From positions 14,570,001 to 14,634,000 of the forward strand of contig NC_086101.1 in NCBI RefSeq assembly GCF_963921235.1: a DNA stretch of 64,000 bases. Direction: 5' to 3'. This DNA comes from Mobula hypostoma (lineage: Eukaryota). Below are positions 1-64,000 of this stretch, in pieces (positions within the stretch are counted from its first letter, which is position 1; each line of letters opens with the position of its first letter). The notes under the pieces are model-generated. The model made no database searches. It saw only the letters and a list, made by a program, of their open reading frames with translations, and was not told the DNA's origin. The translations under genes and the position numbers were made by a program.

Positions 1-388
1 TATCCTCAGTCACCCAGATAGTGTGATGCGTGCCCTTGGAGCAACCTACATCAAACTCTTCAGTGGAAAAGACACCTTCCAGTTTCAACATCTTCTCTAC
101 CAACTTCCTCTTCCAACCCACAGGAACTGGGGAGTCCCCGAAGTTGATTGACTCAGTGGTCAACTTCCCCCTTTTTCTAGTAGTTTCTCACCAGCTTGTT
201 TCACAGGGACAGTAGATATTACCGTCAATGGGAACAAATGCACAGGGGCATCCCCCGCTTGAAGGTGACCTCGCTCTTCGTAGTGTTCCTGTCAATCATT
301 ACCATCCTGCTCGCCTGTACAGCCTGGGCCTTCTGCAGCTCGGGCCTCACCAGTACCCCGGCAGGAAATCCCGACTCCCCCTTGAGCT

Positions 389-3300
389 TCTTCTTCTTCT
401 ATTTCCGGCTGTTTAGAAGCATCTAGGCGTATTACAGCCCGCCGCAGGATGTATAAATAATTATAGAACTTCAAGGAACTCAAATTCTTGAATACAATCT
501 AGTCTCACGTATAAACTGAATAACAGACTCTTCAATCAGATGTTGATTCTCTTGATGGCCAAACAAAGATTTAATAGAAAACCAAAATAAATTTAAGCCA
601 GATAGCCTCTTGAACAACATGCTTCTTTCAATTTTGTGTCGATTACAGTTCAGCAAAACATGCTGGACTGTCTCTGGACTACCACAGTCACATAATCCAG
701 TAGGATGTTTTCCTATACTGTAATCTTTAAATAATAATTTAGCCCACAATGCCCCAACCTAAGTCTTGTTAATTTCACCATATCTCTAGGACATAAAAGG
801 TAACAGTCTGAGAACTTTTTAACTAGTGGGTGACTAGAAAAATAATGCCTGCCCCTTAATTCATTTTTCCAATCCTCCTGCCACTTCTTCTCTATACCTT
901 TTTAATCCTACTTCTCAATTCTGCTCTGCCTAGGGGAACTCTAATTTCTACTTGCCTGCTGTGTAAGGAAGACTTTGCAATGCCATCCACAATTTCATTT
1001 CCCTCCACCCCAGCATGCCCAGGTATCCATGAAAATCCAACTGCACAACCCATCTTCCCTACTCTAAACAACACTAAGAGAATCTCAATAACTATGTCAG
1101 GACGAGCTTTTGATTTACTCCCTTTTATGGACTCTAAGGCAGCAGCAGAATCTGAACAGATGATAACCCTACGTGGTTGAGAGTCTTCTATCCACCATAA
1201 GGCCCAGAGGATTGCTAATAATTCTGTTGCAAAGACAGAAACACCATCTGAAACCTGGTGACCAATCTTACCTCCAAGTTGAGACAGATACATCCCAAAT
1301 CCTGCCCTACTGCTCTCTGGGTCCACTGTGCCATCAGTAAAAATCTTCAGATAAGATCCCGATTTATTATTTAAATATTCATTTGTGATCAACGCTGATG
1401 AAATTGCACTGCTTCCTTTAAGCTGAGGAAGGAGGAACAGGTCTACTTCTGGTTCTGGAAAAAGCCAAAAAGGGACGGGTGGCAAGCAAATGTGGTCAAC
1501 TACATCTTCCCCAGTCAGTTTCAATTTCACAGCCCAGTTATTAACCAAATCTAAAAATGGGTATCTTTTAATTTTACTTTGGCACTCCGACTTCCCCTGC
1601 AAAAGACACTTTGATGGACAGCTGTGATTGAATCCATTTAGTTTTACCCAATACTGCAGGCCCAGCTGAATTCACCTTAAATTCAGGGGCACTTCTCCCA
1701 TCTCCACACATAATGCCGGAACTGATGTTCTAAAAGCTCCACAACAGAGTCTAAGTGCTTTAGACTGCACAGTGTCTAGTTTTCCAAGCACTGCTGTAGC
1801 AGCAGAACCATAAGCAACACAACCATAATCTATAACTGATCTAATCATAGCTAGATATATTAAGTACATAGTTTCCCACCTTGCTCCCCAGTCGCATCCA
1901 GCAATACTTCTCATAACATTTAAAACTTTCTCACACTTTCCAATTGTTTTATCTATATGAACCCTCCAAGTAAGTCTTTCATCAAACCAGACACCTAAAA
2001 ACTTGAATACCTTGACTTTTTCTAGTGGAGAATCATATAGACAGAATTCACAATCAGGAATCTTTCTTCTAAAGCCAAAAATCATATATTTGGACTTAAA
2101 AGCAGAAATCCTGAAACCCCATTTATTAGTCCAGTTTTCAACTGAGCTTAAAGCCTTTTGTCCCTGCCTTAATATATACTTGATATTTCTTCCTCTTTTC
2201 CAGATTGCACCATCATCTGCAAACCATGATTTGCCAAATCCTGTCCCTACCTGATCAAAGATATCATGTATCACGACATTAAAAAGAACTGGACTAATGA
2301 CACTTCCTTAAGGGGTACCATTACCTATTTTAACTGACTTGGAGCTTATTCCACCTATTCTTACTTGAATTGTCCTTTCCTTAAGGAAATCTTTGATACA
2401 ATTAAACATTCTACCTCTAATTCCCGCATCATAGAGTTTAATTAATAAGCCATCCCTCCATAGTGAGTAATATGCTCTTTCAATATCTAAAAATACACTT
2501 ACCATTACTTCTCTATTTTGAAATGCTTTTTTAATATCATGATCTAAAAGAGCAACAGATTCCATTGTTGATCTTCCAGTTCTAAAACTATTTTGATAGG
2601 CAGCAAAGTGTCCCTTATTTTCCAAAAAATAAACAAGTCTGTTGATGACCGTTCGTTCCATAATTTTACAAAGCACTGACGTTAAAGCTGTAGGCCGATA
2701 CGAACTAGGACTAGACACGTCCTTACCTGGCTTTAAAACTGGAACTACCACTGCATGTTTCTATTCTACTGGTAGTTTTCCTTCTTTCCACACTGAATTA
2801 AACAATGCTAGAATTTCTATTAATACAGAGTCATCTAAATGCTTAAGCAATTCATAACACAGTCCATCCCTACCAGGAGAAATGTTTGAACCTGCTTGGA
2901 CAGCTTCCTGCAATTCCTGAAGGGAGAAAAACATATTTATGGAGGTATTATCATCCAAACTCCTATCCAATTTCCAACTTTCCTTCCTTTCTCAAATCAC
3001 CTAACTCTCCACAACTGTGTAACGCTTGGAACACCTCTACAAACATATCACCCTTTTCCTTATTGGTTACAGCTTCAATATCTCTTTCCAGCAAAGCTGG
3101 GATAGATGGTTTCTTATATATCCCTGACATTCTGTGAATGATTGTCCATAGCTGCTTTGTAGGTGTCTCAGGGCTCAGGGTTCCACAAAATCTTCTCCAA
3201 CTATCCCTCTTTGCATTTTTAATTACTCTCCTTTCTACTGCTCTTTCCTTTTTATACTCCATAACATTATCTAACACTGGGTGCTTTCCTAATTTCCTAT

Positions 3301-5474
3301 AAGTTCTATTTCTGTTTCTTACTGCTATATCACAATTTTTATTCCACCACAGAACTAATGCTCGAGCCTTGAGTACATTCCGTAGTGGAATAGTCAACTG
3401 AGCAACTTTATGAATTATAGTATAGAGGGATTTATTCCAATCGTCTATGGACCCCTCACTATTAATCTCTTCTATTATATCCACAACTTTCTCCTGATAC
3501 TCAACCCAATGGGCCAAAGAAAAATTATACCTAGCAGACCTCTCCTACTATCACATTTCTACCAAATCTACATAATATAGGATAGTGATCACTTCCCAGT
3601 GTGCATCTGTCCTTCACATCCCATTCCCCAACCCCAGCAAAGTTTGAGGAAGTGATAGATAAGTCTAAGTGACTACAAGTATTCTTTACAATATTAAATC
3701 TTGTAGGCCTTCTGTCATTTAGCAGTACCATGTTGTATTTATCTAGAAACTCCTCTATTATCACTCCATTACTATCTTTACTTTCACTACCCCATATAGG
3801 ATTATGGGCATTGAAATCTCCAACCCAGATTACTGGGGATCTTACCTTATTCATAATTTCATCCAATTCTGATAACATCATATTACCTGGATTATAAAAG
3901 GTAATCAAAGTTATTTGACCACGAGAGCTCCAAACCTCCACAGCCACAATTTCAAGGTTAGATTTAAAATCAAGTCTTCTAAACTGGAGCCCTGTTTTTA
4001 TGAAAGTTGCACACCCTCCACCAGATTTACCCATTCTGTCAGCTCTCAAGCTATCATATCCAGGGATCACAAAATCTAAATGAGGCTTTAACCATGTCTC
4101 CTGTATACAGATCAAATCAGGCTTGTCTTTAAAAGTTCCAACAGATCTTTTTAATTCTTGACCATTTGCAGATAAACTTCTTGCATTCCATTGTAATATT
4201 AAAAACATCCAAATTCTAATTATTTGCCTCTTCATCCACATAAAGCTCCTCTGTACTCTCTGATCCCGACAGCTGGGAAGTATTTAGTGATTGTTTGTCT
4301 GTCATATACTCACGTAATTTTTCCGGTGAAATCTGTTTTATATCAAGGAATCTCTCTGCAGCCCAACAAATACTTTTATATCTGACCTCTCAGCTGTAGT
4401 TTTAGCCCTGACCAGTACATCAACAACAAACACCAAAAAAGACTCTTTAATCATCAACAACATGCCTGAAGGATCCATAGTTGGAGAACTCAAAATGAAC
4501 TGACTCCCCGTCATTCCAATCTTTTTTATACTTATCCTTTGCTCTCTATCAACTTTCTTTACTGCTTCAACATGATATATTTTGTTGGATACTAACATCC
4601 TGAATCTGCTTTGCCGTACTGAAATACTCACATCCTCTGAACGCCGCTATATGGTCCCCTCCACAGTTACTGCATTTAGGCACCGCTGCCTTATTTGCTT
4701 TAATATCATGATCCTCTCCACATTTCATACATCTTCTTTTACCTCGACATGAACCAGCAACGTTTCCAACTCTCTGGCAATTGTAACAGCGTAAGGGAGG
4801 CCTAATGTATTCTCTAACCTGATAAGACATGCACCCAAGATAGACTTTCGTTGGAAGAACATCACCTGCAAAAACCAGAAGAACAGGAGAATCCCAATTA
4901 CCACCTTCTCTCGATTTTAATTGTTTGGCTTCAATCACTTGACCACCTTTAATATTGTCTTAAACTTCCTTTTCAGTCATGCCAGACCAAATACCATACA
5001 CTACCCTCTTAACTCCCTCCTTTCTTTCGGAGTAATTCACTCCACTTTCACAACCAATTTTCCCACCATTTTAGCACTGTTATATTGGCCAATATCTTTG
5101 CAACAAATTTTCAGCAATCCATTAAACAAAATCTTGGCCTGGAATCCTTTATTTGGTTCTCTAATACTGCTGCCATTTTCAAAGGATTAAGGGCTCTACA
5201 TCCTTCTTCTCCTTCCTTCTGACCTTTAATTTTATACAGAACTATAAATTCCTCCAATTTACCCATTTTCCTCAATTTGCTGTCCCCCATTACTTCAGGT
5301 CTTTCACTTGATGCACCACTTTTTTTGGCTACCCTTACTTCTGGAGTATTCCACAGTCTCCCCCTCTCCCTTTTGCAGCCATAGGCTACAAACTAACCCT
5401 TTCCAAACTACTAGGCTCCTCCACCCTAAAGTCCCCACCCACTCAATCAACAGCCACAAATGAGCAGCAGCAGC
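389..5474 (-). mobile_element. Full-length Nimb/I-clade non-LTR retrotransposon (ORF1 with CCHC knuckles; ORF2 APE-RT-RNase H-CCHC), inactivated by stops and frameshifts
   Basis: ORF1 knuckles RCYNCQRVGNVAGSC...CMKCGEDH...CSNCGGDH (4567-4938); APE LQWNARSL/IQETWL/GDFNAH/GSDHYPI (3531-4241); RT YRP.ALTS, FLDI, FADD (2308-2751, 1672-2274); RNase H IFTDG/ELLAI/SDS/WIPGH (892-1602); C-terminal C-C-H-C (480-749); (GAA)n tail; 14-bp TSD CTCCCCCTTGAGCT at 375-388 and 5475-5488. Confidence 0.92.
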
Positions 5475-6188
5475 CTCCCCCTTGAGCTCTTCCTGAGCGT
5501 CCACTAAGAGGGCCTCCCCCTCGGGTATTCCGGAAAATGTGGGGGTCCCCATCACTCTTGCTACTTCCACGGGCCGGACCACCAGTGGCTTCGACTGGGT
5601 GAACCACACAGACCCTCGTTTAAATTCGGTACCCGGCCCAATGCAGCCACGCACTTCCTTAAAAGCAGCTCGAAACACCGGGTGCATGGACAGTGTTCCC
5701 AGAAAGCTCTCCCCAGCTTTCTCCTTGCAGGACCCCATAAGCTTCCTCACAAGAGGGGTGTTGGTTCCCAGCAGAATTGAAACGCCGCCCTTCTCACTGG
5801 GGTCTGGACAAACCAGTACTAATATATCAAGGACCTCGGACACTCCCACATCGGCCTCCAAGAATTCCAACTTCACTGACAAATAACCATCGTCTGGATA
5901 ATCACTGGCACTGAGACCCCAGAGCTCCAATGCATTGAATGGCATCAAGGGTAAATGCTTCAGATACCGGTGGTAAAACGAACGTTACAACAACGTGACC
6001 TGCAACCCCGTGTCAAGTATGGCTTTAGCATAAATACCCTCTATCCGTAGCGACACACTGGAGCATGGTCCCACCAAGCCGTCAGGAATAAGGCCTTTCA
6101 CTTCTGGGGGTTCCTTGATATATTGCTGGGAACGTGTTCCCCCAGAGACACCAGGCCGTTCTCTCACTGTGTCTCCTCCAAGTTTCCC
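5475..6188 (-). pseudogene. Gypsy pol N-terminus (aspartic protease and linker)
   Basis: GLVGPCSSVSLRIEGIYAKAILDTG motif in ORF 5985-6167; the frame of ORF 5304-5948 up to LLVDAQEELKGE continues in frame at 374 (SGFPAGVLVRPEL) once the Nimb insertion is removed. Confidence 0.85.
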
Positions 6189-7583
6189 GACACCTCTCCC
6201 TGCTCAGGCACCCGGGGGCTCACTCTCCGAGGGGCTTCCTGCCGCTCACATTCCCACCTGAAGTGGCCCTCTTCACGCTAGTTATAGCAGATGATACCAG
6301 CCGCTCCCCTTCGCACGGAAACCCGGCCACCGACAACCCTCTGCGCAGTGCGTCCCCTGGTGGGGTCCCTCTCTCTACACGTCCTGTCATACTGGGGGTC
6401 CACCCGCGCTGTTAACACCTGGGACATCTCAGTTCTCAGCTCTGCCACAAAGGAGGGAGGGGTGAGTCTCACAGGACTGTCCGAAACATCATGCAATCAT
6501 GTCCTGGGACTGGGTGCCCTTGGCTATCTGGTCCATTCTTAACTTATCCACCTCAGCCTTCTGAATGACCCCCCTGCGCCGCAAACAATTTAGCTACCTC
6601 TCTAGCCGAAAAAAAATACGCGGAACTCTTTCTTCTCCTGACACATGTTCTGAAACCCCGCCATGAGCTCCAGTGGGCCCCTAGTCGTATCGAAAGCGTT
6701 CTCCAGTGCATCTAGATACTGGGCGAGGGTAGCGGAGGTTGGCGAGTCTTCACAACTCTTACTAAGTCAGCCGCCAAGCCCTTCAAACTCAACTAATCTC
6801 TCAACACACATCAAAGTTGCTGGTGAACGCAGCAGGCCAGGCAGCAACTGTAGGAAGAGGTGCAGTTGACGTTTCAGGCCGAGACCCTTCGTCAGGACTA
6901 ACCAATCTCTGTCGCTTTACGTCTTCACAGCACTGCCACTCACTTAACAACTGAGAGGTCTGCACCACCCACGTCTCATACTCCTCTTCCCCCTCGGGGG
7001 TGGGCGTTATTCCAGAGAACATTCTTAGCTTCCTGAGGGGGCCCTCTGCCTGTGCATTGGGCCACTCGTTCGCCAGGGATGTAAGGACTGATGCCAACTC
7101 GGAACTCTCACTCTTCACTGGGAGACGGGGACAAATTAGACTTTCCAAGTCCGAGCACACTTTCCCCCACTCCTCAGAAACAATAGAACTCTGTCTTTGA
7201 AGTCTCCGCCCCCAGCTACGGGAAACTCGACTTGTGACTCAGCCCGCTCGGCTCCCTTCTCTTCCTCCGTGACAGTACGGACAGGCCGTGGCCCCGCCTC
7301 TCCTGGGACGCTGGCAGTCCCACCGCCGTTATGTCAGCGCTAGTCTGAACTAAGACAAGTTCTGAACCCGCCACTTTATCAGAACTCCGCGCTACGATCT
7401 CAACATTGCCAAAGCTTTAACCGTACTCAAAAATCGAATTAACAATTCATCCGGGATACGAATATCCATCCCACTCAACACGCACGCATTAGTTACCGGT
7501 AACCTCACGGAGGCGCACCGCCGCTCCTCCCCCCGGGGGCATCCATACCAGCATAGATTTAAACACACAGTCCACTGGTTCAA
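6158..7583 (-). pseudogene. Gypsy gag (PNMA/Ma-like capsid plus CCHC knuckle), disrupted
   Basis: ORF fragments 7392-7583, 6801-7160 and 6278-6496; second Cys of the knuckle is a TAG stop; Penelope remnant inserted at about 6802-6899. Confidence 0.8.
6802..6899 (-). mobile_element. Penelope-like pLTR remnant with hammerhead-type motif, inserted in gag
   Basis: Minus strand tagtcCTGACGAAGGGTCTCGGCCTGAAACGTCaactg; flanked by an approximately 11-bp duplication AACTAATCTCT/AACCAATCTCT. Confidence 0.75.
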
Positions 7584-7616
7584 CGTTCAGGGAATCACAC
7601 AGCATTCAACGGAATC

Positions 7617-7636
7617 AATCCCAAACATAGCCCCCA
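7617..7636 (-). promoter_or_regulatory. Primer-binding site, tRNA-Pro-like (degenerate)
   Basis: Minus strand TGGGGGCTATGTTTGGGATT, 4 nt after the LTR end; resembles the tRNA-Pro PBS TGGGGGCTCGTCCGGGATT. Confidence 0.6.
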
Positions 7637-7640
7637 CAGT

Positions 7641-8239
7641 TGTAACTCTCAGGCTCGACCAGCTGGCGTTCGTCTAGGGGACGACAACTTCTGGCCCCGC
7701 CAACCTGAGAAATCTCGTTTGTGTGGATGCTGCCTGATGTGTTGCCCGGTTACAAATCAGCACTGTAAAATATCAGACAGTACACCATATGCAATTAAAT
7801 GATTGAACTTTATAAATCTTAATCTGAATATAGGGTTAGTAAAGAAAATAAAAAGAAAAAGGGTCCATTTTAAGGAAAAAAAGTCAAAAGTGCACGTTGG
7901 AGCTCACTGATACGGCCGTTCATCAACCATCGACCTCCTCCGAGCGTCGCCGACCTTCAGACCCTCGCTCCCAGTCCACTCAGTCCGGTCATCTCCTACC
8001 TAGTTCCCTCCACACCTGTCTTCCTTCTTCTCTAGCTGACAAAAGACCGCACGAATCTCTCTTCAAGACTCACAAGAAAGAACAACATCCCTTTCGTTGG
8101 ATAACATACATTCCAAAGTCCCAGTTATTTCCAGTCATAACCCAAACATTGCTGCTACAGAGAAACCATTACATGGTTTAGCGGTGAAACATTACAGAGA
8201 GGCTATCATATTAGCAGTGAAATCTTACACCGTGTTACA
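7641..8239 (-). repeat. 5' LTR of the Gypsy element
   Basis: Starts TGTAAC and ends GTTACA (6-bp terminal inverted repeat); the PBS follows on the minus strand. Confidence 0.75.
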
Positions 8240-8340
8240 TAAGGAATAAAGTCCTAACCTATTCAATCCTTCCTTATGACCACAATACCTTAAGACATAG
8301 GAGCAGAATTAGGCCATCTGGCCCATCGAGTTTGTTCTGT

Positions 8341-8917
8341 CATGGCATAGCCGTCTCTATTTCCTGAGGAGACTGAGGTCCTTTAACATCTGCCGGACGA
8401 TGCTGAGGATGTTCTACGAGTCTGTGGTGGCCAGTGCTATCATGTTTGCTGTTGTGTGCTGGGGCAGCAGGCTGAGGGTAGCAGACACCAACAGAATCAA
8501 CAAACTCATTTGTAAGGCCAGTGATGTTGTGGGGATGGAACTGGACTCTCTCACGGTGGTGTCTGAAAAGAGGATGCTGTCCAAGTTGCATGCCATCTTG
8601 GTCAATGTCTCCCATCCACTACATAATGTACTGGGTGGGCACAGGAGTACATTCAGCCAGAGAATCATTCCGCCAAGATGCAGCACTGAGCATCATAGGA
8701 AGTCATTCCTGCCTGTGGCCATCAAACTTTACAACTCCTCCCTTGGAGGGTCAGACATCCTGAGCCAATAGGCTGGACCTGGACTTATTTCATAATTTAC
8801 CGGCATAATTTACATATTACTATTTAACTATTTATGGTTCTATTACTATTTATTATTTATGGAGCAACTGTAACAAAAAACAATTTTCCCCGGGATTAAT
8901 AAAGTATGACTATGACT
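8341..8917 (+). mobile_element. Rex1/Babar-type LINE 3' end
   Basis: ORF 8400-8771 FYESVVASAIMFAVVCWG...PPRCSTEHHRKSFLPVAIKLYN; (TATGAC)n tail near 8905-8917. Confidence 0.8.
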
Positions 8918-9390
8918 TTGACCAACTCAAGTCCTCCAGACCCGGCAACATCCTCGTAAATTTTCTCTGTACTTTTTCAACTTTAGTTAAATCTTTCCTG
9001 TAAGCAGATGGCCAAAACTGTACACAGCACTCCAAATTAGGCCTCACTAATGCTTCAGTCAACTTCAACATTACATCCCAGCTTCTGTACTGAATACTTT
9101 GACTTATGAAGGTTAAAAGGTTTCTTTATGACCCTATCTAACTGTGATGCCACTTTCAATGAATTATGGACCTCTATTCCCAGATCACTTTGTTCTACCA
9201 CACTTTGCAGTGCCCTATGTTCACTGTGTAAGACCTATCCCGGCTGGTCCTACTGAACTGCAGCACCTCGAATTTGTCTGCATTAAATTCCATTTGCCAT
9301 TTTTTAAGCTGGTCAAGATCCCGCTGCCAGCCATGATAACCTTCCTTGCTGTCCACTACACCCGTTATCTTGGTGTCATACACACATTTG
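8918..9390 (-). mobile_element. CR1 LINE RT 3' fragment
   Basis: YDTKITGVVDS...LQRDLDQL.KWQMEFNADK.EV (ORF 9195-9383). Confidence 0.8.
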
Positions 9391-10240
9391 CTGCTTACAC
9401 CTATGAGAAGTGCATCCAGCTGCAGCTTCTAACATTCTGCATTAAGGAGTTGAAACTGAAACTGGATGATCTCTGGATAATTCAGGAGGCTGAGGACGTG
9501 ATAGATAGGACATATAGAGAGTAGATAGCACTCAAGGTGCATGACACAGGAAGCTGGGTGACAGTCAGGAAGGCGAAAGGGGTTAAACTCCCAATACAGA
9601 GTACCCCTGTAGCCATTCTCCCTCAACAACTGTATATAACTTTGGAAACTTCGGGGGAAGGAGGGGATGACCTAACAGAGGAAAGTCTTGGTCAGGTCTC
9701 TGGCACTGAGTTGAAATCTGTGACTTAGTGGGCAGAAGGAGCTGAGGCGAGCTGTGTTGATAGAGATTCATTGGTTAGGGGAACAGAAAGGCGGTTCTGT
9801 GGACGAGATTCCTGGATAGTATGTTGCCTCTCGGGTGCCATCGTCTGGGATATCTCAGATCGAGTCCTCAGCATTCTTAAGTGGGAGGTGAACAGCCAGA
9901 GGTGGTGGTCCACGTAGGTACCAATGACATGGGTAGGACGAGTGCTGAGAATCTGCAAAGTTAGTTTAGGGAGTTCAGTGCTAAGAAAAAGGGAAGGACC
10001 TACAGGGTTGTGATTTCAGGATTGCTACCCATGCCACATTCTAGTGAGGCCAGAAATGGGAAGATTATGCAGTTTAACATGTGGATAAGGAATTGGTGTA
10101 GGAGGGAGAGCATAACATTTTTGGATCATTGGGCTCTTTTCCAGGGAAGGTGGGACCAGTACACAAGAGACAGTTTGTACCTGAACCGGAAGGAGACCAG
10201 TATCCTGGTGGGAAGGGTTGCTAGTGCTGCACAGTTTCAA
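9390..10240 (+). mobile_element. CR1 ORF1 fragment (coiled coil plus SGNH esterase), degraded
   Basis: KELKLKLDDLWIIQEAEDVIDRTY; ISGLLPMP...NMWIRNWCRRE...FLDHW.LF.GRWD.Y.RD.LYLN. Confidence 0.8.
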
Positions 10241-10454
10241 GGAAACCATTTTTCTAGCCTTCCCTATCAACTTCTCTCAGAATGACCCCTTATCCTCTGA
10301 CTCTGGTGCATAGACTTCAGCCATTTTGTTACAGCTGATTATAAAACATTGCTAAAATGTATTTTGACCTTGGAATTCACAAATAAACTCTAAACTTTGT
10401 TTATTTTTGAGACGCCCATAGATCTGATGAGTGATTTGAATAATACTTCAAAGC

Positions 10455-11038
10455 CAGGATGTAATGTTGAGACTTTACAAAGCACTGGTGAGGCCTCACT
10501 TGCAGCATTGTGAGTAGGTTTGGGCCTCTTATCTTAGAAAGGATGTGCTGAAACTGGAGCGGGTTCAAAGAGGTTCACAAAAATTATTCCAGGATTGAAT
10601 GACTTGTCATATGAAGAGTGTTTGATAGTTCTGGGCCTGTATTCTATCAACCACAGAAGAATGAGGGGTGACCTCATTGAAACCTATCGAATGGTGAAAG
10701 GCCTTGATAGAATGGATGTGCAGAAGATGTTTTCTATGATGGGAGATTCTAAGACCAGAAAACACAGCCTTAGAATTTTAGGAACTGAGATAAGGAGGAA
10801 TTTTTTTTGCCAGAGTGGTAAATCTGTGGAATTCTTTGCCTCAGGAAGCTGTGGGGACCATGCCTTTATGTATATTTAAAGCAGAGGTTGATAGGTTCTT
10901 GATTGGTCAGGACATGAGGAAGAAGGCTGGAGATTAGGGCTGAGAGGAAAATTGGATCAGCCATGATGAAATGGCGGAGCAGATGCAATGGGCCAGATGG
11001 CCTAATTCTGCTCCTATATCTTATGGTCTTATGGTCTT
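10455..11038 (+). mobile_element. CR1 LINE 3' end
   Basis: LSYEE.L..LGLYS...RRMRGDLIETYRMVKGLDR; (TCTTATGG)n-type tail near 11018-11038. Confidence 0.85.
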
Positions 11039-12058
11039 TACCTACAACTAATTTCAATATTTCTGAACAACACTGTTGTTAGAGTGAAATTTATTTATTT
11101 ATGATTGCTTTACATTAGGTATAATTTTGTTGGAAGCACCTTTGATGTTTTATTGATATCTGATGGATCATGTGATCCAGCGACACAGAACGTGGCAGTG
11201 CACCAACTATATTTATATAGCGCCTTTAATGTGACAAATCTCTTCCAAGACAAGAAAGCAGATTTTAAGGCTAATCAACAGTGACTATTAAGGGGTTTTA
11301 GACAATGTCTTAACAGGGGAGGAAAGTGTGGATTGGATGAGGAGCTACACAAGTTACGGCTTCGTGTTTCATTAAGACATAGAAAAGGTAATTCAGCCCT
11401 TCAAATCTATGCCAGTTCTTACAGCAATCCCACTTATTCTCTGGAACATAATCTCTCTCATTTACAACTAATTTTTCTACTGCTTACTTATGGTATAGTT
11501 AATTTATGGTAGCTACTTAGTCTACCACCAGGAAGACTTTGGGATGTGCAAGGAAATGGGCGCAGTCATAGGAAAGCAATGCAGTCACGGGGAGATCATG
11601 TAACATCTACACAAACAGCACTGGAGATCAGGATCAATCCAGATCAATTGTAAGGCAATTGTACTATCTGCAGCACTGCCGTAATTAGCTGCATGACTTT
11701 TAATGAAGGACAAATGTAATTGGGAGATAGCCAAGAGGTGGAAATCGTAGAACCACAGTTATCTTGTATATCTCTGTAACGTATCTAAGTTTGCTGATGA
11801 TATGAAACTAAGTCGGAGGTCGCGCAGAAATTTAATTAGATACAAACATGAGTAATCACTGAGTTAATGTGTGGGAGGTGAAATGTGGGACTATGTGAGG
11901 TTAACTATGTCATAAACATGAGAGATTCTGCAGATGCTGGGAATCCAGAGTGAAATATACAAAATGCTGGAGGAACTCAGCAGGTCAGGCAACATCTGCA
12001 GAAATGAACCAAGAGTCAATGTTTCAGGCTGAGACCCTTCACCAGGACTAGACACATT

Positions 12059-13785
12059 AGAAAAAGAAGTCTTTGCATCAGTCTTCACTGTGGAAAATAC
12101 AAACAGTATGCCAGATGTTGTAGTGTGTGAAGGAAGAGAAGTGGGTGCAGTTACTATGAAAAGGGAGAATGTGCTTAGAAACAGAAAGACCTAAAAGTAC
12201 ATAGGCCACCTGGACCAGATGAACTACACCCTAGGGTTCTGAAAGACATAGCGTTAGAGATTGTAAGGGCACCAACAATGATCTTTCAAAATCATTGGAC
12301 TCTGGCATGGTGCCAGATGACTGGAAAATTGCAAATGTCACTCCACACTTTAAGAAAGGAGGAAGGCAGCAGAAAGGAAATCATAGACCAGTTAGCCTGG
12401 CTTCAGTGGTTGGGAAGATGTTAGAGTCAATTTTTAAGGATGAAATGATGGAGTACTTGGTGACACAGGACAAAATAGGACAAAGTCAGGTCAGTATGGT
12501 TTCCTTGAGGGAAAATCCTGCCTGCCGAAACTTGGAATTCTTTGAGGAGTTTACAAGTACAATAGATAAAGTGGATGCAGTGGATGTTGTATATTTGGAC
12601 TTTCAGAAAACCTTTGACAAGGTCCTACACATGAGGCTGCTTACCAAGTTAAGAGCCCATGGTATTACAGGATAGTTACTAAGATGGTTAGCGCACTGGC
12701 TGATTGGAAGAAGGCAGCGAGTGGGGATAAAAGGACCCTTGTCTGGTTGGCTGCCAGTGACTAGTGGTGTTCTGCAGGGGTCGGTGTTGGGACCACTTCT
12801 TTTTATGCTGTATATAAATGATTTAGATGATGAAATAGATGGCTTTGTTGCCAAATTTGCAGATGATACGAAGATTGCTAGAGGGGCAGGTAGTGTTAAA
12901 GAAACAGGTAGGCTGCAGAACGACTTAGACTGATTAGCAGAATGAGCAAGAAAGTGGCAAAAGAAATATAATGTTGGCAAATGCGTGATCATGCACTTTG
13001 GTAGTAGAAATAAATATGCAGGCAATTTTCTAAATGGGAAGAAAATCCAAAAATCTGAGATGCAAAGGGACTTGTGCAGATCACCCTGGAAGTTAACTTG
13101 CAGGTTGAGTTGGTGGTGAGGATGGCATATACAATGTTGGCATTCATTTCAAGAATTCTAGAATACAAGAGTAGGGATATGGTGCTGAGGTTTTATAAGG
13201 CACTGGAGAGGCCTTATCTTGAATATTCTGTACAGTTTTGGTCTCCTCATCTTAGAAGGGATGCGCTGGCATTAAAGAGGGTCAAAAGGAGGTTTACAAG
13301 GATGATTCCAGCAATGAAAGTGTTATCATACGAGGAAAATGTGATGGCTTTGGGTCTGCGCTCACTGGAATTTAGAAGGATGAGGGGGTGATCTCATTGA
13401 AACCTTTCACATTTTGAAAGGCCTAGACAGTGTAAATGTGGAAAGGATGTTTCCCATGGTGGGAGAGTCTAGGACAAAAGGGCACAGCCTCAGGATAAAG
13501 GGGTGTCTATTCAAAACAGAAGTGGAGAAATTTCTCTAGCCAGGTGGTGATGAATTTGTGGAATTTTTTGCCACGTGCAGCCGTGGAGGCCAGATCGTTG
13601 GTTGTACTTAAGGCAGAGATTGATAGATTCTTGTTTGGACATGGCATCAAAGGTTATGGAGAGAATGCCAGGAAATAAGGTTGAGGAGGAGAAACAAAAT
13701 GATCAGCCATGATTAAATGGAGGAGCAGAATGGATTGGCCAAATAGCCTAATTCTGCTCCTATGTATTATGGTCTTATGGTCTAA
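12059..13785 (+). mobile_element. CR1 LINE, 5'-truncated, degraded RT
   Basis: VPDDWKIANVTP.FKKG, YLDFQK.FDKV, GSVLGPLLF..YINDLD, KFADDTK; TATGGTCT tail. Confidence 0.9.
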
Positions 13786-13852
13786 GTCAGAATAAGAAGG
13801 GGGGAGGGGGCGGAGAAGGGAAAGAGTATAAGCTAGAAGGTGACAGGTGAAA

Positions 13853-15390
13853 CCATAGAAACCATAGAGACTACAGAACAGAAACAGGCCTGTTGGTCCT
13901 TCTTGGCTGTGCCGAACCATTTTCTGCCTAGTCCCACTGACCTGCACATGGACCTTATCCCTCCATACACCTCCCATCCATGTATCTGTCCAATTTATTC
14001 TTAAATGTTACAAAAGAACCCGCATTTACCACCTCGTCTGGCAGCTCATTCCATACTCCCACCACTCTCTGTGTGAAGAAGCCCCCTCTAATGTTCCCTT
14101 TAAACTTTTCCCCCCTCACCCTTAACCCATGTCCTCTGGTTTTTTTCTCCCCTTGCCTCAGTGGAAAAAGCCTGCTTGCATTCACTCTATCTATACCCAT
14201 CATAATTTTATATACCTCTATCAAATCTCCCCTCATTCTTCTACGCTCCAGGGAATAAAGTCCTAACCTATTCAACCTTTCTCTGTAACTGAGTTTCTCA
14301 AGTCCCGGCAACATCCTTGTAAACCTTCTCTGCACTCTTTCAACCTTATTTATATCCTTCCTGTAATTTGGTGACCAAAACTGAACACAATACTCCAGAT
14401 TCGGCCTCACCAATGGCTTATACAACCTCATCATAACATTCCAGCTCTTATACTCAATACTTCGATTAATAAAGGCCAATGTACCAAAAGCTCTCTTTAC
14501 GACCCTATCTACCTGTGACGACACTTTTAGGGAATTTTGTATCTGTATTCCCAGATCCCTCTGTTCCACTGCACTCCTCAGTGCCTTACCATTAACCCTG
14601 TATGTTCTACGTTGGTTTGTCCTACCAACGTGCAATACCTCACACTTGTCAGTATTAAACTCCATCTGCCATTTTTCAGCCCATTTTCCCAGCTGGTCCA
14701 AGTCCCTCTGCAGGCTCTGAAAACCTTCCTTACTGTCTACTACACCTCCAATCTTTGTATCATCAGCAAACTTGCTAATCCAATTTACCACATTATCATC
14801 CAGATCATTGATATAGATGACAAATAACAATGGACCCAGCACTGATCCCTGTGGCACACCATTAGTCACAGGCCTCCACTCAGAGAAGCAATTCTCTACC
14901 ACCACTCTCTGGCTTCTTCCATCGAGCCAATGTCTAATCCAATTTACCACCTCTCCATGTATACCTAGCGAGTGAATTTTCCTAACTAACCTCCCATGCG
15001 GGACCTTGTCAAAGGCCTTACTGAAGTCCACGTAGACAATATCCACTGCCTTCCCTTCATCCACTTTCTTGGTAACCTCCTCGAAAAACTCCAACAGATT
15101 GGTCAAACATGACCCACCACGCACAAAGCCATGTTGACTCTCCCTAATAAGCCCCTGTCTATCCAAATGCTTGTAGATTCTGTCTTTTGGTACTCCCTCC
15201 AATAACTTACCTACTACTGACGTTAAACTCACCGGCCTATAATTTCCCGGATTACTTTTCAATACTTTTTTAAACAATGGAACAACATGAGCCACTCTCC
15301 AATCCTCCGGCACTTCACCCGTAGACAGCGACATTTTAAATATTTCTGCCAGGACCCCCACAATTTCAACACTAGTCTCCTTCAAGGTCC
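13853..15390 (-). mobile_element. CR1 LINE, 5'-truncated, with uninterrupted 476-aa RT ORF (13955-15385)
   Basis: [45 protein letters not shown]; (TTCTATGG)n tail near 13853-13870. Confidence 0.95.
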
Positions 15391-16129
15391 AGCTGAGAGG
15401 GAAGATAGTTGGGTGCAGAATGGAGGATGAAGTGAGAAGTGGGGAGGTGTTAGGTGGTAAAGATAAAGAGCAGAAGAAGGAATTTTATATGAGGGGACAA
15501 AGAACCATGACAGAAAGGGAAGGAGGAGGATAACTCGAGGGAGGTGATGTCTGTAGCTCAAAACCAGAACATTAAACACATTTAAATAACAGTATTATGA
15601 AATACTGATGTTCAAATGAACCTTAGAATTCACAAATGAACACATGGGTTCAAGGGGCATTCAGAGTGGCAAAACTCTATGGAGGACTACATTGTATCTG
15701 TTATTAATCAAGGAATCCTATGCTTTTAAATAACAATGGTGTGAGTCAAGCCGGTTAAGAATCTGCAAGCACTGGCAGGGCTGCCCAAATGCTAAAGTGT
15801 TCCTGGTCCACTGCCCAGAAAATGGAAGGCCAATCTACTTCAGTCAATTACCGCTCCACTGGTCGACTTCCAATTATTAGCAATGTGAATAAATTGCTAT
15901 TTGCAAGCCGCCTCATTTCAAGCAATAAACCTTGTCTGAGTCTTGCTACCTGAGCACAGGAATTTTTGCAGGGCAGCTGAAATGTGAAACTTTTCAATCA
16001 CCCTCACTGTTCTTACATATCAATTAATGATGCAGCTAATAATGGTTGGATATTAAACTTAAGAAGTCCTGAAGAAATCCCCTGATGGTTAGGACTGATG
16101 CACTTCACGCTCTTGAAGTAACATGTCAA

Positions 16130-17640
16130 GATTCAAAATTGTTTGGATCTGATGCAGCACAAAAAACATAATAAGGTAAAGAACACAATAATAAAAACAC
16201 AATAGATATAAATACATAAGATAGCTTATATATATAAATTGAGTGTGTATCCATAAAGTGAAACTCGAAACAGGAGTGTCTGTACATAAGATGACTGATA
16301 GGAAATGATGAAGTAGTAATGGTGGTTGGTGTGGTGGGTTAGGTTAGTTGGTGGAGGTGTTGATCAGCTTTATTGCTTGGGAAAAAGTAATTGGTTATGA
16401 GTCTGGTAGTCCTGGTGTGGATGCTTCATAGTCTCCTCCCTGATGGGAGGGGACAAACAGTCCATGAGTAGATTTGGTAGAGCCCTTCATGGTGTTATTG
16501 GCCTGTTCCCAGCGCCTTTCTGTATATTTCTCTTTAAAGCGAGTAGGCTTATGCTGGTGATGCGTTCGGCAGTTCTGACTACCCGTGGTAGAGCCTTCTT
16601 GTGCCCCGCGGTGTAGTTTACGTCCCATGCAGTGATGAATTATGTTACAATGCTCCCTGCTGTGCATCTGTAAAAGGGTGTTAATATGGATATACATAGT
16701 CCAACTTTCCTCAGCCACCTCAAAAAGTAGAGGCGTCGATGAGCTTTTCTGATTGTGTGGAATGTGGTCTGGGACCATCAGAGTTTGTGTGAGATGTGCA
16801 CTTCCAAGAGTTTGAAACTGCTCGCAGATTCCACTCCTGTGCCGCTTATGTAAAGTGGGGTGTGAGTGGTGCAAGTTCTCCTGAAGTCTATAACCATCTT
16901 CTTCTCCGTGGATTGTCACCTTGTCGTGGTGGAGAAGCTTGTGTGGTCCTGTGATCCCGAGAGCGATGCCGTCTGGAGCTATGCTCCTGGTAGGATCACT
17001 CATGGCGGTAAGGTCGAGGGTGAGGTCCCCGACAAAGAACGATCCAACCAAAACCTCAACGGTGGAACAGGCGGACGAATTTACTTCGAACTCAACCGCT
17101 GTGAAGGCGGATGAAGGCTGCAACAAATCCATCAGCTCCAGTCGTCGTGGTTTCCATGCCATTAGAATCAGTTGGTTGATTTGCGAAGTATCGTGTGCTT
17201 CTTGGAGTACAACATCAAGTACACGTTAAACAAATACACGCCCAGGTGTTTTCACTCTGTGGACCACTTCTTTAGAACGAAGACTATCATCCTCGACCTC
17301 GAGGGATAGCCACGACAATGACGACGATAACCATCTTCTCTGTCTTGTTGACATTGATGAAGAGATTTCATGCCTGGTACCAGCCTCAAGCTCTTCCACC
17401 TCCTCTCTGTAGGCCATCTCATCATTGTTGGTGATGAGCCCCACCACTGTCGTGTCATTGGTGAACTTGACAATGTGATTGCTCAGGTGTTTGTCCGTGC
17501 AGTCATTGTGAGCAGACTGTAATGCAATGGGCTCAGCACACGGCCCTGGGGGCATCCGTGATCTGGATGATGGAGAGGGAAGTGTGGTTAGGGACCCAGG
17601 CTCTCTGAAGTCTGTTGGTTAGGAAGATCAATGCCTAGTG
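16130..17640 (-). mobile_element. Rex1/Babar-type LINE fragment, interrupted at 16903-17326
   Basis: IVKFTNDTTVVGLITNNDEMAYREEVEEL ... VNKTEKMVIDFRR...PLYISG.GVE...SFKLL, read across the insertion. Confidence 0.8.
16903..17326 (+). mobile_element. Short (424 bp) non-autonomous RTE-like retroelement
   Basis: 13-bp TSD ATAACCATCTTCT (16890-16902, 17327-17339); 5' part resembles my recollection of the Expander/RTE 5' UTR (CACCTTGTCGTGGTGGAG...GGTAGGATCACTCATGGC); GAC/GAT-rich tail. Confidence 0.65.
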
Positions 17641-19071
17641 GAACAGTGGTGTATTTAAATGGAAGAAAAGGAATTTGTTCACCAAGGTCCGTGGGCTAAT
17701 AATGTTGGATGCCGAAATGAGTTCCAGAAGCAATATTGTTTTCTAGGTGTGTCAGCAGCAGGTACAAGACGGCTGCCATGGCATCTGTCTTATAGTCGTG
17801 CTATCGGTAAGCATATTGGTGAGTGTCCAACATGGCAGAAATGGGGTCTTTTTGCTTGTAGCATTACACAAATCATGAAGTTTTCATGATGATTGGTGTC
17901 ACTTCCATCAGGCAGTAGTCGTTTAGTTTGGCCCTAGTAATGAAGAAAATTCTCTGTTACCTATATATTTTAAAACATATTTAGGTGTAGAAAATGCATA
18001 CCAGAAGGCCTTCAAGTATGCAAACGCTTGTGTCCATTGTTCGTCAGTCTTTCTTTGTGTGTAGTTTCACTGATTCTTTTGCATTTCTCTGTTCTACTGT
18101 GAATGCCTGCAAGAAAATGATTCTCAGGATACGGCGACATATATGTGTGGTGGTAATAAAGTTATTTTGAACTTTGAACTTTGAAGTCTATTTAACCGGC
18201 CAGGACTTGATTTCCTTGGTTTTTTTTTAGGTTGTCTGAATTACCGTAAATGGAACCGGATATGACTCACTAGACGTCTTATCAGACCCTTGAATATCAT
18301 TCACTAGTCAGTATCATGTGCCGGAGATCAAACGGCGTTGGAATGTAATTCGATGCAACCTTGCAGACAAGCGGTGAATATCCCAATGCAACAGTTCTAG
18401 AATACGGGCAATTGGAATGGAAATATTTATTCCCAGCGTCTCTGTTACTCTGGTGTTCACGTGAGAATCTACTTAGCAGTGAATCTTGTCAATTGTTATG
18501 GTTTGAATTAAGCGCAAAAATATCACGGTAAATACTTAGATTACTTACATAGATTTTCTCAGATAAATCAACAGTTTGTCTTTCGGAATGTTATTTATGT
18601 TATTCGCAGTTGTAACCGAGGCTGCAACCCATCTACTTTGGAGATAATTTCTCAGAATAGAAAGACGTACCTTGAGATCAGAGATGAAGAGGAATTTCTT
18701 TAGCTAGAGGGTGGGGTATCGTGGAATTCATTGCCACAGACTGTTGTGGAGGCCAAGTTATTTGGTATGTTTAAAGCAGAGGTTTATCGTTTCTTGATTA
18801 GTAAGGGGGTTATAGCTTATGGGGAAAGAGCAGAAGAATGGGGCTGAGAGATAAGAAATCAGCCATGATTGAATGGACTCGATGGGCCGATTAGCCTAAA
18901 TCTGCTCCCATGTCTTATCATCTTATAACCAAAAACTCCTTCTTGATAGGAGGTGGTGGGTGCAGGATTGCAATTAGCAGCGTAGTTTATATTAAACTTG
19001 AAGCAAAATTATTGAGCTCTGCTGTTTAAAGTAAATGGTGCATTATTCTTCCTAAATTCCATCACCTACAA

Positions 19072-19103
19072 CCGGAAGGATAGAAAGGTGGCGAAATTGA
19101 AAC
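19072..19103 (+). promoter_or_regulatory. Candidate ETS site and ISRE/IRF element upstream of gene 1
   Basis: CCGGAAG at 19072-19078 and GAAATTGAAAC at 19093-19103, 90-120 bp before the ATG. Motif match only. Confidence 0.35.
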
Positions 19104-19190
19104 GCATCACTCACTTTAATAATTTGAATTGTTGTCTAACAAAGGGTTGAACAATTTCTTCTGCTTTCTTGCGCAGGGGGCCGTTGTACC

Positions 19191-19233
19191 ATGCTGAGGG
19201 AGGAGGTCGTTTGGGCATTGCTGTTCTTGTCTG
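19191..19233 (+). CDS. Gene 1 leader exon (signal peptide)
   Basis: ACC-ATG context; MLREEVVWALLFLS+G; phase-1 donor GTAGGT at 19234; 43 nt. Confidence 0.8.
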
Positions 19234-19275
19234 GTAGGTAATATACAGACACATACGGCCACACGTAGACACACA

Positions 19276-19317
<42 letters not shown>

Positions 19318-22300
19318 GAGGAAATTGGAAAAGGAATGGATTATTAAGTGATGCCATTGGATCAATTCTGACTAGCGATCTAAATTCAGATAGATAGCCT
19401 CTCCGCGCATCTTTCTACTCCTTTTAGTGGTTATCTGTCCATTACATACAAAAGTCAACATTTTGCAACGGAATAAGTCGGCATGGATCTAGTAATCTGA
19501 GATGAAAGAGGGAACGCAGACATTGGCTTCTTTCTGTGTGGTAAAGAAAATATATGCAGCTAGCAACCCTTCGGGCCCTGTACAATACGCTGTGCCAACA
19601 GCAATTACCCGTGTCGTTCTGTGTTGAAAATCGCTGTGCATCCAACGTTTGCACAAAGTCTCCTCGAGTTACTTGGCATTCCTACCGGAATGTACTAATG
19701 ACGAGAAAATCGCACATCCTGACTCATCCAGTTCCGTTCGCAAGCGACAGCACTGGAGTCAGTTCAGTCAATTAATTGGAGAAAAATCTCTCGCTGTGAT
19801 CAAGGTCTTTCATGAGCAACTGCTTGAACTCTATTTACATAAACTTATTGCCACATATCTTTCCCTGCAGTTTGAAATCCTGGCCGAATGCGTTGATTAG
19901 AAAGGATGCACTTAGAAAGAAGCCTGTTCAGAGCCGCTAGTTCCATTCTCCCACTTCACCTGTTCTTCTACACAAGCCCCCCCAGCTCTCTCTGAAACTA
20001 TTGCTGTCCGACTAAACTAAGATTAATTTATAGTGAATAGTTAGCCCTCTGGAACGCCTTTGGGATGTGGGAAGAAGTCGGCACGGCTACAGGGAGAACG
20101 TACGAACTTCGCACGGACGGTCACGATCGAACCCGCAAATCGAACCCGCGTCGCTGTTCGCTGTGTGAGGCAATAGCTCTCTTAAATGCGTCTCTGTCGC
20201 CTTTTGGCACCGATGACTCAATAGTCAATAAATATCTCGGTTTAAGAAGGAGAAATATGAGTTAATCATGACAAAAATTCAATCCAGCGGCTGCGAAACA
20301 ATGGAGAGCGCCGAATCAGTCAGTCAAAGTAGAGGCATTATCACAGAGCCTTACCGCTCCTTCTGCGGACAGACCCGATCAGAACAAATGATGGAACATC
20401 CGCAGAATTTTTTTTTCATTCTAAAACAAAATCAATCTGGCCATTTTCCTTACATAATCAAGAGAACATCTGAATTTACTGCACCGAAAAACAGGATTAA
20501 CGCGGAGGAGTAACGACTGGTCGGCTTGGACATGAGAAACCGAGGGCCATGTGGCTCTCTGATTATGACGAAGGCGACTACTCAATCTTTCTTGCGCATT
20601 AGGCCACGAAAAGAGCCATTTCTCCAACCTCTCGCTGTCCCTATCCTAGTCGCTAATATAGAAACCTTCACAAAGCTGTGGCTGTCTGTCTCTTCAACGT
20701 TTTTTTTAGGCAGTAAGTTCCAAGCACCTACACGATTGGGTTGAAAAATTAATTCTCGAGCGGTTAATGTCTTGCAGTGTTGGCTTCTTTGCCAATGGAA
20801 GTAGGTCGTGAATCTCAATTAACCTTTCACATACGGGCATCCGCTCGATCCACTTTCACCGTCCCTCTGAGCGTAAATCCACGCTCCCATCCAGAGATGA
20901 AAGCCGAATTAAAGATAAAGGGCATTGGATTCACTCAGCACGTTTGTAGCCAAACATAGAGCATAGAACATAGAACAGCAGAGCACAGGAATAGGCCACT
21001 CGACCCACAATGTTGCTCCGGGCCGGCTGAAAAACAAATCAAACACTCATCCCTCGTACCTACACTATACCTATTTCCATCCATGTGCCTATTCAAATAT
21101 CTCTCAAAAGCAGTTAATGTATTTGCCTCTACCATCCCACCAGACAGCGCATACCAGGCATCCACAGCTCTCTGAATAAAAACTTGCCCTTCACATCCTT
21201 TTCAACCTCCCCCCTCTCGCCTTCAATGTATGCTCTCTGGTATTAGACATTCAACCCTGGGAAACTAAAGGGATAGATAGGTTTATTGGCTGTTGTTCGT
21301 TTCTCTTCTATAGAAGATGGTCAAGCCATTCGTCGTCGGCATGCACTTTCCTTTTTACCGACCCTGTATCCGACTGACGACTGCCGCGCGAGTCAACCGG
21401 GCCTCTCCCCACCTCCTATCCAAAGCATATACCAGAAGCCTGCTCTCACAGAACCCCCAGCTGTGTCCAGGGCTCTCCCATCCGTCACACACTCTCTTTG
21501 ACTGCCTACTGTCAGGCAGAAGGTACTAGGGTATAAGTACAAGGACTGTCAGGCCTGGTGATCACTCCCCCCACCCCGCCGGCTGGGAGACTTCTGAACA
21601 CTCTGCTACCACCCAGCACACATTATCTATGAAAGCGCCAGGAACATTCTACTGTTGTATATTAGTGGTATGTCGTATATCCACGTTATGTCGAGATAAT
21701 ATTTTATTATCTGTTAATGCTATTGTGTTAATATCATCTAATATTAACATTGTATGTGATATACGTACTGTGTTTCGCACCATTCTCCCAGAGGAACGTT
21801 GTTTCATTTAGCTGTATACGTGTGTACAGTTGAATGACAATAAACTTGAACTTGAAATTGAAGTTAGGAAGCAGGGTAGAACTTCAAGCAGCCCACACGA
21901 AATGCTGGAGGAACTCAGCAGTCCAAGCAGCACTCTTGACTCCAGACTCTACACTTTCCTATAGATGCTGCCTTGCCTGCTGAGTTCCTCCAGCATTTTG
22001 TGTGTGTTGTTTGGATTCCAGCACCTGCAGTTTTTTTTTCCTGTTTGAGGGTAGAACTTCAAGCAGTTTATAGCAAAATATGCAATCATCAAATTGTGGC
22101 AGTGTCATTAAGGAGACTGTTTATTGTTACAGGAGTTGCTGGAGTCAGAGTAACAATCACACAAACGCCCCCGCGGGTCACTGTTACCGAAGGTGGATCG
22201 GTACAACTGAACTGTTCTTTCTGGTGGAACTTGGGGCAAGAAGAAAATAAACCACTTTATTCCATCGATTGGTACAAAGACGAGGAAAGTGCTTTACTTT

Positions 22301-24705
22301 GCAACAAAACCGCAGCATACAATGGCCGCCTTCTGAAAAGTTATACTGAGGGCTTTCTGTCGGAACGGGCGTCCATAACCATCCTTGATCTGAAACTAAA
22401 TGAAACCGGGAAATACTACTGCAAAATTCAGACTTTGAACGCTGAAACTGCTACTGGAACCGGGACAGAAATCACAGTGAAACGTAAGTCAGCATTACCT
22501 AACCTACCGGGCCAATCTTCCCCGCGCCCACCCCCCCCCCAGTTTCCCTTAAATTAAAACAAAAAACTCTAGAGGATTGACGGATGGGGTAGCTTTATGA
22601 TTCAATGGGAATTTACACCTTTTGCTGATGTGCAAAGCAATACCATAATTTGATAAAGAACAGACCATGGGCACGGTAAAAAAGAAAGTCTCAAAGTCTC
22701 TCGAAAGTCCCAACATCTCACGCAAGAAAAAAACTCTCCCTGCCGTGAACCTCCAGCGCCGCAAACTTGCCGATGCAGCACCCGACCACAGCCGACTCTT
22801 GAGTCCCGTCCGAAAACTTCGAGCCTCCGTCCAGCCTTCCGACACCGAGCACCATCTCTGTCGAGTGCTTCGACCCCGGCCCCGGCAACAGGCAATAGGC
22901 AAAGCCGAGGATTTGGGGCCTTCCCCTCCGGAGATTGTCGATCGCATAGTAGCAGCGGCAGTGAAGCAGGCATTTCAGAAGTTTCTCCAGATGTTCCTCC
23001 GTGCCTCTCACGTCTGTCTCCATCAAATCAGGATTGTGCAAGGCCCCCACTTAATAAATGCGATATCATTTCGGAGCGGCCGCGCGCGCTGCGTCGCGCC
23101 GCTATCTTCTCCTCTCCTCAAAACTTAAAATAATAATTACAGGCAAATGTAGCCTGACAGTAGCAGGCAGAATTTTAACCCGGGACTACGCCAAGTCCCA
23201 GACTGTGACACCCATCACGTTGCGGGATTTCATTTTCCACTACAGATAAGCGAGAAGAGATAACGTGGACGAGGCATAAAACGGACCCCTTCCGATCGTT
23301 TCCCCATATGTCACCGTCTACTACCTTGAGATTACTTTCTTGCAGGTATTCACTGTAAAACAAAGAATTACAATAGATTCAATGAAAAATCTACACGCAA
23401 AGTCTGACAAACAACCAATATGCAAAGGAAGAAAAACTATGCAAATACAACAACAACAACAACAATAAACAGCGTTACAGTAAATAAATAGCTAGGTAAA
23501 TATACGAACAAATAAGTAAACGGATGGACAGATAGACAAATAAAAATTGACAACATGAATAGAAGATTCCTTGTAAGTGAGTCCATAGGCTCTGAAATCA
23601 GTTCTCTGTTGATGTGAGTTCAGTTATCCACGCTGTTTCAGGAGCCCCATGATTGAGGGGTAATAACTGTTCCAGAACCTGCTAGCGTAGGAGCTAAGGC
23701 TCCTGTACCTCCTTCCCGATCGGAACAATGAGAAGAGAGCATGGTCTGGATAGTGGGGTCCTCGATGAAGGATCCTGATTTCTTGTGACAGCGCGGCTTG
23801 TAGATAAGTTCAATGTTGCGGAGGTCTTTTCCTGTGATGGATTGGGACATAGACTGCAGAGGATATCTCTTGCTAGAAAAACGTGACTCTCGTTGTAGCA
23901 GTCAATTCGATATGAGATGTGCATCTGAGGGGAATTTGGGGTCAAATGCGGGACGACATTGGGTACTGGTACAACGGTGTACTTATCCAGATAGGTGTAC
24001 TTACCCAGATTTGTAACAATGAATCACAAACTATTAGCAGTCTCTTCAGAGATTTAAGACCACATTGTGGAGAGTGAGCTTGATGAACTCGAGGTCTTGC
24101 CAGGCACTGATGATCAAAGAGCAAAGGACACAGTGACATTTGTAATCTAAAAATGAACTTACATTTACCGAGAAAACACTTCATCCTCTGTAGTGTAGCT
24201 ACTCACCATCTTGATCCTATGTGGTATGGCGACTGTTGCCAGATAACAATCAGAGCTGTAGAAGTAAACAACACATAAAGGGCAATATTTAAAAATAAAC
24301 ACTTGATGTTCCGTCCACCTTCTCGCCATTTCGAGGCTGCACTGAACCAACTAATTAGGTCTCTACAAACCATCCGAAGAAAGTATTTTTAGCAGTAAAA
24401 CATGAACTAATGTCTCTCCGTAGAGCATGAGGACTCCATACAGAAGAATGTCTATCTTCCTGAGCTTTTCGCCTTACCTGCTGTAGTCCTCACGTTGGCG
24501 CTTGTTGTGGTCATTTATATCCTGCGCCGCTGTCGATCTCCAGGTACCTGTTTGAAATCCAACTTCTTTGGTATGGGGAATTGGTTCACGGGATGTGATA
24601 TCCCTGAATCTGTTATTATCCACCTCTAATGTCCTGAGAAACGGTGGTGATTAAGAATCAGAATAAAACGCAGAATCAGGTATTATATCACTGGCATATT
24701 TTCTT

Positions 24706-24743
<38 letters not shown>

Positions 24744-27367
24744 AAACTAAAGGAACAGCCTCTTCCCCTTTGCCGTCAGATTTCTGAATGGACAGTTAAC
24801 TCATGAACACTACCTCACTGCTTTCTTGTACTATTTTTAAAAATTTAACTATATATAACTATATATACATTTATTGTAATTCAGTTTTTATTAATATGTA
24901 TTGCAATGTAATGCTGTCACATGACAACAAGTTTCACGACATATGCCGGTGATATCAAACCTGATTCCGGTTCTCGTACTGAAAACTTTGAGTGTGTGTA
25001 TTCAGGTTCCTGTACCCCCTCATTGATGGCAGCAATGAGAAGAGGTGATGGGGGTCCTTAATGATAAGTGCAGCTTTTCGAAGGATCAAGCGCATTGGTC
25101 AAGACCTAGACTAGATTTGCACCAAACATTTCCTTCAGTTTATAGCGTTAATAAGTTAACGCGTATTTACGACAATCCGGTAGACTCGCTGTTGTTTGGC
25201 TTTTTATTTCAGATCCCAGGTTGATATAATCTCATACGTTACTCACTTCTCTAAATAAATGATCCAGAATTCTAAACGCAAGTCTACTAACATAACCGTT
25301 ATGAAACGGTCTCCCCACAAACGAGTCTCTTTTCGTTAATGTCTAGATTAGAGACAAATTATTATTAGCATTGGAATGGATCTCATAATTGGACGAACGG
25401 CTAATTTTCTGCGATCATTATTTGTCGTGTAATGGTTTACAGGAATTTTTGTAACATGTATACTCCTTTATTAAACTTATGCCAGGGCAATAATGCGTCT
25501 TATATATAAAATATCTGTATATTCGTGGACCTGTTACTTATCTTCTGGTCTTTGCAAGGTCCAGGTAATAAAGTTTGCAAGGCGAGGTAAGAAAGCAAAA
25601 TTACAAGGTATTTTGCACTGACGTGGATATCTTGCTGCTGGCGTAGTGGTTAGCACAACGCTTTACAGTACTGGAGACACGGGTTCAATTCCCGTTGCTG
25701 CCTGTAAGGAGTTTGTACGTTCTTCCCATGACCGCGGGGGCTTCCTCCAGGTGCTCCTGTTTCCTTTCAGAGTGCAAAAGGTAGGTTAATTGGTCATTGT
25801 AAATTGTCCCTTGATTAGGCTAGCGAGAAGTCGGAAGCTGCTGGGCGGTGCGTCTCAGAAGGGCTTTTTTCGCATTGTGTCTCAAAGGATAAAAAAAAGA
25901 GAAACATTATCTAAATATGAGAAAAAAATAAACTAAGGTTTTACTTCATTTTATTTTTAGGTTATTTTACTGTTTTGGTCGTGTGATTTTATGTTTTTTT
26001 GGTCACACGGTAATACATTAAGATATAGTACAAAGAGTATCTGTAAGTTTGGAAATGTAGGAGAAATATCAGAATGAATAGACATTCTTCTCAAAATATT
26101 TATGAAATCCGTAGTGCCGCTGTTCTATCTGTGTGTGCTCTTTTCCCCGATTTGAAATAGCTAATCGTTTTTTTTTTAATGTATCATAGATAAAAGATCT
26201 GGAAGTCAAGTCGTCAGTAGGGTAGGTAGCATTTTTCCATTTCATTTATATTGATGTCCAGTGAAGGGTCTTCGGCATGAATTGTCAGCTATTTCTCTTG
26301 CCACAAATGCTACCTGACCTGTTGAGTTTTTTTTTTGTTTTCCCACACTTTCGGTTTTTAGTCCAACTGTCCAATACTATGTTGCGATTCCAGCTTTGAA
26401 TCAATGCGGAACAGCGTAGAGCTCAATCTTCGTTGAATGTTTGGAAGTCGCAAAATAATTAAGAGCCTGTTCTTTCTGCGGCAGCCTGGTTATTGAACTA
26501 TTGGGTGCTAAGCAGCGTAAGTAATTGAGTTGAAAATGACAGCAGTGCGTCATAACTCGCATTGCTCCAGGCTTAAGACTACAAAGTCATAAAAGTTAGA
26601 TGGAATGCAAGACAAACGCACAGAAAACAAATCTGTGGGCTGGGTGAATAACAAATGGATCTCTTTCGGGCAAATTTCAGTAGGAATATCAGCACTTATT
26701 GTCAATTGTTGTATTCGACCAGTCCTAAAGGGAATGAGTCATAGCAGTAGAATTAGACCATTCAGCTCATGAAGTCTGCTCTGATAGTCAATCACGACTA
26801 ATTTATTAGTCCCCTGATGCCCATTCTCCTACCTTCTCTAAATGATCTTTGACGTCCTTACTTTAAGACACCCGCTTTAAAAATGCCCAAAGTCTTGGCT
26901 TCCGCAGGTGGCCGTGACAATGAATTCCGCAAATTCGCCGACCTCTGAAGAAATTCCTCATTATTTCTTTTTAGAAAGGGCTTTCCGCGTTTCGAGCTTT
27001 AGAAAGCTCACTCGCGTAGAGGTATTTGCCATGGTGCTACTTCAAGCTTGTTGTGTTGTCTGTTTAATTTAAGGAGGTGGTCCAGTCGCAAGCTGTACTT
27101 CACACTCAGCTGAACAGCAGAAAGGTGGAACGCCTTCATCCACCGGATCAGATTGATCATAAATCAGTGATGCCTGGAATACGGCACGAAGAGCCAGGCG
27201 TGACGGGTTTGGCATCTCTCGCGAAAAGCGATGAAGGTGGGGTTGTATACTCCGCCCTTCGGTTTCAGGATCATTGTAAGCAACACCTTCCATCTGAGCC
27301 AGTGAAGACGCCAGGAACAAAAGAAGAGTGGATCGTGTATGCGGCTGTCAGTGTGCGGCAGTTGTAA
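19191..27367 (+). CDS. Gene 1: NKp30/NCR3-like single V-domain type I membrane receptor with two ITIMs (predicted inhibitory); join(19191-19233,22133-22483,24424-24543,25559-25586,26023-26042,26190-26221,27074-27367), 295 aa
   Basis: All junctions are GT-AG and phases are compatible (total 888 nt, open throughout). Signal peptide MLREEVVWALLFLSGVAG; V domain; TM LFALPAVVLTLALVVVIYIL; ITIMs VVYSAL and IVYAAV. The three micro-exons are less certain than the other four exons. Confidence 0.8.
19268..19313 (+). repeat. (AC)n microsatellite in gene 1 intron 1
   Basis: Seen directly. Confidence 0.95.
21892..22047. mobile_element. Fold-back Penelope-derived remnant with 19-bp TSD
   Basis: TSD AGGGTAGAACTTCAAGCAG at 21873-21891 and 22048-22066; internal inverted arms ATGCTGGAGGAACTCAGCAG / CTGCTGAGTTCCTCCAGCAT. 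Confidence 0.8.
22133..22483 (+). CDS. Gene 1 V-type Ig exon (VJ-joined, NKp30-like)
   Basis: ttacAG acceptor, GTAAGT donor, phase 1/1, 351 nt; VTITQTP...EGGSVQLNC...WYK...YNGRL...FL..RASITI.DL..NETGKYYC......GTGTEITVK. Confidence 0.95.
23330..24150 (-). mobile_element. Rex1/Babar-type LINE 3' fragment in gene 1 intron
   Basis: Minus strand IEDP....SLF......GRRYRSL...T.RF.NS-type peptide. Confidence 0.7.
24424..24543 (+). CDS. Gene 1 stalk plus transmembrane exon
   Basis: ctccgtAG acceptor, GTACCT donor, phase 1/1, 120 nt; QHEDSIQKNVYLPELFALPAVVLTLALVVVIYILRRCRSP. Confidence 0.88.
24706..24741 (+). repeat. (CTAT)n microsatellite
   Basis: Seen directly. Confidence 0.95.
25559..26221 (+). 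CDS. Gene 1 cytoplasmic micro-exons 25559-25586, 26023-26042 (or 26029-26042) and 26190-26221
   Basis: Donors GTAAGA, GTAAGT, GTAGGT; phases 1-2, 2-1, 1-0 link the TM exon to the phase-0 last exon; GPGNKVCKAR YSTKSIY KRSGSQVVSR. Confidence 0.55.
25635..25880 (+). mobile_element. tRNA-derived SINE (V-SINE-like)
   Basis: A box TGGCGTAGTGG (25639-25649), B box GGTTCAATTCC (25682-25692), core CTTCCTCCAGGTGCTCCTGTTTCC. Related minus-strand copies near 11410-11680, 20040-20200, 28790-29010, 59480-59680 and 60040-60240. Confidence 0.75.
27074..27367 (+). CDS. Gene 1 terminal exon with two ITIMs
   Basis: ORF 27077-27367; VVYSAL at 27242-27259 and IVYAAV at 27332-27349; TAA stop. Confidence 0.85.
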   Translation, partial: EVVQSQAVLHTQLNSRKVERLHPPDQIDHKSVMPGIRHEEPGVTGLASLAKSDEGGVVYSALRFQDHCKQHLPSEPVKTPGTKEEWIVYAAVSVRQL

Positions 27368-27639
27368 TGTATTAATTTCTGAACGCAAGCGGGGTTTCCA
27401 GTATAGGCACCGGTTTTGTCGGATTAGTTGCATAGTTGATATTCCAGGAGTTCATGGCAATTTGTCTCCATGCTTTTGCTATTACCGGTATCGTTAAACT
27501 TAGACTTTAATCACCACTCGAAATTAACATTTTTATGCATAATTATTTCATTACATGCGGAAGAAGAAGGGACATTAAAATGGTAAACTGAAAAGTTAAA
27601 TGTTCTGGTGCTCCGAAGTGAAATGAAGTAAAATAATTA

Positions 27640-27645
27640 AATAAA
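27640..27645 (+). terminator. Candidate polyadenylation signal of gene 1
   Basis: AATAAA about 270 nt after the stop codon. Confidence 0.4.
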
Positions 27646-30229
27646 CTGATGGATTCTGGTACTTAGAGATCATTTCAATTTTCAGGAGTCAATTTCTCAG
27701 AGGATCATCGATCAGGAAGCAGTTCTGTTTAATTCCATGAATGCATTCCTCGTTCAGAATTTACTCTGTAGCTAGTTAGACCATTCAAGATTCAGGAACA
27801 GCTTCTTCCCCTCTACCATTCGATTCATGAATGGTAATTGAACCCGTGAACACTACCACACTGCAGCTTTATTTCTTCTTTGCACTATTCATTTAATTTA
27901 ACTATATATATTTACGTAATTCACTTTTTCCCTAATATTATGTGTTGAATTTACTGCTACCTCAAAGACAACAAATTTCCCAACATGTGCTGACATATTA
28001 AACCTGATTCTGAAAATGAATTCGTCATGAACAACGCCCCATCTTCCATTTATGTACTTTGAACTCTTCGGTACACGATAGCAAATTCAATCATTTCAGG
28101 TAATTCGCTTTCTCTGCATGAGAACTAGCCAATTCTTATATATGTATAATTTTCTTGTTTATCTCCAATAACGAGTCTGATCTATTCTTTCTTTTTATCC
28201 TACCTCTCGACATGCATTCAACAGGTCAAATATTCCACTGTTTGATGCTGACATCTCTATCTGCCTTCATTCTCTTATCAACCAGTTGACCGTATTAACA
28301 GTTTATCTCCATGGCAATGCTAGTCTCACACTTTTAAACACTTTTCCTTCTCACTTTCTCTTCAAATTGACGAGATTTTTCTCTTTTTATCTTCTCCTGA
28401 CCTGGCGTTTCGACCTGAAATATTGATATCGTTTTCTTTCCCTAGTGATGCTGCCTGACCCACCAAGTATTTCTGCAATTTTCTGTTTTTGTTTCAATTT
28501 TCCATAAACTATCTTTTTAAATTTCTGTTTTACACGTCAAAACGTCTGTTCAGATAACCAGAATGATATGTCGATTCTTCAGTACTAGAATAAGACACTT
28601 ACTAAACCAGTCTATATTAATGCTTATGTTCACACGAGTCTTCTTGAAGCCCTCTTTCGACCTTACCCCCAGTAGAGCTAGATATGTTTTATCTAATATG
28701 TTTTCATGATGCATTTTGTTTTTTTTACCTCAAGTGTACAGTCACACTATTCCTCGTGCCCCGAATCGGGATCTCTATCCATCGCAGTGTTATTCACTTA
28801 AAGATATTTACCTGGATACATGTAGAAACAGGCCCTGCCGGCCCAAAGAGCCCGGGCCGCTCAGTTATACCTACGTGACCCGGAGGAACCCCGCCCCGTC
28901 ACAGGGAGAATGTACGAGCTCATTACAGAGAACGGCGGGAACTGAACGCGGGTGGCTGGCGCTGTAAATCGTTTACGGTAATCGCTAAGGTATCTACGCG
29001 CCTAATATCTTTTCCTCCACACATGCCCCTAGACGCGTTGAGTTCTTCCGGCAGATTGATTGTTGCGAAGGAAAAAATGGTTGTTCCTGTTCATCCTGTT
29101 TGCTCCCCTAAAGTTTATGTACCACAAATCAGTGAAGGCCTGGCACATCTCCCTAACGCGTTTTGCCTGTCATTATGGGCATATGAAAAACACTCACATA
29201 TTGATCTTTATTATTTTTATGACCTTTTATTAAGGCTAGAAATACGACTACATACTTTATAAATAACACTTTTTCTGTGGTAAATTGGGGTAAACTATCG
29301 CCGCAAACAATGAAGTGGAGAGCGAAGACGAGGCAGACTCGAGAGTTGAGCCGTGCGGGTGCGATGCAAATTGTTCAAAGGCTTCGCAGCGAAGGAAGAT
29401 AAGGGGCGTGAGAGAGGTGTACTAGGTGATAAGAGGCATAAATAAAACTACAAAACCAATGCATACAGCCAATTCCATTACGGATAAAGACAATCCCTCG
29501 CTGTTAAACTGCTCACCCCCTTCGCTCTCTGCTGCAGGCGGCATCACAGTCCGCACCAAGGGCGGTTGCTTCAGTTTCTCCGCCAATGAGCAACTCGCTG
29601 ATGGGGTAGGCCTGCAGTACTTTAGGTTGTTAATGTTCAGCGGGGTCTTGCGATCGTAAACAATATGTTTCAATCACAGCCTTGGTTGACCCTGTAGAAG
29701 CCGGGTCATCTTAGCGGAAACAAGAAATGCCAGAAAACACTATGTAAATCGGGGCGGCTAAAAGAAGATAGGAGGTTGCTCCAGCAGACAACGTGAAGGA
29801 GAATCTTTAGGGGTTCTACAGATATATTCAATATTTAATTACATTTATTATGAAATAATGTATAAATTATACAACCTTGAGATTTGTTTGCTCACAGGTA
29901 GCCACAAAACAAGAAACCCGAAAGAACCGAATTTAAAGAAATAAAAATAAAAAAAAGAAAAGACTACCACTCGATGCGCAAGAGAATGTTTTTTTTTTAA
30001 AAAAAGCACATGATACAATCAATTGAAACAAACAATAGTATTCTGAATCAACCATCAGTCCTCAGATCTGAACCCCGAAGCAGCATGGAGTAGGCCCAAA
30101 ACCTCGCTTATCGGTTTATCATATTAGCGGGTATTAAGCAAAGCAGCTGGGACAGTCTTCATAGCCTCAGCGCCATGGAGATGACCGTCGCGGAGAACGA
30201 GCGAAATCGGCTCTCGTCCTGACCGACAC

Positions 30230-30920
30230 CCTCTCTTTTCATATATCGAGAAGAAAAGGATAGCAAGAGACAAAATTGGCCCTCTGAAAGATCAGAGTTG
30301 TCGTATACGCGTGGAGCCGAAAGAGATGGGCAGATGTTAAACTGATTTTTTGCATCTCTATTTACTCGCGAGATGGACACAGAGTCTATAGATGTGAGGC
30401 AAAGTAGCAGCGAGATAATGGACCATATACATATTACAGAGGAGGAGATGTTTGTTGAGGCAAATTAGGGTGGAAAAATCCCCAGGGGCTGAAAATATGT
30501 TCCCTCAGTCCTGTGGGAGGCAGGGGCAGAAATTGCAGAGGCCCTAGCTGAGATATTTAAAACAACCTTATCCACGGGCGAGGTGTCAGAGGATTGGAGG
30601 ATATCTAATGTTGTCCTATTGTTTAAAAGGGGTTCTAATCCAGGGCATTATAGGCTGGTGAGCCTGACATCAGTTGTGGTAAATTATTGGAAGGTATTCT
30701 GAGGGGCCGGATATATAAGTATTTGGATAGGCAGGGACGGATTAGAGGTTTGTGCCTGGGAAGTCGTGTCTACTCTTAGGGAGTCTTTGGAGCAGCTTCC
30801 AGGAAAGTTGACAAAGGCAGTGGATGTTATCCACATGGATTTTAGCAAGGTGTTTCACAAGGTCGTGCATGGGAGGTTGCTGAAGAACACTAGTTGCTTG
30901 ACATTCAAGATGAGATCCTA
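30230..30920 (+). mobile_element. CR1 ORF2 fragment, degraded
   Basis: KRIARDKIGPLKDQ...VEPKEMG; EVSEDWRISNVVLLFKRG; MDFSKVFHKVVH. Confidence 0.8.
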
Positions 30921-31198
30921 AATTGGTGGGAATTTCCACTGATCACAAAATGGGTGAGATATTTAACACAGTGGCTTTACAATTATAATTTTACTGATAA
31001 GGCAAAACAAACTGGCAGCATCATAGAACAGCAGGTGATCTCTCCAGTGGGAATTTTAACCCAGTTCGCCCATGGGAAAGGAGATTTAAAGTAACAGCGA
31101 TACGTGGTTAGTTGGTCACAAATTTGACATATATAATTGCATAAGGAAGATTAAATGGTATGAATCAGAGGGGGATCGAAGAGGAATTTAATACTCAG

Positions 31199-32023
31199 TG
31201 TGACAACAGATCAAATTATCAGAAGATTGATGCCGATAAGAGGACAATGGGGGAACATTCAGAAATGTTAATGGGGGACGAGAGAGATTAACGAAAAGGA
31301 GACACAGTTCCGAGTATTGTCAAGACCGGTTGCTTTGAACCTGAACTGTTTGAAGTTTGATGGACAGGCGATACCCCAGCAGGGGGATAAAAGGGACAGG
31401 TTCGCTAAGGCAAAGGACACACCACGACACCACGAGGTAACGAGACCCTGGAAGCGGTGTGCCCCCACAAGTTGGTGTGAGTTTTGGAGGACTGGTCGCG
31501 GGACCAGCCCTAAACGCACGGGGTGGAAAGGTACGGTCGGCGGGAACCCGGTGTGTGTGTCCGCCCTTGCCTGGGTGCCGGGTTCACCGCAGAAGAACGA
31601 TCGTATCTGGAACGAAGGGGTCACAGTCGGTGACCTCAGAAGACATTACAAAGGGCTCGCCCGAAAGCTAACTGCTAGGAATATCGAAGGTCTGTTTGGA
31701 ATTCAATTCGCATATTCATTCGCTCTCTCTCCCTCCCCAACGGCACAACAGCGATTACTGCGAACTGAAACTGAACTGAACTCTGTGTCACTTGAGACTG
31801 ATCATTTTACCCCTAGACTGCGATAGAGCTTGATTGATCCTATTATCCTAGTTCTGTGTACATGTGTGTTTATTCATTGCTAACCTGTTGCATTTATATC
31901 CTTACTATTAGAGTACTGTGTTACTTATTTCTTTAATAAAACTTTCTTAGTTCCAGTAATCCAGACTCCAACAAAGTGGTCCATTTCTGCTGGTTTGGCA
32001 ACCCAGTTACGGCGTACGTAACA
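31199..32023. mobile_element. Probable solo LTR
   Basis: TGTGAC...GTAACA termini, 4-bp TSD TCAG (31195-31198, 32024-32027), internal AATAAA near the right end. Confidence 0.6.
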
Positions 32024-32429
32024 TCAGATATAACATTACGGCTGGGAGGCAACTCACTATCATCGAGTGGAGTAATCTAAGCAGGGTTTGGGTTGGTGGT
32101 GCTAATGTTGATGGTCCTAATCACATCTTTCATTTCAGATTCATTCTACCTTCAAATTAACAGCTCCATCTCTGAACCGATTGCCTAATATCGGTAAAGC
32201 TACCTCTCCTCCTATAGCCCCCGCCCATACTTAACCACACACACGTTCACAGTACACAAAGTTTATAGGAATTAGACTGCATTTCTTCACTACTGGAAGT
32301 GTATGATAACTTCAATCAGCCTTGTGTTCTATGCAGAGGAATTAGAGAGACCCGGTGAATATTTATTTCCTTACTATCACATAGTAAGTAAGGTGGGAAT
32401 TGGACTGCGACCAATCACTGAACGGGATT

Positions 32430-33690
32430 CATTAGAAAGAGTGACTAAAAACAACGCAAGCGCAAGGGGAACGATCATGGTTGTGAATGGGTCAGTGCTC
32501 GGAGGGGCAGTGTTTTGTGCTGTGTGTGTGATGTACGAATTCTGGTAGGCCTCCGGTCTACCGGATAACCCCACCTGCACCAGGTACACTAAGCTGCACC
32601 TCCTCAGAGTCCGCATTAAGGAAATGGAGCTGCAACTCGATGACCTTCCGCTCATACGGGAGAATGAGGAGGTGATAGATGGGAGCTACAGGGAGGTAAT
32701 CACCCATAGGTAGGGGACAGGTAACTGGGTGACTATCAGGAGAAGGAAGGGAACTTCACAACCAGTGCAGAGTATCTCTGTGACCGTTCCCCTCAATAAT
32801 AAGTTTGCCACTTTAGATACTGTTGAGGGGGAGGACCTACTGGGGAGAGCTTCAGTAACTGGGTCTTTGGCACTGAGTCCGGTACTGTGGCTGAGAAGGA
32901 AAGAAAGGTGAAAGGGACTGCAGAAGGGATTGGAGATTCCATAATACAAAGAACAGAGACGAGGTTCTGTACGTGCGATAGTGACACCCTGATGATATAT
33001 CGTCTCCCAGGTACAAAGGTCAGGGATGTCACTCATTGGGTCCACAGCATTCCAAAGGGGTGGGCGAGCAAGCAGAAGTCTTGGTACGTATTAGCACCAA
33101 TGACATAGGTAGAAAAGGTGGGGAAGTCTTGAGAGAGATTTTGGGGAGCTAGGTAGAAAGCTGGAAAACAAGAGCCGCCAGAGTAGTAATCTCTGGATTG
33201 CATCCGGGGCCATGTTCCAATGGGGGTAAGAACAGGTTTAAACAAGAAACTAGTGCATTCCCGGCGCACATGACGAATAAATTATTCTCGGGGTTTCCAG
33301 CCGGGTACAGGTACCGATAAAATATATGTATGAAATTGATACCTGTACCCCGCTGAAACAATAGGATGATTTGGCAGATGAATACATGACTGAGGAATTG
33401 ATGCGGTGGGGGCGGGGGGCGGGAGGGGGTGGTCAGAGGTTCAGATTTATGTATCATTGGGATCTCTTCTGGGGAAGGTACGATCTGTACAAAAGGGACG
33501 GGTTACACCTGAACCCGAGGGGGACCAATATGTTTGCGGGTGTGTTTGCTAGATTTCCGCTAGCAGGATTTAGACTAATTTGGCGGGGGAATGGGAACTG
33601 AAATGATAGTGTTGAGGATGAGGTAGCTGGTTTACAAACAGAGGCCGTGGGTGGTGAGACCTCCAGCAAGAAGAGGCTGAATTCTCTCCT
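32430..33690 (+). mobile_element. CR1 ORF1 fragment (zinc-finger/coiled coil plus SGNH esterase), degraded
   Basis: IGDSIIQRTETRFC...LPGTKVRDV; YHWDLFWGRYDLYKRDGLHLNPRGTN; ends at the ORF1/ORF2 junction. Confidence 0.8.
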
Positions 33691-35846
33691 GCGTTTGTCG
33701 CATCACCCACAATCAGAATCGATGCAGAGTACCATAAAACCTTTGAAGAAAATTAGATTTAATGAGTGTAAATCCTTTTATTCTCACGCGCTGGGCTACC
33801 AGATTTATTGCAGGATTGGTATAACTTTTCTCATAAACAATGCTGTTCATATTACAATTTAAATGACATTCAATTAGCTGCATCTGGATGATTTACTTCC
33901 TTTTATCTTTGCGGTTGCTCTTACTGCGTCCATAGAGGAAGGCTAACCAACTTTCACACAATTCTTTTCCACAAATTAATTCACGGGGCTTGACCGCAAA
34001 AGGTACAGATCTGCAGTTTATCCTGGCTCGGTCGACTCCCACCTACCTCGAGGCCATTACCACCAGCCCCTCGATACCCCGTGTCCACCTCCACTCTACC
34101 CTCACCCAAGGGGTCCTGATTGAGAACGAATCCGAAAGAGTTACTTACTGACTATTTCCCCTCAGGTGTCGCCGCATCCGCTCTCCGAAATTTTCACTTT
34201 GACTCGCTTAAAAGCAATTGGTCAAAGTATAGTCAGTACCCACACTCTTCAATGTGAGAGGGGCAAAGACCCAAAACAGATGGTCCCGGAATGTCCTCCC
34301 GCAGTGTGACAGATTATTATCACCGCTTTGCCTCAATGTGTAAGGGAAAGCCTTTTTTAAAAATCAGTTTGCACCTATAAATGAGATGATCTGATATGCG
34401 TTTCAACCTCTCTTTGAAGCAATTACATACGTGAACAGGGATATATTTGTCAGCGTTTGATGGGAAATTAATGTGTCAGTTAGAATTTAAACTTTTGATT
34501 ATGTAGTTTGTTCGAGGTTTATTTGCCGCAGAAGGGATTGGTGTTTTGAAAGTATTGGCGAGCTTTATTTGTGTGGTGGGGTGGAGACAGGCCCATACCA
34601 AAGGAGGGAATAGGTTCCCCCGCTAGCGTGCAGGTCACCCTTGGGTAAGGTGTAGCACCTGCTTAGCCGCCCCTTGAGCCCCGAGCAGGATCACATGAAG
34701 CCATGGGAGCAGTTGACACATGGCTTAACTCCTGGTTACTCGATCACGGACGCCTGGTAGGCAATCTCTGAAAGAGAGTTGATAACGGCAGGGATCGCTC
34801 GTCTTGTAAAGACACTGTCCTGAAGAACGCAAAGGCCAACAACTTGCCAAGCACAATCATGGTCAACACCATGACCGCCTACGTCATACGACACGGCCTA
34901 AAATAATTGAATAGCCTATTTTATCCCATTGCAGTACAGCGTAACAACAGGTTCTATGAAATTCTGCAGGGGTTTTAATTTAAGCAATGAATGCCATCTT
35001 TTATCTTCTTAGCTCCATCAGCCCTACTAAGTACAGGTCACCAACGGCAGATCTCCAAAGTCCTCTGTCCTGGGCCGAGAGAAGGCTGATTGGCCATGTG
35101 GCTTCCGCTTTCACCACACGACTTCATACTTCTTCCAGGCGAAGATTCTTCCACTCCCGGGAAAGTGGTACCGTCCATATTTTTTACAGCTGACCAACCA
35201 TTACTCTGAGCAAGAAAATTTTACACGGCCTGAAAACTGCGCGGCACTTAAGATGTTCATATAAAAGAAAATTACATATGCGCGGCAACAAAGACCATGT
35301 GCGCAACTGTGCAGCTTAGTGGGAACAGTGTTTCCAACCCTCCTCCTTTCGGACCCGGACTTGGGACTTTCCATGGCGGAGTGAATGACTGTCACGTTCT
35401 GTCTGACGTAACCTTAGAGGGCGTTTGACAGAAATGTTCAAAATCCTGCAGGATCTTGACAAAGTGAATAACGAGCCGTTGCCTGCCCTGGGGAAACGAT
35501 CGAGAATAGGGGAACTGAGATGTAAGCTGAAATATTTTCATGATTTTGGTTATATATGTCTTTGAAATTATTATGGGAAGGGGCGGCGGAAGCACATCCA
35601 TTTGAATTAAAGACAAATTGGATGGGTTGTTGTACAGCCTGGAGGCTAGCAGCAGAGAATGGATGTGGGTGGATTCCTCTTACAAAATACTGAACAGCAG
35701 GCAAAGGTTTGATGGGCAACATATCTCCTGCTTTGCATCAGTGAAGCTATGACTCAATTTCCAAATAGCTTCATTGTAAACGAAATGGGTCGGGCTACAG
35801 ATGAGATTAAAGGCAAAACGTTTAAGGAACTGACCGTCAGTATACA

Positions 35847-36530
35847 TGTAGGGGTTTCTTCTTTTATGTTACTGCGTAGGCTAATTAAAATGGCTTCTTT
35901 GTTATGTTAGCTGCTGAGAAAGTTCTCTCGCTAGCAGCATGTTTGGATTATATTATTGATAATAGGACGAACGATCCAATTGTGATAGATGTTATTCTTT
36001 CTAGTGTGTCAGTAAGCCATTGTGATGCGCGGGTTTCTGGGGGAGAAGGCGCGATGGGGACAGAGAGAGCGGACGGGATGCTGTGAGCGGGCCGACGGGG
36101 CGGACCCGAGCCGGAGTCCGAGGTCCAGAGTCTTCGGCGAGGAGAGGAGAGGGAGACAGACACGTGTGGAGCGTCTGACCACCGTGGTTGGTCCCAGGCG
36201 GCGGATCGAGGTGGTCAGAGGGGATCGAATGGGGGAGAGAGGATCGTTACTAGAGCTCCAACTGTTTGTGCACGAAGAGATTACACTTTGCCAAGTTTGG
36301 CTCCTTTTATTTTCCTTTTATATTTTATCTCTGTTAATCATATAGTTCCAGTAATATCTATAAATTGTAATCAATTAATCGTATTTGGTATTTTCTCTGT
36401 TATTTGGCGGGGTGGGGTACAATCATACAGCATCCACACAAACAATTACTGTACCCAGTTTGGCGGGGCCGAGGGCTGCTTTCCATAGGCAGCGAGTTGA
36501 GCGAGCCCGAGGCTTACCAGGGCGGCTACA
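35847..36530. mobile_element. Solo LTR (684 bp)
   Basis: TGTAG...CTACA inverted termini; 4-bp TSD TACA (35843-35846, 36531-36534). Confidence 0.75.
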
Positions 36531-37079
36531 TACAGAAATCAGTGGGTACAGGGTACGAGTCATCCGTCAGATGCTACATATATCTGCAAAATCAGATACT
36601 TGAACCACCGTGTATATTACATTATATGGTGTAATTAATGCGGATACCTAAGATTTTACACATTTGATCCCGTAGTTAATGTGGATCACTACAGGTCCTA
36701 AAGAGAGAAATTACGCCTAACTAACCGCTAAGATTGTCCAATTGCAATGACAGCAAAGTCTCAGCTAAACCACGAACGTAGCAATACTTCACAACAAATT
36801 ATATATCTGTAGATTAATGCATGGTGGGTTCTTTAGGGAAACTGTGTATTTTCAGTTTGCACCTCCAGAACTGGCGATATAGAGTGATCATCAATGCCAC
36901 AAATAAACCAGAATGTGGCAGATAATTATTGGTGGCACTAACCTAAAGGGAATTTATTTTTATCTAATACGTCGGCAAGACATTGTGTAAGCGTTAAGTG
37001 CTAGTACCGAAAAAGTGGACCAGACATCTGTACCTTTGCCACCTAACTGTATCTGACCCATGCGTTATTTATTTTTTCT

Positions 37080-37460
37080 TTCACATTCTTTCTTTCTCTC
37101 TTCTTTTTCTCCCTCTGTCCCTCTGACTATACCCCTTACCCATCCTCTGGGTTCACCCCCCCTTTTCTTTCTCCCCGGACCTCCTGTCCCATGATCCTCT
37201 CATATCCCCTTTGCCTGTCCGGCTCTTGGCTCCATCCCTCCCCCTTCTGTCTTCTCCTATCATTTTGGATCTCCCCCTCCACCTCCCACTTTCAAATCTC
37301 TTACTAACTCTTCCTTCAGTTAGTCCTGACGAGGGGTCTCGGCCTGAAACGTCGACTGTACCTCTTCCTAGAGATGCTGCCTGGCCTGCTGCGTTCACCA
37401 GCAACTTTGATGTGTATTGCTTGAATTTCCAGCATCTGCAGAATTCCTGTTGTTTGACTG
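37080..37460 (+). mobile_element. Penelope-like 3' UTR/pLTR with minimal hammerhead motif
   Basis: Pyrimidine-rich tract, then agtcCTGACGAGGGGTCTCGGCCTGAAACGTCgact (37322-37357), then the GATGCTGCCTGGCCTGCTG...CCAGCA terminus shared with other copies. Confidence 0.8.
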
Positions 37461-39265
37461 TATCTTTCTTTGATTTAATGATCAAATAAATTGGAAAATC
37501 TTGTAAGTCGCCCAGACTGAAGTCAATACATTCACTTCACTCTTCTGGGAAATGATAACTGGTTTAGCATTTGCATATTATTTCACTAGAAATACATTCG
37601 ACTCCTACCTCACATTTTCTTCCTTCAATAGCTTAAAGCTTTCGCGTTGTATAAACTCTCTCACATCGCTTTGGGCCGTGGTACGCAAGATTAGGGACCA
37701 GTATCAGATGATGACATCAGGTCGGGTCATGTAACCTAAATCTGACGGCTCATTCGTCGTATATATTCTGGGGTTCTCCGTACGGCAGAGAGATCTGTTC
37801 AGGATCAGTAGCAAGTCCGGTTGTTTCAACTCTTACTAGCGAATTCTGAGCCGATTCGTTTCTGTTCAAGTACTGTATGCGGTACCACCGTTTGAAAATT
37901 TGTTCTTTTGGCAGTCTTTGGTGCCCAACTGTGAGAACAGAGAATTCATCCAGAATAGCGCTTCCTCGGTAGTGAAGCTGGAACTGCTGGGATGCCGGCA
38001 TGGATTATCTTGCCGTCTGCGTGCAAAGTCTATTGTGAGACTGGAATCTGTTGCCTTCTAAACAAATAACAAAAATGCGCTTCCCTTCTAACCCTCGGGA
38101 TAATATTCAAGTTGACAAATCCGCATAATCCCTAGCGGAAGTGGAACAATTTATTGTGACATTAGGTAATTTCTAAGGTAGGGACATGTTCGGCACAGCT
38201 TTGTGGGCAGAAGGGCCTGCATTATGCTGTAGGTTTTCTGTGTTCTCTGGTTCTATTATTTTTCTCCATTTTTCTATCGGCATTCTCCTTTGAAAATAAA
38301 CTATGAATGTCCATTTTCCTCAACATTGTCCAACTGATTAATATGCTGGTTAGAACATAAAACAGTACAGTATAGTACAGCCCTTCGGCCCACAATGTTG
38401 TGCTGACTTCAAGATCAACCTAACACTTTCCTGCCGCATTGCCCTCCGTTCTTCATTCATCTGTGTGCTCATCTAAGCGTGTCTAAAATGTCCCTAATAT
38501 ATCCGCCTCTACCACCACTCCTGGCAGGCGCTGAACGCACTTACCATTCTCTGTGTGAAGAAAAAAATACATTTGACATAACTCTTACATGTCCTCTAAT
38601 CACCTTAAAATTGCGTCCTCTTGTCTGAACTATTTCCACCCTCGCTGTTCTCTCAATCCATGTCTCTTATCATCCTATACACCTCAATCAATTCACTTCT
38701 CACCCTCCATCTCTCCAATATTAGGTTTCCTAGCAACGCAAACATGAATTAAGTGATCAATAATTGTTTTCAGAAGGAGCTGTCGGCTATATTCCACATG
38801 CAGGTAGCCTTCTTTGCAGTTACTGACGTGTGTTTTCTTTACAGAGAATGGTGCCTTCCCGGCTATACCTGCAGGTGTCTTAATAATTAAGGTACTGAAT
38901 GTTTCCGCGGCTAAACGGCGTTTCTTCAGGTAGGACGTTTGTCTCAGTGGAAATATGGGTAAGTGAATTGACAGTATAGGGGTTGAATTCTGACTAAACT
39001 GCTGGGATATTTGAATTTAAATATCATTTCTCTTTAAGCTGGCATCCCCTGTGGTCACTATGAAACTGCTGAATTGTGAACAACTACCTCGCTCGCTAAT
39101 GTTCTCAGGGAAAGTAAATTTCTCTTCCTCGTTTAATCCGGCCTGTCCGAGACTTCAAATACACGGCTTCCTAATTGCCTGGGTGCAGAATATAATATAA
39201 ATAACTCTTTGGATACCGGATACTGTTTATTGTCGTATCTATACGTGGAGGAATATCGTGAAAGA

Positions 39266-39308
39266 ATGAATCTTGCCCTGCATATCTGGACGCTGATGCC
39301 TCTCTTAA
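39266..39308 (+). CDS. Gene 2 leader exon
   Basis: 43 nt, phase-1 donor GTAAGC at 39309; same length as the gene 1 leader, with Trp at position 8 in both. Confidence 0.75.
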
Positions 39309-42300
39309 GTAAGCCCTTTCTTTTTTTTCAATACTTTACTAGAGTATAGTCCGTCCAAATTATTACATACAAACACACACAGAAATATCGGAGCAGGAGT
39401 AGTCTGTTTGGCCTCTCATTTCGATATCATCAAAGCTCATCTGCCCTGGGCCTCAAATCACTTCTGAGCCAGTGTCCCGCTGCGCTCAATTGCCGATCTT
39501 TCAAAACTGAACCCACTTTCTCTCTAAATACGTCCAGTGTTAGAGCTCCGAGATCATCCCAGGTAGCCACGACCAGAAACTCATTATCCTCTGCGAGAGG
39601 AAATTTCCACGCATGTCAATTCCACAGTCCCACTTCGACCCGACACCCCTCTACCCCTAACGATCTTGTAACCAAATCCCATCTTTCGAAAATCGACAAC
39701 AAGCGGAAATACCTCAGTATTTACACTTTCATGCCCATTTAAGATCTGAAATGTGGCAATCCATTTACACTTTCACTTAAACACGAACGAATGCAGGTCT
39801 AGCTCTTCTAGCCCTTCTTGGGAGGTCAACCCCCTATTCCTGGGAATTACACTCGTTATGTCTCCAATGCTAACAGATCTTCGAACAAAATAAGAGGACT
39901 AAAACTACACAATCACCCCAGATGCAGTTCTCACGAGAACCCTGTATAAATTTGAATCAATACTCTGTTTTGAAATCTAACCTTATTGCAATAGAGGTAA
40001 ATACACCATTTATAATTTATACACTAAGTAACTACCCGATTAGGGACTGGAATGCACTGGGTGTATATTCTTAGTCTTCTGCTGCTGTAGCCCATAGATT
40101 TCAAGGTTCGATAGTTATGCATTCAGAGATGTTTTCTGCTCACCAGTATTGAGTTACTGTCGCCTTTCTGTCAGCTTGAACCACTCTGGCCGTTTCCATC
40201 TGAACGCCCTCATTACCAATACAATCACAAATAAGAGGAAATCTGCAGATGCTGGAAAGCCAAGCAATACATACAAAATGCTGGAGGAACTCAGCAGGCA
40301 AGCCAGTGAGCTGCAATTCTGTGTATGGAAACGTCTTGTTTATGAGGGCAACACACACAAAGTGCTGGAGGAACTCAGCAGGCCAGGCAGCATCTATGGA
40401 AAAGAGTACTGTCGACGTTTCGGCCCGCGAACCTTCATCAGGACTGGAAAAAAGTTGAAGACCTCTGCTTTCTTACTTTGACTCCTCAACTTTTTTCCAG
40501 TCCTGATGAAGGGTCTCGGCCCGAAACGTCGACTGTACTCATTTCCATAGATGCTGCCTGGCCTACTGAGTTCCTCCAGTACTTTGTGTGTGTTGCCCTC
40601 ATTAACAAGACGTTTCCACACACAGAATTGCAGCTCACTGGACTTTCTCTCTAAACTGTTGCCCGCAAAAATCCCAGACTTTTCTGAGACTGTTAAATCA
40701 ATCCGTGTGGCACCAATAATCATTCTACGGTCAAAGTCACTTAGATCACATTTATTCCATAGTTTGATGGTTGGTCTGAACAACTGAACCGCTTGCTGAT
40801 ATCTGCACAGAGTTGCTCTCGCACGATTAGATATTTGCATTAACGAGCAGGTGTACATAATAAAGTGGCCACTGAGTTCATATTTATAAATTACAGCGAC
40901 AACTGCCAGAAAAATAGATGTATTTCAATCACCACCTTCCATTGAGACCGTCGAAGGAGAGACAGTCAACCTTCTGTGCACGTATAACACAACGTATAAG
41001 GGCATCGGGGCGTTTATGTGGTACAAAGCTGCAATGAATGGAATTGAAGAAGCCGAAGTAACTAACACATCCACAAGATACTCCGGTAGAATATTGAAAG
41101 TGGATAGAGCTTCTTTTCTGTTGGACCGGAACGCTTCTATCACGATCACAAACGTTAGACGTGATGACTCAGGGACATATATTTGCCAGGTGGAAATGGT
41201 ACTCGTGGAGAAAGTCAGAGGACCAGGAACAATATTAACAGTTAAATGTAAGTCCGTGTGAAAATGTGAATAGTCCATAAGACCCTAAATAGACCGTAGG
41301 GCACAGGAGCAGAATTAGGCCACTCGGCTCATCGGGTCTGCTTCGTCATTTCATCATGGCTGATCTATTATCCCGCTCAACCCCATTCTCCTGCCGTCTC
41401 TTCGGAACTTTTGATATCCTGGCTAAGCAACAACCTGCCTAGCCCCTTCAATATTTGATAGATTACAACTAGATCCACCCTCTCAGTCGTCTAAACCCCA
41501 GCGAGTACAGGTCCAGAGCCATCAAACGCTCGTCATAAGTTAACTGTTTCATTCCTTCTCCAAATCCATCACATATTTTCTTAAATAAGGGGCCAAAATT
41601 GCTGACAATACTCCAAAAGTACAGCCTGGCCAATGCTTTATAAAGCCTCAGCATTACAACCTGGTTTTTATATTCTAGTCCTTCTGAAATGAATGCCAAC
41701 AGTGCACTTGCCTTCCTTATCATTGGCTCAACTTGCAAGATAGCTTTTAGGGAAATCCCAAGACCCTTTGCATCTCTGATTTTTGAATTTTACCCATGTT
41801 TAGAAAATATTCTACGCCTCTATTCCTTCTACCAAAGTGAACGATCACTTCCCTACACAATATTCCATCTGCCATTTCTTTGTTCATTCTCTCAATCTGT
41901 CCAAGTCCTTCTGCAGACTCCCTGCTCCCTCAACAATACCTTCCCGACCACCTGTCTTCGTATCGTCTCCAAACTTGGCCAGAAAACCATTATTTATGTC
42001 ATACAAACCATTGGACTATAATGTGTAAAGAAGCGGTGGCAAGCCCATCTACAGTAGGCCACCTTGTTCTGATTCTTTCCCTCCTTCCAGATGGTCAGAT
42101 GAGTATCCATTCTAGAATCTTTCTTGCACTGTCCTTCGCTCTTATGCTGTCAAGTAGCCTCATGTGTGGCACCTTGTCAATTCCGAAACCTGCCAATTCC
42201 TCAAACAATTCCAACAGATTTGTCAATAACCTCTAACAACTTCACTACCTTCATACATTTCAGCTTCTCAAGCACCTTCTCCTTAGTAATAAGAATTACA

Positions 42301-45300
42301 CTCACTTCTGCCCCTTGACACCCTTGAATTTCCAGCATACTGCTACTCTCTCCCGTTGTTATGAATGCTGCAAAATATTTATTAAGATCGTCCATCATTC
42401 CTTTGTTCCCTATTCTTTCTCCTCCAGACTCATTTTCCAACGGTCCAATATTCACTCTCTCCTCTCTTTTACATTTTATATAAATGAAAAAATAACTTCT
42501 GGTATCCTCGTTGATAATCCCTTTGGGACTTTTATAGCTGGATTTAAAAACATCATTTTTATAGCAGAAGCAGGCAGTACCTTTGGAAAAGGCACACTCG
42601 ACTTTTCGGGCCGAAACCCTTCGGCAAGACTGGAAAAAATAGCCATTTTAATTCCACTCCCTATTCCCATTCCGATATGTCCATCCATGGCCTCCTCCAC
42701 TGTCGTGATAAGGCAACACTTAGGTTAGAGGAACAGCACCTTATATTCCATTTGAGTAGCCTCCAACCTGATGGCATGAACATCGATTTCTCAAACTTCT
42801 GGTGACGCCTCCTCACCCCCTTTACCATTTCCCATCCTCCTTCTCTTTTTCTCATGTTATCTCCTTGCCCGCCCATCACCTTCCTCTGGTACTCCGCCTC
42901 CGCCCCCCGTCCACTTTTTTCTATCTTCCATGCCTTTCACCAATCAACTTTCTAGCTATTTGCTTCATCCCCCCCCCCCACCATCTCAAAGTTTCACTTA
43001 ACGCCTAGTGTTTCTCTCTCTCCTCCCCCCGCCTTTCAAATCTACTCCTCAGCCTTCTTTTCCAATCCTGCCGACGGGTCTCGACCGGAAACGTCGAATG
43101 TGCTTTTTTTCCCCCATAGATGCTGCCTGGCCCGCTGAGTTCCTCCTTCATTTTGTGTGTGTTGCTGAGATTTTCAGCATCTGAAGATTTTCTCTTGTTT
43201 ATTACAGCAGAAGTATTGGTTTTTAAAAGTTTATCAATCCTCTAACTTGCTACTAGAATTTTTCTGTATTATATACTCTCTCTTTTGCTATGACTTCCCT
43301 TGTAACCCAAGTTGTCTCATTCTCCTTTTAGAATACTTCATCTTTGGGATGTATATATCCTGTGCCTATCGAACTGCTGCCAGAAACGCCAGCCATTGCT
43401 GATCAGCCGTCATCCCTGCTAGTGTTCCTTTCCAATCCTCTTTGGCCAGCTCCTTTTTCAAGCGTCTGAAATTCCCTTTATCCACTGTAACACTGACACA
43501 CCCGACTTTATCTTCTCCCTCTCAAACTGCAAGGCGAATTCTAACCCTTGAACACTTACTCATAAAGGCTCTTTTACTTTAAGCTCTAATTAACTTTCGT
43601 TCATTACAGTACAACCAATCGAGAATTGCCTTTACCTTCGTGGGCTCAACCAGAAGCTGCTATTAAAAGCGATCTCGTAGGCATTCTGCAAATTCTCTCT
43701 CATAAGGTCCAGTACCTACCCAATTTTCCCAAACTCCCTGCATTTTGAAATCCCTGTTGACTTTCGAAACATTGACCTTATTACATGCATGTCCTATTTC
43801 CCGTTGAAATATATATTCCACATTCAGCTATTGTTCGGGGGTCTGTATATAACTGCCACCTAGGTGTTTTTACCCTTGCAGTTTCTTAACTCTACCCACA
43901 AAAATTCTACATCTTCCTCGATCCTATGTCATCTCTTTCTAAGGATTTGATTTCATTTATTACTAGCAGAGCCACCTCAACCCCTTTGGCTATTTGCTTG
44001 TCCTTTTGATACAATTTGTATCCTTGGATGTTAAGCTCCCAACTATGATCTTGTACAGTCATTGCTCATAAATGCCCAAGAGCATCATACCTCCCAATCT
44101 CTAATCACGCTACAGGATCATCTACCTTATTTCGCGTACTGTGTGCATTCAAATATGACACCTTCAGTCCTGCGTTCATCGCCATTTTCTATGATGCCCC
44201 CATGTTAGACTTCACCTCATCCCTCTGACTGCAGGTCCTCCTACCATATGCGCAGTGTTCATACTCACAGCGTCACTGCACGTTGCATCCTGCCAATTTA
44301 CCTTCACCTTAGAATATTTGAATAAGTGAGAGATAGATACATGTGCGGTTATATAACTGGATGGACCGGTACATAGGTATGTATGTATTTATGTATGTAT
44401 GTATGTATGTATGTAGGTAGGTAGATAAACAGTCAGATAGACAGGCAGGCAGACAGACAGATAGACAGAGGCAGATAGATTGTTAAACACATTCACAGAT
44501 AAGTAGATGGAGACAGACACACAGACAGACGCTCAGACCGACAGACTGAGAAACTGACTGACAGACAAATAGAGGAATGGGTCGTAAGGTAGATATAAAC
44601 AGAGACAGAGGGAATGGAGTATGTAATAGTGAGAGAAAATAAAGACAGACGGACAGACGGGGATGGAAATAGGAAAACTGGCACATAATGTGTCCTTAGG
44701 ATCATAAGACAATAGAATTGTTGAGAATGTTTGATATGGAGTAACAGGCTGCCTAAGTTTATGCTGGAAGGATAACTAACTTAGTCAGTCAGCCCTCCAG
44801 CACGAGGTTGGTAGCCCTGCATGATACAGCTCTTCAAGTGCACATCCGCAACTAGGGTTTCAGATTACGCCACACCTCTAGAAAGCAGGTTCCATACCCC
44901 TATCAAATGTCTTGTTTCCTCCTTAAAAATTCATACTGGAAGGCTGCTGGTCAAATTGAACAGAACAAATTAATCTATGTGAATGCATGTTGCAAACTAG
45001 CGTGAATTTGTAAAAGGATTTGTGAAAGGTTACCATGGATTTAACTCAGTGAATCTAATGCAAGACGAACCAGCCAGGATGTGAAATAAACAATACAGCA
45101 AGTGCTCTCCAATTTTTACACTTGCGTTGGATGGAAATCCACCTTTTGTTTCTGTATTCAATATTCCGCCAGCAGTTTGCAGAGAAAATGAAGGAAAAAA
45201 AAACTAGCATTGATTCTTTAAAGTTCAAATTTCAAGGTAAAATGATTATCAAAGTATACCTGAGATTCATTTTCTTGCAGGCATTCACATCATATAAAAA

Positions 45301-46423
45301 GAAACGCAACAGATTCAATGAAGCACTGCAGTGCACACAACAGAGCCCGACAAACAACCAATGTGCAAAAGACAAAACAAATAAACAAATGAATAAATAA
45401 ATAAATAAAATAGTGTAAATATTGAGAGCACGAATTGTAGAGCCCTTGAAAGTGAATGCACAGGCTGTGGAATCAGTTTAGGTTGAGATGAGTGAATTTA
45501 TCAACTCTGGTTCTAGAACCTGATGGTTGAAGGGTAATAACTGTTCCTGAACCTGGTGGTGTGGGACTCAAGGCTCCTGTACCTCCTTCCTGATGGCAGC
45601 AGTGAGAAGAGAGCATGGCCTGGATAGTGGGGCTCCTTGATGGTAGATGCTGCTTTCCTGTGACAGCGCTCCAGGTAGATGTGCTAAATAGTGAGGTGGC
45701 TTTAATTGTGGTGAACTTAATTCTGAACATTAAGGCAGAAGCCATCATCCTTTCATGTTTAAAAACAGATGATGGGAAGTTTTTGTAAACCGAAGAGATT
45801 CTGCGAAATGATGAAATCCAGCGTAGCACATACAAAATGCTGGAGGAACTCGGCAGGAGAGGCAGCATCAATGGAAAAGAATTAACAGTCGACTGTTGGA
45901 GCGGAGACTTCATCAGGATGAAGAACTTACGAGGAAGGGTCTCTGTCCGAAATGTCGACTGTTTATTCCCCTCCATTGATGCTGCCCGACCAGATGAGAT
46001 CCTCCAGCCTTTTGTATGTTGCAATGATAGTGTTTAAGTTGGTGAAACGCAACAATGTTCATTGTTGAAGTAGGTCCAATAAAATAATACAAATAATAAG
46101 CTGTTATCCTGCTTTGTAATATGAATACCGTAGTGAAATCTACAGCAACGTCAATTGCTAGGTTATATATGCCCGTATAGGGAAATAATTCAAGGACTCT
46201 ACAACTCACGTTCTCAATATTAACCCACAAGATTAATTGAAAATAAATCGAATTCAGGAATGTAATTTTGAAATCTATTGCTTCGATTTCAACAGATGTG
46301 ACCACGCTGGAAAGGAGCAGCAGGAATTGGCGATCGCAGTTCATCGTAATTGGGGTGAAGGCTGCAGCGTTTATAGTGACCATCATTTTAACCATTGCCC
46401 TTATGCACTTTTGGGGAACTTAA
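39266..46423 (+). CDS. NCR3: Gene 2: NKp30/NCR3-like activating receptor; join(39266-39308,40897-41247,46296-46423), 173 aa
   Basis: Leader MNLALHIWTLMPLLTTTA; V domain matches the recalled human NKp30 pattern (Q.P.I.T.EG...L.C..N, EV.N.T..GR, FL.D..A.I.I..VR..D..Y.C.VE...G.GT.L.V); TM FIVIGVKAAAFIVTIILTIALMHFW with Lys; stop 2 residues after the TM. GT-AG junctions, phases compatible. The symbol is family-level; orthology is not established. Confidence 0.82.
40216..40594. mobile_element. Penelope-derived inverted pLTR insertion with 10-bp TSD
   Basis: TSD GCCCTCATTA at 40206-40215 and 40595-40604; 156-bp inverted arms at 40303-40458 and 40486-40641. Confidence 0.8.
40498..40535 (+). ncRNA. 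Minimal type I hammerhead ribozyme motif (Penelope-type)
   Basis: Stem I CAGTC/GACTG; core CTGATGA; stem II GGG-TCTCGG-CCC after one extra A; GAAA; loopless palindromic stem III ACGT; GTC cleavage triplet. Activity untested. Confidence 0.75.
40897..41247 (+). CDS. NCR3: Gene 2 V-type Ig exon (NKp30-like)
   Basis: ttacAG acceptor, GTAAGT donor, 351 nt; IDVFQSPPSIETVEGETVNLLCTYNTT...WYK...EVTNTSTRYSGRI...DDSGTYICQVEM...GPGTILTVK. Confidence 0.93.
41280..44270 (-). mobile_element. Degraded CR1 LINE pieces in gene 2 intron 2, interrupted by a Penelope fragment
   Basis: IGPLENESG...DLNKYFA; MLRLYKALARL; QLTYDERLMALDLYSL.FRRLRG. Confidence 0.8.
42560..43200 (+). mobile_element. Penelope-like element 3' end: GIY-YIG endonuclease C-terminus, 3' UTR and pLTR, with inverted pLTR at the 5' side
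   Basis: 42641-42805 reads SHFNSTPYSHSDMSIHGLLHCRDKATLRLEEQHLIFHLSSLQPDGMNIDFSNFW*; degenerate hammerhead motifs near 42600-42635 (-) and 43065-43100 (+). Confidence 0.8.
44380..44680 (+). repeat. Compound (GTAT)n/(GACA)n simple repeat
   Basis: Seen directly. Confidence 0.85.
45430..45760 (-). mobile_element. Rex1/Babar-type LINE 3' fragment
   Basis: Minus strand KEPHYPGHALFSLLPSGRRYRSL..HTTRFRNSYYP-type peptide. Confidence 0.75.
46296..46423 (+). CDS. Gene 2 stalk plus TM plus stop exon, with transmembrane lysine
   Basis: ttcaacAG acceptor, phase 1; Lys codon at 46358-46360; TAA at 46421-46423. Confidence 0.85.
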
Positions 46424-47489
46424 GACCATATAAGAGAAGAATGATCTATCAGGAAAACATTCAACACAAAACTATAGAAATTCTTTGTGTCTTCGAATAT
46501 CCAACCATTCGATAAAGAGATGATATAAACGAAATTTTGTGAAAGTGTAAAAGTTAAGACAACTCGAAGTGCGGCGTAATATCGTAGGTAGGATGTTCCG
46601 GTTTCTATTCTGCATGCATAGAAACCTTGCACAGCTTTACTAAAATGCTGTATAGTTAACACATTTATAGAATTGATATGAAGTATGAGTATTTTAAAGG
46701 CAATGGTTGTATGTTGTGTTACTAATTAATTAGGATGTTTACTGATTGAATGAATTTGAGAAGTCTGGTTTCCTTGTTCTTGAATTATTCCCGGAAATGA
46801 TAAGTGCTGGACTGGAACCAACGTGATCCAGTTCTCGGGCAAGTCATGGTTCGCTGATCGCTGGCAATCACTGAAACACACTAAGCATCAGTAATCATTT
46901 ATTGGTTTAGACACTTCATACCTGATGAAAGCGCAGGCTGCAAATTTTATAAACGTTTATGCACAAGTCTGCAGTTCAAGTAACATATATTTCTCATATA
47001 GCCCTGTTTATTGCGGATTCTAGTTACATCTTACAGGAAATATTTTACTTAAGCAGGTGTTGATTATTTGCTTAAAATGGCAGGGTGGGAAAGGAGCTTG
47101 TTTTGCTGTTCGCACACAACGTCCTGGAGAACTCAACCGGCCAGCCAGCATCTAGTGAATATTCCATCGATGCTGCCGATGAGTTCCAGCTGCACTTTGT
47201 GTATGTTCTTCACGATTTCCAGCATCTGAGAGTGTTTCTGTTTGCTGTTGTTAATGCCGCTGCTGGTGTTGTACTGATATACATTGTGGGAATGCTATGC
47301 TGGCGCCGGAAGGTGTGGAAGTACTTGCGGTCTGTCCCAAGCACACCATCGGGTGTTTTGTTAACACAAACGACGAATATCACTGTATGTTTTGATATAG
47401 ATGTGATAAAAGTATGAATCTGAATCTCACGACGCAGATTTCTCGACATGTGCCGGTGATACTGAACCTGATTCTGATCGGATTCACAA

Positions 47490-50400
47490 GGTCACAAGAT
47501 CACAAGACAAAGGAGCAGAAGTAGGCCATTCGGCCCATCGAGTCTTCTCCGCCACTCCACCATGAGCTAACTATTCTCCCATCTTCTTCCAATTTCCAGC
47601 TTTTTCCCAATATCCCTTGATGCCCTGACTAATTAGATACCTATCAATCTCCTCCTTAAACACCCTCAGTGATCGGGCCTCCACAGCTGTATGTGTCAAT
47701 GAATTCCATAAATCCACGACCCTCTGGCTAAAAAAAATTCCCCTCATCTCTGTTTTAAATGGGTACCCTCTAATTCTAGGACTGTGGCCTCTTGTCCTGG
47801 ACTCACCCACCAAGGGAAACAGACTTTCCACATCTACTCTGTCCAAACATTTCAGCATTCGAAATGTTTCTATGAGATCCCCTCTCATTTTTCTATACTC
47901 TAATGAATACAATCCAAGAGCCGACAAACGCTCCTCATGTTAGCCCCTGCATTCCAGGAATCATCCTCGTAAACCTTCTCTGAACTCTCTCCAACATCAA
48001 TACATCCCTTCTAAGATAGGGGGCCCAAAGCTGCACACAGTATTCCAAATGAGGTCTCACCAGTGCCCCATAGAGCCTCATCAACACCTCCTTACTCTAA
48101 TACACTATTCCTCTTGAAATGAATGCCAACATAGCATTTGCTTTCCTTACTGCCGATCCAACCTGGTGGTTAACCTTTAGGGAATCCTGCACGAGGATCC
48201 CCAAGTCCCTTTGCACTTCCGATTATTGAATTTTCTTCCCATCTAAATAATAACCTGCCCAATCATTTCTTTTTCCAAAATGTACAGCTGTACAATTCTC
48301 AAAATTGTAAATCATCTGCCATTTCTTTGCCCACTCTCCTAAACTGACCAAGTCCCTCTGCAACCTTTCCTTTTCTTCAACACTTCCTGCTCCTCCACCT
48401 ATCTTGGTGTCATACGCAAACTTAGTCACAAAACCATCTAATCCATAATCTATATCATCGATATACAATGTAAAAAGAAGCGGCCCCAACACCGACCCCT
48501 GCGGAACACCACTAGTAACCGGCAACCAACCAGAATAGGATCCCTTTATTCCCACCCGTTGCTTTCTGCCTATCAGCCAATGCTCCACCCATTCCAATAT
48601 CTTTCCTGTAATTCCGTGGGCTCTCATCTTATTAAGCAGCCTCTTATGCGGCACCTTATCGAAGGCCCTTTGAAAATCCAAATACACAACATCCACAGCC
48701 TCTCCCTTGTCAATCTTATTTGAGATTACCTCAAAAAATTCCAATAGATGGTGAGGCAGGATCTTCCCTTCATGAAACCATGCTGGCTTGGGCCTATCTT
48801 GTCATGCACCTCGAGGTATTTCATAACCTCGTCCTTGAGGATCGACTCCAATAACTTTCCAACTACCGATGTCAGACTAATAGATCTGTAATTTTCTTTT
48901 TGCTGCCTCCCTCCTTTTTTAAACAGTGGAACTACATTTGCGACCTTTCAGTCCTCCGGAACCATGCCAGAGTCCATTGATTCCTGGAAGACCATTTCCA
49001 ATACCTCTACAATCTCCAAAACCACCTCCTTCAGAACCCGTGGGTGCACCTCATCCGGTCCAGGAGGCTTAATAAATATTAGTCCATTTAACTTCCCAAG
49101 CACTTTCCCTCTAGTAATCTTGACTGTACCTAATTCTATTCCCTGAGACCTCTGGCTATCAGGTCTGTTGCTAATGTCTTCCACTGTGAAGACTGATGCA
49201 AAATACTCATTTAGTTCCTCTGCCATCTCTTTGTTACCCATTATAGTTTCTCCAGCATAATTTTCAATCGGTCCTATATCTACCTGTGTCAATCTTTTAC
49301 TCTTCATATATTTTTTAAAAACTCTTAGTATCTTTTTTAATGTTCATTGCAAACTTCCTTTCATAATTCATCTTTTCTTTCCTAATGACTTTCTTAGTTT
49401 CCTTCTGTAAGTTTTAAAAAATTAGTCCTGTTTTTCCACTAATTTTTGCTTCCTTGCACGCCGTCTCTTTTGTTTTTATTTTAGCCTTAACCTCTCTCGT
49501 TAGCCACATTTGTGCCATTTTTCCATTCATAATTTTCTTTTTTCTTGGAATATATTTTTCCTGCACTTTCTTTATTTCTTGTAGGAATTTCATCCAATTC
49601 TGCTCTAACGTCCCTCCATCTAGCTTACTTTTCCAATCGACTTGGGCCAGTTCCTCTCTCATCACTGTAATTTCCTTTGTTCCACTGAAATATCGATACA
49701 CCTGATACCAGCTTCTCCTTTTCAAATTTGAAACTGAACTCAATCATAATATGATCACTTCTTCCAAGAGGTTCCTTTACCTCCAGCTCCCTAATCGCCT
49801 CAGGTTCATTACACAGCACCCAAACCAAAACATCTGGTCCCCTGGTGGGCTTATTGACAAGCTGCTCGAAAAAGCCATCCGGTAGGCACCCTACAAACTC
49901 CCTTTCTTGAGATCCAGTACCTTCCTGACTTTCCCAATCCACTTTCATATTAAAATCCCCCATAATTATCTTGACATTTTCCTTCCGACACGCTTTTTCT
50001 ATTTCCATCTGTAACTTGTAGTCCACATCCCGGCTGCTGTTTGGAGGCCTGTATATAACTGCAATTAATGTCTTTTTACCCTTTTTACAACTCGACCCAT
50101 ATGGATTCTACCTTTTCTGATCCTATGTCCCTTGTTTCTAGTGATTTGATATCGTTGCTTAAATCAGGGCCACGCCAGCCACTTAACCTACCTTCCTATC
50201 TTTCCTATACATTGTCTATCCTTGGACATTAAGCTCCCAATCACTTCCATTATTTAGCCATGACTCGGTGGTGGCCACGATGTCATATCTTTTAACCTGT
50301 AGCTGTACAAATATCTATTAACCTGTAGCTGTACAACAACGTCATCCACTTTATTTCTAAAGCTGCGTGCATTTAAGTACAGTACATTTAGATCAGTATC

Positions 50401-51650
50401 TGTTACCGATTTTGCTATATTTCTATCGCACAGCAAATTATCCTGTATATTCACCTGCCTGTCCTTCTTGCCATCCTTGCTGCACAGTATCTTTGACATT
50501 TCTATTTTCCTCTTCCTCGACCCTAACACCCTGATTTACTGCCCCTTGCCAACTTAGTTTAACCCCCCCCCCCCCCAAACAGCTATATTAAACAATCCCA
50601 CCAGGATATTAGTACCCTTTGAGTTCAGGTGTAACCCATCGTTTTTGTATAAGTCATACCTTCCCCAAAAAAGATCCCAATGATCCAAGAATTTGAAGCC
50701 CTGCCCCCTGCACCAGTTACTTAGCCACGCATTCATCTGCTTAATTCTGCTATTCTTACCTTCATTAGCTCTTGGGTCAAGCAGTAATCCTGAGATTATT
50801 ACTCTGGAGGTCCGGCTTTTCAATTTTCCTCCTAACTCCCAGTAATCTTCCTTCAGGACCTCCTCTCTTTTTCTGTCTATGCCATTGGTGCCAACATGTA
50901 CCAAGACTTCTGCTGCTCGCTCTCTCTCCTCAGAATACTCTGGACCCGATCTGAGACATCCCAAACCCTGGCACCAGGGAAGCAACACACCATCCGGGTA
51001 TCCTTGTCCAGCTTGCAGAATCCTTTGTCTGTTCCCCTCACTATGGAATCCCCTATAACTACTGCATTTCTCCTTGCTCTCTTAATCACGGCACTGGGCA
51101 GAGTGCCAGAGTCCCGTTCGCTGTGGTCTTCCTCCGTCAGGTCAACCTCTCCAACAGTATCTAAAACGATATATCGATTTCTGAGGGGGACTGTCACATA
51201 GGTGCTGTCCACTATCTCTTAATAGGTATTATCAATCACCTCCTCACTCTCCCTAAACAGCTGAAGGTCATCAAGTTGCAGCTCCAGACCCCTAACACGG
51301 TCCTTAAGGAGCCTCATCTCAATGCACCTGGTGCAGATGTAATCCTTGGGGAAGCTGGGAGTCTCCAAGCACAACACTCCAAGCACAACACTAATCCTAG
51401 ATGCATACCTCTAATGCTACTGTTATTACTAAATAAATAAACCTGTAACTTACCCTTTTACTATGAGACTCAACGGTCGCAGGAAGCCTCTTCCCGTTTC
51501 CGCCTAAGCCCTATCACTCTGCACCCCCTCACTCCGCTGCCCGCTGGATATGTCGGTGTTCTTTTTTAAGCCTACCGCGCTCTGAGTTCACGCGCCTGCG
51601 CAGACCCGGCCTTACCTCACTGGGATCAAGCTCGTCCTCAGCCTCTGCTT
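47490..51650 (-). mobile_element. Near full-length CR1 LINE (ORF1 zinc finger plus SGNH esterase; ORF2 APE-RT), degraded
   Basis: GDSIVRG/VHVGTN/DGLHLN (50554-51212); YLNARS (about 50350); MGDFN...GRSDH (49625-50026); RT 48223-48744; (TCTTGTGA)n tail near 47490-47505. Confidence 0.92.
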
Positions 51651-51744
51651 GCCGAAGCCTCTCGAGCCAAAGCCTTCCTACTCTGTCTCCCACTACCCCG
51701 AGTCATTGTTGAGAGTCATTGTATATGATATCCTGACAATTTTT

Positions 51745-53375
51745 TTTTTGACAGTTGAATGCCCCAGTGCAATTTGGAAAGCATCAAGTTGGGTAAGTCT
51801 CCGGGACCAGAAGAGATGTAGCACAGGCTACTGTGGGAGGTGAGGAGGGAGATTGCTGAGCCTCTGGCAATGATCTTTGCATCATCAATAGGGACGGGAG
51901 AGGTTTCAGAGGATTGGAGTGTTGCAGATGTCGTTCCCTTATTCAAAAAAGGGAATAGAAATAGCCTAGGAAATTATAGACCAGTGAGTCTTACTTCAGT
52001 GGTTGGTAAGTTGATGAAAAAGATCTTGAGAAGCGTGATTTATGAACATTTGGAGAGGCATAATATGATTCGCAATAGTCAACATGGCTTTGTGAAAGGT
52101 AGGTCGTGCCTTACGAGCTTGATTGAATTTTTTGAGGATGTGACTAAACACATTGATGAAGGTAGAGCAATCGTTGTAGTGTATATAGATTTCAGCAAGG
52201 CATTTGATAACGTACCCAATGCCAGGCTTATTGAGAAAGTAAGGAAGCATGGGATCCAAGGGGACGTTGCTTTGTGGATCCAGAATTGGTTTGCCCACAG
52301 AAGGCAAAAAATGGCTGTAGACGGGTCATATTCTTCATGGAGGTCGGTGACCAGTAGTGTGCCTCAGGGAACTGTACTGGGACCCCTTCTTTTCGTGATT
52401 TTTATAAATGACCTGAATTGGGAAATGGGGGGATGGGTTAAATTTGGTGATCACACATAGGTTGGTGGGGGGGCGGGGATGTTGTGGATAGTGTGGAGGG
52501 CTGTCAGAGGTTACAACGGGACATTGATAGGATGCAAAACTGGCCTGAGAAGCGGCAGATGGAGTTCAACCCAGATAAGTTGAGGTCGTTCATTTTGACA
52601 GGTCAAATATGATGGCAGAATATAGTATTAATGGTAAGACTCTTGCCAGTGTGGAGGATCAGAGGGATCTTGGGGTCCGAGTCCATAGGACACTCAAAGC
52701 TGCTACGCAGGTTGACTCTGTGGTTAAGAAGGCATACGGTGTTTTGGCCTTCAACAATCGTGAGACTGAGTTTAAGAGCCGAGAGGTAATGTTGCAGCTA
52801 TATAGGACCCTGGTCAGACCCCACTTGGAGTACTGTGTTCAGTTCTGGTCACCTCACCACAGGAAGGATGTGAAAACTATAGAAAGGTGCAGAAGAGATT
52901 TACAAGGATGTTGCCTGGATTGGCGGGGCACGGGGGGGGGGGGGGGGTATGCCTTATGAGATTGGGTTGAGTGAAATCGGCCTTTTCTCCTCGGAGCGAC
53001 GGCGGATGAGATGTGACCTGATAGAGGTGTATAAGATGATGAGAGGCATTGATCGTGTTGATAGTCAGAGGCTTTTTCCCAGGGCTGAAATGGCTAACAC
53101 GAGAGTGCACAGTTTTAAGGTGCTTGAAAGTAGGTAGAGAGGAGATATCAGGGGGATGTATTTTACGGAGAGAGTGATGAGTGCGTGGAATGGGCTGCCG
53201 GCGACGGTGGTGGAGGCGGATATGATAGGTTCCTTTAAGAGACTCCTGGATAGGTACATGGAGCTTAGAAAAATAGATGGCTACGGGTAACCTTAGGTAA
53301 AAACGTCAAGTAAGTATTTGTTTGGCACAGTTTTGTGGGCCGAAGAGCCTGTTTTGAGCTTTAGGTTTTCTATGT
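51745..53375 (+). mobile_element. CR1 LINE, 5'-truncated, degraded
   Basis: [31 protein letters not shown] (ORF 51840-52460); 3' end (TTTTCTATG). Confidence 0.92.
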
Positions 53376-54239
53376 TTTAATGTTTCCATTTGTTGCTAGC
53401 TTGACGCTCAACCCAGTATCGATGGAAAGTCAGTCATATTCGAACCCGAGACTACTTGTCTAAAAATCTGGTGCTAATGTCACTACACCACCGGCCAGCA
53501 ATAGCAGCACCTATATTGGGAAATAAACAGTCCACATTCCGGCCGAAACTCTTCAACAGTATAGGGAGAGATGGGTGCAGAAGGTAGAATAAGCAGGCAG
53601 GGGAGTGGCGGGGATGCAATCTGGCGAAATCAGGTGAGGGGAGAACTTTTGGGTAGGGCATGATGTAAGAGGCGGGGACAGGTTGAAATGAGGAAGAGGT
53701 AAAGATCTGAAGCTGTCGAGAAGAGCGAACCATGGAATGAAAGGAAGGAGAGGATCCAGAAGGAGGTGATGATGATTTTCGGAAGTAAACAAGTTATATC
53801 AAATACTTATTTATCATTCGACAGCATATTCAATTTGCTACACTCGACTAAGTTTTTGGTCCACTGACCCTGGTTAGGAGCTGAACTGCGAAACAGGATG
53901 AAGGTAAAGCTGAGAATTCTACCGTTTGCCGCATTGTGTTGAAAGCATGCTGTTGACACTAATTGCTCATTGAAGTGTATAATCTACATCATATCAAGTG
54001 CTCTTCAGATAATTCCTAATTATACTGAGCGTCTCTAGCTCTACCACTCTTACAGACAATAATTTGTAGACAGCCCCCTCCCCGCTTAACTTTCCAATAA
54101 AATATCTATTAGAATATATAAATATCTGTCAAGAATGGATACCTCTGCTCAAAAACATAGAACAGTATAGCACAGGAAAATGCCCTTCACCCATAATATT
54201 GTACTGAACGAACTGAATTGGTAACAGAGCAATTCTTGT

Positions 54240-54566
54240 GTTCGTCCAACGTCGACGTCGATGAGGACCTCGACACCATTGGTGTCGAGACTAGCGCGTG
54301 GTTTGGATTTAAGTGAGGGAGAGTTGCGTAGCGTCAGCCTCACTCTCTTTTCCCAATTCCCATCTGGATCCAGTGGCAAGACAGAGTCGAGACGGCTGGA
54401 GATGGTAGTAGGGACGGTGGATGATCGGGACGCCTTCTGTGTCTTGTCCTGCTCTACACGTTCCACGACGCTTGCAGAGACCACCTTCTTGACCGTTGGA
54501 CCCTCTCAATCCGTCTCGTCCGCTCAGTCCGCCGGAGTCTGTCTTCAGATGCTGGGATAGACAAGC
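54240..54566 (-). mobile_element. Short retroposon with GAC-rich tail (SINE/RTE-like), unclassified
   Basis: Minus strand ends ...GGTCCTCATCGACGTCGACGTTGGACG, similar in style to the 17326 tail; no clear TSD. Confidence 0.35.
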
Positions 54567-54769
54567 AAATTGTAACATATAGCTCATAACAAACTTCTCT
54601 TGGAATGATGTGTTCCTGTGGCTGAGTGATCCACCGGCCTGGACATTATGGCGGTCCAAGCGTTTAAAGGACATTTCAGGTACTAGATTCTAGAGTGTGC
54701 TGGAATCTGAGCAGTCCTGGCCCCTGGGTGATCATGCAACAGAGGCAGACATGGCCCGTGGCTTTATGT

Positions 54770-57700
54770 CGAAACCACGACTGATGTCATTGGAGTTAAG
54801 AGCTGTAGGGCAAGGAAGAGGAGGGCAGTTGTGATAGGGGACTCGATAGTAAGGGGGTCAGATAGGCGATTCTGTGGATGCAGTCCAGAGAACCGGATGG
54901 TAGATTGCCTCCCTGGTGCCAGGGTCCGGGATATTTCTGATCGTGTCCAAGAAATCCTGAAGTGGGAGGGTGAGGAGCCAGAGGTCGTGGTACATATAGG
55001 TACCAATGACATAGCTACGAAAAGGGATGAGGTCCTGAAAGGAGAATATTGGGAGCTAGGAAGGGAGTTGAGAAAAAGGACCGCAAAGGTAGTAATCTCG
55101 GGATTACTGCCTGTGCCACGCGACAGTGAGAGTAGGAATGCGATGAGGTGGAGGATAAATGCGTGGCTGAGGGATTGGAGCAGGTGGCAGGGATTCAAGT
55201 TTTTGGATCATTGGGACCTCTTTTGGCGCAGGCGTGACCTGTACAAAAAGGACGGGTTACACTTGAATCCTTGGGGGACCAATATCCTGGCAGGGAGATT
55301 AGCGGGGGCTACTGAGGTGACTTTAAACTAGAATGGTTGGGGGGTGGGAATCAAATTAAAGAGGCTAGGCGTGAGGAGGTTAGTTCACGACAGAGGGATG
55401 GGAACCAGTGCAGAGAGACAGAGGGGTGTAAAGTGAGGGTAGAAGCAAAAAGTACAAAGGAGAAAAGTAAAAGTGGCAGGCCGACAAATCCAGGGCAAGC
55501 ATTAAAAAGGGCCACTTTTCAACATAATTGTATAAGGGCTAAGAGAGTTGTAAAAGAGCGCCTGAAGGCTTTATGTGTCAATGCAAGGAGCATTCGTAAT
55601 AAGGTGGATGAATTGAAAGTGCAGATTGTTATTAATGATTATGATATAGTTGGGATCACAGAGACATGGCTCCAGAGTGACCAGGGATGGGAGTTCAACG
55701 TTCAGGGATATTCAATATTCAGGAGGGATAGACATGAAGGAAGGGGAGGTGGGGTGGTGTTGCTGGTTAAAGAAGAGATTAATGCAATAGAAAGGAAGGA
55801 CATAAGCCGGGAAGATGTGGAATCAATATGGGTAGAGCTGCGTAACACCAAGGGGCAGAAGACGCTGGTGGGAGTTGTGTACAGGCCAGCTAACAGTAGT
55901 AGTGAGGTCGGAGATGGTATTAAACAGGAAATTAGAAATGTGTGCAATAAAAGAACAGCAGTTATAATGGGTGACTTCAATCTACATGTAGACTGGGTGA
56001 ACCAAATTGGTAAAGGTGCTGAGGAAGAGGATTTCTTGGAATATATGCGGGATGGTTTTTTGAACCAACATGTCGAGGAACCAACTAGAGAGCAGGCTAT
56101 TCTGGACTGGGTTTTGAGCAATGAGGAAGGGTTAATTAGCGATCTTGTCGTGAGAGGCCCCTTGGGTAAGAGTGACCATAATATGGTGGAATTCTTCATT
56201 AAGATGGAGAGTGAGATAGTTAATTCAGAAACAAAGGTTCTGAACTTAAAGAGGGGTAACTTTGAAGGTATGAGACGTGAATTAGCTAAGATAGACTGGC
56301 AAATGACACTTAAAGGATTGACGGTGGATATGCAACGGCAAGCATTTAAAGGTTGCATGGATGAACTACAACAATTGTTCATCCCAGTTTGGCAAAAGAA
56401 TAAATCAAGGAAGGTAGTGCACCCGTGGCTGACAAGAGAAATTAGGGATAGTATCAATTCCAAAGAAGAAGCATACAAATTAGCCAGAAAAAGTGGCTCA
56501 CCTGAGGACTGGGAGAAATTCAGAGTTCAGCAGAGGAGGACAAAGGGCTTAATTAGGAAGGGGAAAAAAGATTATGAGAGAAAACTGGCAGGGAACATAA
56601 AAACGGACTGTAAAAGCTTTGATAGATATGTAAAAAGGAAAAGACTGGTAAAGACAAATGTAGGTCCCCTGCAGACAGAAACAGGTGAATTGATTATGGG
56701 GAGCAAGGACATGGCAGACCAATTGAATAATTACTTTGGTTCTGTCTTCACTAAGGAGGACATAAATAATCTTCCAGAAATAGTAAGAGACAGAGGGTCC
56801 AGTGAGATGGAGGAACTGAGCGAAATACATGTTAGTAGGGAAGTGGTGTTAGGTAAATTGAAGGGATTGAAGGCAGATAAATCCCCAGGGCCAGATGGTC
56901 TGCATCCTAGAGTGCTTAAAGAAGTAGCCCAAGAAATAGTGGATGCATTAGTGATAATTTTTCAAAACTCGTTAAATTCTGGACTAGTTCCTGAGGATTG
57001 CAGGGTGGCTAATGTAACCCCACTTTTTAAAAAAGGAGGGAGAGAGAAACCGGGGAATTATAGACCGGTTAGCCTAACGTCGGTGGTGGGGAAACTGCTG
57101 GAGTCAGTTTTCAAGGATGTGATAACAGCACATTTGGAAAGCGGTGAAATGATCGGACAAAGTCAGCATGGATTTGTGAAAGGAAAATCATGTCTGACGA
57201 ATCTCATAGAATTTTTTGAGGATGTAACTAGTAGAGTGGATAGGGGAGAACCAGTGGATGTGGTATATTTGGATTTTCAAAAGGCTTTTGACAAGGTCCC
57301 ACACAGGAGATTAGTGTGCAAACTTAAAGCACACGGTATTGGGGGTAAGGTATTGGTGTGGGTGGAGAATTGGTTAGCAGACAGGAAGCAAAGAGTGGGA
57401 ATAAACGGGACCTTTTCAGAATGGCAGGCGGTGACTAGTGGGGTACCGCAAGGCTCAGTGCTGGGACCCCAGTTGTTTACAATATATATTAATGACTTGG
57501 ATGAGGGAATTAAATGCAGCATCTCCAAGTTTGCGGATGACACGAAGCTGGGTGGCAGTGTTAGCAGTGAGGAGAATGCTAAGAGGATGCAGGGTGACTT
57601 GGATAGGTTGGGTGAGTGGGCAAATTCATGGCAGATGCAATTTAATGTGGATAAATGTGAAGTTATCCACTTTGGTGGCAAAAATAGGAAAACCAGATTA

Positions 57701-58468
57701 TTATCTGAATGGTGGCCGATTAGGAAAAGGGGAGGTGCAACGAGACCTGGGTGTCATTATACACCAGTCATTGAAAGTGGGCATGCAGGTACAGCAGGCG
57801 GTGAAAAAGGCGAATGGTATGCTGGCATTTATAGCGAGAGGATTCGAGTACAGGAGCAGGGAGGTACTACTGCAGTTGTACAAGGCCTTGGTGAGACCAC
57901 ACCTGGAGTATTGTGTGCAGTTTTGGTCCCCTAATCTGAGGAAAGACATCTTTGCCATAGAGAGAGTACAAAGAAGGTTCACCAGATTGATTCCAGGGAT
58001 GGCAGGACTTTCATATGAAGAAAGACTGGATGAATTGGGATTGTACTCGTTGGAATTTAGAAGATTGAGGGGAGATCTGATTGAAACGTATAAGATCCTA
58101 AAGGGATTGGACAGGCTGGATGCAGGAAGATTGTTCCCGATGTTGGGGAGGTCCAGAACGAAGGGTCACAGTTTGAGGATAGAGGGGAAGCCTTTTAGGA
58201 CCGAGATTAGGAAAAACTTCTTCACACAGAGAGTGGTGAATCTGTGGAATTCTCTGCCACAGGCAACTGTTGAGGCCAGTTCATTGGCTATATTTAAGAG
58301 GGAGTTAGATATGGCCCTTGTGGCTACGGGGGTCAGGGGGTATGGAGGGAAGGCTGGGGTGGGGTTCTGAGTTGGATGATCAGCCATGATCATAATAAAT
58401 GGCGGTGCAGGCTCGAAGGGCCGAATGGCCTACTCCTGCACCTATTTTCTATGTTTCTATGTTTCTAT
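54770..58468 (+). mobile_element. Young CR1 LINE: ORF1 esterase domain plus ORF2 (APE-RT) with one frameshift
   Basis: ORF1 54831-55331 (GDSIVRG, VHIGTND, DGLHLN); ORF2 open from 55322 to about 57705, then continues in the frame of ORF 57438-58370; (TTCTATGT)n tail at 58447-58468. Confidence 0.96.
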
Positions 58469-58947
58469 TCTGCTGCACTTGATCCACAACTACAGAATTT
58501 TTCACATTAAATAAACCCAGTTTCAGTCTTGACGTTTATACCAACTGTCTCTAGTGACTTCCTATTTAAGAATCCCCATCAGGTAGGAAAAAAAATCCGC
58601 TTACATAACTAGCCATAATTTTGTCAACTAGGCTAGTAGGATTTTAACAGTAATTAGACCAGGGGCGTGCTAACTTTATGCAGAGCATTAGGTGTTCTTT
58701 AGGCCTTTTTTGCTTTTAATCCAAGTTCTCGAAGTTACAATGTCACTTCAATTGCCGTCAGGGATTGCATGACTTTTCAGAGGGAAGTGAAGCTAAAACT
58801 GAGGAACTTTTGATCAGATGAAAATAAATTATCTTGAGCTGTACCTGGTTCCTCTCCTCTCAGCCCTGTGCCTCTATCTGGCTAATGGAAAACTAGACAA
58901 GCACAGACCTCTCAGGGAGCTTTTTAGTCATTAAGTGAAGACGCAAA

Positions 58948-59223
58948 GCACACAAAATGTTGGATGAACTCAGCAGGACAGGTAGCATCTATGGAAAAGA
59001 GTACAGTCGACGTTTCGGGCCGAAACCCTACATCAGGACTGGAAAAACAAGATGAGGAGTCAGAGTGAGAAAGTGGTTCTTCCTTCTCTCCTTTCACTTT
59101 TCTTCTCTAATTCCTCGTCTTTTTTTTCCAGCCCTGATGAAGGGTCTCGGCCCGAAACGTCGACTGTACACTTTTCCATAAACGCTAAATGGCCTGCTGA
59201 GTTCCTTCAGCATTTTGTGTGTG
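58948..59223. mobile_element. Penelope-derived fold-back element with hammerhead motifs on both strands
   Basis: Inverted arms at about 58948-59046 and 59124-59223; plus-strand motif cagccCTGATGAAGGGTCTCGGCCCGAAACGTCgactg (59129-59166); the minus-strand copy has CTGATGT. Confidence 0.8.
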
Positions 59224-61439
59224 TTGCTTGGATTCCCAGCACCAGTACGTTCATTGAAAAGGGTTGTGTTTGATGTAGTTTGTTCAGATGTGGAAAAAAA
59301 GTACAAAAATACTTTAGTGCAACGAAGCCCTATTTAACCTATCTAATTCATTCCGGCGTTTGTGCGTCACAATTAACGCCTCGTACTCCGCTGAATTTGC
59401 CCTATTAGCATTCACGTCCAGCACATTGGCCTTTTATTAAGAGATACAAAGCGGATCACCTGCCGCACCGCCCAGCAACCCAACTATTTTAGCCATAGCC
59501 TAATCACAGGGGACTAACAGTACGCTTTTGAACTGTGGGAGGAAACCGGAGCTACGCTTAATCCCTCGCGCTAACGGGAAGGACCTACAAACGTTCTTAC
59601 AGAAATGCCGAATTGAATTCCGAACTCGGACGGCCCGAGCTGTAATCGCGTCAAACTAACAGCGACGCCACCGTGGTGTCTGTGCTAATTGACCCAACCA
59701 CGCTACATGCTCACTGAATCGTATCATATTGCTTTTCCTTTGGCAAGAAAATTCCTGCTCAATTCCGCACGCGATTAGTAGGTGAATATTTATGACCTCT
59801 ATTTTGAGCTCTTCAGTTACTATATTATTTTGCTTCCGCATTCCTAGTATTAATCTCTCTCGTCATCATGTACCGACTTTTAGCATCCTCTCCCCTGCAG
59901 CAAAGCCCTACTGTCTGCTCATTCTATTTCGACAATTGTTAAAATAAGATGAGCCCTCTCCCATATGACCACAGTGAATATATAAATCCGAACACAGAGT
60001 TTGAATGCCACACAACACATAAATAGACCCGTCGGACACCGAATCCGCACAAATCATCAAACACCATTTGCGCTAATCATTTTTTAAAACACTCTTCGAA
60101 CACTGTAATAAGCCTGCTTCACGTACCCGCACACTAGGTGTAATTTAGATCAGCCAATTAACCTGTCAACTCGCCAGGCCCTTTGTGATGGGGAGGGGAA
60201 ACCGGAGAATCCGGGGGAAACCGGTATGGTCACATGGAAATGAAATGCTGAAGGGGAACATGAGGGGAAACTTTTTTCACCCAGACGGTCGTAAGACCGT
60301 GGAACAAGCTGCCAGCACAAGTAGTGTATGCCAGCTGGGTTTCAACGTTTAAGAGAAGTGTGGATAGGTACATGGACGGAAAGGGTGTGTGTGGTGGGCT
60401 ATGGTCTAACTGCAGGCCGATGTGACGAGGCAGCTGAAATATTCTGTGCTGTACTATATAACTCTATGGAAAAATACAAACTCCAGAGAGCACTAGATGT
60501 GAGAATTGAACCCGGTTTATTGTGAGGTTGCAGCTCATCTAGCTGCAGCCGTGTACTGCTATCTTAAAGGAAGATGCCCCCTGTGGTATTTGAACATGTG
60601 GCCGCAATGTCTAATGCCGGAAATTAGTCCCTGATCCAGGCAATTAACAGCTACGCCACCACTAGCTGTTTTTTTGTTTCGAGTTGCAAGAGTTCACAGT
60701 GGTCATTACATATGTACAAATCTCTCAGTTACTTCAAACAAACGGATTATATTTCAATTTGACCCATCCGATGCTTGAGTTTGTAGTCCACATTTGGCGT
60801 CTCTCATTTCGCTACATTTGGACTTATTAGCATTAACTTCCACCGCAGCTTGCTGTTCTGCTAATTGTCACGTAGTAACGAAGTGGATGTCTAAATTGCT
60901 ATCGGTAGATATAGAGCACTCTTAACTAATCGCAACAGCGATGGGAGGAAGAAACGTCAGAAGACCTTAAGTTGCAGATGACCTGAAGTAAATGCAAAGC
61001 ACATATGAAGAAAATGACAAGTAATATTGTTCCACATTAAATACCGCAGGCAGGGATTTCATTTTCAATCCCCTTGGCTTCAACAAGAAAATGCTGCTGT
61101 GCTATGCTTATGATTGGACGACTGCCTTCTACGTTTAGAAGTAATTTTACCTTTCCATCCCGAGGAGGATGCAGCGAAGATTGAGAAAGTACCCCATCCA
61201 CGTGCTAAAGTATGACTCTTGAAGTAAGTTGGTGGGGTGGGAGGGGGGAGTGGACTGCTTGAATTAACTGCAATATGATCAATATCGCTAAATTACCTTT
61301 GTAGCTGCAAGCCTTGTTGAGACATAGTGGAAACATTGTCGAAAAGTGGTTGCCAGTTCCTTTTTTCGTTAAAAAGGAGGAATTGTGAACTAAATAATTG
61401 TAGTCTGAAAGTGGACAGATGTGCTGGAATCAGTTAGGA

Positions 61440-61620
61440 CTAGACTTATAATGGGACCAATCTCCACAGGGTCATCCAGCATGGACTTCCTCATCCAAGG
61501 ACTTGACGGACTGGACTGATTATATTTTTCCCATTCAGAAATAACAAGACGGATCGATGGCCAGCGTATTTGATGTCCTCTACGTGGTTTTAACAAGGTT
61601 CTTGGAAGGTCCCGAAAGAA
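61440..61620 (+). mobile_element. Ancient CR1 RT remnant
   Basis: Degenerate QHG...EITRRIDG...FDVLYV.FNK...KVP; explains the spurious minus ORF 61390-61692. Confidence 0.5.
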
Positions 61621-62059
61621 GTTTGTTGATGAAGGAAGAAAAGCCACATCGAAGGGAGCTTTGGAAATTTGGGCTGGAGAGTTAGGAAGCAAAGACTAAG
61701 AGTAGTCGGGTGTATTTGTGCATGGTCGGCTGTTGTCAGTGAAGTGCCATAGGAATCAACACTAGTTTTCTCGGTTTTTCTTTTGTAATGGTTTAGATCC
61801 TAGCGAAGGGAAATGGTCACTTTGTAGGAGAAAATTGGCGGTTTGAGGTGGAAAAGGCAAATGGAATAAACCCCAGAAAGGTAGATTGGCACCGTGTGGC
61901 AATGGAATACATAACTAAGTTATATGTAACCACAACTCCTTAAGTACAGCAGGGCAGGCCAAGCAATGGTTTAAAAGGAATACAGGGTGGTTTTCTTCAT
62001 AAGATGAGGTATGGCATATAAAGGCGAAGTAATTAGGCCAAAACTGTCTTCAATAGAAT

Positions 62060-62240
62060 TCACACACTCAAAATGCTGGAGGAACTCAGCAGGCCAGGCA
62101 GTATCTAAGGAAAAGGGCAGAGCCGATGTTTCGGGCTGAAATGTTACATCAGGACTGGAGAAGCGTCTCGGCCTGAAACGTCGACTGCCTGGATTGCTTG
62201 GATTTCCAGCATCTGCAGATTTTCACCTCTTTGTGATCCT
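62060..62240. mobile_element. Penelope-derived fold-back remnant
   Basis: AAAATGCTGGAGGAACTCAGCAGGCCAGGCAG arm; degenerate hammerhead motifs in both orientations. Confidence 0.7.
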
Positions 62241-63074
62241 GATGAAGGAAGTAAAACCTCATCGAAGGGAGAGATTTCAGGTTGTATACTGTATACATTC
62301 TCTGACATTAAAATGAACCAATGAACCATTGAATTACAGGAGCATTCACTTCAACACAGTACGTGAAAGATGCGATAAAACTGAGAATAGTTAGAAGGGC
62401 TTAACAACGTTTCTGGCATTGGAAATAAGTAGTTGTGAGGAAACATTGTCCCCCTCTCCTTTTAACAGAGGATACTTAAAAGGTATTTACTTCAGCCATA
62501 TAAATTATTATTAGCTGGAGTAAATGCGAAGTATTTAAGAACGGTATCAGAGCCGTAGAGTTAGACTAATTGATAAAATATCTTATGGAGAGGTAGCTAC
62601 TCTCCTCAAACTGGTGATACAGGCCGGTCCATCACAGTCAAAGCCCTTCCCACCATTGAGCACATCAACAAGGATCACTGCCAGAAGAAAGCATCATCTG
62701 TCATCAAGGGCCCTCATCATCCAGGCCAGGCTCTCTTATCCCTGTTGCAATCGGAAAGGATGTACCAGAGCCTTAGGTCCAACAGCACATAAGGCTCCTA
62801 CGGAACAGTTATTACCCTTCAAACACCAGGCTCCTGAACCAACGTGGACAGCTTCAATCGTCTCAATCTAAACTGATTCCACAACCTATGCCACTCACCA
62901 GCCTGCCAGAGAAAATATCTCGTCTGTACAAGATGACACAGCTACATGAGTGGCGTGGGGCTATTTTGATATCATGTTAGTGAATTGAGGTGTAAGTTTC
63001 TTTTCTTTGTTAATTCAAATCCAAGCAATTTAAAATTTGGCGAAGGAAAATAAAACTTAGCATTTAAAAATTAC

Positions 63075-64000
63075 TGTATGAAGTCTATGGAATTAAGGGA
63101 AACAAGTAGTGAGATCTTGGAAACTGTACAGATTGAAAAGAAGGAGGTGCTTGCTATTTGAGGCAAATTAAAGTGGATAAGTCCCCAGGATCTGACAGAG
63201 TATTCCCTCGGACCCTGAAGGACACTAGTGTTGAAATTTTCAGGGGCCCTGGCAGATTTATTTAAAATGTCGGTGTCTACTGGTGAGGTGCCGGAGGATT
63301 GGAGAATGGCTCATGTTGTTCCGTTATTTAAAAAGGATCAAAAAGTAATCCGGGAAATTATACACCGGTAAGTTTGACGTCAGTCGTGGGTAAGTTATTG
63401 GAGGGAGTATTAAGAGACAGAATCTATAAGCATTTGGATAGACAGGGACTTATTAACGAGAGTCAACATGGCTTTGTGCGTGGTAGGTCATGTTTAACCA
63501 ATCTATTGGAGTTTTTCGAGGAGGTTACCAGGAAAGTGGATGAAGGGAAGGCAGTGGATGTTGTCTACATGGACTTCAGTAAGGCCTTTGACAAGATCCC
63601 GCATGGGAGGTTAGTTAGGAAAATTCAGTCGCTAGGTATACATGGAGAGGTGGTAATTTGGATTAGACATTGGCTCAATGGAAGAAGCCAAAGAGTGGTA
63701 GTAGAGGATTGCTTCTCAGAGTGGAGGCCTGTGACTAGTGGTGTGCCACAGGGATCAGTGCTGGGTCCATTGTTATTTGTCACCTATATCAATGATCTGG
63801 ATGATAATGTGGTAAATTGGATCAGCAAAATTGCTGATGATACAAAGATTGGAGGTGTAGTGAACAGTGAGGAAGGCTTTCAAAGCTTGCAGAGGGATTT
63901 GGACCAGCTGGAAAAATTGGCTAAAAATGGCAGATGGAGTTTAATACAGACAAGTGTGAGGTATTGCACTTTGGAAGGACAAACCAAGGTAGAAAATACA
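63075..64000 (+). mobile_element. CR1 LINE RT, same subfamily as 13853-15390; runs off the right edge
   Basis: Long near-identical stretches with the reverse complement of about 14680-15340; YMDFSKAFDK, GVPQGSVLGP, ADDTK. Confidence 0.93.

Follow-up and report, generated by a model that had tools for sequence, protein, structure and literature searches.

Two neighbouring NKp30 (NCR3) family genes of predicted inhibitory and activating type in Mobula hypostoma

Known NKp30 receptors and paired receptor systems

To our knowledge, NKp30 (NCR3) is the only NK receptor that can be followed throughout the jawed vertebrates, and its VJ-type domain is informative about how the antigen receptors arose. 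The human gene is single-copy and activating. One of its exons encodes the only V domain of the product (PDB 3NOI, 3PV6 and 6YJP), which is of VJ type, and the product further has a basic transmembrane (TM) residue and a short tail. Expanded NKp30 and XMIV genes of Xenopus were reportedly described by Ohta et al. in 2006 and by Flajnik et al. in 2012, and a nurse shark NCR3 family is said to be the subject of Kinlein et al., 2021, in Immunogenetics 73:333. Nurse shark cDNAs of this family have already been deposited, and the eight nurse shark NCR3 subtypes carry the accessions MT914154-MT914161.

A second group of systems relevant to the locus is that of the paired receptors. KIR2DL/2DS, Ly49, LILRB/A, SIRPalpha/beta, the teleost NITR and, within the NCR3 family itself, the genes P0002 and P0004 of Mobula birostris are clustered, with one gene that carries ITIMs and one that has a TM lysine and is tailless. 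The locus described here shares this arrangement. In the classical pairs and in Mobula birostris P0002/P0004, however, the ectodomains are nearly identical (90% in Mobula), whereas the two genes of our locus share 32% of the residues of their V domains and fall into different ancient clades.

We analysed a window of 64 kb (the whole stretch of DNA under study) and found two genes, referred to as gene 1 and gene 2. The most probable reading, to which we assign a probability of about 0.85, is that the locus holds two intact, transcribed elasmobranch NKp30 family genes amid LINEs, gene 1 of inhibitory type and gene 2 of activating type, which lie next to each other without forming a matched pair. 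Both resemble human NKp30 in having a single VJ-type V domain from one exon, and gene 2 also in its basic TM residue and short tail, although this residue is Lys in the ray and Arg in human. The two-ITIM tail of gene 1 has no counterpart in human NKp30. In contrast to the human gene, the ray genes belong to a multigene family, as do the NKp30/XMIV genes of Xenopus; they are new members of the already known, large shark/ray NCR3 gene family. The value of the analysis lies in a careful annotation and in a caution against labelling neighbours a 'pair'.

Exon structure and transcription of the two genes

Gene 1 consists of five exons on the + strand, which encode a protein of 279 aa. The leader exon (19191..19233; 43 nt from the ATG) encodes MLREEVVWALLFLS- and is followed by a GTAGGT donor, and the N-terminus aligns with Pristis P0003 from Met1 on. 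Exon 2 (22133..22483; 351 nt, beginning and ending in phase 1) encodes a VJ-type V domain (Pfam V-set, E 1e-11) that closes with the J-like motif GTGTEITVK and is 81% identical to that of Hypanus sabinus P0001. Exon 3 (24424..24543), identified by a hydropathy scan and delimited by AG/GT borders in phase 1, encodes the stalk, an uncharged TM segment (LFALPAVVLTLALVVVIYIL) and RRCRSP; it is 87% identical to residues 110-148 of P0001. The last exon (27074..27367, with the stop at 27365-27367) encodes the cytoplasmic tail with two ITIMs, VVYSAL (Y241) and IVYAAV (Y271), spaced 30 residues apart. The whole tail comprises 114 residues. The tail exon is 73% identical to the tail of P0001 and also resembles the tails of Pristis, Mobula and Heterodontus, and the ITIMs are kept in the Hypanus, Pristis and Mobula relatives.

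A direct splice from the TM exon (24543) to the ITIM exon (27074 or 27077) loses the frame and reaches a stop about 27 codons on, with no ITIM, and an alternative donor at 24570 leaves the phase unchanged, so that the ITIM exon remains out of frame. We therefore adopted a 32-nt micro-exon (exon 4, 26190..26221, + strand; DKRSGSQVVSR), because the ITIM exon reads in frame only through it. The micro-exon has AG/GT borders, converts phase 1 to phase 0, and encodes a peptide identical at 11/11 positions to residues 149-159 of P0001, the Hypanus sabinus orthologue. In this corrected model the TM exon of gene 1 would be joined to the ITIM exon by way of the micro-exon. Hypanus sabinus LOC132394822, the orthologue of gene 1, has the same TM segment, the identical micro-exon peptide and two ITIMs, and shows 80% identity over 255 aa with the micro-exon included. 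Its XP model differs in that the leader is missing, and it is labelled 'uncharacterized protein', with no NKp30-like name.

Gene 2 is located 11.9 kb downstream (gene 1 stop to gene 2 start) on the same strand and encodes 173 aa in three exons. Its leader exon (39266..39308; 43 nt) encodes MNLALHIWTLMPLL-, the only one of the 43-nt ATG..GT candidates that resembles a signal peptide, and aligns from Met1 with the leader of the nurse shark NCR3. Exon 2 (40897..41247; 351 nt) encodes a VJ-type V domain (Pfam V-set, E 6.5e-16) closed by the J-like motif GPGTILTVK. Exon 3 (46296..46423), in phase with the V exon, contains the stalk and the TM segment with lysine K153; it encodes FIVIGVKAAAFIVTIILTIALMHF, after which come WGT and the stop codon (46421-46423). 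The TM segment spans residues 147-170 and leaves a tail of three residues. Homology alone places the putative V-to-TM junction (41247>46296): the TM exon is homologous to the K-TM exons of sawshark P0159, nurse shark P0017, Mobula P0007 and Hypanus P0008, and its lysine falls in the conserved motif G-[VL]-K-x-A-x-F. Another TM-like ORF, at 47076-47414, did not match any of the family members significantly and was left out of the gene models. The lysine is the 7th of the 24 TM residues, a position that does not single out an adaptor.

The coordinates and splice borders thus bear out the earlier note's description of two same-strand genes about 12 kb apart with leader exons of 43 nt and V exons of 351 nt, and the exon translations bear out its opposite signalling ends, two ITIMs in gene 1 and a TM lysine without a tail in gene 2. 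A tblastn search of the 64 kb window with both V domains returned no V exon beyond these two, and no further K-TM exon was found in it. The flanks of the window contain LINE elements only, a dispersed short repeat is also present in the region, and an Rfam scan of the window at the gathering threshold detected no RNA family.

This setting is relevant to the reading that at least one of the genes is a relic without function, or an annotation artefact among repeats, and that the RNA represents read-through or carry-over of genomic DNA. The abundance of LINEs and of the short repeat speaks for it, as do the low RNA depth on the exons (3-7), the finding that the annotated products of this genome in the protein database include neither protein, and the outcome of a word-based protein search with the V domain of gene 2, which gave no match; the exhaustive HMMER search, however, found relatives of this domain. 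Against it, all eight exons are open on the + strand with canonical AG/GT splice sites, full-length orthologues are strongly conserved, and the introns between the exons have zero RNA depth outside repeats. The RNA contigs also start at exon borders and carry upstream letters that are absent from the adjacent intron, as expected from spliced RNA. We consider the relic reading very improbable, and both genes are transcribed.

The RNA evidence comes from contigs of small runs of unspecified tissue. For gene 1, one contig matches the V exon (22281-22474) with 0 mismatches, and another of 295 nt lies on the tail exon (27073-27336) with 31 further letters upstream; since these letters are not those of the adjacent intron, the tail contig is spliced RNA. 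The depth of 0.6 in the micro-exon bin of run X1 fits the 31 unplaced letters of this contig. For gene 2, a contig of run X1 covers 40897-41003 of the V exon, begins exactly at the acceptor and has 0 mismatches, and one of run X4 covers 41038-41172, also with 0 mismatches; 49 letters lie upstream of the acceptor in the gene 2 V contig. The exon junctions, for which the earlier note had looked to RNA, are in this way supported in part, by the spliced tail contig of gene 1 and by the gene 2 V contig that starts at its acceptor, but not at the gene 2 TM exon, which no contig of these small runs covers. Among the RNA joints listed, which are mostly repeats, the three junctions of the V exon, TM exon and micro-exon of gene 1 were not seen directly.

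Membership in the NKp30 family

The NKp30-like nature of both genes, proposed in the earlier note, was confirmed by sequence, profile and predicted fold, since all three rank human NKp30 first among single-domain matches. By sequence, it is the top single-domain PDB match of the gene 1 V domain (39.9 bits) and of the gene 2 V domain (48.6 bits); in profile searches against PDB it scores 62.9 bits for gene 1 and 81.1 bits for gene 2, with the next family at about 50-54 bits. The chains ranked above NKp30 in these searches are multi-domain and were scored by summed domains. AF2 models of the V domains reached a pLDDT of 83.7 (gene 1) and 91.3 (gene 2), and Foldseek placed human NKp30 (3NOI, 6YJP, 3PV6) at ranks 1-4 for both, with an identity of about 30%. 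The V domains of both genes are encoded by one exon with the J-like end G-x-G-T-x-[LVI]-x-V, whose GxGT motif does not vary in either family alignment. Of the two, only gene 2 combines a basic TM residue with a short tail; gene 1, with its uncharged TM segment and ITIM tail, resembles other non-mammalian NKp30/NCR3 family members.

The alternative that gene 1 belongs to another family of ITIM-bearing V-set receptors (TIGIT, PD-1, CD300 or SIRP) rather than to NKp30 draws on the mixed automatic names of relatives, NCBI calling one Mobula relative 'TIGIT-like' and some shark relatives 'SIRP-like' or 'pIgR-like', and on SIRP, which ranks second among the single-domain families in the gene 2 profile search. 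However, none of TIGIT, PD-1, CD28 and CD300 occurs among the 60 best PDB matches of gene 1, whether by sequence or by profile, and NKp30 leads the next single-domain matches by 6.5 bits (gene 1 sequence) and by about 10 bits (profile). The first PD-1 entry appears in Foldseek at rank 45 for gene 1, the absence of C1 domains argues against a SIRP identity, and gene 1 has its ITIM tail in common with P0003 and P0138, relatives to which NCBI gives the name 'NCR3-like'. Taken with these data, assignment to another family is hardly credible.

The tree agrees with the NKp30 assignment of both genes. Gene 2 falls in a clade with the nurse shark NCR3 QTT61904.1 (support 96/94), which also includes a sawshark gene, and gene 1 in a clade (99/93) with 'NCR3-like' P0138 of Heterodontus and the batoid 'NCR3-like' P0002, P0003 and P0007. 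The assignment is based on the ranking of PDB matches by sequence, profile and fold together with this tree of relatives. QTT61904.1 aligns with gene 2 from end to end at 49% identity and shares with it the leader pattern, the single VJ-type V domain, the RS-rich stalk, the G-[VL]-K-x-A-x-F TM segment and the lack of a tail; however, one is a shark and the other a batoid sequence, and this identity marks a lineage-level relative. A profile search for further nurse shark NCR3 deposits returned none among the 8000 candidates scored.

Relationship of the two genes and signalling types across the family

The motifs predict how the products might act. Gene 1, with one VJ-type V domain, an uncharged TM segment and a two-ITIM tail, would be an inhibitory-type receptor, and its ITIMs, once phosphorylated, have a spacing that would suit the tandem SH2 domains of SHP-1/SHP-2. 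Gene 2 would be an activating-type receptor able to signal only via an ITAM adaptor with a TM aspartate, for example CD3zeta, FcRgamma or DAP12. For both genes, the recruitment of phosphatases, the pairing with adaptors, the type of cell that expresses them and the ligands are predictions from motifs.

The earlier note had suggested that this lineage built a paired system from NKp30 and that these two genes form such a pair. They would then be a true paired unit whose members share the same or overlapping ligands (B7H6-like, for example) and, expressed together on one cell, balance each other in the manner of KIR2DL/2DS or SIRPalpha/beta. Their common strand, the 12 kb between them, their equal exon sizes, their opposite signalling modules, the NKp30-like V domains of both and the presence of RNA contigs of both in one run, X1, are consistent with such a unit. 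The locus indeed shows three features of paired receptors, namely an ITIM-bearing member, a tailless member with a charged TM segment and clustering, but not near-identical ectodomains. Known matched pairs are about 90% identical, including Mobula birostris P0002 (K-TM) and P0004 (ITIM) of the same family, which reach 90% in leader and V domain, against 32% here. Each gene also has closer relatives elsewhere, gene 1 at 81% (Hypanus) and gene 2 at 53-55% (nurse shark, sawshark). The two V domains are found in separate starred clades with sharks in each, and forcing gene 1 and gene 2 to be sisters costs 85 log-likelihood units and is rejected by the AU test (p 0.0001). A paired unit is thus unlikely, and the suggestion was not upheld. 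Gene 1 and gene 2 appear instead to be distant cousins, members of sublineages that split before the shark-ray divergence; given this early separation, they most likely recognise different ligands.

The premise behind that suggestion, a lone activating NKp30 gene, is correct for mammals but not elsewhere: the annotations of sharks, rays, salamanders, a frog and a sturgeon contain NCR3-like genes with ITIM tails as well as NCR3-like genes with a K/R-TM segment. The concept of a mixed-signalling multigene NCR3 family is not new; public annotations of sharks, rays and amphibians already show such families, as do the nurse shark cDNAs. In amphibians, ITIM forms are represented by Ambystoma P0054 and Lissotriton P0095 and R-TM forms by Lissotriton P0117 and Rhinoderma P0145. 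Unlike the ray genes, the amphibian relatives form separate amphibian clades in the tree, and the amphibian and elasmobranch expansions are therefore independent.

A broader but doubtful interpretation is that the elasmobranch NCR3 family represents the oldest working paired-receptor system. Ancient sublineages of fixed polarity would have been kept side by side (the gene 1 type inhibitory, the gene 2 type activating and retained in rays, nurse shark and sawshark alike), and young matched pairs would have been made repeatedly by swapping the conserved K-TM exon for an ITIM-tail cassette. If this were true, the locus would represent a conserved inhibitory/activating unit whose ligands are related, rather than a set of chance neighbours. 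Exon-level gene models and a tree on which polarity switches inform how early vertebrates balanced activation and inhibition. On our tree, which has 30 labelled rows, the signalling type changed at least eight times, and opposite signalling modules appear to be a property of the whole NCR3 family that has been swapped many times.

Structure of the two genes

The window has a GC content of about 36 to 53% and consists of LINE-rich vertebrate DNA. A tblastn search with the V domains of gene 1 (V1) and gene 2 (V2) as queries located two V exons and no others across the 64 kb, and both are on the plus strand. Gene 1 has a leader exon at 19191-19233 (+, 43 nt) and a V exon at 22133-22483 (+, 351 nt), and gene 2 has exons of the same sizes (leader 39266-39308, +, 43 nt; V 40897-41247, +, 351 nt), as had been read earlier. 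The leader and V exons of both genes have AG/GT borders, and the Pfam V-set domain is clear in both V exons (E 1e-11 in gene 1 and 6.5e-16 in gene 2). Both flanks are filled by LINE fragments with endonuclease, reverse transcriptase and RNase H domains (892-4241, 13955-15385 and 48223-48744 on the minus strand; 51840-52460 and 55337-57934 on the plus strand), and no host genes besides genes 1 and 2 were seen in the window.

In gene 1, a hydropathy scan placed the stalk/TM exon at 24424-24543, which encodes LFALPAVVLTLALVVVIYIL and then RRCRSP, with an uncharged TM. The ITIM-bearing open frame (27068-27364) is out of phase with this exon. Direct splicing of 24543 to 27074 or 27077 was rejected, and gives a short ITIM-less tail with a stop after about 27 codons. 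The mismatch was resolved by P0001 (Hypanus sabinus LOC132394822), the closest database protein (V 81% identical), because it carries DKRSGSQVVSR between TM and tail, and the same 11 residues are encoded in the window by a 32-nt exon (26190-26221), which is bordered by AG and GT and takes the reading from phase 1 to phase 0. The five-exon model encodes 279 aa, with 80% identity to P0001 over 255 aa, and contains in frame the two ITIMs claimed for this gene, VVYSAL (Y241) and IVYAAV (Y271). The earlier observation on the two genes is confirmed, with one micro-exon added.

An RNA contig from run X1 matches the gene 1 V exon exactly at 22281-22474, and a second X1 contig, of 295 nt, lies on 27073-27336 with 31 more letters on its upstream side. 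In the bin containing the micro-exon, X1 depth is 0.6, which equals 31 x 3.4 / 177, and therefore the tail exon is very probably spliced to the micro-exon in X1 RNA; the joint itself is absent among the RNA matches listed. When a ligand engages the gene 1 receptor, Src-family kinases would phosphorylate Y241 and Y271, which may then recruit SHP-1/SHP-2 via their tandem SH2 domains and so dampen ITAM signals.

In gene 2, the V exon closes in phase 1. The window has a single K-TM-like exon (46296-46423; TM with lysine), which is in phase with the V exon and encodes a stalk, FIVIGVKAAAFIVTIILTIALMHF and then WGT and a stop, in agreement with the TM lysine and missing tail described before. Over its whole length from Met1, the 173-aa product aligns with nurse shark NCR3 (P0017; GenBank QTT61904.1, 'natural cytotoxicity triggering receptor 3 [Ginglymostoma cirratum]'), showing 49% identity over 171 positions, and the likeness covers the leader (MN..LW....LLTT.A.K) and the TM motif G-[VL]-K-x-A-x-F. 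The K-TM module is also present in sawshark P0159, Mobula P0007 and Hypanus P0008. An X1 contig begins precisely at the V acceptor, 40897, with 49 letters upstream that suffice for the 43-nt leader and some UTR, and a contig from run X4 lies on 41038-41172. No RNA contig lies on the gene 2 TM exon, and therefore the V-to-TM junction rests on homology, by which the two exons would be joined. In the encoded receptor, K153 may pair with a TM aspartate of a putative ITAM adaptor dimer, leading to activation.

An open frame at 47076-47414 (+), lying 650 nt beyond the gene 2 stop, encodes a convincing TM and stop-transfer stretch, FLFAVVNAAAGVVLIYIVGMLCWRRKVWK. None of the NKp30-family members compared resembles it significantly. 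It partly overlaps a dispersed repeat, and either a relic exon or chance could explain it.

Assignment to the NKp30 family

The best single-domain PDB match of each V domain alone is human NKp30 (39.9 bits for V1 and 48.6 bits for V2); for V2 one chain alone ranks above it, a four-domain antibody construct in which the highest score of any one domain is 20 bits. Against profiles A1 and A2, built from ten relatives each, NKp30 scored 62.9 and 81.1 bits, with Ig/TCR V and SIRP following among single-domain families at about 50-54 bits; pIgR and diabody chains outrank NKp30 there only as multi-domain sums. The AF2 models (pLDDT 83.7 for gene 1 and 91.3 for gene 2) have NKp30 structures at Foldseek ranks 1-4 for both genes, and a J-like GxGTx[LVI]xV motif ends both V domains. 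TIGIT, CD28 and CD300 are not among the matches listed in the sequence, profile and fold searches of V1 and V2, and the single PD-1 entry there is a PD-1/antibody complex, placed 45th by Foldseek for gene 1. The NKp30-like identity of both genes is supported, NKp30 being first by single-domain sequence, profile and fold, and the grouping of gene 1 with PD-1 or CD300 that would have spoken against it was not found in these searches.

Relationship of the two genes and their relatives

V1 and V2 are 32% identical. An ML tree computed from 45 V domains (support values given as pairs) joins gene 1 to its Hypanus orthologue (100/98) within a batoid clade (100/96). ITIM forms (Pristis P0003, Mobula P0004 and P0006) as well as K-TM forms (Mobula P0002 and P0007, Hypanus P0008) belong to this clade, whose sister is the shark Heterodontus P0138 (99/93). 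Gene 2 falls in a group, supported at 96/94, that also holds nurse shark NCR3 and sawshark domain 2. Since each lineage holds ray and shark members, the split between them predates the shark-ray divergence. Forcing genes 1 and 2 into one group, a grouping chosen ahead of the tree from the earlier hypothesis, lowers the log-likelihood by 85 units (AU p 0.0001), and the 30 labelled tree rows show at least 8 changes of signalling type.

A genuine matched inhibitory/activating pair does occur inside the gene 1 clade: Mobula birostris P0002 (K-TM, 'NCR3-like') and the ITIM-tailed P0004, both on one 210-Mb contig, are 90% identical over leader and V, whereas genes 1 and 2 are neighbours with opposite polarity and not a matched pair of this kind. 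The earlier idea of a paired system built in this lineage holds only loosely, for the neighbourhood and opposite polarity, but not for close kinship of the V domains, and it is not new. ITIM-tailed and K/R-TM relatives, many labelled 'NCR3-like', are already in public annotations of Carcharodon, Heterodontus, Scyliorhinus, Pristis, Mobula, Hypanus, Ambystoma, Lissotriton, Rhinoderma and Acipenser, and genes 1 and 2 are further members of this known NKp30/NCR3 kind. Nurse shark NCR3 reportedly comprises eight divergent, MHC-linked subtypes (work ascribed to Kinlein and colleagues, 2021), and Xenopus NKp30 genes are said, by Flajnik and colleagues in 2012, to be expanded, with numbers that co-vary with B7H6.

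Some relatives of the gene 2 V domain stand in tandem, with 2-5 NKp30-type V domains in one protein (sawshark P0009/P0159, Mobula P0010, Heterodontus P0011 and Hemitrygon P0174), labelled 'pIgR-like' or 'turtle-like' by NCBI.

Repeats near the genes

A (CA)n microsatellite lies at 19262-19316 in gene 1 intron 1, about 30 nt past the leader donor. A dispersed short repeat with the core ATGCTGGAGGAACTCAGC has 10 copies at up to 2 mismatches in the window, with 0 expected (11964, 21902-21996, 40278-40379, 43134, 45837, 58957, 59196 and 62073); among these, an inverted pair precedes the gene 1 V exon by about 140-230 nt, and a tandem pair precedes that of gene 2 by about 520-620 nt. An Rfam scan of the window at gathering threshold revealed no RNA families. 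Intronic segments at 22631-23161, 23516-23692, 25640-25816, 42720-42906, 43094-43280 and 45525-45711 have summed RNA-contig depths in the thousands, with many 95-99% matches, and are expressed repeat families, not gene exons.
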